Below, piece after piece: positions 1 to 64,000 of a stretch of 64,000 nt of DNA; the stretch's first letter is position 1; each line of letters starts with the position of its first letter. The stretch is from Chiloscyllium plagiosum (Eukaryota). The notes below the pieces were generated by a model, which was given only the letters and a program-made list of their open reading frames with translations, was not told the origin of the DNA and searched no databases. The translations under genes and the position numbers were made by a program. Location: NCBI RefSeq assembly GCF_004010195.1, contig NC_057752.1, forward strand, positions 2,978,222 through 3,042,221. Reading direction: 5' to 3'.

Positions 1-721
1 TTGTGGGATTCTCAGCCTAGCCTTTGCATCCTGTCTACATAATCTAATTGTTTAACCTCAGGTATTATTCTGATGAATCTGGGCTGTGCCCTCTCCGAGG
101 CCAATATATTCTTTGTGAGGTGTGAGGGCAGAACTAAACACAGTGCTCTACATGGGATCTGAGGCTTGGTGCTACCGAAGCATTCCACACTCCAGCACTC
201 TTGATTTAGAGGCCAAGATTCCATTAGGCTTTTTAATTATTCCTGCATCTGTCCTCTAGCTTGTCATACACTGCACCACTAAATCTCCTTCTGTTCCTCC
301 ATAGTTTTGAGTATTTCACTATGCACTTCTAATCTATGCTGCTAAGGTCTAAAGAGAGCGGTGTCATACTTGCCCACACTGAACTCCACAGTTTCATTCA
401 CTCACTGTCAACCATGTCCCTTTCCAACAATTTAGCACCTCACTAAATGTCACCTTAGCATTGTCAGCAAAGTCGGATATTAACCAAAGCCACTGATGAA
501 CGTAATGGGAAGCTGAGAGACATAGTCTCGGAAAGTTGTGGGGATGGAGGAGGTTACAGAGATAGGGAGAGCTGAGATCTTGAAAGGATTTTAACGTAAG
601 AATGAGCATTTCAGAACAGAGGCACTACTGGACTGGGAGCTAGCATAGTCAGCGTGGGCATAGACTTGGTGCACATTAGAATAAGGGCAGCAGATGTTAG
701 GATGTTCAGTAAGAATTGCTA

Positions 722-1030
722 CAGAATCCCTACAGTATGGAAACAGGTTCTTTGGCCCAAGTCCACACTGACCCTGCAAAGAATAACCCACCAAGACACA
801 TTCCCCTATATTTACCCCTGACTAATGCACCTAAACTACACATCCCTGAACGCTATGGACAATTTAGCACAGCTAATTCACCTAACCTGCACATCTTCAG
901 ACTGTGGGAGGAAACCCACACAGACACAGGGAGAATGTACAAACTCCACACAGACAGTTGCCTGAGGCTGGAATCGAACCTGGGTCCCTAGGGCTCTGAG
1001 GTAGCAGTGCTAACCACTGAGCCACCATGT
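722..1030 (-). mobile_element. HE1-type V-SINE
   Basis: Homologous to 47745-48066 (cagtgctaaccactgagccacc; ggaaacccacacagacacagggagaatg). Confidence 0.85.
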
Positions 1031-2107
1031 GCAAGAAGCACAGACACTTAGAGATAAGCCAAGGGAACCCTGGAATAGTCAGGTCCAGTGATAAGAAAAG
1101 CACGGATGAAGGTTTCACAGCAGTAGAAAAGAATTGAGACAGCAGCAGAACCAGGTGAGGGCAAGGAGGTCACAAGGGGCAGCTTCTGATCAAATTGGAC
1201 GCAGATATTACCGATTGGTCCGGCCTCAGAGTGGCCAGAGAAGAGAAGCTAGGGAATGGGGGTTTGTGGTTGAAACCCAAAGCACTGACTGCAATATTTC
1301 CAAATATTAATTTGAAGAAATGTTGGTTCATCCAGGACTGTTGGGCGAGAAATCTTGCAACTTTAGAACCAGTGGAAGGGTTGAGAGAAGTGTTTGTTTG
1401 GAACTTGCCTTCAAATAATGTTGCAGAGAGGCAGCATGTATATAAGAAGTGGGAGCAGGAAGAGAAACCATTGCAGGTGACTCGGTGGTGATTACTGAAG
1501 AGTGAAACCATTTGAGAGCAGTCTTACTCAACTGGACATGGAGAGAAGACACGAGAGGAGAATGGTGTGCTCAGAATTGTTAAAGACTTGCCGAAAAAGA
1601 AGAGCAGGTTTACTTATTGCAGCCACATAGGATACCTTTTGTGAATTTGAGACGGACTGTTCCAGTGTGGCTGCGAAGGAAGTGGAGAGGTTTAAGAATG
1701 GACTTATGAGAAAGATGGGCACAAATTTGACAGGTGACTGAGCTGAGAGAGGCTGCCAATGGGGCAACAGTTTGAAAGGAAAAGGATCAAGTGTGGGTTG
1801 TTGGGAAGAAGGTGCGATGATGGGAGACTTGAAAGTGAGAGAGTCAATACCTGACAAATACTTCAATGTCCTCAAATTTAATTTTGATTGATACAACTTC
1901 AAAAAACTCTTTTCTTAACTATTTCGAGGTGCCAGGAATTTGATCTCTGTCTGGATTTTCATGAAGTGCTACTGATATGAGGGGAACCTAAATTGCTGGC
2001 AAGTTCTCCTAGTGGATAAGACTCCTTGACCAGGAGTGCAAAATTGGATAATCGCCCCTTCTACATTTTATAGAGGTTAGACAATAACTCCCTTCGGTCT
2101 ACCTTGG

Positions 2108-2430
2108 GGAGGTGGTGTGTAGTGGTAATGTCACTGGATTAATAATCCACAGCCCTGCGCTAATGCTATAATCCCACCAATTGAGTGAAATTTAAAGGCA
2201 ATAAAATTCTGAAATGGAAAGAATCTGGCCTCATGGTGATCGTTGTAAAAACCCATCTGGGTCATTAAAGCCCTTCAGAGAAGGGAATCTGACATCTTTC
2301 CCAGGTCTGACCTACATGTGACTCCAAGAGCCACAGCAAAATTGATGACTCTTACCTGACCTCTGGGCAATTAGGGGTAGGCACAAAATACCCAGTGATG
2401 CCCTCGTCCCATGAATGAATGAAAAGAAAA
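2108..2430 (+). mobile_element. tRNA-head SINE (second family)
   Basis: gtggtaatgtcactgga...aaaaacccatctgg...ctacatgtgactcca...gggcaattaggg...atgaatgaaaa; homologous to 17032-17385. Confidence 0.7.
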
Positions 2431-5400
2431 CGAGTGTATGTGGTGACCCAGTGTTGTGGAAGGGTCTGAAAGTGTTAATACCAAAGAGTGCCTTAAGCAC
2501 CAACTACGAAGATAATGTCTGATGGACTTTAGCAGAACAGCTTTGGATCTTGAAAGAGAGAGGGTTAAGGTCTGGCCTTCCTCAAAGTCTTCATTACAAT
2601 GCCTGCCATGTCAACGTAACATGTAACTACGGTAATTGCAAACATCCAATAAACTTTTTGTTCAGTAGAGGAGCCTCCTTTAGTTAGACCACGAAGTGAA
2701 TTTCCTCTACCAGGCAAGACCACCGGATCATGTGGATCTCTGCATTTAAAGACAGACCTATCCCATGGTGAGGTGCAGATCTGCTTTTACTGCACATAAA
2801 ACCCACAGCAACTATCAAATTTAGCCCACAGGCTGAAGCAACACTTGCCTCTACAACTGCACAGGTCTGCAGTACAGTTTTGCAAGACGAGGTTTTGTAA
2901 TTTGCACCTCATCCTAAGTGGAATATCACAGTGCCATTATGTTAGCTGCAATGAGACAGCTAAAATCTCCCTGAAGTTGACCCAAAGTGGCTGATCAGAT
3001 GCCACAGTAATGTTGCCTGTGTGATCCAATGTCTTGAAGTGCAGCGACTTTGCTTCGTTGCCAATCCTGGCGGCCATTTTGTGTGCAGCTGGATCACAGA
3101 CACCAACAAGAAAGAATCCAAAATGAGCCAGTGGCACCTGTACTTCAGCAAGTCAACACGTTGCTGGGAAAAGGGAAAGAACATGGAAGGGAATCAAAAC
3201 TTTAGGATCAGGAGGGAATCTCACCCACAAATTGCACTGGCAGAGGCATAAATTGCATTTATCCATTGCTTCTCACAAAGTCAGGCCCCACCAAAGTGGT
3301 TTGGAGTCAGTGAAGTGCAGGGAGTTTGTCTATGCTGTAATGGAAGGAACACAGCTTTTAAGAAATTAATAGCAATCTCTTTTTTTGGTGAGGTTGGGTG
3401 GTGATTGGATTTGGGACAGAACATTGGAAGTAGACCCTGATTTTCTTTGAATGACTGAACGGTCTTGAACATTCACTGGAAGAGGCAGACAGGGTCTCAG
3501 GTTAACATCATGTCCAGAAGATGGCATCACTGATACTTCTCCCTGAAGTGCCAGCTGAGATTTTGTACTCTAACCCTTGAGTGGACCTTGAATCCATAGC
3601 CTCCTAATTCCGGAGATGAGACAAGCCAAGATTAAAGCGAGGAAGACTGGTGTAACAGAAGTCCTGCTAGAGATTTAGCCAATGTATTTTTGTCCCGTTG
3701 AAATAAACATTAGAAACAAATGAACTTTTATGTGGGTAGAATTTGTCTAACCAGCACATGAGAATAGAATCACAGAATGAAAGATATCCATTCTGCCCAT
3801 TGTACCAATGGAGGACTGTCCAATTAACTATCTTCTCTTTCCCAAAGTTGTCCTTGTAATCCAATTGCAATCCAATTCTCTTGTGAGCACACAATAGAAT
3901 CCTCTTCCACTGCCCTTTCACAACAAGTGAATCTGTATATTATTTTTCCCCCTCATGTCCACCTCTGGTACTTTCAGCAATGTGTCCCCTGGTTGTCTAC
4001 TTTTCTGCCAGTGCAGTTTCTCCATATTAACTCGATGAAATTCCTGATTTTGACTGCATCTATTGAATGCTCTCTGAGCCTTCTCTGCTCAAAGGAGAAC
4101 AATCCCAGTTTCTCTTCTGCATTTGTCCAAGACCTTGACATCCTTTCTAAAGTACAGTGACCATAACTGAGCTCTTTAGTGAAGGCCTAACCAATGTCTT
4201 ACTACTGAACCATGGTAACCATCAAAGGTTGGCTAAGGAGAGAATATTGCTACCCATTTTTGCATCTTGCAAGCAGTCATGAATTATCTAATCACCATTT
4301 CTTTTAAACTGAAAGCGCAGCTATGCAGTGAGGAACTCAGAACTCACCACAACAAGGTCTCACTATCCTTCACAATGATAGGCGATGAATCTTTTGCGCA
4401 GAGGTCAAAAGTTCAGGATCAGTCTGCCTGGACACTGGTTGCTCAACATAACAGTGCTGGCTCAGAAGCCCAAACAAAATGGGAAAGACTTGAGGACAGT
4501 GAAGAAATGGAATTGTGAATGCCGACTCACAATCCATGAGTTGATAGCGTAAAGTGCTGGCAATATCAGGGCCATTAATGCCACTTAACCCTGGACTGAC
4601 AGCCATATATTTGCTTGAAGATTTTGCAAAAAATGCATTTTCTTTTAAAGGTCATCTTGTACTGTGCATATTGTGAAATATGCCAAAAACGATTCAGCAT
4701 TACATAAGACCGAATTAAGACACAGTGGCCAGACCCCATTAATAATGTTTGTTTCCTGACAGGAAAAAAAGCTGGCAACGGAACTGGGTGGGAGAACAGC
4801 AGAGTGAAGCCCCTGAACAAGCCCCTTTGAGCTAAGTGTCTTCATTTACAGAGTTCCCTAAAATGGGGGCCCTGCCTCTCAGCAGACAGTTTGGGATTGC
4901 GAGCTCTGAGGCAGTAATGAACAACTGCGAGACAGATTTAAAGCCTTGCATTTTCTTTCTAAAACTGTGAATGTTACCTAAACGACAGACCCTCCAGGCT
5001 TGGCACCTTGCAGCAGCATAAATGACAGGCTTTATGCAATTTTTTAAAATAAAAAAAACACAAATGAAATCTCTTCATAAAGTCTCTCTGTTCCACATCC
5101 CCTCCTCTCACAGGCCCTCGTCCCACTCTTAAAGATCCGCCTGCCTCACTTTGCTCTTACATGAGGCATTGTGATCATTTTCTCTTGAAACGGGGTCCGA
5201 GTGGAGAATGTCTGTGAACCCCCTGCCACAGGGGGTCAAGGTGGGAGGAAGGCAAGCATCCGTTGGAGTTGCAGGACCAGCCAACATGAGAAGCTAATGC
5301 CCTGAGGACTTGGGTTCAGATCCCACCCTGGTAACTGGTGAAGTTTAAATTCAACTCTGGAGTACAAAGCTAGGGAGCCAATATCCGATTTGTACCAAGC

Positions 5401-8400
5401 ACTGGCGTCGAGAGCAGCATTTCAGGATGGGGCGGCAGGAAACAGATCTTTATAGTATGGAGGTTGGAGTGACAGTTGTGGGCTGTTCAGATCCAGCCAG
5501 TGTACTGACCAAACACAGTGGACAGTGTAGAGTGCAGCTTTCCAGGGGTTCTTCCGAAACCCAAGGGCAAGAACGGCCTAGGATTGGCGAGAGGCAGTTC
5601 AGTGAGAGGGTGTTCAGCATCACAAGAAAACAGGATTCCACCGTTTCCTGTCCTTTAACTACGAGCTGGTGGAGATGAGAACGAGCATCAGCATTTGCTG
5701 TGTGGAAATGAATGACTCTCGGGTGCTGCAGTATCTATGAGGAGGAGAGAAGGTCACGTGCATGCCTCAGAGAAACACATATGTGGGTACTAGCAACAGA
5801 TCATTCAAAGCACATCCATTTGTTAAACGCTGCAAACTGTGTTTTTATTATGAAGGAAATTTAAAAAGAGTGACAAGTGCAGTCTGAAGAAATAGGAAAA
5901 CCATGTAGTCAGTCCATTGCCAATGAGAAAAGGGTCTTCAACAGCAAGAGGTCAGCCAGAAAAGCGCATGCGTGGGATGCCCTCTCCCATCCTCCTGCCA
6001 ACATGCCACGTCCTCTTCGATGTCATTGCCTTCTTTCCAATAACTCCTCCCTTCCTGCTGCCTCCCTCGGGTTCCTCCATGATCTCTGTTGGTAACATGG
6101 TGCAACTTATGGAACACAGGGACAGGAAAAGGCAGCTTTCACAGGGGGGAGGGTCTCAATGTGAAGCATTACCGGAACACTCCTGATCATTAAGAAGCCT
6201 CGTCCATGGCTGTGGTTGGACAGGAACTTCAACTAAGTGGCAACAGCTGTTATATATCTCTGTGTTCCACGGAACCAACCTTTCCTTTGGGTATTACATC
6301 AAACTGCCACAAAAGGAAAGAGTCAAGTGGAATGAGCTGCGAGGCTTAATGTCTTTATTAATGGTCCACACGGAATGCAAAAGTAGAAATTCTCAGCAGG
6401 AAGCTCCCAATCTCTGCTGGGTGCCAGGAAGGTGGACAGGACGCTGCTCCTGTGATTGCCACTGATAGCGCTGCTGCAGCTGCCACCCACAGTTGATGCT
6501 ATTCTGCGACGTGGAAGTATGCACTGGGAACAACCATAGCACAATGCAATGCAGCTGGCTTCAGCTAGCAACTGCTATCCTGACAATGAATCGACTACTC
6601 AATGTGCAGAATATGGTTCCTCGCCCAAATGAAGAGAAGATCATCCTAATTCTTTCGGATCCATTGGGTCGAATCTTAAGTTGCATTCTCCACGGCCTCA
6701 CTGGAGGGGGCAATGTCTTCACAGAGGAAGAGATGGAGGACTGGCATATCGCCCCCCCTCCGCCCCCCCAAGAAAGAAAATAGACACTGGCGTTGGAGAC
6801 AGGAGTTCATGATGTTGTGTATGGGCATGAAGAAGCCAGAGGAATTGCGAAATGAGACAGACAGACCCGCAACAGTCTAAAAGCAAACAATTTCCGGGCC
6901 AAGCAAGCAAGCAACACTTGTGTCTTACAGTGGTCCATTTTGAATAACTACTGGGAGGCTGCTGTTTTCTATTTGGGACAGACACCATTGTGTGTTTTGT
7001 TTCCCACTTACATTTTGTCTTTGAAGCCTGAAATAAAGCATCCTGTTTGACTTTAGCTCTGCTGCTCATGCATCCCCTATGCCCTCAATCCGTAGAGAAA
7101 GACATAGCCTTTGCGCCATTTGCGCAGAGCAGTACCCACACAGCACTGGGACTGAGGGGTGAAGCATGATTAGATTCTAAGTCTCGGCTGCCGCAAGCCC
7201 ATAGGAGCAAGAATAGACCCCCCCTGAGCATGCTCCACTATTCTCCAAAATCATGGCTCATCCTCTCACTTCATCGCCTTGTTCCCTTACTATCTCTATC
7301 TCCCTGGATCTTTCTCTTCCATAAATATCACTTCGCATTAGTTGAGCAGACTATTACTGTGCCTCTACCTCCTTATGGGTGGGAGACTCTCAATCAGAGA
7401 ATGAGGTCCTGCACATCTCGATTCTACCTTGGTGATCACTTACTCAGACTGTCTGCAAGTGACACATGTACTTACAGGAGCAGAAATGACAGATTGATCA
7501 AGGCCCCCTCATGTGCCACCCACAAGCACTCCAAACTTCTTTTACTTTGCATTGCCTACCCCCATGTCTCAGCTCAGCCCCGACAAATCCAGCTGGGAGG
7601 GAATAGGCTCGCTGACCATTATGGGACACAGCAGACCCTAGCCTGTGGAGAGCCTCCCTCAACTCTCTCCTTAGTCTGAGCCCGCTCCTCCTCACCCCAG
7701 GCTGCATGCTTGGCGTCCCTCCTCTCTTGTGGGTGGTCACTGGCACCTCCCTGACTCCTTGGGGGCACCTACCTGACAGCTAATGTGCCTTGCTGCCCTC
7801 TTGCTGTGCATCGCTACAGCTTTGGTGCATCAGTCAGAGTGCGTCTCAGTAACTACTGAGTGGACCTGGGTCACAAAGGCAGCTGCTGCATATTCTACCG
7901 ACATAACCAATAGCCCAGAGCTGCAATGGGTGACAGGAACAGGACAGATGGCCCCCACCTTTCACTGCAGTGGCTTCCGGCATCACTGCCTGACGTCCTA
8001 TTGCCTGCAACTCCAACAGACGTATAGAGACTGAGCAGACAGGTGGTCGCCTGCAGTCCTTAAGAGTGTCAGGACCTCCACTGGCTGTGGACTGGTCACA
8101 GTGAGGTGCTCACCAAACTGTGACTCTGAGCCTGAGAGTGTGCACCCACACAGGGGAAGGTCTCCATGCTGGTGTGAACGCCAGGGAAAGAGTTAGCTGC
8201 TGGCTATCCTTAACTGAACAATGTGCCGCTCTGTTGGCATGTCTGAGAACAGCAGACAAGAGCCATCCGCACTGGCTTTGTGGGAGGGAGCTAGCTTACC
8301 CTCCACACAACCATGGTCATGTTGCCCCACCTCACCCCCAAATCCCACCAGCTCCTCTACCAAAGGGAAGCCCTCCTACCAAGCCCTCCTACTTTGGGTG

Positions 8401-9687
8401 TTCCTCTCCTGCAGACAAACAAAGAGAACAAATGAGTGCCATGCCAGGCGGTGCCAAGAACATGCATAGCCATGCCCTGCCCTCTCCAGGACGCAATCAG
8501 CAGCCGCAACTGGTAAAGCATTGGCAGCAAGAGGTGATTGCCAGCCATTCTGTGCAGCTATTCAGAGCAGCGCAATCAGCCTGTGTGCCATCCCGCTGCA
8601 CTGGCACAGTTAGACCGAGAGATGGCCTCCGCTTCCATCCATGTGAGCGAAAGCATGACTTAGCTTTCATTCATCAGAGCTCCTGAGTACTTAACCCTGC
8701 TTGCAAGTGTCCCTACTCAAAAGGGTGGTCTGTCGTATCCCCTGGCTTCACCCCCCCGTCTGAGTTTATACGAATTCCTCACCTCTGATTTCATTACCTT
8801 CAGACTCGACTATTCCTACACACTTCTAGCTGGCCTCTCCAAACTGGAGGTTACCTCAAACTCTGCTGCCTGTGTCTTAACTCACTGCAAGTTTCATTCC
8901 CCCTTCTCCCTTGTGCTCGTTAATCTACATTGTTTAAATTTTCATCCTCCTTTTCAAATCGCTCAATGGCCTCCCAGGTTGCAGCACTCCGCTAATGCTG
9001 ATCCCTTGATTAGGCTGTACCTGCACTGACTTGTCCCCAAGAAAATTCCCTCCTTAAAGCTCTCCACCTCGCCTTCCCTCCTTTCAGATGCTGCACCCCT
9101 TTAAGAAGCTCCTTAAAATCTACATCTTTGACCAAGCGTTTGGTCACCTGATCTAATATCTCCTTACGTGGTTCAGTGAAGCACCTCGGGATGGTTTATT
9201 GTGGTCAAGGATACTGTATGAATAGGTTGATGTTGTCGGAGTAAATGGGTGTCGACTGCAGTCCAGTTAAAGGAGAATCTTTTCAATGCTCTCCCCCAAC
9301 CTCCCCTCTGTTGTGGAGTTTTTTTTTGCTGTGCTTGGGGATTCTGCTGCGACAGGGGCAATGCTGCTTCAGGTTGGCACACTGATAAGCTCAGGATTAC
9401 CCTTGTGGCCCCAAGAAACATCGTCACATCCTCTGCACCCACCAGCCGATTTCACAATCTCGGTTAAAGGCTTGCTGAGGATTCAGGGCACTGAAGTACA
9501 ATAGGTGATGCCCATTATAAGGCCACACTTGTTCAAGAGCAGACCTTTCCGTCATTACAGGCCCGCCAAGCACGTTCTGAGCAACAAGAAACAATTAAGA
9601 AAAGCGCTTTACCCTTTTCTGTTATGGTTTACAAACATCCGTACTTTCCAAATGGGCCAATAAAATGCCCCTCGGCAAAATGCCCCT

Positions 9688-9784
9688 AGATTCCTGATGA
9701 AGGGCTCCTGCCCGAAATGTTGTTTCTCCTGTTCCTCAGATGCTGCCTGACCTGCTGTGCATTTACAGCACCACTCTAATCTTG
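9688..9784 (+). mobile_element. Penelope-like fragment (family 2) with decayed hammerhead
   Basis: Reads ATTC-CTGATGA-A-GGGC-TCCT-GCCC-GAAA-TGTTG (ACGTCG decayed at its CpGs). Flanked by ATAAAATGCCCCT (9660-9672) and ATAAAATGCTCCT (9785-9797). Confidence 0.7.
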
Positions 9785-10061
9785 ATAAAATGCTCCTGTT
9801 AATGGAGGCTTATTCTGAGTCTAACCCACACAATAGCTGGGGTTTAGAGAATTATAACTTGTACATTACAGAAGAGGCTCTTTGGCCATCAAGTCTGTAC
9901 TGGGGTTGTGGGCAGTATGTTCTGTTAGCTAATACTGATTTTCTTCATTTCCAATTAGCACACAGTTGCATATGGGAGAATAGAGAATGAACATGATTTT
10001 TACAGATGGTTGGAATCTGCATTGGCTATTGATGGGTGCCATACCAATTGCTAATCAATTA

Positions 10062-10345
10062 CTAGGGGTCAAAGTGAGAGGGGGAAATGTCTAAGGGAGA
10101 TATGCGTGGAAAGTTCTTTATGCAGAGGGTAGTGGGTACCTGGAATACGTTGCCAGCGGAGGTGGTAGAGGTGGGCACGATAGCGTCATTTAAGATGTAT
10201 CTGGACAAATACATGAATGGGTAGGGAGCAGAGGGATACAGGCCCTTAGAAAATAGGCGATAGGTTTAGATAGAGTAAATGGATCAGCGCAGGCTTGGAG
10301 GGCCGAAGGGCCTGTTCCTGTGCTGTAATTTTCTTTGTTCTTTGA
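10062..10345 (+). mobile_element. CR1 3' end (another subfamily)
   Basis: actaggggtc...ggaaagttctttatgcagagggtagtggg...gggccgaagggcctgttcctgtgctgt with tail tttgttctttg. Confidence 0.7.
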
Positions 10346-10633
10346 ACACGGACTAGCATTACACTGTGTACAGGATCCATTGCGACAAGAGGCCAGGTTA
10401 AAGTCCCACTTGCTCCAGTGGCTTGTTGTCGCACATCTGAGCAGGTCAGAACATGACAGTATGTTTGTCAACACAAGTTAGTGAGTTTTAAAAATGTCAC
10501 ACCTTTTCAAATCCCTCACTTCCTCCCCCTCTTCCTGTAACCTCCCTCCAGCCCTACAATTCTCTGAGGTCACTGCTCTCATTCACTTCTGGTCCCTTCC
10601 TCATTCCTGGCTTCCATCACCTCACTACTGGTA

Positions 10634-10870
10634 CAAAAACAGAAACAGCGGGCAAAACTCGGCAGGTCTGACAGCACCTGTGGGGAGAAAGCAGGGTTAA
10701 TGCTTTGGGTCCAGTGTCCCTTCTCGGAACTGTTCTGAAGAAGGGTCATTGGATCTGAAACATTAGCTCGGTTTCTCTCTCTCTCTCTCCACAAATACCG
10801 CCAGACCCTGCTGAGTTTCACCAGCTCTTTCTGCTTTTTGCTTCAGATTTCCAGCATCCCCACAATTCTT
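10634..10870. mobile_element. Palindromic Penelope-like insertion (family 3), degenerate hammerhead
   Basis: Imperfect inverted arms around about 10730; CTGAAGA-A-GGGTC-attg-GATCT-GAAAC at 10735-10761. Confidence 0.6.
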
Positions 10871-11746
10871 TGCTTTTTTTTTGGTGTTTACCTCACTGCT
10901 GGTGGCTGTCTGAGCACTAAACACTGGAATGCCCTCTCTTCCATGAAGCAGCCCCTGAAGACTGACTCTGCCCATCTTAATATCCCCCTCACATGGTGTG
11001 GTGGCACATTCTGTGAGGCACCTTGAGACTTTTCACTAGGTGAACTGTACGATATGGACCTGGTGTAAAACGGGAGCAGGAGCAGACTGACAGGAAATAT
11101 CGGTGAGCTGGATTCAGTTCTGGAATTGGTTGACCCAACTTTGCATCGCCACTCTTCCCACTGAGAAAGCTGCATTGGAATTTTCACCCTTCAATTTAAA
11201 TGCTGCTGTCTTGTCCCCCCCCCCCCCCCCCCACTCCACCTCAACTGTTGCTGTGATTCATGGTCCTTCTGGAGCCAATCAACTTTGACAGTTGTGCCGC
11301 GTTGTTCCTTTCTGAAAACTCCCACCACGTTTAATTAGACAATAAATTCAAATTAGTTTTGTTTGCAAAGGATCTAAAAGCAAAAACTGACATGGTGTGT
11401 AGATCAGTCATTCATATCACTGGAGTCCATGCCAGGACAATCAATCATGATTAAACTTGGCATGAACAGTACTCATTCGTGCCTTTATTTGTATCAGCAT
11501 CACCGAGCAAACTACCAGTGCTAAGCATTGATCGGCTTTCTGTTCTTAGACAAATTAACTTCATGAACACTCAAAGAAGCACTGCCTTTGTTTACTTCCC
11601 ACTCCACCCTTCCCCTCCCACATCTATTTTTTCCCCCCCCAAAACGTTCAACATGATCACAAAACTTCCCAGTTGCCAAGAGTCTTTAGCATCGTGGCTT
11701 TGTAAAGAGGGCAGAGGAAACCCCGAAGCAGGAATCGGATGAAGAA

Positions 11747-12025
11747 TGGTGGCATGGTGTCTCAGTGGTTGGCACTGCTACCTCACAGCGCCAGGGACCC
11801 GGGTTCGATTCCAGCCTCAGGAGACTGCCTGTGTGGAGTTTGTACGTTCTCCCCTGTGTCTGCGTGGGTTTCCTCTAAGTGCTCTGGTTTCCTTCAACAG
11901 TTAAAGATGTGCAGACTGGGTGGATTAGCCAGGGTGTGGAGGTAGGTCTGGGTAGGCTGCTGTTTGAAGGATCGGTGTGGTCTCAATGGGCCAAATGGCC
12001 CACTTCCACACTGTAGGGATTCTCT
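11747..12025 (+). mobile_element. HE1-type V-SINE
   Basis: ggtggcatggtgtctcagtggttggcactgctacctcacagcgccagggacccgggttcgattcc head, V-domain and CR1-like tail. Confidence 0.85.
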
Positions 12026-12299
12026 GATAGAGGATCTGACTACAGATGATGTTTTGAGCAGGCTCTTGGTCAGATAGGTTTGGGGACAGAATTCCAGTAT
12101 GTTAGGCTATGATGGCAAAATGGTGTGGCACTATTTGGACTATCGGAAAGGGGGAAGGAATTACACAGTGGGCAAGATTCACAACAGGGCAGGGCATGTG
12201 TTGTGATCTTAAGGTTAAAGGAGGTTGGAGACATGGGACAAAATTGGTAACCAAGGTTTGCGCTTTAAAGTCTACATGTTTGAAGATAATAAATTTAGA

Positions 12300-13080
12300 A
12301 GAGGTCAGTCAGGGTGGGGTAAAAAGGATTTTTTGTGAGGTAGCGTCAATGGTGGAGCTCGAGAGCAATTAAGATTTTGTGTATAGTGGTGCGCAGGGGA
12401 TCAAGAGGGCAAGGGTTGTTGGGAAAGCCAGGAGGTCACTTGGGTGTAAATGAGGGTTTAGATGGCAATGGGGATGAGGAAGGGGAGCGAGGTGCCTACA
12501 CAGCAGAAACAGCTCGTATTGGTGACGGATTGGCTGTGAGCATTAAAGGTCAACTCTGGGCTGAACTGGGCCCATTTGGGTTGAGTAGAAACAGTCACAC
12601 ATGGCATTGGTATCAAAGGGTTAGACTGCAGAGTTTCTGCAGGGAAGGCAGCAAAGGATTTGGTCTTGCCAATGTTTAACTGGACCTGTCCATCACTTAA
12701 TGGTAGAGAAGCTGTCAGAGAGTGTGGTGAGAGTTGTAGAGCCGAGGACTGGGTGGTAAAGCGTGGTGACATATGGAACTGACTGTATTCTTGAAATTGC
12801 TTTTACCAGGAGTTTGGCATGTCACTAAGGAACACACAAAAGCTAAGGATATGCAATGGGTGACCACAGCAGGATAATTCATTCTGTGAGTGGAGTTGAC
12901 TACAGTCAGTGAGCTGGGAATAGAACCATGAAAGGACTCTACCAGCAAGGCAAAGCAAGGGCAAGACATTGATTGGGAAAACTGTTACTAACAGTACTGA
13001 GGATGACTGCTTAAGCTGAGCATTCTCACCATGGATACTTTTAGTAATATTAACAAGGACAATCTCAGTGGTTTAGACAC
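12300..13080 (-). mobile_element. Old L2-like LINE remnant
   Basis: The minus ORF contains QLNIGKTK, and the plus strand is purine-rich as in L2 antisense. Similar remnants lie at about 510-720, 1070-1860, 8800-9200 and 58200-58480. Confidence 0.45.
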
Positions 13081-13271
13081 AGATGTAGGATCAAACAGGC
13101 AGTAGCAACACAATTCATGTTGAAATTCCACTGCATATCAAGGAGAACATTACTGCATCACATTTGATGTCAGGCATGCTACACTGCTTGCCTAGTGACA
13201 AAGACACTGCCTCTTTAATCATGGTTATACTGTGACAAACAGAAAAAAACAGTTATAGCAGAGGTACTCAC

Positions 13272-13425
13272 CCGATGTAATCTTCTGATTTGTTGTACTT
13301 TTTGGCCAGGTATTTGGCTGAAGCCTTGCTGGGAATTTTTACCATGGACAGCTCCTTACCATATCGAGTCATGTTGCAGGGCGTCTCACATGTGCAATAT
13401 GAACTGTCCTTCTCCACCAAGAACT
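13272..13425 (-). CDS. asic1: ASIC exon ([52 protein letters not shown])
   Basis: Manual reading: gaacAG|AG TTC TTG GTG GAG AAG...GAT TAC ATC GG|GTgagt; 154 bp. It contains the conserved [24 protein letters not shown] did not find the next exon (ENILVLDIFFE...) in 1-13271. Confidence 0.95.
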
Positions 13426-16400
13426 CTGTTCAAATAGTAGTGACACAGTTGTATTGGCAATTGCTTACTATTAAGGAGGGTGGGGAAGGGAATTGATGGT
13501 GGGCTGAGCTAATGCATGGTACTTTGTGCCTTCCCTGTCCTAAGGGTGAACTGGTATTAATTGGAATTTGCCATGTTCCTGTGTTATAGATTGTAGTTCA
13601 CTCATAGTTAGACTGTGACTGCGTAAAGTTAGATTGCAGAGAAAAAAACAACTTCCTGGAACAGACAAAAGGCCATTAAGTGTGACAGCCCCTGTCCCTT
13701 TCTCTAACCACATTGACCCACCTTTTCATATGGGCTTACTGTTACTAGTTCAAACATATTTGCAATTTTGCTCACAAAATACATTCAAGATGAAACCAAA
13801 TGAGATGAAATTCAGAATTGTTTTAATGGAGAGCTGAAAAAGCAGGAATGTTTATACAAACCTGTTTGTTGGAGGGAGGTTTTAGGAGAGTGAAGCCTTC
13901 ACTAAATGCTGAAGGTGCAGACAAATTTGACAGCTGCCTGAGGAATTTTTTTAAAACCACATATTTCCCAATATCTCTCTGGAACAACGCCCAATGATCC
14001 CTTGGATCCATCTGACCCAACATCTGATACTGAACCATTCCCTCTTTTAAATGGAAGGTCGACATGATTTCCTCTCATACTCCTACTTGCTGCATTTTGT
14101 AATGGCGTTTAGTGGTAATTGACATGGGGCAATAATTGTCAAGATTGACTTGTCACCTCCCTGCATTTATTACTGAAAACGGTCAACAGAAGTTCTCTCT
14201 AAGTCACCCATTTAGCAAAGAAACTAACTTCTTTAACCTTCCCTCACAAATGAAATGCCTGATATTGGGAGCTCATTACCTCAATTTTTATAACCTTGTG
14301 AAGACAAGAATGTTTTTCAATGACTCGGCTTTTATGGAACTACAGACCAGTTTGGTTGTTGAAGCTGGATTGATCCCAAACATCTGAGATGAAAGGACAA
14401 TATTTTAACCCTGTGCACCACTCAGACCCCTTATGAAACAGACAATACTGATTATGTGCGTATTCAGATATTTTGTTATAACTATTAAAGCAACACCATG
14501 TTTAAAATCACACATGGCATAGCAAGCAAAGTGGAGTACGACAACTATACAGATTCTGACATTGTTTTGTTTAATTAAAGAAGGAGTTGTACCTTGAAGG
14601 TAACCTGTTAGACCTCATGCAAGACCAGTAATTCATCACAGCAAAAAGGCTGACACTGCTTCATGTCTGCACAACATAATGCCCACACTTTTTAAAAAAA
14701 GCTAAGTTTGTTTTAATTAATGAATGCTCACATTTATCAGAACCTCATCATTTTTCAAATGATCTGCTCCTCCAACTTCCTCTTTTGGTGGCACTGGCAC
14801 TTACTAGGGTACAGTGGGGTACAGTGCACTGGCATTTGGCACCATGCTCAAGTGGACCATTCTTCCCAGATGCGTTCACTGACAATCTGACTAGGATGAA
14901 GGGGGCATCAAACAAATCCAATCAAGTTATCGCTTAATATAAACACAGGTATACCTTGCGGTGGGAATTGGAGCATAGCAATCAAGGAGAGAGGGTGTGA
15001 CTAATTTTCCCTCTGAGAGGTTCACAAAACCATCTCTCAAATGAGAGCTGACAAGATTGGAAATCAAACCCGGGGTTTTCCTCCTTACTGTGACTCAGTG
15101 CCACCATGGGTACTGTCATCTGGGAAGAATTTTAACCTTCTAAGTGGAGTATTCAGCTTAAAGTTGGTAAACATCATACATAACTCAAACTCATAGGCAT
15201 AATAATTAAACATCACAATACCTGCTTCATTTAACAGCGAGCTGGATAACAAATACATTTCAGCAATTTTTTTTGCTTGAATTATTGTGTCTTGCTAGTT
15301 TACTTACAGAGCAGAACACACGTTACTTAGGGAAGCTAACCAACATCTTGATTTTACCTGCAAAGAATTCTGGGTAACGGGTCATCATAGACTTAACATC
15401 TGAACAAACCTTATTTGCTATGATAGCATTCTGGCTCACACAGTCTCCATTCAAACAGGAACAAGAAGTTAAATTGCTGTTAAGTTTACCTATAATTCTT
15501 ATTTTTAAAAATGTACATGAACGTATAAATTGGCTAAAGTTAAGTAACTGAGAAATAACAATCAGCACAGAGACAGACAATTGAACAGCAAGAGGAGCAC
15601 AGAGTACTGCAATGGAACAGGTTTGACATGGAACAGGTTTGACCCTTTTAATTCCGCTTTAAAAGGGTCATTGCCTCAATAAAAATTTGCTTGAGCAATC
15701 ATTGTTGATGTGGTGATCGAAACGTGACAACAAATATTATACCAACTTGGGTCACAACATTGTTGTGACAGAAATAATGCGCTGCATAAAGATTTGCTCA
15801 AGACAAGGAGTCTTGAGTACAGTCTACTTGACCTCGGTCATCGGGAATTCAACCACTTCCAGCAGCCATACTGCAGCATTGCCAAGAGGTCACAGCCCAC
15901 TGATGTTAAAATGTTGTCAAAACGCTACTCTGGAACTGAAGTACATTCGACTCGTGCAAATCCAGGATTTTCAAATCAAGGTTCTCTCTTTCCTCCACAG
16001 TTGTTTTGTGAAGAAAAGGGGAATTTTTGCTGTCTCCATCGGAAAGATGCTACCAATCACATTACTTTTTGAAATATTAGCAACCTCTTGTGACGATGCT
16101 AGCTGTAGCACAGAGGTCTGCCAGGAGCACCCGGAAGTAAAACAAGAGGCTTCCAGGTTTGCTAGGAGAACACCAAGGCGAACTCCACGTGCCTCTTTCC
16201 CACATTAGTGCTATCATTCCATTCCAGTTTTCCATCAGACAATGGCCCCAAAATCACGAATGTTTGGCTGACATGGTGCCATTCCTTAGTCTGCATGCTC
16301 ACACCTCTGAACGAGCTGCTGTTTTCACTTTACCATGTTCTCAGACTTGCAATGGGACCATTCTAACTACTATACACAGAGCTACGTGTGATCAGCAGAT

Positions 16401-17031
16401 TTATTTTTCTGTTTGACTGTCAATTGGCTTAAAGTGGATTATAACTATGGCATTGTAGCCAGTGACACTCACAGAGGGCAGTCCCTTTCGGGCAATTTAA
16501 AAGCATTAATTTTGCTGGACAGAGTGCAGTTTGCTCTTTTCCCCTTCTCATCACTTTCTTTTGACAACTGATTATGATGCATAGAACATGGCATCTGGGG
16601 CTAATTTGCCAACTGCTTGGCATGCTCAACTGGAGCAATGCAAGACTGCATCACTGATATCTCACGAGCTTGCACGTAAGCTCTGAGTTTGAAGTGCTCA
16701 TGTACATGCCTGACCATGCATTCAGTCCCACTGGGAGAGGTACAGAATAAACTTAACAAAAGGATCAGTGACTAAAGCACAGGCAGCTGAACTTCCATTC
16801 TGACCTGTACACTTTCAACAAATTGCCACTGCCTGAGTGTGCTCCCCCAATCCATTTGGGAGGCTGCCCTCAAGTCTTCAGCAACAGCCCTGTGTAAATG
16901 GGAAGGGACCAATAGTCTCCCAAGCCCATAATCCTTCCATAACCCTTTCTGGTTTAAGAGGCAGAACCCGTATCGTGGATTAGCTACCTAGCTACTCAAA
17001 AGGAAAAATTCCCTCTCTCTATCACTTACAT

Positions 17032-17385
17032 TAGTGGTGCAGTGGTGATGTCACGAGACTAGTAACACAGAATCGCCCCCCAACAAGCTAATGTTGTAGG
17101 GTCACAGGCTCAAATCCCATGATGGTAGAAGTTTGAATTCAATAAAAATCTGGGATAATAAAGCTTGTTTAACAGTGACCAGGTAATCCCTGCTGATTGT
17201 TGTGAAGACCCATCTGGTTCACCAACATCCTTTCAGGAAGGATATCTGCCGTCCTTACCTTGTCTAGTCTACATGTAACTCCAGATCCACAACAATGCAG
17301 TTGACTGCCCATCGGATAATTAGGGACAGGCAATATATGATGCTCTCGCTGATAACACCCACATCCCACGAATAAAAGTAAAAAA
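17032..17385 (+). mobile_element. tRNA-head SINE (second family)
   Basis: Homologous to 2108-2430, with an A-rich end. Partial copies also lie at about 32010-32170(-), 45470-45690(+), 48670-48815(-) and 50575-50750(-). Confidence 0.7.
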
Positions 17386-17684
17386 TTCCATCAACCCGAT
17401 CATTTTCATTCCCCATTTCATACTTTGCTCATCCTCTCTTCCCTCTTTCATTTCTTCTTTCCTTGCCTCTCCATCTCATCCCTTCTTGCTTTGTGCTTTT
17501 GTTCCTTGTCTCTCTTGCCCTTTCCTTCGCATGGTTACTGGGCAATGGCACGTTCTTGTGTTCCATGTCTTTGGTTGGTCTGTTCACTCCAGCTAACACT
17601 ACAGACTGTGACCAGTCACTGAGAAATCTACAGAGTTTCCCTTTACTTAATACTCAGTACTTACTCCGAACAACCTTCTTAAAG

Positions 17685-18185
17685 TCATAGAGTCATACAG
17701 CACGGAAACAGACCTTTCAGTTCAACCAGTCCATGCTGAACACAATCCCAAACTAACCTAGTCCCACCTGCCTGCTCCTGGCCCATATCCCTCCAAACCT
17801 TTCCTCTTCAAGTCCTTATCCAAATGTCTTAAATGCTGTAACTGTGCCCACAACCACCACTTCCTCAGGAAGTTTATTCCACACATAAACCACACTGTGG
17901 AAAAAAATTGCCCTTCATGTATTTATTTAAATCTCTCTTCTCTCACCTTTAAATGTGCCCCTTTGTCTTGAAATTCCCCCATCCTAGGGAAAATGCAATG
18001 ACCAATAACTCTATCTATACCCTTCATTATTTTATAAACTTCTATAAGGTCATTTCTCAACCTCCTCCGGCTCCAGTGAAAAAAAGTCCCAGCCTTTCTT
18101 CATAACTCAAACATTCCATACCCGACAACATCCTGGTAAATCTCTTCCAAACCCTCTCCAGCTTAATAATATTCTTCCTATAGCT
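17685..18185 (-). mobile_element. CR1 LINE 3' fragment
   Basis: Starts tagagtcatacagcacggaaacagacc (reverse complement of the CR1 tail); homologous to 49700-50211. Confidence 0.8.
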
Positions 18186-18878
18186 GGGTCCAGATAGGCT
18201 GGCAACAGGTTGGCAGTAGGCTACTTACCACCAAGAGACACTCTGGTGTCTACGGGGACTTTGTTGATGATTAATCAGCTGCACCCACACAGTTTGACAG
18301 ACCAGGGCACAAATAATTAGGACAGTGGAGGTTTTGACATTATGGGGTTAGTTGAATCGGAGACTGATGAACCTCAGCCCATAGTCCCACAGAGGCCTCA
18401 CTTACATCATGGCTGCACCCATCACACTTTTCAAGTTGCTCACTAGCTGGCTAAGAGACAATGACCAAGTTCAAAGGTTTCAGCCCCCTGTAGAAGACAG
18501 ACAACAAGAACTGCCTATGCTGTGCATGTTGAACAGTACAGCTCTCCATAAATCCTGTGAGCAGATTACCATTACTTGCCTGGGCAGCACGAGACTTCCC
18601 TTCTGGGATGTCAGGCATAGCTCAGCATTCATCAAAACTTTCTCTCTTATTTCCCCTTTTCTGTCACAATTTCTCTCAAAGCATGCCTCGGAGACCTTCC
18701 CTTACATGCCATAAGCTTACCCTACCTACATAAATCATCACTTTTCAGCAATGTATCAAAGGACCAGAGCTCCCTTCACTCCTTCTCAGTCTGATATCAC
18801 AAGCCTAGGTTGTAGATTCTAGGTTGAAGCCAGAACTCAGGGACTGATACAAACAAGAGTCAACAATTGGGGCAGACA

Positions 18879-19005
18879 GGGAGAAAGTGAGGTCTGCAGA
18901 CGCTGGAGATCAAAGCTGAAACTTTATTGCTGGAACAGCACAGCAGGTCAGGCAGCATCTAGGGAACAGAAGATTCGACGTTTCGGGCACAGGCCCTTCT
19001 TCAGG
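18879..19005 (-). mobile_element. Short Penelope-like insertion (family 2) with hammerhead motif and 14-bp TSD
   Basis: AATTGGGGCAGACA is repeated directly at 18865-18878 and 19006-19019. The body is homologous to the copies at 9688-9784 and 28395-28582. Confidence 0.8.
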
Positions 19006-19008
19006 AAT
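18973..19008 (-). ncRNA. Minimal type I hammerhead ribozyme (predicted), sense to the ASIC pre-mRNA
   Basis: The minus strand reads AUUC-CUGAAGA-A-GGGC-CUGU-GCCC-GAAAC-GUC-GAAU. This gives helix I AUUC/GAAU, helix II GGGC/GCCC, palindromic helix III ACGU and a GUC cleavage triplet. Confidence 0.7.
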
Positions 19009-19849
19009 TGGGGCAGACACCCTTGAGTTTCCAATGAGTACTTTGGAAATCCCCAAGTGAGCCATAGCTCTGCAAAGGCACTATAGTGAATGCAACCCAC
19101 TAGTTTCACAGGCAAGTCTACCAACAGTCAAAATAATTCCGTCAGAAATATGTAGGATACTCTAAAACAGCTCCTTACAAATGACATCCAATCCACCATT
19201 GACGAAGATGTCAAATAGAATGGATATCACTGACACACTGCTCCTGAGGTTGGACGTCATTTCAGTGAGTTTATCATTTATCCTTAAGCCAATCTTGGAG
19301 ATGGAGATCAAATCCAAGCCACTTACTCCCAGTTTCCACCTTCTTCCTTACAAGCCCAGGAGGACAAAGATGTTCTGAAGAATGAGAAATACAATGCTTC
19401 TCCTGATCTGTTATGAAGCTACCATCTGCCATACACATTCCTCCTGAGAGCAGGTCATTGAGACATTCAATATACATACGTCAATAACCCAAAGGACCAC
19501 CTTAAAAGCTGGGACTTGGAACAACGAACTACCCATGCCTTAAATAGATTCCGAATTCCTGACAGTGTCATGGCACTAATCTCGAAGACGATCACCATTC
19601 TGTCAGTACCTTTCCCATCAGTGCAGTGCAGTGCAGTGTCCACCTCGTCATTCAATTGTCTATCTGTGCAGCACTATAATCTCCATGAGGACGAACTCCA
19701 GGTCTCTCCAGACTCTGAGGATGCCCTTACGGATGTATTGAAAGGGGGATTGAGAAAGGAAAAGAGAATTACAAAACTCAACCCACATCACAAATACAAA
19801 GTTGCAACCAAAGCAAGTCAGAAGTCACGTTAATGGGCTAGCTTTCAGC

Positions 19850-21480
19850 ATGTTTTGCCTGTGTACTTGCAGTTGCAATGTGCAGTTGAAGTGGACATTG
19901 CATTAAACCTTTGTACTTATTGCTACAATGCCATGTCTAATTATCACTGGAGAGTCTGCAAAGGCTGGCAAACTGTGTCCTGGATATTGCAGCTTGTTGC
20001 TGCTGTGCATTGCAGACAGCTTCTGCTGCTTTGTCACCTACTCCATTGCCGTATTGTACACTGCATTGCAATTCACAGCGACTGTTACACTGCTGCTGCA
20101 ATCTCATCCCTTGCTGCTGTTGCATTCCATCATACTGTGTGGTATCCTGCTGTTGCATTGTGCATTTTCATAGCTGCATTGCACCTTGCAATGGTCCTTA
20201 TAATACTTACTGCTGCCTTAAAATTTGATTGCATTCTACTTTTCCGTTGTATTGTACTGCAGTTCCTTAGCGCAGCATCCAATTGTGAATGGAATATTAT
20301 GTTTTGTGAAGATATTGCATTCTGTTGCTGCAGCCATATACTTCAATTACTTCTACATTTGTGCTGCATATTGCTGCAAACGCATTGAACATTGTTGTGG
20401 TGGCAATGCAGTTTCTGCTGCATTGGACCCAGTTATAGCTGATGTGTTCAACTTCACTGTTGTTGAGCATCAGCCTGTTGGTGTTACATTACTGCTGCAT
20501 ACTACCTTGCCGCTCTATTGTGGCTATTTGCTATTCCATTGCACATTGCTTCAGCTGTTTGGTAATATTTTAACTCATTGCTGCTGTGTTGCATCCTGCT
20601 GCTTTTGCCTCCCTGCTATATTTACTCAACGATACTATACTGTGCTGGTATCGCTGCCTGTGGCTGTTGCATTATGCTCAATTCTACTGCCTTGCAGCTT
20701 GCTGCCTTTATTCAATATTTCGCTCTTGAAATGTCCTTTATTGCTGCTGCTTAGCACTTTCTGCTTCTGCATTGCACCTTATTGCTGTTATTTTAATATC
20801 CTTGCATTGCTGTCTGCTTTCTTTGCTACATCTTGCTCTTACTGCATTGCATGTTTTCACTGTTGCATTGTTCTTTGCTGCTGCTGTTTTGTACCTTATT
20901 ACTGCTGTTGCATTGTAACCTGCTGCTCTTGCATTATACAGCAATGCTTTAGAATTGCACTTTGTTGATGCACTGTATTTTTTGCTGCAACAATGTGCCT
21001 TGTTATCACAGCTCTATAGTTGTTACTGTATTTCACTGTTAGTACAACTGCACTGTAACCTGTTCGGCTGTATTATTTCTCAATACTGTAGTGTATTGTA
21101 TTGATGCATTGCACCTTGCTGCTGCAGTGTTGCACTTGTTGAGATTGCCTGCTTAGACAGCATTCTAGCTTGCTCTCATGTTGTGACTTTGACAGTTCCA
21201 TTTGCTCGAGTTGCATTTGCTTCTACTGAATGCACCTTACTGCTTTTTTAAAAATCAAGCAATGTTGCTTTAATGTACTTTGCAGCTGCTTTCTTGTATA
21301 ATCACTGCTGCATCACACCCAAATAGCTGCATTTTACCTTGTCGCATTTCAATGCAATTCTTTGCTTGTGCATTGGCCCTTCCTGCTGCATTGCATGCTG
21401 CTATTGTATTGCACATTATTACTCATGCATTATGCCTTGCTGTTGCATTTACTCTCCCAACTGCAGTATTTTGATTGAAA
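19850..21480. repeat. Degenerate TGC/TTG-rich low-complexity tract
   Basis: Recurrent tgctgc/tgttgcattg words over 1.6 kb, producing Cys/Leu-rich (+) and Gln-rich (-) spurious ORFs. Confidence 0.75.
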
Positions 21481-24400
21481 TAAATGCAACAAGCAATGTC
21501 ACTCACTTTTCAAGAGTCACGTCTAACTTCCGTTTCAAAGCGCTCCTGTGTGGCAGCAGTCTTGTTATCAGAAAACCGCAAAGCAGCGCATGTGCCAAGT
21601 ACCTGCAGTGGTTGCTTTTGGCCAGTGAGTAACTTGGTGGCCCCATCAAGAAAAAACGACGACAACTGGTCCACCTGGGCATCGAGAAGAGGTGGCGCGT
21701 GCAAGAATGGTGTACCCTTGCTGTACTGACATATGCGCGTTGGTATCCAATGACAAGGACTTCAAGTGGCAGGACTGCAAGCAACCCCGGGATTAGGTAA
21801 TTACTTACCGGCAGTAAGAGGGCACTAATAATTGCCCAAGACATGGCGTGAGCTGGTATTGGTGCCCACTTGTGGTGCAGTATTTTGAGCCAACAGTGTC
21901 TCCCCCCTGCAGTTGGCACCACCAACACCATTGATTGAGTAATGCACTCTGCAGCTAATTCAATGTGAGGCTGACTAGGAAGGCACTGCTCTTTTGAAAG
22001 GAAACATACATGCTCCACTGTGTACAAGGATCTACTGTGGAGCTCTACTTGTGACTACTCAACCAGCAGAGGGTAGGTTGTCAGAACAATATTTCGTTGG
22101 GAACAATGTAGCTGTCCAATAGAAGCACTGCAAGCTGTCTGTGCGGAGCTTGCCACTTACTTTAATGTGCTGTACGTATGTAACAATTGCAAATCTGATT
22201 CCTTTGTATTTTGATTTTCTCTCAGTGGCTAGCACTGGGCTGATGGCCACATGCAGACTGCGGGCAGACTCCCCTTGCGCCAGCTCACTGCACTCTGTCC
22301 GTGCAAGAGGTGCAACTAGTGGTCACTCCTGTCACCTTTCCTACCATCCGCAGCGCATGTCCTGCCATTGTGCGGCCAATGGCGTCTGGCTGTGCTCCAT
22401 TCAGGTCCATGTCCCGAGGCGAACGTTGGCATGAACTGCACCAATGCACTTTTCATTCACTCCCCATCCCCCCAGCTTGTTTGCCAGCGGGAAGCGGGTT
22501 GGCAAGACCTGCAGGCACGGAACACAGAGGGTGGTGAAACGGCAATAACCAACATCGAGCGCCAAAAAAACATGGACGACCACCACAACAATTACCTGTG
22601 CTTGATGGCTACCACTGGCTGCTGCAGTGCTGTGCACTCTGAGCTTCTGATGGAGCACAGTAGGATATCTGCAAGGTATCTTCACCAGTCTCCTCAAAGC
22701 TAGTGCCATTGGTTCATGCTTGGGCAGTCAATGCCCCTGCCACAGGAACACTGCTCCCAGCAGCAAGCTTGGCAGCTCCACAGAGAAACATGCTTGACAT
22801 GTGCCAGGTAACATGCCCAAGTTGGCACACATCAATTCTGCAAATTAACAGGCCAAGTGACGCTGGCTGCTCTCCTTCACTTGTATTTACCTCCCCTTTA
22901 CCCACCTTCAACCCCATTTGTCACCTGTAAAGGGCACTGCTTAGCGCATGGGTACCCCGACATCTGCCCAAACGGACGAGGAGGCACTGTTTGCTTGGGC
23001 ACCGCACTCCAGCACAGTTGCTCCGATGGCTACCTTGTGAATGCTTCACATCCAGCCTGACCTTACAACGAGGAACAAGAAGAACAAGTCAGTACAGCTT
23101 TCGAGACAACATCTGACAACGCGGAACACTGAGCAAGTAGGCTTTAACAGCCTGCTTACAGAATATGGCCGCGAGTAGCAGGTGATTGGAGAGAGTCAGA
23201 GAGGAACAACAACAGAGAGAGTGTCCACTGTAGCCTTTGTGTCATCCACTTTTTTTTTAAAAAGAACTGAAAGTTTTGAGAGTTCCTTAACAGAAAACAT
23301 GAAGCCAAATTCACAAACAGGCCTCTGGGCTCCTGTTCTATCATGGTGTGCACATTTGCATTGCGAGAATGGCACTGCGTGATTTATCCCTTTGGAGAAC
23401 TGGCGCAGACATGGACGGCCGAATGACCTCTTTCTGTCTAGTAACAGAGCTATCACTCTGTGACTCCGACAGAGAGTTGGTGGCTTGGTGAATGCCAAGA
23501 TATCAGGAGATGGGAGTTGCAAATGTCATGGCACGTGGGGGCAGTGGATGTACTGCCTAGGCGTCTTGTCATAAGTCAGTCACCCAGGGAAGCATGGTAA
23601 GGCTTTATCCTCCTCTATTTGAAAACCTGCTACCACTCAGCTGACCATGTAAGGCCTTGTGTTGCTCCAAAGGCCAGTGGAAAATGGACTCTCAGCTGGA
23701 TGTAGGTCAGTCCATTTTATTTGCAATAGACTGGAAAGAGGCAAGACCACCCTGGTATATGCCAATCCTGAGTGACAGGACCATCACCATGAAAATGGAG
23801 ATGTAATCTTGGGCTTCCTCAATTGTCTCCAGGAGTTAAAAGATTAACATCTTTGATTACAAGCAATGTCTGGGAGAAATATCATCTGGAGGTTAAAAGA
23901 AGATTTTTTTTGGTGTTCTTTTGAGAGGATGGAAATGTTGTGTGACCACTGATGGTGGATGGAGGCATAACATTTGGCAACACAAGGGTCATCTGATGAA
24001 ACATCCAGGGTTATCTCCAACCACAAGTTGCCAACCCAAAGGAGGTCAGAGATTTCAAAACTTATTTCTTAGCCATGGGTAACCAGATGATTTTGTACCA
24101 TTTGGCAATGGAGCTCAAAGCTGCACGTAGTCAAACTTTTGAATTTGACCAAAGTGTTTCCCATTTTAGCTGGCCCCAAGCATAACTTGGCAAGACATCC
24201 ACTTTTGACACATCCTTCCAAGTCCATATCAACTTACACAAAGTGCTGGCTGAGTGAACTCATCCTGTTCTGACCTGAGAATAAGGATTTGCCCCTTCGT
24301 CACCACCCCACTGATCAGGCACACTGTTCAAGATCTGAAGCATTAATTATTGGCTGAAAGTATGAACCAGATTCACCAGGCTTTGAGATAAAAAAAAACA

Positions 24401-24851
24401 GAAGCCACTGGCATTGAACAACTGCTCAATCAGCAGCTGGGGGAAAAGAAAATGGGCTTGTGTTTAGATTAGAACTTTGCATTCCAGAGTCCCACTACTG
24501 CCTTCTTCAAACATGAACCTGTCTTTTGATAGAAACTGCAAAGTGTTTACTGTCACTTTTTACATCTACTTACTGCTGGATAGGTTTGTGATGGCAATAC
24601 GAGTGACACATGCAATTTAAGCTGAAGTGACATTCCCAGCTTTGCACCAAAGGCAAACCTGAGTGTCCTCAGAACAAGGTTATTAACTGAGAGTCCACAA
24701 AAAGCAAGAAAAAGACCCTTCATCTTAGGGCAGCCATTTTCACAACAGCCTATCTACCTTATTTTGAGGGCAGCTTGCTTTGTTCACAAGAAACGTTGTC
24801 TGGTTGAGTGAGTAAAAGCCCCTTACAAACAACCCAATGTCAACCATTTTA

Positions 24852-24968
<117 letters not shown>

Positions 24969-26543
24969 TTAGCAGTCAGGAAACTTGTACGCATGCACAA
25001 ATGTCTCCTAATGAGCCTATTTACATCCATGAAATTCTAATGATTGCAATTATGTTTCATGCTGAAAATGCCCTTGAAGGAACCTTTTGAGGAAAAATTG
25101 CTTTTGAGTTGCAAGACTAAACGAAATAAGCACACACAGCCTCCAATACATAAGTAGAGTTGTGTTAGGAGCAAGAGAAGCTGATTAGAATTCCTCAGGC
25201 CTGCTCCCGCTAACGTTCTCCCTAATGTTCCCACGATGCAACATTTACTGTGTCCATCCCCCACAAAACCTGTGCAGAAAAGACATGCGATCGTTCCGGG
25301 CCTCTGCTCATGCACACATCTGACCCTCTCTAACGGTTACGACTGGACTCTCAAAGAGGGAAAAATAGTGCAAATTCAAAGGTAAAAGAGACGCAATGTT
25401 TTTTTTTAAATGAAGAGGTTAGAAATGACCTTGACCAAAATTATTTAGGAAACACTTAATGTGCTTCTCCTCTGCTTCTAATTTCAATGTAAGAACAGTC
25501 AGATGCTTCAACCTATCCCGTCACTCAATTCAATCAGGCAGAGGATGACTACAATTTCTAGACAAACAGAATTCAAAAGCAGGCTTTGCTCACCTACAGT
25601 TGGAGCACAGTTCTAGTTTCTACATTTTGAAAAGGATATGGAGAACGTATGATAAATGGTTTCCAGAGCTAGAACAAAATGGTACATCAAACAGGAAAGA
25701 CCAGGTTAGAACTCTTTTCTCTACAAAAGAGAAGCCTTAGGAATGGCCGACTGAGGTGTTAAAATCATGGAAGAATTGCTGGACAGTCCAAAACTGATGT
25801 AAGATAATCACAAATAAATCCAGCACAGAAATCAAGAAACTTTGTGTTGAGAAGGGTTAGAATGTGGAAGGTCAGAGTGGTTGAGAATAGCATAGATGTT
25901 ATGCCTTCTGATTATCTTCTGGTCCTCCTCTGTCAAAAATGTAAAGCTTAAGAGGTCTCTGTCTTTAACCCACTTGCCATGGTGTTGGCTAGAAGACAGC
26001 CCCAATCAGTGTCTTGTTAGACGTTGTCCGATTCTCCAGCACAGCTGTAAATGTTGTCCACTGGAACACTTCCACATCCAAATGATTCCAGGCTAACTAG
26101 TTCCTGACTTTTTGCAGACAATACACCAATATATACCAATAAGTACATTCAGACGAAAGTTGATAAACAAGTTAGCGAGAAAGAAACCGGTTTGAGATGA
26201 AACTAGGGAGGATGCTCAGGTAAGTATCCGCTTGGATCGGTTGGGCTGATTGGCATATTTCTATGCTATATATTTTATGCAATTTATTTATAAAAGACGG
26301 GTCTCAATTAAAGTAGTAGATAGAGGAATATTCTAGAAATAAAATGCTTTGCTGATGCTCACCAACAAGCCTAAGACCAGAATATAAAAAAACTCTCAAG
26401 GAGTAATGAGGATACAAAATGAGTGAGCCAAACTGAACAAAATATGTGAGATGCAAACACAACGACAAAGCACGAGAGAGACAAAGTAAAAGACCCTGGA
26501 CAGGATGGAACCACAACTTGGATGTGTGTACATTTTACAGATG

Positions 26544-26748
26544 TGATTCAGAGATGCCGGTGTTGGACTGGGGTGTACAAAGTTAAAAATCACACAACAC
26601 CAGGTTATAGTCCAACAGGTTTAATTGGAAGCGCACTAGCTTTCGGAGCGACGCTCCTTCACCAGGTGATTGTGACAATCACCTGATGAAGGAGCGTCGC
26701 TCCGAAAGCTAGTGTGCTTCCAATTAAACCTGTTGGACTATAACCTGG
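26544..26748. mobile_element. Palindromic Penelope-like insertion (family 1), first copy
   Basis: Long inverted arms ccaggttatagtccaacaggtttaattggaag...cttccaattaaacctgttggactataacctgg, centred near 26674, with a hammerhead-like motif on each strand. Confidence 0.8.
26680..26714 (+). ncRNA. Minimal hammerhead ribozyme (predicted)
   Basis: Reads CAC-CUGAUGA-A-GGAGC-GUC-GCUCC-GAAA-GC-UA-GUG: helix I CAC/GUG, 5-bp helix II, palindromic helix III AGCU, predicted cleavage after 26711. Confidence 0.65.
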
Positions 26749-27032
26749 TCTATGCTATATATTTTATGCAATTTATTTATAACAGACGGGTCTCAATTAA
26801 AGTAGTAGATAGAGGAATATTCTAGAAATAAAATGCTTTGCTGATGCTCACCAACAAGCCTAAGACCAGAATATAAAAAAACTCTCAAGGAGTAATGAGG
26901 ATACAAAATGAGTGAGCCAAACTGAACAAAATATGTGAGATGCAAACACAACGACAAAGCACGAGAGAGACAAAGTAAAAGACCCTGGACAGGATGGAAC
27001 CACAACTTGGGTGTGTGTACATTTTACAGATG

Positions 27033-27227
27033 TGATTCGGAGATGCCGGTGTTGGACTGGAGTGTACAAAGTTAAAAATCACACAACACCAGGTTATAGT
27101 CCAACAGGTTTAATTGGAAGCACACTAGATTTCGGAGCGACGCTCACCTGATGAAGGAGCGTCGCTCCGAAAGCTAGTGCTTCCAATTAAACCTGTTGGA
27201 CTATAACCTGGTGTTGTGTGATTTTTA
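27033..27227. mobile_element. Palindromic Penelope-like insertion (family 1), second copy, 14-bp TSD
   Basis: ACATTTTACAGATG at 27019-27032 and 27228-27241; inverted arms as in the first copy. Confidence 0.8.
27145..27179 (+). ncRNA. Minimal hammerhead ribozyme (predicted), duplicate of 26680-26714
   Basis: Same CAC-CUGAUGA-A-GGAGC-GUC-GCUCC-GAAAGCUA-GUG motif. Confidence 0.65.
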
Positions 27228-28394
27228 ACATTTTACAGATGGGAACAGAGGGCAGACTTACACAAGGAAGCAGACAAACAGTGAGGCTAAGAGATGGGCA
27301 AAGTGTCATGACAGGAGGAGAACGTATCTGCCAACCACACTGGAACATGTGGCCCAAAGTTGTTTCTCGTTGGTGCGAATGGGGACGAGGATCAAAATTC
27401 TGTGCAGGTATTGTCCTTGCTATATCTCTGTCTATCTTGCACCAACAGGGTATGTCTGGGTAAGAAAGGAGGGAGAGATTCCCAAAAATGTAATATTGAA
27501 ATAGATTTAAGGAGCAAATGCGCAAATTTCAACATTCACACCGGGGATGGAGAGGTGTTCAATGCTCCCTGCATTTACAGGACAGGTGCCATTTTTGATC
27601 TGATTTTTGGAGGTAGCAGAAGTACGACACTGTTCCATCTTTTTATTGAACCATATTTTGGCTTTAGGTTTCCAGCTGGCACACTGTACCATGTGTATGC
27701 CTATGGGACCATTATGTGGAAGTAGTAAAGAAAGGATAGCATGCAGGCGAAGGTGTCCACTCCCTGTTGCCCTGGAAACAGGATCATTAGGCTGGGTTGC
27801 AATTATTTGGGTTTGTTTAATAATTCTTTCCTGCTTGTGATGAAGAGGGAAGGCTGTTACACAGTGCCCTCTGCTGCAGCCTGACATCTAGCCGGGGAGC
27901 CTGGCAGGGTTCTCCCCAAAGAGTAGGGCATCAGAAATGGCACCAATATGAAATTAAGGGCTCCTCCACACACCGCTCGATGCCACCAGAAACTATCAGC
28001 AAGGAACAGCAGAGGGCAAAAGTTGCTTCTCTGGCACTCAGAAGACACCTTTTATTTTAAGGCCCCTTCATGAAGCCCTTGGTACACCCTCTTCAGCCCT
28101 GCCACTTCTGCGATAGTCAGGGCCAAACGCCAAGCACAGATAAAATGAGGTTGATACAGTTACCAGAACTGTCACTTAAAAACATCGCTGATGTCTTGAG
28201 ACAATGCTTGATTGACCAGGGAGTGCTCTACATCCAGAGGAGAAGGCTGGCAGGATCCAGTTCCTGAAGGGCCACATATGGCCTGCGAGCTTACGATGAC
28301 AGGCTCTCATTGACAAAACCTCGTCTTAGATTTACTAGTCCCCCGTCTTGTCAGTATGCTTTCAGCTATTCATGCTGACAACAAAACAGCTTTA

Positions 28395-28582
28395 CGAAAG
28401 TGAGGACTGCAGATGCTGAAGATCAGAGTCAAGATTAGAGTGGTGCTGGAAAAGCACAGCATGTCAGACAGCATCCGAGGAGCAGGAAAATCAATGTTTG
28501 GGGCAGGAGCCCTTAACGTTGATTTTCCTGCTCCTCGGATGCTGCCTGACCTGCTGTGCTTTTCCAGCACCACTCTAATCTT
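28395..28582. mobile_element. Palindromic Penelope-like insertion (family 2), 15-bp TSD, ribozyme core deleted
   Basis: AACAAAACAGCTTTA at 28380-28394 and 28583-28597; inverted arms gattagagtggtgctggaaaagcacagca.../...tgctgtgcttttccagcaccactctaatc. Confidence 0.8.
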
Positions 28583-29818
28583 AACAAAACAGCTTTAATT
28601 GCATAGGCCTTGGCTGTATATACATTGCTGATAAATCCATTCTGATCACCAGAGAATACTTTATTAAACATCACACCAAGAACACACTCTGGACAAATGT
28701 TGCACGTTGGTAAACCACACTTCACTCCTGAAAACAAATGAGTGATTGGCTTCACTCAAACGGGTGGCAGGTAGAAGTAGGACAGTGGTGTAGCTCAACT
28801 GCAATCTCTGCTGATTTGGTTTGTGGTTCCTGTTGAGGGTAGTCAATTTACCCTGATGTGGCGTGTGTGTTCTGTAGCCTAACCTGTCATTCCTTCTGTG
28901 TGATCCCATCATGGCAGGAGTCTCTGAAGCAGCTGGGTGCTATGCATTATGGAAGCCTCTTTGGAATCCCTATGCCCCGGGCATTGCTTAGGCTCTCTGC
29001 CATGTGTTGAGTAGGGTGGCTTGAAGGTGCAATGTGTCGTCGTCCTGAGAGATTCCATCTTTATCTGTATGGATGCCAACTGTGCCCTGCCACTGGGTAC
29101 TGCCTCATCACGACTATGGGTCAGAATGCCAACACAATTGTTGGCACAGGTTGGAAATATAAGGCCCAGCAAGGGTTATCTCATTGTAATCCCCACGCAG
29201 CTGGAAAGAAGTCTGATCCAGCCTGGAGCCCAAGGTCTCTGCAGCAATATTCTGAACATTCGCAAGAGATGCCAATGATTATAAGCTAGGCCTGTGCCCA
29301 TGGGCACCACAACAGACAGATATGAAGATGCCACCATTTTCAGGCTGGTCGCCAGTTTTGCGAATCCATCTGTTATTAATAACACGCAGAAATGCAGCAA
29401 TTGACTGATAAAGGCTGGCACGGTTTCCAATGGCTGAAGCATTTTTCTGTGCCCAGAAAGCATCCTCTTTCAAAACACAAAACCGGTGGCGTTCACAACC
29501 CTGATCTCAAGGTCCTTGGTCATCTCTATGAACATCCACCATCGCACAATGATGCTGCAGGAATCAGCTAGCAATAGCCCCCTTGAGCTCAATATTGACG
29601 TTTCCCTGGAGTGAAAGAACCTGAGTTACTGAGTGTGAGGGGAAGAGCAAGTGAGAGTGGATGCTCTGAGAAATTGGGCTTGTTTTGAGATACTAACGAC
29701 TGGGCACTGCTTTCTAGTGAGAAACACTAGAGCAGAGGAACACAGGCTGTATAAAGCAGTGAATGTTGACAAAACAGCTTACAACATATGAGATCATGTG
29801 GCATTGCATATTGTTCTG

Positions 29819-30444
29819 TGTTATGTCAGAGCATGACAATACTATGGCTTTCATAGGTGTATTTTCTCCTTGTCTTTAAGAAGAAAGGTTGGAACAGAGG
29901 TGCTAAGCAGTCTGCTTCAAAGCCCATAAACTGCTTGTGAGACCTTGGAATATTCTTCTGAGGTTGGAACAATAGAATCAGCCTGAAAGGGTGGGGTCAA
30001 GCTCCCACAGAACCAGGATGTTTAGATTGAGTTTTTCAGTAGCAGTTGCTGCTGGAGTTTGGAAGCTGTATACGTGTCTCCCTGCTACTCTGAGTTTTCA
30101 TTTTATGTTTTTCCTCCTGAACTGGAGAACTGCATGTGAGTTAGTTATTTTACTGAATTTGCCTTTGCCAAGGGATGTGTTTATGGGACATTACTATATT
30201 GGAATGGTTACTGTTTAGTAGTTAAATAATCAATTCTGGTGTTAAGTTTTCCAATAGAGTTTAGTTTTCCAATTGTTTCTTGTATTTTAACTATACAGGT
30301 AAAGTATGCCTTGCTTTACTGGTCATTTGATGAATCAGATTTGTATCTGGAACGCAATGCCTGGCATTTGCCTTTAAAATAAGACAAAGTTAGGATCCAG
30401 GCTATTAAATACAGTTTGAGGGGAGTTTGGTCTGGTTCACAACA
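29819..30444 (+). mobile_element. Probable solo LTR
   Basis: TGTTATG...CACAACA inverted termini and AT-rich composition distinct from the flanks; no clear TSD. Confidence 0.4.
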
Positions 30445-33079
30445 TTGAGTAGGAAGAGTTCAGCGAGAAAGTACCAACCACCTGTACACAGGGATGGAGT
30501 GGGAAGCACCTCCAAACTCAGTACCCATTGATCTGCCCAGTGGTTCAGAGGGTGTCCACTTACCCAATGATCTGGAGGGTGACCTCCTCAAAATGAACCT
30601 TGAAGAGTGCTGGGTTGAGGAAGAGGGGGAAGGAGAGGGGTTGCTGGCTTCAGTTTGGGGTTGTTCTCTCCTGTGACGAAAGCAGGTGGGAGAACACCAA
30701 ACAGCTAATAATGGACCCGATCGCTCGCAGTGAGGGTGAGGGGGCAGCCCATGTTGCGCCATTGTATTGCATCACTCAGCAGCCTGGCCTTTTAGGAATG
30801 GCTTTGGGTCAATCCTGAAAGGGCCTTTGAACTCACTGAGGTGAAGGCTTCTGGCGCGACCTTCTACTTTGTTCTGTTATGATACACAAAATGCTTCAAA
30901 ATATTGTTAGTGCATGCAAAGAAACACTGCTTCCCTGTGTATCTTGAACAGCAAGTCATGGCAGGAGGTCCTACCTTGGCTGATTTGCGGGATTGCTGCC
31001 AGGTCCTGTATAAATGTTGGGCTCCTCTTATCTGCAGGCACAGTGCCTGGATACCAAACTGTGTCAACCACCTCTGTCGCTAGAACTACAGAAAGATTGC
31101 CATTGCAATGCCAGGAAATGTCGGTGCTTTGGTTGCAGCATGGATTCCTGCTGCCGGCATTCTCTGGTTGAAAGATCATTTTCTAAACCCAAGCAAACCT
31201 TGAGAGTCCAGAGAAATGGGTGCAGCCGTGCAGAAGGGAGCATGATATTGGCTCGTGCTCTGCGTCAAAGGATCTGCACCTATTCTACATCCTGCCAGAG
31301 AGCTGTGAGTGAGCCATTTGGCAGTGCATAAATACATGAACAATGAAAGACAAGAAAAAAAACCTTCCCCCCACTCAGCCCCTTTCCTACACCACCAGCG
31401 ACTCTGTGATCTCCCAACTGAGGTGAGAAACCAGATGTAAATAAACCCTGGCTCATTCAGAACGTCATCTCCATCGCTTGCCAAATGGATCGAGTCAGAG
31501 AGATCACTCTGGCTCTGACAAGGCCACGCTTTTTATACAAGGTGAGCTCTGTCACAGTCATATAACAGCTCCAGCCCTCACTTGAAACAACGTGCAGCAA
31601 ACAGCACTCTTACACAATGGTTGTTTACCTGTTAAAGTAGGGGTCGGCCAGAATTTCAAACCCATTGGGTTTCACAAAAGGGGAGAAATCGTAACCACGT
31701 CAAGGTCAATTTGAATAACGAATGTTTCCACTGGATCTGTGCAAATAGCAGACTGCTGCTGAGTCATGTGTCTGGTGTTACTAACAAGTGGAAATACCTT
31801 CAGAATCTCACACTTTAAAAACCTCTGCCAACAAACCACCCCACCCCCAATTTCTTGAGGAAAAAGCCCTAGCCTGTTCAAGCTTTCCAGATTGTCATAC
31901 TCTCTCCATTCTGATATTGGGCTGGTAAATCTTTTGTTTCCTTTTTTGATCTTGGTGCTCTTGTTTGTATATTTTTAATAGCAGTGCGATACAACTGAGC
32001 AGCTTGCTAGGGTACCTCAGAGGGCGGTTAAGAGTCAACAGTGTTGTCCTGGGTCTGGAGTCGTATCGAGACCAGACTGGGTAAGGATAGCAGATTGCCT
32101 TTCTAAAAGGGAACAGTGAGCCTGGCGTGTTTATATCATAACTTGACAGCTTCATTGTCACTTTTACTGAAAACAATTTGATTTTATTTGATTGGATTTG
32201 TTGTTGCTGTCACGTAGCAAGATGCAGTGAGAAGTGTTGTTTTGCGTGCTCTACAGGCAGATTGTACCATACAAAGTAGCAGAACAGGGTGTACTGTTTA
32301 TAATTCAGTAATAGGTCAGTGTGGAATTGGGATCGATAGCTCAGCTCACTGCCAAATAGGATGCCAAGGGAGGCAACAGTGTGATTCAGAGAATGGCAAG
32401 GATTGGAGTTGATAGCTCAGAAATATCATTTGCGGAGGGGTGAGAGGCCAATGGCTTTGATCTTCCCAATATTAAATGGGAGGACATTTCTGTGCATCCA
32501 GTATTGGATGGTGAACAAACAGTCTGACAAACCGGCTTCGATGAAAGGGTTGATACCATGAATGACTCCCTGTATTCCTCTGTAAATGTCCGAGTTATAC
32601 CTGGCAATAAGGATGTTGCATTTGAATGTAATTGCTTTGCGATAATAGTTTTTGTGGTGATTCACTTGAGGGTGACAGATGCGAAGTCTAAACTAATACA
32701 TTTCTGCCTGGATTTTAAATCCATCACAGCATGGCAGCATGTTTCATTTGGCAAGTCATAAAATCAAGCATTATTGACTAGTTTTCATATTAATATTATC
32801 ATCCTTGAATGACCATAAGCCTCTTGACTTAAAAAAAAACCTGCCTCAAGAATGTTTTGTCCCATGAAAGTTGGCTGCCTTTGTTTTATTCCTGTCACAT
32901 GGGTAATGAGATGAGTAGCATCGGGTTGCTTCATCTTTGCAGACGTTGAGAATCTTCATGGACATGGACTGGCATTTGGCTTGAAAACAGAAGGGACTAA
33001 ATGGCCTTTATTTGTACAATTTCTGACTGTATTGTCCTTGTATGCTTATATCAGTTCTCCTTGAGCCTGTATTCTGCAC

Positions 33080-33670
33080 AGAGTCACACAGCGTGAGAAC
33101 AGACCCTTTGGCACAGCCTGTCTGTGCTGACCAGGTTTCCTAAACTGAACGAGTCCCATTTGCCTGTGCTTGGCCCATAACCCTCTATTGCTTTCCTATC
33201 CATGTACCTGTCCAAATATCTTTTAAATGGTGTAATTATATCTTTCCAATCACTTCCTCTGGCAGCTCATTCCATATCTATGTGAAAACATTGCCCTTCA
33301 GGTCCCTTTTAAATCTTTCCTCGTTCATCTTAAACCTCTAGTTGTAGACTCCCCCTACCTTTGGAAAAGACCTTGGCTATTCACCCTATCCCTGTCCCTC
33401 ATGATTTTATAAACCTCTATAAGGTCACCCCCTCAGTCTCCAACGCTCCAGGAAAAAAAGTCTCAACCTATCCAGCCTCTCCTCAGAACACAAACCCTCT
33501 AGTCTCGGTTAAATGCTTGTCAATCTTCTTTGCACCCTTTCCAGTTTAATAATATCCTTCCTATAGCAGCACAACCTGTATTGTATGCAGTACTCCAAAT
33601 GTGGCCTAACTAATGTTTTATACAGCTATAACATGATGTCCCAACTCCTGTACTCAATGATCTGTCTGAT
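33080..33670 (-). mobile_element. CR1 LINE 3' fragment
   Basis: Homologous to the other CR1 3' ends (cctcatgattttataaacctctataaggtcacccc). Confidence 0.8.
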
Positions 33671-34324
33671 TTTGTGTAAGCGGGTCATAGTGCTTGAAGG
33701 TTTATGCAACTTACCTCCATTCCACATGCTCCCCCTTTTATTGCTCACCCAGTTTATATTGTGAGGCAGTTTGCACACTTATCAGCGTAAGGGTAATGGT
33801 GAATGGAACATTTTGTCCCACGAATAATAAAAAAAAAACAAGTGCCCCAGAATAGTGCTGCAAGGTTTGGCACAGAGTGAACCTGCTATGCCCTAATCCT
33901 AAAAAAAAAGAGTTTGGCTACCTTTTCAACCAAGCTCATCAAAGTATTAATCCATGTCTTGAGACTGCTCATCATTCATCACAAACTGAAACCTTTCTCA
34001 GAGAGAACACAAGGGGTCAGTCAAAGTTGGTGTTTTGCAGTTGTGGGACAATCCAGGTTCAGAAAGAGGGAGCTTTGCTTTCTCGTGATAAGCCCAGCTG
34101 CAGTGTCAATCATGTTTCTTTCGCAAACCTTATATTTGACATCGATGTTCCTCCTTTCTGAAGTGTAGCATCTCCAAAACCTAATAAAGATTTAAAGTCT
34201 TGTCTCTGGTACTCAAAACCCTGATGCCACAACTGGCAACATAACAGAACATAAAAAAGAATGAAAGACCATAACTGATCAGTAACTTGAATGTTTCCAG
34301 CAGGTTAAAGAGACAAATGTGAAA

Positions 34325-34690
34325 AAGAGGAGCGGGTCTAGGCCATTCGGCCCCTTTGAGCCTGCTCTGCCATTCAACTCTTGATCATCCAACACAGTCC
34401 CCTGTTCCGACTTTCTCCCCATACACTTTGATCTCTTTAGCCCTAAGAACTATATCTAACTACTTCTCGAAAAACATTTGGTGTTTTGGCCTCACCTGCT
34501 TTCTTTGGCAGAGAATTTCACAGACTCCCCACTCTCTGGGTGAAGTAATTTCCTCTTCCTCTCTGTCCTACCCCGTTTCATTAAACTGTGACACCTGGTT
34601 CCGGTCATCGGGAGCATCGTTCCTGCGTTTACCCTGTCGAGTCCTGTCAGAATTTCACAGGCTTCAATGTGATCGCCCCTCATTCTCTCA
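34325..34690 (-). mobile_element. CR1 3' fragment
   Basis: The minus ORF reads MRGDHIEACEILTGLDRVNAG, a CR1 ORF2 C-terminal remnant. Confidence 0.65.
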
Positions 34691-34722
34691 GTTGAAAAGG
34701 TAGCGGTAATTTCCAAAACTCA

Positions 34723-34736
34723 CCGCTAGGGGGCAG
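34723..34736 (+). promoter_or_regulatory. Candidate CTCF-binding site
   Basis: CCGCTAGGGGGCAG matches the CTCF core consensus CCRSYAGRKGGCRS at all positions. Confidence 0.45.
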
Positions 34737-36498
34737 TGGCCAAAATGGCTCAAGCCAGGTTGAAACAATTTATTGAGAACCATTTAAGGCACAGAAAGAG
34801 ACTATTCAACTCATGCTGGTTCTCCAAGCAGTAGCCCAGCATATTCTATTCTCTGCCAATTTACCCGAGTGTAGCCCCATTTGCCCCTGGACATCACATC
34901 TATGCTGCCCATCCACCCTTGTGCAAAAGCCACATTTGTTTGAGTCACAGAAAAGCTTGGGACCTTAAGCACGAGGTCAGTGCCAGCAGGTTCAAGGTCA
35001 CCCTGATCGAAACAGTGATCAGGAGAACTAATTGCTTGGCTGCAGTACTGTCTGAGTTCTGCTGCCACAGGGCCTCGTGAACAAAAGCGGACAAAAAAAG
35101 GCATCTGTTTGCTATCTCTGCTGCTGTCAATTCTCCTCTTAATAGCCATTAACAATACCACAGAATCTAATCACAGTTGCACTCAGTTTGATTTGGAAAC
35201 AGATAATTGAGTCCTGTAGACCAGAAGGAATTATTTTTCAAGGCAGTGATATGAATTAACAGTCTAAGGAACAAGTGCCCAATCCCTCTTCGTTAAGGTA
35301 GTTACGACTGTGACGGATGATGAATTCTGTGTAAAATGAGATAAGTTCAAGTAAATGGTCACATTTTCTGTCTCTGACCAACACTGTGATGCTAATTCTA
35401 TATTTCCCAGCAAATCCACAGGACTGACCACAAATACGTGAATGTCCATTTGTACAGATCCTTCAGGCTAAATTGAGAGTGGGGCTCAGAACAGGGCAAA
35501 ATTAAGGCCTCTGCATTGTTACTAATTACTCAATTTGCTCCAATTGCGATCAAGCATGTTAATCTGTGAGCAAGGTAAACCATTCTTTGAGAGCTGAGCA
35601 AGTAAAACGGTTCTGGAATTGATTTCTGAACATGCAAGAGAATATGAGACATTGTCTTACGTGGAGGTGACGGACACAGGAATATATGAACTGGGAAAAG
35701 GTCCACTTGCAGTACGTCAGGTCAGTACCATTCTGAAATACTTGACCTCTCATAATCCTTGATCAAAGGTTTTGTAAGGCAACTCTATTGCCTTTGCAGG
35801 ACAGGTCCAACTAAAAGAATCACACTGCAGCTAAACCATATTTTAACGAGTGAAGCAAGTATTTTTAACATCTTATACATTGCAGTAGAATGAAAGAAGC
35901 CAACACCATAACAAATCTCAGATTAAAATACTTAGGGTGGAATCTTATCGGGGCCTAACCAACAAGAAGTCAGGTGAGGCCTGGCTTGATGTTGGGAGCA
36001 TTTCACTCCAACTTCGATGAGCAGTGAGGTGAGTCACTCACGAGGCAGCAGCGAGTTGCCAATTAAGGGGGATTACAGTTTAAATGCCTTATTAACTGCC
36101 TAACTCACCTCAGTAATATTCAGCTTCTTATTTTAACAAACTCGCCCAATGATCTAGACGTGGAGAATTCTCCACAAGGAAAGCAGAGGGAGCAGCTGGA
36201 GGATTCAGCTCACCGCCCACACTGAACAGTCTCCATCTTAGATACTGGGCATCAACATCTCAGGGCATGCTCCATGGGGAGATGAAAGTGGGTGGCATAG
36301 CTGTTACTGTTGGTACAGGTGCCCTCAGTGAGTGTGTGGGCATGCAGGGTTGGCAATGTTGGGGTGGGTGACAGTGGGTGAGGGAAGATGCTGCAGCAAT
36401 AGAGAGTGGGAAAGCATGAGCCTGGGTGGGAGGTAGGTACAGGAGCAGAGAGAGACAGTGAGAGTGTGAGGTATCGGAGAGAAGATGGCAGCACTTAC

Positions 36499-36740
36499 AC
36501 TGGTGGAGTGGGGAAGGTCACTGACCTTCTTCCTACAGCGCTGCGCATTCCTCCAGACGCTGAGACTGCGCTGAGCCGGGTGGTAACCTCCAACCAGGTT
36601 GGCATGGCCTGGTGCCATGGCCTTCTCTGTTGGACCAGGGAAAGAGGACGTCCTGAGTCTGTATCACCCCATCCAGCACGGCCCCCAGGGTCGCTGTCCA
36701 CAAAGCAGGGGGTGCCAATATCTCCCTGTCTGCCCAGTCC
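36499..36740 (-). pseudogene. Frameshifted Myb/SANT-like (Harbinger accessory protein) exon remnant, copy 1; copy 2 at about 38161-38370
   Basis: Joining the frames gives ...GAVLDGVIQTQDVLFP/QQRRPWHQAMPTWLEVTTRLSAVS/VWRNAQRCRKKVSDL, followed by a GTAAGT donor (36493-36498). The W.EV...S...R...QCRKK..DL pattern is Myb/SANT-like. Confidence 0.5.
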
Positions 36741-36945
36741 CCAGGCAGCTCTGGACTGGCAGCACTTGCCCAGGTGCACAATGGGGCTTTTAAAGATGGT
36801 GCTGGTGCAAGAGGTGCTGGTCCGTTCGGAAATAACCGGTGAGTGACGGACTGTTCTGAGAATGGCTCACTGTAAGGTTGGGTGGGAGGGTGGGAGGAAT
36901 GGGAAATCAGCATGGAAGAGGTCGTGGGTGAGGGGAGAGGAGGTG

Positions 36946-37637
36946 GGCTTACTGTGCTGCTGTCTTGTCCCTCAGCCAGAGATACCAGGCTCACTGTGCT
37001 GCTGACCTGTCCCTCGGTCAGAGATACCAGACTCACTGTGCTGCTGCCCTGTCCCTCTGTCAGCGATACCAGTGCTCACTGTACTGCTGCCTTGTCCCTC
37101 AGTCAGAGATACCAGGCTCACTGTGCTGCTGCCTCATTCCTCAGCCAGAGATATCAGGCTCGCTGTGCTGCTGCCCTGTCCCTCAGCCAGAGATATCAGG
37201 CTCGCTGTGCTGCTGCCCTGTCCCTCAGCCAGAGATACCAGGCTCACTGTGCTGCTGCCTTGTCCCTCAGTCAGAGATACCAGGCTCACGGTGCTGCTGC
37301 CTTGTCCCTCACCCAGAGATACCAGGCTCACTGTGCTGCTGCCCTGTCCCTCAGCCAGAGATACAGGGCTCACTGTGCTGCTGCCTTGTCCCTCAGTCAG
37401 AAATACCAGGCTCACGGTGCTGCTGCCTTGTCCCTCAGTCAGCGATACCAGGCTCACTGTGCTGCTGCCCTGTCCCTCAGCCAGAGATACCAGGCTCACT
37501 GTGCTGCTGCCTTGTCCCTCAGTCAGAAATACCAGGCGCACGGTGCTGCTGCCTTGTCCCTCAGTCATCGATACCAGGCTCACTGTGCTGCTGCCCTGTC
37601 CCTCAGCCAGAGATACCAGACTCACTGTGTTGCCTTG
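36946..37637. repeat. 42-bp minisatellite, about 16 copies
   Basis: Unit GGCTCACTGTGCTGCTGCCCTGTCCCTCAGCCAGAGATACCA, which gives 14-aa repeats in several ORF frames. Confidence 0.95.
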
Positions 37638-40600
37638 CCATTTTGTTCAGACACATTCACAGGAAGCTTGCCCTGGTTTTCAGCCGACCTCAGTCACATC
37701 AAGGGAGATAGCCTTCGCTCAGGGGCAGCCTCTGAACCCAGTCCAGGAGCTTGGACCGGGTCAGTCAGCTACTCGGGACAGTCAGAGTCAGGACCCTCTC
37801 CTCATAAAGGGTCAAGAGCTGAATGTCAGGCAGCCCACTGCCCGTCTTCAGACTTTCTGCCTTTTCGGGGGCTGTTTTCCTCCTGGAGTGAGAGAGGGCC
37901 AGGGATTACGAGAGATGAATATGTCTGGCACAGCTGTTACTGTTGGTACAGGTACCCTCAGTGAGTGTGTGAGCTGCGCAGAGAGCATGCAGGGTTAGTG
38001 ATGTCAGGGGGTGGGGGGGGGGGAGGGGTGAGAGTGATTCAGGCAAGATATTGCAGCAATAGTGAGAGTGGGAGAGCGTGAGCCTGGGTGGGAGGTGGGT
38101 ACAGGAGCAGAGAGAGACAGTGAGAGTGTGAGGTATCGGAGAGAAGATGGCAGCACTTACACTGGTGGAGTGGGGAAGGTCACTGACCTTCTTCCTACAG
38201 CGCTGCGCATTCCTCCAGACGCTGAGACTGCACTGAGCCGGGTGGTAACCTCCGACCAGGTTGGCATGGCCTGGTGCCATGGCCTTCTCTGTTGGACTAG
38301 GGAAAGAGTACGTCCTGAGTCTGTATCACCCCATCCAGCACGGCCCCCAGGGTCGCTGTCCACAATACCCGTCTGCCGTGTCTGGCAAATCAGGAACTGT
38401 GCAGGGCTTGTCCAGGTGCACAACTGGCTTTTCCAAGATGGCACTGGTGCAAGGGATGCTGGTCTTTGGGCAGATATTCACTGGGTGGCCAGTTCATCCA
38501 GGAACTCCACGCAGTGAGCTGTGGCTAGAATTGGACAAATGGGACACCTTAGGGGTGGTGTCGGTAGTTAATGAGACACAGTTGGTAAGATATCATAAGA
38601 AATCTCACTATATCTTGTGGTGTGAATCCCTCATTAAAAAAAACCGACTCAATTCTCACTTAACCATAAAATGCAAGATTCAGCCCTTGTGTTTTATTCC
38701 ATCGTAATCCACAATAAGACCTGCGTTCATCCTGCGCTTCTAGTTCTTTGTATAAAAATTCACAAGTCAAGGTGTTGCAGGACCTCTCTGGTCACCTCGT
38801 ACCCAGGATGACTGACATTTTCTCAAGGCCCTGTCATGTCAGAGGGAGGGAACCCAGGGTTAATCATGGCTGAAGAAGAGGCAGAGATGCAAAGAGAGAG
38901 AGACAGGCCTGTTGCTGTACAATAGTGTGAACATGGAGGATGAATGTGAACCTGCAAACAATTCACGTGCCTTAACTACATCATACAATGCAAACTGTCC
39001 CAGGTGGTGTGGGTTTTTCCTCCTTGTCAGGCAATTTCATTGGCCCTTTGCTAAACACGCTCAGCGCAGTGCAGACCACTAGCGTGCAGGTGGAGACTAT
39101 AGTTTTGAGAGTGCTTGAATGACACAGCACAAAACGGAGGCCATTCAGTCTATCAGGCAATGCATTCCAGATCACAGCTTGCCTGGGAAAAATCAACTTC
39201 CCTCAGGTCTTTCAGATTTGTTCCCATTGAAGGTGTTACATTCCAAGCCTATTAAAGGCAGGTTTCAAGGTACTTGGAAATAGGCTGATGTCCACACTGA
39301 GGAAGATCTCAGAGCTCCGTTAGTGAACAGAAAGGTTTCCACTCTGCCTGCCATTGGGATGGTGTTTTGTGATAGCAGGCTCACAGAAACGTGAGGCCAG
39401 TCAAATCACTGCCAGTCTGATGGCAGTGCCAGTCTTCAGGCAGCTGGCAGGAGAACCCAAAGGCATGCCGGCTACACAGCTGAAATAGGGCAGGGTACAC
39501 TTGGCACAAAGGGGCACCAACTGGAGTGGCCACGCAACGTTAGGTCCACGAGAGAGTTACCCAAGAAAAAGGCATGGAGAAATCCTCCATTCCACTTTGC
39601 TCAGTTGGGGGCCAGGTTAGCAGCAGGGACAGCCTGGCCCTCTGGAGTGCTTCCACTTCTAAAGATAAGCAAGAGACAGACAGAACAAAAAAGACACACT
39701 GCTTGGATGAGAGAGCAGGGTGGGGGGAATCCCCTGTGGAGTATAACCACTGGCCCAGAGCAAATGAGCTGAGTGGCTGATTCTGTGCGGTGTATTCTAT
39801 GAATCATGGTGCACAGCACATCACGTTGGATGTATTCTTGTATGAATAATGCTCAACACTCTACAGATTAAAATCATTGTTCATTTATTTACAAAGAAAA
39901 CTTCCTGCCAAAGTACAATCTTTAACATTTGGGGAAAAAAGACGGAGAATGGCCAGGAAACCTGAATTCAATTGTGTTTACAAATACAGTCCTTCCCTGG
40001 GCAGAACCGGCCATGTGGAAGGGGTTACAAAGCAAGACGCTCGTGCACATCTGTTTTACCTGTGGCTACTGGCTGCCATAAAGTAGCGCCTTTGTGTTAC
40101 CCTCATCCACTTCAATTGGGCTGGGTGGTGAATTGGCCTCATTGAATGATGAATACCATGCTGCTTACTAAAAGATGCAGTCGTGTTGGCGTAAACCCTG
40201 AGGTATTGCCTCAACAGGCTAAAGGCCTGCTTTATTATCCTAGAATCATCAATTGTTACGGCACAGAAAGAGGCCTTTTGGCCCAGCAAGTGTGTGGTAT
40301 CTAATTCGTTCCAGTACCCTGCTTTTCCCCTACAGCCTTGCCATTTCTCCACTTCGCGACACAATTCCCCTTTTGCCTTTGAATCTGCTGCCACCACCCT
40401 TCTCAGGCAGTGCATTGCAGACCACAGCGACTTGCTGCAAAACACCTTTCCTGAGCGTCAGGTTCTTTTGTCAATTTGCTTCAAATGAAAAGGTGGCCAA
40501 ATCCGAGTCGTGATATCCCCTCTTGCCTGAGAGGTCTGGTACAGTCAGCAACTCAGGCAGAGCTCATGAGAATTCAGATGGCGTTGTGCCAACTGCTCCT

Positions 40601-41254
40601 GCCTCCAGTGATGGCACCACAGAGGGGCATGCTGCACCCACTCCTCCTCTGTGGAATTTGCAGAGGCAGAAAATCCACCCCACCCTCCCCCCCGCGCAGC
40701 TATCCCGATAACACTGACTTTATGTCACCAAGAATGCTCGTGCCATCACCAGCCGATGTGTGTAGACTTGAGATCCTTTCTGCTTATGCTGCTGGAGGGC
40801 ACCATTGAAAATGAGACAGCTGTAATATCTCAGCCATGTCACTGTAAAGGGACTCAAAAGACTTCCACCCATTTATGTTGTTGTAACCTGCCAAAACACT
40901 GTCCATTGTACAAACTGGGGAGATTCAATCCATTGGCACCATCATCAATAGTAACTAATGTGCCCCTGCCTGTGTTCAGTGTCTGATGTTTTAGTGCTGG
41001 CAAGCTAGGAATTGACAGAGAAAATGGTACTTTCTCTGTGATATCTTTATGCTAAAAAAGTTTCTCTCGAGACTGATAGAATTAATTTTGGGGCAGATAG
41101 AGGAAAGAATTCTGAGACAGCACAATATTTAGAAAAAAACACATGGAACAAATTGATGCTAATTAGTTGACTGTATGCTGAAAATTAGGTAGAGAGGGAT
41201 TTTAGTTTAGTCTTGCTCTCGCTTTCACTATATCTCTCCATTCCATATTGACTG

Positions 41255-41785
41255 CCTCCCTCTCTCCTCCCTCCCTCCCTCTCTCTCCCTCTGCACCCCC
41301 CCTCACCCACCCTCCCCCTCCCTCCCGCCCACTCTCTCCCTCCCTCCTGCCCGCCCTCTCCCTCACNNNNNNNNNNNNNNNNNNNNNNNNNNNNNNNNNN
41401 NNNNNNNNNNNNNNNNNNNNNNNNNNNNNNNNNNNNNNNNNNNNNNNNNNNNNNNNNNNNNNNNNNNNNNNNNNNNNNNNNNNNNNNNNNNNNNNNNNNN
41501 NNNNNNNNNNNNNNNNNNNNNNNNNNNNNTTTTTCCCTCCTCCCTCTCGTTCTCCCCCTCCCTCGCTGTTGCTCTCCCTCCCTCTCTCCCTCCCTCCCTC
41601 CCCCATCGATCTCCCTCCCTCCCTTTCTCTCTCCCTGCCTCCCTCTCTCTCTCGCTCCCTCCCTGTCTCTCTCTCTTCCCCTCCCTCTCTCTCCATCTCT
41701 GTCTCTCTCTTTCTCTTTCTCTCTCTCCAACTCCTGCCTCTTTCCTCTTGCCCTCTGCATGTCTTCCTTCACCCCCTTGCCCCTC
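41255..41785. repeat. CT-rich polypyrimidine simple repeat with assembly gap (N 41367-41529)
   Basis: Almost purely C/T on the + strand, with 163 Ns. Confidence 0.95.
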
Positions 41786-42046
41786 AAAGTCTGATCTGGC
41801 TCAAAACAGCCAAGTGGGGTTGATGCTGAGTGTTGGAGTTAAAATGAGAAGATAAGGTAAATCAAAGTGGTGATTATATATGGGCTTGAGAAGACTTTAG
41901 TGGAAGATTGAGACATGATAATGAGTTTTATAAGATGCATTTGTGTGTCATAGTTCCTTCCAAGTGTTTTATTTTTGTACAGAAATTACAAGGTGACACC
42001 AATGACCAGGACACTTTATCTCCAATCCTGTTAATTGGCAACTAAC

Positions 42047-42197
42047 CTGGCATGTGCACCATCCGACAGTTACAGTTTTCCACCAGGTATCGAGTCTCAC
42101 AGTCAATTCTGCACGCTGTGATGCTGTAAGTCTCAAAAAAGTCTGAGTCCATTGGAGTAGATTTGCAGTCTCCCCAGGGAGGAGGTAAGTAGATTAG
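42047..42197 (-). CDS. asic1: ASIC exon ([51 protein letters not shown]), Cys-rich thumb region
   Basis: ORF 42042..42245 carries the ASIC signature [28 protein letters not shown]. Acceptor ttctcAG|CTA, donor CCA G|GTtagt; 151 bp. Confidence 0.96.
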
Positions 42198-42404
42198 CTG
42201 AGAACGAGAACATAAAACCGGAACATTACCGAGAGGGCATTTCAATGAACCATGTTTTTAAATATCATATTACTATGGGGCCTGGTGTCAATGGAAACAC
42301 TTTGGATTTCTTGAACCTAAACACAATTTACCAAGAGTTGATGGACAGCCAGTGGGGAAAAAAAAAACCAACTAGTACATGATTTGTATCAGATATTAAA
42401 GTCA

Positions 42405-42630
42405 CAGCAAAATACTGTGGATGCTGAAATTAAAAAAAGAGGAAGTGCTGGAACAACCAAACAAGTTTGTCTCAGACTCTGCAAGAGAAACAGAGTTAAT
42501 GTTTTGAGTCCAATATGACTTCTTTAGAATGTGTCTGGATCAGTTCCGAGGAAGCATCATATTGGACCCGAAACATTGACTGCTTTTCTCTCTCCCCAGT
42601 TGTTGAGTAGATCCAGCAACTTGTTTTTAT
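42405..42630. mobile_element. Degenerate palindromic Penelope-like insertion (family 3)
   Basis: gagttaatgttttgagtccaatatga...tcatattggacccgaaacattgactg inverted pair, similar to 10634-10870. Confidence 0.5.
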
Positions 42631-42739
42631 GGCTTGTTATTTTGGGTTTCAAATGGCCAGAATACATAAGTGAGGCTGTATCAAGACAATGAGCCAATTG
42701 AAACACCGTTTACATGCAAACCTGAATGGCTTACTTCGT

Positions 42740-44790
42740 AAATGTGCCTCATTGCTGGCCCTTTGGTCTGCTGGGCAGACCCATACAACTGAAGCATATC
42801 CTCCTGACTTTCATTTTCAATTCCCCTCACAATAAATGATAATATTCTATTAGTTCCTAATTACTTGCTGTCGTTACATACAAAACTTCTTTGATTCATG
42901 CAGGAGGACACCTAGATCCCTCTACATCTGTGTTTCGATAATACATTTCTTTTTTAGTCTTCCTGCCAAAATGGGCAATTTCATATTTTTCTACATAGTA
43001 TTCCATTTGCCACATCTTTGTCTACTCACTTAACCTAGCTATATCTCTTTTGTAACCTTCTATGTCCTCTTCACAACTTACTTTCCTGCCTATCTTTGTG
43101 TCACCAGCAAATTTGACAACCATACCTCCCATCCCTCTCTCTGAGTCATTCATATAAACAGTTGAAGTCCACCGCTGATCCCTGTGGCACACTATGCACT
43201 ACATCTTGTGAACCTGAAAAAAGACTCATTGAAACATATGCTCTGTTTCCTATTAGCCAACCAATCTTCTATCCATGCCAATATGTTATCCCCTATACCA
43301 TGAGCTTGTATTTTCTACAATAGCTTTTCATGTAGCACCTTATCACATACCTTCCAATAATCATGATGTGGAGGTGCTGGTGTTGGACTGGAGTGGACAA
43401 GGTCAGAAGTCACACGACACCAGGTTATAGTCCAACAGGTTTATTTGAAATCCACAAGCTTTCGGAGTGCTGCTCCTTCATTAGGTGAAGTCAAGTGAAA
43501 TCTTGTGATTTCAAATAAACCTGTTGAACTGTAACCTGGTGTTAGATTATTGGAAGCCACTCAAGTACAGTATATCCACTAGTTCCCCTTTCTCCTCAGC
43601 ATGTGTTAGCTTCTCAAAGAATTCCAGTAGATTGGTTAAACATGACTTTCCCTTTCACAAAACCTATCACAAACTTAATTAAATGCTCTGCAAGAACTAC
43701 TTTACTCATTGTTTCTAATATCTTCCCTGTGACAGACATTAAGCTAACTCGCCTGTCGTTTCTTGCTTTTTTTCCCTCCCTTTTTGAACAAAGGAGGTGC
43801 GTTCTAATGAGACCTTCCCCAAATCAAGACAGTTTTGGAAAATTAAAACCAACAGATCAAAGAAGTGGCTAGAGAGATGGTTGAAGACCCGAGGGTGAAG
43901 TCCACCAGGACCCAGGAACTTGTCAGCCCACAGCTCCAACAATTTACTCAGCACCACTTCCATGGAGATTGTAATTGTCCTGTGTTCCTCCTTCTCTTCC
44001 ATTTCCTGATTTACCACTACTTCTGGGATGCTACTTATATCCACTATATGCAAAATACCATTCAATTCACCTCTCACCTCCTTATTTTCCATTACATAAG
44101 TCTCCAGTCTTACTTTCTACAGAACCATTGCTCACTTTGTTAACTCTTTCCTCCTTTTATATATTCATAAACTCTTACTACCTGTTTTTGTATTTCAAAC
44201 TAGCTTTCTCTTGTGCTCTAGTATTTCTCTCTTTATTAATTTTTTGGTCATTCTTTACTGTTTTTATATTCTGTCCAATCTCTGATCTTCTCACAATTTA
44301 ATGTATTTTCTTTAAGCTTGATACTATCTTTTAATATTTCCAGTTAACCACACATTGTGAGTCTGTCCCTTGGAATTTTTCCCACTCTTTGGCATGTGTC
44401 TATTCTGTGTGTTCTGAAATAGCCCCTTACATGTCTGCCATTACATCTTTATCAACCGATCTTTGAACCTCATTTGCCAATTCACTTTAGCCAGTTCTGC
44501 TTTCATGCACTTATAAATGCCCTTAATTAAAATTCCAAAAATATAGTCTCGGACCCACTCCTCTCACCCTCAAATTGAACATAAAATTCCATCATATTAT
44601 GATTGCTGCTCCCTCTGGATACCTTCACTATGAGATTATTAATTGATCACAATACCAGGGCTAATATACCCTGCTCTCTGGCCAACTTCAGAACAAGCTG
44701 CTTTAAGAGACCATCCTGAAAACATTCTATGAACTCCTTGCCTGGTCTACCTTTGCTCATCTAACTTTGCCGGTTATATATGTAGTCTAA
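42740..44790 (-). mobile_element. Degenerate CR1 ORF2 region (RT)
   Basis: The minus ORF 43739..44092 reads DKFLGPGGLHPRVF...LIFQNCLDLGKV...KGREK, matching the CR1 motif KSPGPDGLHPRVL...IFQ.SL..G.VP. Confidence 0.7.
43363..43543. mobile_element. Palindromic Penelope-like insertion (family 1 variant) nested in a CR1
   Basis: caccaggttatagtccaacaggtttatttgaaatc / gatttcaaataaacctgttgaactgtaacctggtg arms. The minus-strand core is mutated (CTAATGA). Confidence 0.75.
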
Positions 44791-46320
44791 AAGTGCAGTG
44801 CTGTCCATACAACAAAAAAATAGAATTCCCCTCTAATCTCCATGTGGACCGAGAATGTGTATGACTTATCCTACAACTGAGTCACGTGAGCATTTATCAT
44901 TATGACTGGAATACTTGCAGTGGTAAGCTATCTCTGTCCTGGACAACAGAACGTTTTCCTACCTTGTCCAACTCATGTTCCTCATAGATTCTCTCATTCT
45001 AAATATGCACTGACCTTTTCACTTAGATTAGTGACTGGGGTTGGAAAAAAAACCCTGAGTTTTGATATCAAGCACTCCCATGGTGGGCACCACTCTACAT
45101 CGCCTGAACTATGTACCTTATAAGCAGCCTCAGAAAAGTACTACTTTGCACTATCCTATGCCGAGCTAGTATTTGCTTAATGTTAACACTGGGAACTTGA
45201 AGCCATAAAGAGAGACTTGAGCGCAGAGAAGCCTGATATGATTGATTAGTTCAGGGTATAACAAACAAAGGAGGCTTGACTATCCTGATCTATTCTCTCT
45301 TCAAAAAAGAATCATACAATTCCTACAGTGTGGAAAGAGGCCATTCAGCCCATCAAGTCAGCACCGAAGAGTATCCCACCCAGCCCCAGCACCCCCCATA
45401 CCCTGTAAACCCCCCACCACTGGAAGACAGAGAATTTCAATGAATCTTCACAAAAGCCAGTCTCAGTAATAGTGAGCTTGTTGTAAAAACCCAATGGGTT
45501 CACCAAGGGAAGGAAATCTGCCATCCTTTCTGGTCAGGCCTACGTGCAACTTCAGACCCACAGCAATGTGGTGGACTGTTTACTGCCCTCCGAAACGGCC
45601 CAAGCAAACCACTTAGTTCAAGGGCAGTTCGGGATAAGCAATAAATGTTGGGATAGCCAGCAATGCTGTATCCCACAGGAAGGAATAAATTACCTTACTG
45701 GGTTTCAGGAAGAAATCAGACAAGTACTTGTTAACAAGTGGGATTCAGGATGATTAGAAATGTCCAGTGGAGTCATGTTGGATGAACTAGACAGGACATG
45801 AGCTTCCTACTGTACTGGAGCTCAACTCCTCAGTTCCGAGGCCCCTCGTTTTGATGAGTGTCCATTCTCTCCCCACCCTTCTCAAAGTGCCTCAATTGGA
45901 ATTATTACATTCTCTGAGAGATGCAAGACTTGTGAGCTTACTTCATGTTCAAAACAAAAGTCATGAATAATGAAAGTTAGAAGACAGAATACTGGTGATA
46001 GCAGATCAATCAGCATCTAGAGCAGAAATGTCAGATTCACAGTTTGGGTGGGAGATTTGGAATGGTTAAGCCTGAAGCATCAGATGTGCAATGATGACCA
46101 GTGTGTTCACAATAATATCTGGTTATGAAAAGCAATCTAAGGAAATTGGACCGGTTTGTAGCAATCCTTCAATGGGTTGATGGCCCTCAATTACTTGTTA
46201 GCAGTAACAAGCTGAGCCGGGATAGTTCGACATGACCCTGAACAAAACTCCAGCGGCTTTATGGCGATCTCAGCTTATAGTAAAAGCCTAGAATGACAGT
46301 TTGATCATGATTCCTCATAC

Positions 46321-46448
46321 CCGCTGTTCTTGACAGGAAACAAATGTTTGAAATCCAGGTGGCACTCCGAAACCCAGTTGGTCGATAAATGGTGGCTCAT
46401 TCTGACCATGAATCTGAACCTTTATACCAGCTTCAAAGGAGGTCTCAT
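46321..46448 (-). CDS. asic1: ASIC exon ([43 protein letters not shown])
   Basis: Not in the ORF track; read manually from the reverse complement: catacAG|AT GAG ACC TCC TTT GAA...GAA CAG CGG|GTatga. It is 128 bp, completes the Asp codon split from the previous exon and ends in phase 0. Confidence 0.95.
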
Positions 46449-47610
46449 CTGTATGGGAGAATAGAGTAGACACATGTTAATGCTTGACGAATCAGTTCAT
46501 ATACTGCCACCAACAAGCAAACAAACTAACCTTAGCCTGAGGAACTGACACAATTTCCCTTTCTAAGCCAATTCTCTGCCCACTCAGTCACGTCTGGTGT
46601 CATTTAAAAGTCATGCCCCTGCCACTCACCTTCTGCATTGCAATGTGAAACACTGAAAGTATTGGGCATTGGTTTCTAACTTATGCTTACTTAGGGAGAA
46701 TCCATCAAACGTTTCTGTTGACATCAGGCAAGAATCAGGTACAAGTGACATTGGGATGAAGAAAGGGGAAAAAAATTGAACTATCCCCAAGCAAGACTCC
46801 ATCCAACTCTGGAGTATTTCACCCTTGTTCTCAAGTATTCGTTCCGTCTTGATGTCTATCTCGCTCTTTGTGATACCCCATGTGAGCTGCCATTATATTT
46901 CAACATGTCAGTAAATCAAAAGCCTGCAAGAACATATCCACTGAGAGTTGGAAACCTTTTGTTTATTCAGACTGTCAAAGGAAGCCTCCATTGCTGGTTC
47001 CTATGTGCCTCCAGGAACATCAGAGGGCACCAGGGACCCTGGGCGTTTCAGAACCACTTCTCTCTAATGGAGCTCTATAACTTGTGGCTATTAAAAAACC
47101 TCTCATACAGACACCCAGCATTATAAACTTGTGTTATGTGCACAACTAGAATCATTGATTTCCTACTCTTACATTTAAACATTGGGTTCTGGATATTAAT
47201 TGGGTCCCAAGCCGGATGGTGACGTCTGAAGCTAAGACACAAATCTATTTATTGATAGTTGGTTTATTTGCAGAATGCAGCACTGCAGATGGCTTCCTCC
47301 TACCTACCAACCCAGTGTCCCTGCAGTCTGTCTTTAATCTTTTCCAATATCCTTTAAAGTCCTGTCTGAGCTGACTGACTCAGAGCATTACTCTGGTACT
47401 TTGGTCTATGATATTACCATTTCGCTACTGCCTCCCCGAAAAAGGAGAGTGATGCTACTTGGATTAGACTTGATCACATAAGTTCTGAGAATATTTCTAC
47501 CCAGAGACCTTGCATGTGTTCTGAAGATATAGAGGTGTACTGTACCTTTGAGAGGGAGGAAGCTCGCAAGGACTGACTGAAAGCACAGAGTGTCCTGAAC
47601 AAAATAAAAA

Positions 47611-48582
47611 TGTAACACTTGGTTGAAACAAATAGCTAGAGTTGTGTTGCCATGGAACAAAAAATTCAAATTCAAATTCGGCTAATCAGTTTAAATTATG
47701 CCCCAGATACCAAAATCCAATCAAATTTGAATTTAGTGTTTTGAGATTATTAGATTAGATTAGATTACTTACAGTGTGGAAACAGGCCCTTCAGCCCAAC
47801 AAGTCCACACCGCCCCGCCGAAGCGCAACCCACCCTTACCCCTACATTTACCCCTTACCTAACACTACGGGCAATTTAGCATGGTCAATTCACCTGACCT
47901 GCACATCTTTGGACTGTGGGAGGAAACCGGAGCACCCGGAGGAAACCCACGCAGACACGGGGAGAACGTGCAAACTCCACACAGTCAGTCGCCTGAGGCG
48001 GGAATTGAACCCGGGTCTCTGGCGCTGTGAGGCAGCAGTGCTAACCACTGTGCCACCGTGCCGCCCACCAAATAGATTAGATGACATCAAACCAATGAAA
48101 TGAGCTGTTTTGGGGTATAAAACTGTACTTTTTTGAACAGTTAGGGGAAGAGTTGCCAAGAAAACCAACTGCTAATCAGACAGCTCTCTGAAAGGTGCCT
48201 TTCCATAAGAAACGTTGTGCCGCATAAGACAGAAGAGACGACCTAGGAAAATCCAGAGAAAGCTACAGAGTGAAATCTACGAAGAAGAATCGACAAAGCT
48301 GACTGGTTTTGAAACGTTTTTTTTGTAAATCTTAATTTTTTTTATCAGACCTGTATTGTAGAGTGGGAGGTAAAAGATAGGTTTAAGAAACAGGAGTTGT
48401 AAATAGCTGTTGCTTTAATGTTCTCTGTTGGACTTAAAGAACAAAATTGTTAATTTTTACTTTTAAATAGTGACCTCTGGGACAGTTCTTTGCCTCTCGA
48501 AATGTAACAGGTTAAGGCGCGAGGTGAGTTTCTCTGCGTGTCGGGTTTAAATTAGCAGAGGGGTTTACCCCGTGTCGTAACA
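47611..48582 (+). mobile_element. Probable solo LTR interrupted by the HE1 SINE
   Basis: TGTAAC start and ...CGTAACA end; internal CCAAT and GGGTATAAAA; no TSD seen. Confidence 0.4.
47745..48066 (-). mobile_element. HE1-type V-SINE, full-length and young-looking
   Basis: The minus strand begins GGGCGGCACGGTGGCACAGTGGTTAGCACTGCTGCCTCACAGCGCCAGAGACCCGGGTTCAATTCC (tRNA A/B boxes). It has the V-domain TGTGTGGAGTTTGCACGTTCTCCCCGTGTCTGCGTGGGTTTCCTCCGGGTGCTCCGG and a (TAATC)n tail. Confidence 0.9.
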
Positions 48583-48817
48583 CATGTGTTAAGTAAAAGT
48601 GGTAACCAGAAACACTACCAGTCTCTCAATGTGCTCAGAGACTCAGCCAATCAATGTCCTTCACTTGTGTCTTTTTTTCATTATTTGTTCATAGAATGTG
48701 GGAGTCACTGGCTAAAGCAGCATTTATTGTCCTACACTAAGTACCCAGAGGGCAATTAAGCGTCAACCACATTGCTGTGGGTCTGGAGTCACATGTAGGT
48801 CAGACCAGGTAAGGATA

Positions 48818-49508
48818 GAGTCCGAGAGTCCTACAGCATGGAAATAGACCCTTTGGTCCAATGTGTCCATGCCAACCAGATATCCTAAATTAATCTAGTC
48901 CCATTTGCCCGCATTTGGTCCATATCCCTTTAAACCCTTCCTATACATGTATCTATCCAAATGTCTTTTAAATGTTGTAATTGTACCCACTTCTACCACT
49001 TACTCTGGCAGCTCATTCCATAAACACCACCCTCTGCATGAAAATGTTGCCCCTCAGGTGCCTTTTAAATCTTTCCCCTCTCACCTTAATCCTAGTTTTG
49101 GACTCCCCTATCCTTGGTAAAATATCTTGACGATTCACCTTATCTGTGCCCTCATGATTCTGTAAACCTCTATAAGCTCATCCATCTGCCTCTCATGCTC
49201 CAGGAAAAAAGTCCGACCCTAACCAGCCTCTCCTTATAACTCAAGCCCTCCAGTCCCAGCACCATCCTTGCAAATCTTTTTTGTACCCTTTCAAATTTAA
49301 CATGCTTCCTTCAACAGGGTGACTAGAATTGTATGCAGTATTCCAAAAGTGATCTCACAAATGGCTTGCACAGCTGCAACATGATGCCCCAACTCCTGTA
49401 CTCAATGCTCTGACCAATGGAGGCAAGTGTGCCAAACCCCACCTTCGCCACCCTGTCTATCTATGAAACTGCTTTCAAGGAACTGCGTACCTGCACCCCT
49501 AGGTCTCT
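48818..49508 (-). mobile_element. CR1 LINE 3' fragment, older; resumes at about 50212-50227 and 50463-50550
   Basis: Reverse-complement homology to 49509-50211. The resumed part encodes WQMELNLDKCEVLYFGKANQGRTYTVN. Confidence 0.85.
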
Positions 49509-50211
49509 CCTTGGAGTGCAGGTTCATAGCTCCTTGAAAGTGGAGTCGCAGGTAGATAGGATAGTGAAGGCAGCGTTTGGTATGCTTTCTTTTATTGGTC
49601 AGAGTATTGAGTACAGGAGTTGGGGGGTCATGTTGTGGCTGTACAGGACATTGGTTAGGCCACTGTTGGAATATTGCGTGCAATTCTGGTCTCCTTCCTA
49701 TCCCAAAGATGTTGTGAAACTTGAAAGGGTTCAGAAAAGATTTACAAGGATGTTGCCAGGGATGGAGGGTTTCAGCTATATGGAGAGGCTGAACAGGCTG
49801 GGGCTTTTTTCTCTGGAGCGTCGGAAGCTGAGGGGTGACCTTATAGAGGTTTACAAAATCATGAGGGGCATGGATGGGATAAATAGACAAAGTCTTTTCC
49901 TTGGGGTCAGGGAGTCCACAACTATAGGGCATAGGTTTAGGGTGAGAGGGGAAAGATATAAAAGAGACCTAAGGGGCAACCTTTTCACACAGAGAGTGGT
50001 ACATGTATAGAATGAGCTGCCAGAGGCAGTGGTGGAGGCTGGTACAATTGCAACATTTAAGAGGCATCTGGATGGGTATATGAATAGGAAGGGTTTGGAG
50101 GGATATGGGCCGGGTGCTGGCAGGTGGGACTAGATGTGGTTGGGATATCTGATCGGCATGGACGGGTTGGACTGAAGGGTCTGTTTCCATGCTGTACAGC
50201 TCTATGACTCT
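49509..50211 (+). mobile_element. CR1 LINE 3' fragment (RT C-terminus and 3' tail)
   Basis: The ORF reads LYRTLVRPLLEYCVQFWSP...LERVQKRFTRMLPG...LGLFSLERRKLRGDLIEVYKIM, typical of the CR1 ORF2 C-terminus; tail ctctatgactcta. Confidence 0.9.
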
Positions 50212-50227
50212 ATTCCCTGCGCCCTAC

Positions 50228-50462
50228 TGAAATAACTCTGCAGAGACAGGAATCCCATCCACCAAGTCCCCCTTTATTTACACATGGAGAGTCCCTGACA
50301 CTGATCCAGTTCCCTCAGAGCCAGCTCTCAGAGTGAGCAGAACCCCTGACACTCCTCTTTATATCTGTCAGCCAGGGCTCCCCGATTGGACCAGGCTAAT
50401 AGACCCAATCTGGGAACTCATTCTATGAGGTCCATCTGGGTGATGTTGTTACAATCACTACA
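50228..50462 (-). mobile_element. Probable short solo LTR
   Basis: TG...CA termini; the minus strand has TATAAA-like and AATAAA motifs in LTR order. It interrupts an otherwise continuous CR1. Confidence 0.55.
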
Positions 50463-51624
50463 CCTGACATTAACTGTGTAAGTCCTGCCCTGGTTTGCCT
50501 TACCAAAATACAACACCTCACATTTATCTAAATTTAACTCCATCTGCCACTTTTTTGTACACAATAGGTCATCAGATTTTTCTTCCTGACAATTGGCAAT
50601 GGTCATCATTAGTCTCTTGATTCCAGATTTTTTAATTGAATTCAAATTCCGCCATCTGAAATGGTGAGGTTCAAACCAATGTCTCTGGAACATTACCCAG
50701 GTCCCTGGATTAATCATCTGGCAATAATGCCAGCAGGGCATCATCTCCCCATGACCATAGTCTCTCCACACCATTGATAACGCAATTCAGTAATTCTTCA
50801 CTGGAATCCTGTTACAGGAGAATGGCCTCTATGTCCACTTGCTAGCCTCTGGTTCTGTGTTGTTGGTACGTAGGGGATAATTTCAAGTTGCCTGACCTGG
50901 CAGGAAACCGATTGCATCGGGGCATCCCATTTTTACCCCGTATTAAATTTAGTTTCTGCTGAAGCTCAAGTGATAAACCTGTCTAGATCCTCAACAGCTG
51001 ATGCATGGGAAAATCCGTTTTTATTTAACCAGGCTTCTGAGCAGAGAGAATCGGGCAAATTCACTTTGGGATGCCTGTTGGCAGCACAAGACCAATTTGC
51101 ATTGGCAGCCAGTAAGCAATGGCACAGGTCTGGAGGAACATAAGAGCAACTCACACCTGGCACCCGTAGCTGGGGCACTGCCAGACCTGGCTCACAGGCT
51201 AATTTAGGCGTTGGATGATCACTTCAAGGCACCTTATACCATATCAAAGAAGTGCTAATAAGATCCACATGCGCCAACCCGAGTTTAGGAAGTGCTCACT
51301 CAGCAAGAGATTTGCAAACCAATACCAGTTTTGCCAAAATTCTGAAAACGTAAGATGACCGGAATCGTAGCAAATAGAGGTCATTTCTGTTAACGTCAAT
51401 CAAAAGACAAGAGTCAAGTAGAGATTCATACACAATTACATGAAAGATCCTGAATCTCAAAACGGTGTGCATCTTGCAGAAAACACATGATTGATCCCTT
51501 AATATTCTTGATCCCACATAATGAATGCGTTTTGTCAGGTTTCACAGGCTGTTCCCTTCAGACGTGTCAGGGGATCACTGAATATTAAAAAACTGAACTC
51601 CAAATTTGTACAAGCCAGCCAACG

Positions 51625-52260
51625 TTTGCCTTTATTGGTCAGTGCGTTGAGTATAGGAGTTGAGATGTCATGTTGCCAAAGGTCAGGACATTGGTGAGGC
51701 CACTTTTGGAATACTGCGTTCAATTCTCATCTCCCTCCTATAGGAAAAATGTTGTTCAACTTGAAAGGGTTCAGAAAAGATTAACAAAGATGTTGCCAGG
51801 ACTGGAGAGTTTGAGCTGCAGTTTCAGCTGCAGCTGAACTCAAGCTGCATTCAGTTTGAGAGGCTGAATAGGCTGGGGCTGTTTTCCCTGGAGCTTTGGA
51901 GGCTGAGGGATGACCTTATAGAGGTTTATAAAATCATGAGGGGGACGGATAGCGTAAATAGACAAGGTCTTTTCCCTGGGGGTGGGGGAATCCAGAACTA
52001 GGGGGCATAGGTTTAAGGTCAGAGGGGGCATAAGGGGCAACTTTTTCACACAGAGGGTGGTGTGTGTATGGAATGACCTGCCAGAGGAAGTGGTGGAGGC
52101 TGGTACAATTACAACATTCAAAAGGCATCTGGATGGGTAAAAAATAGGGAAGGGTTTACAGGTATATGGACCAAATGCTGGCATGTGGGACTAGATTTAT
52201 TTAGGATATCTGCTCGGCATGCACAAGTTGGACTGAAAGGTCTATTTCCATCCTGTAGAT
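51625..52260 (+). mobile_element. CR1 LINE 3' fragment
   Basis: Homologous to 49590-50190, with frameshifts. Confidence 0.85.
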
Positions 52261-52399
52261 CCTGTTGAAAAGAAATAGATGAATATAGCTGGCAGGTGCT
52301 GCCAGGAAAAGGGGTCAGATGTGCAAAATGATAGGGTGGCATCATACTCTTTTTGATAGCTGGCAGTGTGGAAGAAATGGCTGTGAGATGGTACCCCAA

Positions 52400-53060
52400 T
52401 GATTATACTCTTCAATTTCTCTCTTTCTTCCTTTTCCTGATTTACAGTTTCTCTGCAATGTTGCTCGTATGCTTGATCGAGAAAATCAATGCAAAATGCC
52501 TGTTCAAACCATCTGCCATGCCCCTGTTTTTCATTAGTCATTCCCCGTGACTCACTTTCTACAGGACCAATGCTCACTTTCATTTTTTGAAAATCTATTG
52601 AAACTATCTGTTTTGATATTTCTAGCTAGCTTTCACTCCTGCACTAATTTTTTTCCTTAATGACCTTCTCGCTATTCCTTTCTGTTTTCTATTTTCAGTC
52701 CTATCTGCTAATCTTTGTGCAATTATATGTTCTTGTTTTAAGTTTCATACAATCTTTAACTTTTATGGTGAGCCACAAATTGTGCTTCTGCCCCTTGGAA
52801 TTTTTCTTGTTGGAATGTGTGTATTACGGAATATGTCCACCACTGCATCTCTATTGACCTATCCCTTAACATGGTTTGCCAGTTCACTTTATCTGTTTTC
52901 ATGCTTTCATAATTGCTCTTATTTAAGTTTAAAATACTAGTTGTGGACCCATTCTTCTTATCCTCAAACTGAATGTAAAATGCAATCATATTATGATCAC
53001 TGCTCCCTTAAGGTATCTGCGCCATACAATTAATTATTGATTGAATCTCATTGCACAATA
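52400..53060 (-). mobile_element. Degenerate CR1 fragment, similar to 43990-44650
   Basis: The minus ORFs read GPVESESRGMTNEK and SILNLNKSNYESMKTDKVNWQ; shared sequence with the 44 kb copy. Confidence 0.6.
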
Positions 53061-53739
53061 GCTGGTTGGCGCCAGAAAAGTTACCCCAAAACAAAGGTGA
53101 AAATGATGAGCATCACAAGTTGATTTCTTCATTCAATGTACCAGACTGCTCAGCCACAGCCTCAGACAGCAAACTTCTCATCTAAAAAGTTCCCAATCTA
53201 CTTTATCCCATCACAAGTGGAGCAAAGCAGATACCAAACATGGTGCCAAAGGGAATGAGGGAAGAAAATGCAGACATCAAGTGCAGACATGATGGGCCAA
53301 ACAGCCACCTCCTGTGCTGTTACAACTCTGATTCTGGAAATGGTTAATTTTTTTCACACACTTACTTCCAATTCACTGAGGAATGGCTTTGCTGGATGCT
53401 TCCTAGATACATGTGCCTCCTACTAGATGTGGCTGATACACCACAACACTATTGACCTTCTCTGTTCCCCTCTCCCTCTGCGACCAATCATGCATATGTA
53501 GTGACACTGCTGCCAATGACAGCTTGGCACAAGGGGGAACTGTGGGCATGAAACTCATTCTGTTCACTCCATGGCAGTGTTGTTTTCCTAAACCCAGCTG
53601 TGTCATTGGGGTAAAGGTGGCACTGTTGGTGCTCAGAGGGAAGGAGACTGCCAGATTCACCATCTGTCATGGTGCTGCCCAACCAACATCTGTAAAATAG
53701 AGGATCTGGTCATTCCTTGCATGTGTCAGCCAGCACTCA

Positions 53740-53890
53740 GGTCGCACTCTCACCTCTGTGCTGTAAGGTTCCACATTAAAAAATCAGGGCTTGGGCACAA
53801 AAATCGAGGCTGATACTTCAGTATAGCACTGAGAGAACGTGAGACCCTAATAGGTGCGATCTTTCAGAAGAGGAATTAAACTGAGGCACT
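53740..53890 (+). mobile_element. Deu/AmnSINE-like SINE fragment
   Basis: cactctcacctctg...cttgggcacaaaaatcgaggctgatacttcagt...tctttcagaagaggaattaaactgagg; a related minus copy lies at about 3480-3625. Confidence 0.5.
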
Positions 53891-54699
53891 TTGGGAGATC
53901 CTGAGGTTTTGGAAGAAGCAATAAACGCAAGTCTGTGCGTGTCTTTGTTTTATCTCACACAAGTGTCTTAGATGGGGCAGAAGTAGGCCACCCAGCTGCC
54001 TGCATAGTATGCACTGGGCAGAAGAGTTGGAATACATACAGTGAAAAGAATGTCACTGAAAAGAAAGCAGTGAAGAAATCCCACTTGCATTAAACAAGTT
54101 GCCTTAGGAATTCTGACTGATAGGAAACGCTAAGCTACACATCATCTGCTGCTTGGCTAAATGAATTACTCAGGTATGTTTCATCAGTGCTGCAGTGAAT
54201 TGTCAATGTCTTTTCTGGTCACTGATGCACAATGTTATCTGGTAAGTGGAATAAGGACGATGGCAATGACTGAAGACACCGAATGCAGTACGGGACACAA
54301 GCTGCCGATTGAGCAGCTGAAGAGAGCCAGCTGGCTGTAGGTGCAGCAGGGATTAACTGGCACCTGTTTTTGAAGCATCGCCTCTGTTTTGTTCCCGTCC
54401 TGCAGTTTTGTTGCTTTTTCACCAATGCTGTTCAACTAAAACCACTTTGATGCAGACTACCCTGGGCTGAAATTAATTGCGGTTCATCAGAGAATGGAGG
54501 AAGAGAAAAATAAAATGGAACAAAGCCATAAGGAACAACATTAGTGCTTGGCAGCGAGTTATTTATAAGGTGGGGATAGATGGTTGACCAGGGAGTGCTA
54601 TCTGTGACGAAAATAGGGAATATGGGGTGACAAAACAATCTCACGTTGTTTGCAAATCTGGAGTCAATTGATTTTTCACTGGATCTTTGACCAGACATA

Positions 54700-55725
54700 C
54701 CTAAAAATGAGCTGTCAACCCTGGTGAAGCTACCAAACAGGACTACTTGCAAGCCATACAGCATAAGCAGCAAGTGATGGACAGAGCTAAGCAATCCCAC
54801 AACCAACGGATCAGATCTAAGCTCTGCAGTCCTGCCACATCCAGTCGTGAATGGTGGTGAATGATTAAACAACTCACTGGAGGAGGAGGAGGTGTCACAG
54901 ATATCCTCATCCTCAATGATGGAAGAGCCCAACACAGCAGTGCAAAAGATAAGGCTGAGACTTTCACAGCAATTTTCAGCCAGAAGTGCTGAGTGGATGA
55001 TCCATCTCGGCCTCTTCCAATGTTCTCCAGCATTACAGATACCAGTCTCCAGCCAATCCGATTCACTCCATGTGATAACCAGTTTGGGTTCCGCCAGGGC
55101 CACTCAGCTCCTGACTTCATTACAGCCTTGGTTCAAACATGGACAAAAGAGCTGAATTCCAGAGGGGAGGGGAGAGGGACAGCCCTTGACATCAAGGCTG
55201 CATTCGACCGAGTGTGGCATCAAGGAGCCCGAGCAAAACTGGCATCAATGGGTATCGGGGGCAAACTGTTCAGTGGTTGGAGTCCTACCTGGCACAAAGG
55301 AAGATGGTCGTGGTTGTTGGAAGTCAGTCATCTCAGCTCCAGGACATCTCTGGAGGAGTTCCTCAGGGTAATGTCCTCAGCCCAACTATCTTCAGCTGCT
55401 TCATCAGTGACCTTCCCTCCATCATAAGGCCAGAAGTGGGGATATTCGCCAATGAATGCACAATGTTCTGTACCATTTGCAACTCCTCCGATACTGACAA
55501 GTGGCAAGTAACAATGCCAGGCAATTACCATTTCCAGTTAGAGACAATCCCATGACATGCAATAGTGTTGCCATCACTGGAACCCCCACTATTACCGTTG
55601 ACCAGAAACTCAATTGAACCTGCCACATGAACACAGTGGCTACAAGAGCTGGTCAGAGTCTCGGAATACTGTGGCAACTAACTCACCTTCTGACTCCCAA
55701 AACCTGTCCACCATCTACAAGGCAC
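54700..55725 (+). mobile_element. Internally deleted non-LTR (CR1/L2-like) reverse-transcriptase remnant
   Basis: DNQFGFRQGHSAPD...ALDIKAAFDRVWHQG followed, after a frameshift, by GVPQGNVLSPTIFSCFISDLP...IFANEC (decayed F/YADD motif). Confidence 0.8.
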
Positions 55726-56148
55726 ACTCCTTACCACAGAGACTTGTGAGTTCTTGTGTATATTTAAGGCTGAGATAGATTCTTGATCAGTCGGGGAATC
55801 AAGGGTCACAGGAAAAGGACATTAAAGTGGCCGTGATTCTACTGAATGATGGCGTAGGTTCCAGGTGCCTATTTCTTACGGTCTTATGAATGAATAAAAT
55901 AAAGCGACTCTCTCAATTCGGATGGAGTAATTTCAAATCTGGTTTATCCTAACATTTAACATGAATTTTAAATCAAGTGGTTCATAGTGTGTTCCGCATA
56001 TGTTTTTTTTTCTTTGTAGGGTGCACTGGTGACATCTAATTGCCACAACATGGTAGACACTTGCATAATTGACTGGATACGCTAGAACATACAGTAATGA
56101 ACTCTACAGCATGCAGCTTCTAAGACTCTCAGATCAAATAGGTGGTAC

Positions 56149-56302
56149 CTGTTTCACCCCAGACAGGAAGGTAATCATCCTGCTGAATATCCAGCATCAG
56201 TTCCAGACCATTCCCAGTTCCCCCTTTCATCGTTGTCAGGATTGGTTGGTCTTTAGTCTGCCCGGAGTTAAAAGTGTAGCACTTGCCATACCTCGTAAAC
56301 AC
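56149..56302 (-). CDS. asic1: ASIC1-group acid-sensing ion channel, internal coding exon ([14 protein letters not shown]...[14 protein letters not shown])
   Basis: The translation matches the DEG/ENaC ASIC motifs [11 protein letters not shown] and [15 protein letters not shown]. Acceptor ...ccctgcAG|GTG and donor ACA G|GTacc give 154 bp, phase 0 to phase 1. The paralogue (asic1 or asic1c-like) is not resolved. Confidence 0.95.
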
Positions 56303-59300
56303 CTGCAGGGAACACAACGGCTCGCATTAGACTTTGGAACAGCACACAGTTTACAAAACTGCACACAAAAATGTACGCAGTCGAGCTTCTGAAATGGCAA
56401 AACTCTTTGGCTATTTTAAAAAGTGAAAAAAAAAACGTTGACATTTGACATCGCCCAGACTACTGCAACAGTTCTGTGGGAGGGCCACATTATCCTGGGA
56501 GCTGTCTGTCAGATTTCCCATGATGTTGCCTGGTGTTATGATGAGGAAGGTGAAAACGATAGTAACCCACTGTTGGGACTCAGATAATACAACAATATTA
56601 CTCTCGATGGTTATGGTACCATTCAAACTATTGGGATTAAAATATTAGCCTGGAAATCTCCCTTCTAACTATCTCTTTGTCCATTCACCATGTAATTCAC
56701 ATCATTGCATTTAAAAAGAGCTTTGGGGCCATTTAAGATACCTAATGTTTTCTGTCATGGTTGCTGCAAATAAGTGGAATTCCTGGACTTCACATGAATG
56801 CTTAAAGACTCCCCTCCTAAGGGATCCAAGATGCAGAGCTAGCCCACGGCTGAGCTATGTTTGATGATGGTCCAGAATGGTAAGTGAGTTAGTGAGAACT
56901 AGAGGTGTGCTCCCATTCCCCCCATCCCTGTGCTCCAAACTCTTTCTAATCTAACTTTGCATCTAATCGTACTGGGCTCTGCTCCCTATCCACACCCCAC
57001 CCCATACTCACATGTGCTCTCACAACACTCCTACTTCCCAAGTACTTTCCTTTGGTTCCTACTGTGCCCAGGCTCCTGTCGAGGGTAAAGCAGACTTAGC
57101 AGTGAGAAGCGGGCACAGCAGTCTCATTCATATCTGTAAGGAAATGCCCATTTTCTAAAAAATAAGTTTCCAGAAAACACTATTCAAATGCGATACTTTC
57201 AGGGGTTGGTTGCTGAGGTCGGAGATCGATGCTTGCAAGGTCTAACCCTGTAAATAAATACACAGCTGTGTGTAGTTCCCGACTTCAGTTCCATCCTTCA
57301 CCAACTGGCTTTCTGGATTACAACATGCATGAATTGAGGAGTGATATCGTCACTAACTGTCCTCATGAGTCATACCAAACCTGATCCCTCATAATGACCA
57401 GAACTTGTCTATTTCTCTGGCCTTCAAAGCATGAACATTCTTCACTACCAGCATCAAAAAAAAATCCTTGTACATTTTCTGTTGTTTAGACAGGCGGTTA
57501 ATCCAAGGCATGATGCACGGATAGCTCAAAAATTGAATACTTAATTTCCTTAGTTTCACTAGGAATGTCCTGACAAGAAAACGTTACCACCTTATGTCAA
57601 TGCTACATTTCTCTCCCTTCAATGCTTTTGTAACTGGATTGACAAGTTTTACTTGGAGCCTGTGAGAAGGGTGAGCTGATGGGGAAATTGTGAATGGTTT
57701 GAGAGGAACCGCACAGCTCTGCTGCCAGCAGCAATAAGCTTCCGACTGCATTTGCTTTAGACTGCAGTGAGTGCATTTACCATAAGATTCCTCAGTCCAA
57801 TGGTCTAAGCAAGCTGGACAAATTTATTTCAAACCATTAACATAATTGTGATCAAAATATGTAACTAGCCTTGTTAAGAACAGTTTCATGTTGCTAAGTA
57901 ACTCTCAGTGACTGGTTGTTATCAATAATGATTTCCTATATACCTGTATTCACCTTTGCTAACTGATACTAATATCAACAACTTGCCTTTTACAGTATCT
58001 TTAATGTAGTAAAACAGTCCCAAGGTGCTTTGCAGGAGCAACTGTCAAACAAAACTTGACACGTAAAGAGATATAAGGTAATGGGCTGCTCTCTTATTAG
58101 AGAGAGCTGACTGGCGGTAGTTTAACCTGAGGGTCACCACAACGCAGTCAGAGGGGAGAGGTTGAGATAAAGAATCCACATAAAGGGATTTGTGAACAGC
58201 TGCCCAAACCTTGGTGTGAAACACAGGTCAGAAGGAGGCTGTTAAAGAGCGGGGGGAGAGAAAGAGAAGTGGAAAGGTTTTGAGATAGAATTCCAAAGCT
58301 GAAAGTCAAGATGGTTGAAGGTTCAGTTATAGCAAGAGTGATTAAAATTAGGATGCACGAGAGACCAAAGCTGGAGAAGAACTGATATCTCAGAGAGTTG
58401 TGGGACTGGAGGAGGTTACAGAGATAGGGAGGAGGTGAGGGGGATCGGAAAACAATGTTGATCATTTTAAAATTAAGGTATTGTTGTAGTGCAGTCATTT
58501 CAAGCTTCCTATCAAAATGGCACTTAAACCCTTGTAATTATTTTGAACCAATCTTCCAGACACAATGTGACACACTACTCAAACAGGCGAGGCTCGAACC
58601 CGGGTCTTCTACCTCCTAGAGGCAGGGACAGTTTACAGCACCACTAGTACCCTTGTGGAGCCAACACACAGGCGAAATTAATTGAAAAATCACTCACTTC
58701 GCACGATAAGTGGATCATTGAAAGAGGCAGTTCTTGCATGAGCAAATTAAATTTGACGTACTCAAGATCTCTGCCAGTCGCTGTAGCTCGGGGAGAAGGG
58801 ACAAGATCAAATGCAACTATCAAATGTAAGAGAAATGAACGTTCAGAAACTGGGCGCCTTTCTGCATTCCAGCAGTCAGTCGTGCCCCAGTGGTTCACGA
58901 AAAATTATTTGACTTAATGATAAATGAAACCAAAAGTCAAACCTCATCCCAGACTATTATCAGTCAAATACACTTAAAAAGGGGATGGACAGAACTCTTG
59001 ATATTAATGCATCTGGAATGGGTGTTCTTGTTAATCCATCTCAAACACTTATTATCCATTGTTTAAAGGCAGAACTTAAAGTGGCAGTGCTCTGATGGCT
59101 CAGACTTTAAAGGCCATGGGCTCTACTCACACATAAGTTACTGCTTGCTCAGGTGGTTAGGAATGTTTTCATTTGACCCAGTGTCACAAAAATGGAAGCT
59201 AATCTGATCCATCTGCACAGAATTAAGACTAAATGGAAAGTAACCAGGGCACCTTTAAACTCTTCCGATTTCTGGCTACACTGAAAACTCTGCACAGCCC

Positions 59301-59584
59301 TGAGCGTGAGGAGGACAGAGCTTTGCACAGGTATATTTAAGACATGTACACACTTTGTTGCCAATCAGTTGAATGCAGGCAAAATGTTTAAATTATTCGC
59401 TTTTGTAGCACAGAAGAATATTTCACCCATTTGACATTGACATCAAATCAACTGCTTCAGATCTTAAGAAAATGCCTCACAGCTTTATGGTAAATGTCAA
59501 TGCGATTAACTTACTTTTTTCTCCTCAGAACTGCATCCCCCCACCCCTCCATTCCTCTCTGAAGGTATTGTGATAGTCTGATGC

Positions 59585-59860
59585 TATTGTGGATAACACT
59601 GACAGTGTCAGCGACCCAGGTTCGATTGCATGCTCAGGTGACTGTCTATTTGGAGTTTGCACGTTCTCCCTGTATGGGTTTCCTCCACGTGCCTCAGTTT
59701 CCTCCCACAGTCACAAAGATGTGCAGGTGAGGTGGGTTAGCCATGGTGAAAAAACCTTGTACAGGTTTACAGGGATGGAGTGGGTCTGGGTGGGATGCTC
59801 TTCGCAAGTTTGGTGCACACTCAATGGGCCAAATGGCCTTTTTCTGCACTGTAGGGATTA
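59585..59860 (+). mobile_element. HE1-type V-SINE, degenerate
   Basis: gacccaggttcgattg...ggagtttgcacgttctccc...cactgtagggatt. Confidence 0.75.
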
Positions 59861-60173
59861 CACATGGACAAGAAAAGTGGGTTTCTCCTCTGTTTCTTTG
59901 CAAATTTGGAATATAGCTTCAGCTTGTTCACTGCAAAATATGTGCTCACTATCCAAGCAAATGGAGATACTGCCCTGGAAAAGTCTGTCAGGGAAAAGGT
60001 CAAACTCGATCTCCTGATACTTTGTTCCACACGCAGAAAACACATTTGTTTTTAAAGTCAAGGAGTAACTGAACACATCTGTCCCTTGAGGACGCAAGTC
60101 CCAAAATGGTCAATAATTGTCCGTATTCACTGTGGCGACCCATCAGCCTCAATTTTGTGCTCAAGTCTCTGGA

Positions 60174-60524
60174 ATCATAGAAACTCTGTAGTGGGGAAAC
60201 AGGCCATTCAGCCCATTGAATTCATACTGACCCTCTGAACATCATCCCACCCAATCCCTGTAACCCTGTATTTCCCATGGCTTACCCACCTAGCCTGCTC
60301 ATCCCTGGACACTATGGCACAATTTATCACGACCCATCCATCCTAACCTGTACAGCTTTGCACTGTGGGAGGAAACTGGAGTTTCCAAAAGAAACCCAGC
60401 AGACACAGGGAGAACATGCCAGCTCTGCACAGACAGTCACCTGAGGCTGGAATTGAACCTGGGTCCCTGGTACTGTGAGGCAGCAGTGCTAACCACTGAG
60501 GCACCATGTCACCCTCTCCCCTTA
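60174..60524 (-). mobile_element. HE1-type V-SINE nested in an older Deu/AmnSINE-like SINE
   Basis: HE1 homology; TCTGGA duplicated at 60168-60173 and 60525-60530. The host sequence continues on both sides (ttttgtgctcaagtc...ttgagacttaaacctacaat). Confidence 0.8.
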
Positions 60525-61748
60525 TCTGGATTGAGACTTAAACCTACAATTTCGGAACCAGAGAAAGAGTTCTACCAACTGAGCTACAGCTAATATCTTG
60601 GCTCCATAAACCATATATGAGGTACGTAGTTTAATATATTGGCCAGTTCTGTAGCAAAGACATTGTCCTTTCTTGCTATTTTCATCACTGCATATTTTCT
60701 CCAGAGATGGGCCACACAATGGAGCAGAGTAACGTTCAGACTCCTCCTGCAGCTTTTGATAGCTTACCCATCCTTCTCTCTGCTGGGGAGTGCAAAAGGA
60801 GAAAATACGCATTAAAACTAAAGGCAAAACTTTGAAATAAAGACCGGCACATGGATATAAATGAAACGGATGCTGCTCTTTACTCCTTAACCAACTTGAT
60901 TTAACAACCTCCAAAAAAAACCCAACATAATTGGCCAGGTTTTCTCATTTCATTTAACACTGCATAATTGAAAGACTAATTAGAGAGCTGAAATAAATGG
61001 CACTTTAATAAATGTCACATAATGTTCATGGAATCTAAAATATGTAATCTTTTAATAGAATGATACCTCCTAATAACAGGACTGGATAATGTTGTCAAAA
61101 ATAATTACAGCTCATCGAAATATTTTGGAAGGAATCACTAAGAGCCTGGATTCAGCGGTCGCGTAGACTCCTCTGCCTCTGGGACTTGGGCTTGAATCCA
61201 ATCCCATTCCAACAAGACGGGAGGCTGCATGAGCTGCTGATGTCTTAAATGAAATGATTCTTGGCAGCATGGAACTTAAATGCTGTTAAAAGGAGGCATG
61301 AAATGAAAGTTTGTTGTCTTGCAGTCATCAGGACAAAAATGCTAGAAAACCAACTTTGGAAAAAGAACAGAAATAATGAAACGTGAGAAGTTGGGTGCTG
61401 ACTGTTTGACAATACGTGGTGTAGATATTCAGCAGGGAACTGTGAGCTGTTGAGTTAACTGATTAAATTCAAACCAAGCAAGCTGCCTCTGATTGGTCAG
61501 GGCATTGGTATGTGGATGCAGCAAGGGTTAGATGTGATTCCTTGTTGCCAAAAGGAATCTGTGCACACATTGCACCTTTTCTCTCTAAGGAAAGGGCTAT
61601 CGAGTGAGCCAACTGCTGCTGCATTCCTGTGATGAAGGGGCTTATCTATTGAGAAAGGCTGAACAGGTTCGGCCTATAGATGGTTAAGGGGTGATCTGAT
61701 CCAAGTCTTCAAGATATTAACAGGAAAAGGCAAGGTAGATAAAGATAA

Positions 61749-62168
61749 CAGGCTGGGGCTGTTTTCCCTGGAGCGTCGGAGGCTGAGGGGTGACCTGATA
61801 GAGGTTTACAAAATTATGAGGGGCATGGATAGGATAAATAGACAAAGTCTTTTCCCTGAGGTCAGGGAGTCCAGAACTAGAGGGCATGGGTTCAGGGTGA
61901 GAGGGGAAAGATATAATATGAGACCTAAGAGGCAACATTTTCACACAGAGGGTGGTATGTGTATGGAATGAGCTGCCAGAGGAAGTGGTGGAGGCTGGTA
62001 CAATTGCAACATTTAAGAGGCATTTGGATGGGTATATGAATATGAAGGGTTTGGAGGGATATGGGCCAGGTTCTGGCAGGTGGGACTAAATTGGGTTGGG
62101 ATATCTGGTCGGCATGGACGGGTTGGATCAAAGGGTCTGTTTCCATGATGCACATCTCTATGACTCTA
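61749..62168 (+). mobile_element. CR1 3' fragment nested in an older CR1 (about 61630-62480)
   Basis: High similarity to 49795-50211. The host reads ...gtagataaagataa|insert|ataaactatttccac... Confidence 0.8.
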
Positions 62169-63171
62169 TAAACTATTTCCACAGGTTGAGGATTCCAGAA
62201 CTAGGGGCCATAGTCTGAGAATGAGGGCCAGACCGTTCAGGAGAGATGTTCGGAAGCATTTCTACACACAAAAGGTGGGAGGGGTTTGGAACTCTCTTCC
62301 ATAAATGGCAGTGGATGCTGGATCAGTGTTCATGTTACATCTGAGATCAGCAACTTTTTGTTAAGCAAAAGGTATTAAGGGATATGGGCCAAAGACTCAT
62401 TAAGTCAGACCACAAATCAGCCATGATCTTACTGAATGGCAAAACAGACTCAATGGGTTAAATGGTCAACTCTGTTCCGATATCCACTGTATTTTTAGAA
62501 GAATGAGATGTGATTTGATTGAAATATATAAAGTCTGAAAGGGATGAGGAGGGCTCTATACCAGGAGGGTAGTTCCATTTGTTGGACCGCAAGCAGGAGA
62601 GTGGAGCTGAGACCACAACCAGACCGGCCTGACCTTATCAAATGGCTGAACAGCCTGGAGGGGGTCAAGTGGCCTTAACCTGCACCTATATTCCTGACCA
62701 ATCAGAGCCGACTTGGCTGGTTTGAATTCAATCAGTGAACTTAGACAGTTAACAGGTCCTGCTGAATCTCCATGCCAACAGTAGTCAACCCTCTTCAGCA
62801 TAAACTGTTGGTCGCTTTCTGAAGTTGATCTTCTTGTGTTTCAGTCCTGCTGAGGGCAAGACAAAAGCTTCAAAGTCATGTTTCTTTTGAGCAGTGTTCA
62901 AAATGAATCTCAACCTAGGTTACAGTGGACACTAGTTAGAGTCTGTATTTTGCTGCACTAAGTTGTCAATGTTACTCAGAGAGGCCCTGAGGATGACTAG
63001 TGGGGAACATCAAAATCACTCACATCAGAACATTTGTCCATTATTCCACAGGACCTCTCACTACCAGAAACTCCCTTGTCAAGTTCAGCAGGTGTCAACT
63101 AAAATCTCCCCTACCCCACAATACATCTGAGCTCCATTTTCAAAGTCTGACACCATTCTAATTTAATCATG

Positions 63172-63367
63172 ATTTGGAGGTGCCAGTGTTGGACTGGAGT
63201 GTACAAAGTTAAAATTCACACAACACCAGGTTATAATCCAACAGGTTTATTTGGAAGCACTAGCTTTCAAAGCGCTTCTCCTTCAACTGATGAAGGAGCA
63301 GCGCTCTGAACGCGAGTGTTTCTAAATAAACCTGTTGGATTATAACTTGGTGTGTGCGATTTTTAAA
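63172..63367. mobile_element. Palindromic Penelope-like insertion (family 1), 13-bp TSD
   Basis: TAATTTAATCATG at 63159-63171 and 63368-63380. CTGATGA at 63287 is retained, but GAAA is mutated to GAAC. Confidence 0.8.
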
Positions 63368-64000
63368 TAATTTAATCATGTTTTAGTTCTGTTTTGACCA
63401 GCCCAATTTATTTATGATTTTTTTCTATCAGAATAGCTTACCAATTAGCACGACACAACACCAAGTTTGTGATGAAGAATCTTTGCTATCTGTCACTTGT
63501 CACATCGGGAGATTCTTCTGTGCTTTTTTTTTCAAATGCAAATTCAGTCACAGGATGAGCGATTAAAGACGCCAAATTAAAATTGCAAGTTGTTCATTTT
63601 CTGCAGAGCTCCTGATCCAAGCAGAACGTCTCTTGGTAACTTGCAAAATCTGCATTTATCATAATCCAACTGAAGCCTCCATGAGCCTCTGATCACTGAG
63701 TGCTGTGCCACTTGCAAAACTCATACACCCAGACTATTTGCTGAGCAATGTATCCATTTTAAAGGCTGCAGTACTAATTTGAAATTGAAACGTAAAGAGC
63801 TTTGAGCCAGTGCAGGTTTGAATCCAATCCAAACTGACAGGATGAAGATTTCTGCACAGCCTCTTCCAAAATCCTGCAGTAAGTCTCACTAAGCTATACA
63901 CGCCTGATCCTGGATACAATATCCAGCTCTTGTTGAGCAGTCTGAACAGTAGTTGGACAGACACTTAGCCTTATGTCTTAAGCCTGCAGTTCCTTCCTTC

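Follow-up and report, generated by a model that had tools for sequence, protein, structure and literature searches.

Penelope-like elements (PLEs) that bear an endonuclease (EN+) include the Neptune and Nematis types, which are defined by a CX2-5CxxC linker and by cysteines within the GIY-YIG core (PMC8557442). A hammerhead, inverted pLTRs, a one-sided tail of 30-40 bp and a TSD have all already been published for PLEs. Where the inverted pLTRs and one-sided tails come from, and what the hammerhead does, are still treated as open in the accessible parts of PMC8557442 and PMC11167929. Regular insert edges in a genome offer a testable clue to the copying of this poorly understood class.

In vitro, the Poseidon element PAc cuts both DNA strands and, on uncut RNA, starts reverse transcription at two internal points, one at either side of the tail (PMC11167929). 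In L1 insertions, an extra G is the mark of a capped 5' end (PMC11702581). The mapped start of D. virilis Penelope is followed 46 bp later by an intron, and the end of this intron adjoins the hammerhead (PMC2377424, PMC4209133).

The stretch analysed here, called the window, comprises 64,000 nt of the Chiloscyllium plagiosum genome (GCF_004010195.1, NC_057752.1:2,978,222-3,042,221, forward strand). Its inserts, together with copies elsewhere in the genome, show three features beyond those of the initial annotation: a pile-up of 5' ends at the front edge of the ribozyme, an extra G before a fixed A, and the pairing of one short-ended with one tail-ended arm. The preferred reading, with a probability of about two in three, is that the inserts are pLTR-end fragments of two EN-bearing PLE lineages, the front-edge class being likely run-off cDNAs of the first 90-135 nt of a capped RNA. 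A literature search, made mostly without subscription papers, turned up nothing in which a cap G, run-off copying or a twin start is described for PLEs.

Parts of four coding exons of an ASIC (ASC-family) gene lie on the minus strand of the window, at 13271-13414, 42045-42194, 46321-46434 and 56156-56299, and the next exon lies immediately to its left. Eight of the nine inserts are therefore intronic. The ninth, at 63170, is upstream of the first exon found, with no further exon in the next 9.9 kb, and is thus only likely to be intronic. The initial annotation had described about nine short inserts throughout the ASIC introns, active at high density. All nine are in place and the copy number is very high genome-wide, but these introns are nothing special: the window holds 16 arms in 64 kb and six arbitrary regions hold 189 arms in 584 kb. 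On this comparison an enrichment in ASIC introns was rejected, and nothing points to the inserts having a function in the ASIC gene.

Seven of the nine inserts are head-to-head fold-backs (10633, 26544, 27033, 28395, 42403, 43363 and 63170) and two are single arms (9690 and 18879), in agreement with the earlier description of most as fold-back inverted repeats. Several had also been credited with TSDs of 13-15 bp; a script detected TSDs in five, at 14-17 bp.

Both single arms belong to family 2. The short-ended arm at 9690-9785 (plus strand) starts at A(-4) before CUGANGA and is preceded by an extra G at 9689; its core is damaged 3' of GAAA. A TSD was judged by eye from a 13-bp repeat with one mismatch (9660-9672 and 9785-9797) and 17 bp of filler. 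The tail-ended arm at 18879-19008 (minus strand) also starts at A(-4), lies within a 14-bp TSD (18865-18878 and 19006-19019), and contains an intact minimal hammerhead with C3 at 19004. This is the only intact hammerhead in the sense of the ASIC pre-mRNA. In the family 2 fold-back at 28395-28582, with a 15-bp TSD (28380-28394 and 28583-28597), CUGANGA is absent from both arms.

Family 1 supplies four fold-backs. At 26544-26749, A(-8) is the first base of either arm and a single G:C pair (26674) separates the two, the core at 26683 (plus) is intact, and the palindrome has 75-nt arms of 97% identity; a 489-bp tandem duplication has cut the right arm and removed the right flank. The insert at the duplicated site, 27033-27230, has an intact core at 27148 (plus) and a TSD of 14 bp exact, or 17 bp with one mismatch (27019-27032 and 27228-27241). 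Its centre is 24 bp shorter. Because the two inserts represent one site and yet differ in their centres, seams can evidently change after insertion or in assembly. The copy at 43363-43551, from another subfamily, has a core mutated to CUAAUGA and a 12-bp inverted repeat at its flanks in place of a direct TSD. At 63170-63367 GAAA is damaged, and the TSD is 17 bp with one mismatch (63159-63175 and 63368-63384).

The family 3 fold-back at 10633-10879 consists of a short-ended minus arm and a tail-ended plus arm; its core at 10735 (plus) is decayed and its TSD is 14 bp with one mismatch (10619-10632 and 10890-10903). The other family 3 fold-back, at 42403-42605, is old (72-76% to the references), with a mutated core, and the script found no TSD around it.

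The coding frames next to them identify families 1 and 2 as pLTR ends, belonging to two EN+ PLEs of Neptune/Nematis type with RT, zinc-finger linker and GIY-YIG. The Penelope-like origin proposed in the initial annotation is thereby borne out, both main families being traced to RT and GIY-YIG elements in the C. plagiosum genome. The family 2 unit lies 250-600 bp behind the GIY-YIG frame, and in three loci (L104, L106 and L107) it is 94-97% identical to the 18879 copy. Family 2 parents (L099/L184, L102, L106 and L107) encode an RT thumb/YIDD and GIY-YIG. The family 1 unit lies about 0.5-0.9 kb behind the frame. One family 1 parent, L177, combines DKG, YIDD, a CxxC linker and GIY-YIG in a single element ending in the family 1 unit. 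A Pfam search missed both family-1 fragments; tblastn gave E 9e-56 to an RT and GIY-YIG protein. For family 2 there are 72 longer homologues, of which most are annotated as RT and 68 have DKG. All genomic parent elements seen are broken or gapped. Translations of both parents contain the CX2-5CxxC linker before GIY-YIG and cysteines within its core; the Neptune/Nematis assignment was made on these, the homologues carrying no clade names.

An inverted 5' copy, a tail of 30-40 bp on one end and a TSD are all present. In three family 2 loci (L093, L095 and L210) the tail is followed by the ORF start, and the same unit also occurs at the 3' end. No continuation is common to 93 family 1 tail ends, so a two-sided pLTR is established for family 2 and not for family 1. 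In L093 the pLTR-ORF start is also repeated once over a short length, head to tail. Family 3 is an older relative of family 2, the two bodies being homologous (81 of 97 aligned bases); no long upstream sequence was found for the 30 family 3 cores examined. This homology corrects the earlier statement that the bodies differ between families.

The 3' ends of arms lie at two fixed points 30-40 nt apart, and 170 of 182 arms fall in the two classes, short-ended and tail-ended. Fold-backs pair one arm of each class in 93 of 101 classifiable cases (29/33, 38/39 and 26/29 by data set). Single arms use both points about equally (50 short, 49 tail). Either arm of a fold-back can hold 5' sequence that is absent from its partner. 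Seams between arms are diverse, many junctions show microhomology, and two loci, L403 and L405, share one odd seam. In arbitrary regions, TSDs accompany 22 of 38 fold-back pairs; a search around old single arms gave 16 calls among 99, several clearly due to chance, and was left unused.

The 5' ends concentrate within 24 nt at the ribozyme's front edge. Here, from -14 to +9 relative to C3, lie 120 of 276 arms: 64 of 152 tail-ended (neighbouring 24-nt bins 16, 9, 10 and 3) and 56 of 124 short-ended (neighbouring bins 16, 7, 6 and 2). The peak is also seen in copies of at least 92% identity (26/64 tail-ended, 30/64 short-ended). Alignment ends are uncertain by a few bases. Family 3 is excluded from the counts, because old copies that lack an upstream reference could make the peak look higher than it is. 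Calling the inserts heavily truncated, as had been done, suits the long staircase of copies but not the main peak, whose members all break off at a single fixed position.

Just before the fixed A, whether A(-8) or A(-4), G is over-represented. Among the first 100 matches listed for each family, counted by eye, this base is 34 G, 4 T, 1 A and 61 parent C in family 1, and 33 G, 15 A, 4 T and 48 parent C in family 2. One step further upstream, G makes up 3/19 and 4/14 of the non-parent bases. Since the parent C is still present before A in about half of the short copies, the start is not confined to one nucleotide. In many fold-backs the G could derive from the partner arm. With partner-arm cases dropped by eye, G accounts for 11/14 (family 1, p 2e-4) and 13/24 (family 2, p 0.012), against a background of 0.29. 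Family 2 single arms alone give 9/21 (p 0.076, not significant), and L438 is the only single arm whose G clearly lies beyond the TSD.

Raw single-cell poly(A) reads are neutral evidence on the RNA start. In run X19 (about 2% sampled), 630 and 710 reads were found, on both strands; 83-97% continue into unlike sequence, and there is no place where many molecules begin or end. Run X20 had no matching reads, no RNA data set was listed as containing the pLTR-ORF stretch, and the contig runs X1, X6 and X15 are of a type that does not reveal starts.

A strict descriptor (CUGANGA, helix II of at least 4 bp, GAAA, palindromic helix III, helix I of at least 3 bp) matched three times in the window (26683 plus, 27148 plus, 19004 minus) and never in 100 dinucleotide shuffles. 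CUGANGA, GAAA..UH, an extra base after position 9, G10.1-C11.1 and a palindromic 15.2-16.2 are present in three of the nine inserts. These features support a minimal type I hammerhead with a 4-nt palindrome instead of helix III. The helices named in the initial annotation are right for these copies; the other six inserts have mutated cores or none (28395). The check it suggested, with Rfam hammerhead models, returned no hammerhead: at E up to 5, the window gave 11 matches, only chance microRNA-hairpin matches below threshold.

Helix covariation between families was upheld by compensatory changes in 517 core matches, tabulated by script as raw counts that ignore phylogeny and represent few independent lineages. 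Helix II pairs are GGGC/GCCC (218), GGAG/CTCC (119), GAGC/GCTC (3) and AGGT/ACCT (3); helix I pairs are CAC/GTG (144), TTC/GAA (48) and GTT/AAC (8); and the helix III palindrome is ACGT in one family versus AGCT in the other. A MAFFT alignment of 13 motifs placed the families out of register and was not used for pair counting. The 4-bp helix I AUUC/GAAU, put forward as a family 2 trait, occurs in one subfamily only, whereas most family 2 cores have a U-U mismatch (TTC/GAT 153 versus TTC/GAA 48).

Exact intact cores of three types number 80,879, 18,531 and 189 genome-wide, with none in reversed controls. These roughly 99,000 cores agree with the high copy number claimed for ribozyme-bearing elements and provide a sample for testing predictions from the junctions. 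The monomer hammerhead fold is predicted at only -7 to -9 kcal/mol and the 4-bp dimer helix at only -1.7 to -2.5 kcal/mol. For the dimer, the lowest-energy structure predicted is another fold, and folding predictions place the motif of fold-backs deep inside a long hairpin.

Ordinary 5' truncation would explain the short arms by RT stalling at the folded hammerhead in the downstream pLTR, joining by microhomology, and a G excess from local sequence. A staircase in which 61 of 276 arms extend beyond -62, the microhomologies, and partner arms able to supply G fit such a process. However, the peak is at the upstream edge, past small stems of only -7 to -9 kcal/mol predicted, and not at their downstream foot; the G excess persists in the unconfounded cases and is confined to one position. 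Truncation of this kind is unlikely. Self-priming, or snap-back on one template with later trimming, could make the fold-backs, single arms then being ordinary truncations. It would suit near-perfect palindromes such as 26544 and the centre differences between 26544 and 27033, and PMC3846280 reads rotifer Penelope palindromes in this way, on an antisense template. Yet in 93 of 101 classifiable rows each arm has its own fixed stopping point, unlike that of its partner, single arms use those same points about equally, and either arm can carry 5' sequence missing from the other, which makes self-priming improbable at roughly the level of a long shot.

A non-autonomous mini-element, a SINE-like stub or hairpin or a retrozyme-like unit transcribed and copied as a whole, resembles what the initial annotation had proposed. 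Many near-identical 131-bp copies have the same ends (in a set selected by query), and the recurring 27033 seam, the odd seam of L403 and L405 and the short repeat in L093 also speak for it. But seams are diverse, and that of 27033 has just 13 exact matches, set against 18,531 intact cores, spread over 11 sites (9 in one polarity and 2 in the other). All subfamilies have the fixed start and all merge gradually into long copies of the autonomous element, and the window has no tandem array of units. A mobile hairpin unit was rejected as the main explanation on the rarity and both polarities of the 27033 seam, and the mini-element in general is very improbable. Least credible is that hammerhead self-cleavage creates the template's 5' end and so fixes the truncation point. 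In its favour, the motif persists from family to family with compensatory changes, and a few arms start at +26 to +31, near the cut site. These are only 10 of 276, however, about the level of neighbouring positions, by which the cut was rejected as the main truncation point; the main arm class retains the whole ribozyme, and PAc inserts uncut RNA in vitro (PMC11167929).

Under the preferred run-off reading, the endonuclease would cut both target strands about 14 bp apart, and each cut 3' end would serve as primer at one or other of two internal start sites, the pattern that PAc shows in vitro. From the 5'-most copy of the sites, the enzyme would get to the RNA 5' end after about 100-135 nt and would often copy the cap as G. 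Two cDNAs joined head to head would give a fold-back, and one joined to the target a single arm; use of these two sites in the downstream pLTR would yield the longer copies. On this view the mRNA would open with the hammerhead as its first 32-37 nt, the ribozyme would be copied in uncut form, and the stubs in the genome would be dead-end passengers. The start layout of D. virilis Penelope (PMC2377424, PMC4209133) differs from a start at the hammerhead's front edge and counts against this reading.

A wider synthesis is tentative, with somewhat less than an even chance of being correct. The hammerhead would form the capped mRNA's first 32-37 nt, both strands would be nicked with one cDNA per internal site, roughly four in ten arms would be strong-stop-like run-offs recording the cap as G, and decapping by the ribozyme, triggered by a protein or by dimerisation, would switch the RNA between translation and template use. 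If so, cleavage would remove the cap, and fossil reaction products that map the PLE cycle would be preserved in their tens of thousands in the C. plagiosum genome. Three predictions follow from the junction statistics: transcription begins at the first strand of helix I, each cut strand uses a single RT start site, and the ribozyme's cut takes off the cap.

The closest relatives are the EN+ PLEs of Neptune/Nematis type (Craig et al. 2021, PMC8557442), which share the single ORF, RT DKG, CX2-5CxxC linker and C-terminal GIY-YIG, as well as strong 5' truncation, an inverted 5' copy, a one-end tail of 30-40 bp and the pLTR hammerhead. The commonest insertion here is the pLTR front piece only, with a fixed 5' edge and an extra G, which the available text of that paper does not describe.

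Non-LTR retrozymes (Li et al. 2026, bioRxiv 10.64898/2026.07.22.740005) are likewise short non-coding type I hammerhead units related to pLTRs. They are head-to-tail tandem repeats, whereas the present inserts are single arms or head-to-head pairs with TSDs; no head-to-tail units each with a hammerhead occur in the window, and one short tandem was seen elsewhere (L093).

The minimal PLE hammerheads of Cervera and de la Pena (2014, PMC4209133) share type I topology, the extra base between 9 and 10.1, G10.1-C11.1, the palindromic 15.2-16.2, covariation between families, mostly single dispersed motifs, and some opposite-strand pairs 100-700 bp apart. Helix II differs in being 4-5 bp here. The accessible text does not name cartilaginous fish and gives about 4,000 motifs in coelacanth and 9,000 in Xenopus tropicalis, compared with about 99,000 exact cores here by a different search method.

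Adineta Penelope (Arkhipova et al. 2013, PMC3846280) shares head-to-head pLTRs, a junction palindrome, an optional 31-bp tail, TSDs and an Inr-like pLTR motif; unlike here, copies are few, self-priming is the explanation, and an extra G is not discussed in the parts available.

Poseidon PAc from Anolis (Frangieh et al. 2024, PMC11167929) has two internal RT starts that flank the tail and lie 3' of the hammerhead, close to where the ORF begins, and cuts and extends both DNA strands with uncut RNA, like the scheme proposed here. It belongs to the Poseidon clade, and its ATG lies within the hammerhead, versus about 175 nt downstream in family 2. An RNA start, a cap G and one-site-per-arm pairing are absent from the accessible text.

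L1 twin priming (PMC11702581) also has a second cDNA primed by the second strand, a TSD of 12-18 bp and an extra G at full-length 5' ends. Its arms are adjacent, non-overlapping parts of a long RNA, starting at the poly(A) tail, whereas both fold-back arms here copy the same 5' stretch.

All nine of the short inserts claimed by the initial annotation are present in the window. Seven are fold-backs, made of two arms joined head to head, and two are single arms. Target-site duplications (TSDs) of 14-17 bp were found by script in five of the nine. In place of a direct TSD, the insert at 43363 has 12 bp of target sequence repeated in inverted orientation on its two sides (43351-43362 and 43544-43555).

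The minimal hammerhead proposed for these inserts is intact at three places (26683+, 27148+, and 19004-), compared with 0 of 100 shuffles matching the same strict descriptor, but the other inserts have no such match. A search of the window with Rfam, suggested as a check, gave no matching hammerhead model. Only 19004- is in the sense orientation relative to the ASIC pre-mRNA. For the fold-backs, the predicted structures are long hairpins (-60 to -152 kcal/mol) that would conceal the motif. Helix covariation holds between families, among 517 core matches in 1.9 Mb, although the lineages are few and most family-2 cores carry a U-U mismatch in helix I.

Four exon pieces of the ASC family lie on the minus strand of the window, and the next such exon lies just to its left. 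In the genome (3.56 Gb), exact intact cores number 80,879 for family 2, 18,531 for family 1, and 189 for family 3, while reversed-pattern controls gave 0. The copy number in the genome is very high. The ASIC introns are ordinary, because the window holds 16 arms in 64 kb compared with 189 in 584 kb from six arbitrary 100-kb regions.

Other features of the window include a 42-bp tandem array of 16 copies that is open in more than one reading frame (36946-37633), situated between 300-bp direct repeats (36402 and 38064), and a degenerate CTGTTGCATTG-rich repeat region that yields cysteine-rich open frames (19830-21630). LINE-like RT 3' fragments are found at 49300-50210, 51600-52270, 61750-62170, and 33080-33660; among them is an inversion with 186-bp arms (49318-49694).

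A Penelope-like origin is supported for families 1 and 2, both of which can be traced to parents bearing a GIY-YIG endonuclease. A genome search for GIY-YIG gave 150 scored matches. Among the first 30 of these and 20 longer stretches, the family-2 unit is found downstream of the frame in the same orientation, at a distance of 250-600 bp and with up to 94-97% identity to the copy at 18879. A 385-aa family-2 frame has 72 longer homologues, most with RT annotation and some with GIY-YIG. Walking upstream from family 1, a staircase of truncations leads to a GIY-YIG frame, and one family-1 stretch (L177) encodes an RT that carries DKG and YIDD (tblastn E 9e-56). Both parents have a CX2-5CxxC linker, which PMC8557442 assigns to Neptune and Nematis. 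In three loci the family-2 tail continues into the ORF start (ATG at about +175, numbered from C3, the C of CUGANGA, as 0); the family-2 unit is therefore the pLTR overlap. Elements ending in the insert sequences were thus found for two families, but all parent copies seen are broken or gapped, and no ORF link was found for family 3, which is an older homologue of family 2.

Elsewhere (L069, L071, L182) there is a third PLE lineage. Its endonuclease frame is Poseidon-like and its hammerhead differs in having a longer helix II; no copy was noted among the nine window inserts. Families 1 and 2 also meet directly: in L246 a family-1 core and a family-2 arm are joined head to head, and a family-1 copy holds an inserted family-2 copy in L115. 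Beside an assembly gap (L093:1-437), a 224-bp unit of hammerhead, tail, and first codons is repeated head-to-tail, an arrangement resembling that of retrozymes.

Arms have preferred 3' end points. Of 182 arms in the six arbitrary regions, not counting 7 duplicated ones, 170 stop at one of two places, about +80-100 (short) or +118-139 (tail). Single arms use the two about equally (50 short, 49 tail). Both ends could be classified in 33 of 38 head-to-head pairs, and 29 of these were short/tail, 3 short/short, and 1 tail/tail; independent choice of ends would give a short/tail share of about half. The four like-ended pairs have no TSD, and in three the gap exceeds 120 bp. Among young copies from C1, a sequence of this genome, two sets were short/tail in 38/39 and 26/29 (5 more were unclassifiable, and four inserts were counted from both arms). 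Near the short end of one family-2 unit (L107:4260, about +90), directly behind an AATAAA, 33 RNA reads of run X19 exit into an A run. Family-2 copies may provide poly(A) sites for host transcripts.

The 5' ends also cluster. Removal of search-selected, stretch-edge, and duplicate arms reduced 888 arms to 390, and omission of unclassified ends and of family 3, which has no upstream reference, left 276. Starts fall within -14..+9 in 64 of 152 tail-ended arms (neighbouring 24-nt bins: 16, 9, 10, 3; beyond -62: 28) and in 56 of 124 short-ended arms (16, 7, 6, 2; beyond -62: 33). Since both classes peak at the same place, the peak marks a position, not a length; it is also seen in young copies. 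Only 10 of the 276 arms start in +26..+31, around the predicted hammerhead cut site (+28/+29).

At this edge an extra G is frequent. Patterns shutting out most long copies gave 5,089 matches for family 1 and 17,837 for family 2. In the first 100 of each, read by eye, the base before the fixed A was G 34, T 4, A 1, and the parent's C 61 at A(-8) of family 1, and G 33, A 15, T 4, and C 48 at A(-4) of family 2. Among about 70 fetched copies of each, G made up 20/24 and 23/36 of the non-C bases in short copies, and 3/19 and 4/14 one step further upstream. The partner arm can supply a G in fold-backs, and where a lone G:C pair separates two symmetrical arms, as at 26674, that pair may just as well be the C of the parent. 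In single arms and filler junctions only, sorted by eye, G remains at 11/14 and 13/24, against a background of 0.29; family-2 single arms taken alone give p 0.076, which falls short of significance. In the parents, the sequence around the A (TCC-A-CA and TC-A-TT) resembles an initiator. In L1 insertions, an extra G is described in PMC11702581 as a mark of capped 5' ends.

Exact matches to the seam of the 27033 insert number 13 and occupy 11 sites; the tail is on one side in 9 of these sites and on the other in 2, a pattern that fits repeated formation. The seam can also result from deletion after insertion or from assembly, since 26544 and 27033 occupy a single duplicated site yet differ by 24 bp at the insert centre. 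The site belongs to a 489-bp tandem duplication (26260-27048) whose junction cuts the 26544 insert. Its flanks agree except at 2 of about 290 bases, while the inserts are separated by four substitutions in one arm, a 2-bp indel, and the 24-bp indel. The mismatch may reflect a deletion that removed part of the centre afterwards, gene conversion, or an assembly that placed two alleles in tandem. Elsewhere, two family-1 fold-backs 474 kb apart (L403, L405) have an identical odd seam with the tail on opposite arms.

In the mechanism we propose, the RNA would start at the first helix I strand, and the PLE protein would cut both target strands about 14 bp apart. The cut ends would prime at two internal sites; from the 5'-most sites, the enzyme would run off at the cap. 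Each cDNA would then be joined either to the other cDNA or to the target. The hammerhead would be copied while uncut; if it cuts, a capped leader of 32-37 nt would come off. Its 4-bp dimer helix is predicted to be weak, in agreement with reports that motifs of this kind have low activity or are assisted by protein.

The ribozyme and the insert layout are already published. Minimal hammerheads in pLTRs, chiefly as single dispersed motifs, appear in PMC4209133, and an inverted 5' copy with a one-sided tail of 30-40 bp in PMC8557442 and PMC3846280. Two internal RT start sites that bound the tail, and cutting of both strands, are described in PMC11167929. To these the junction pattern adds a testable model for one part of the PLE cycle.
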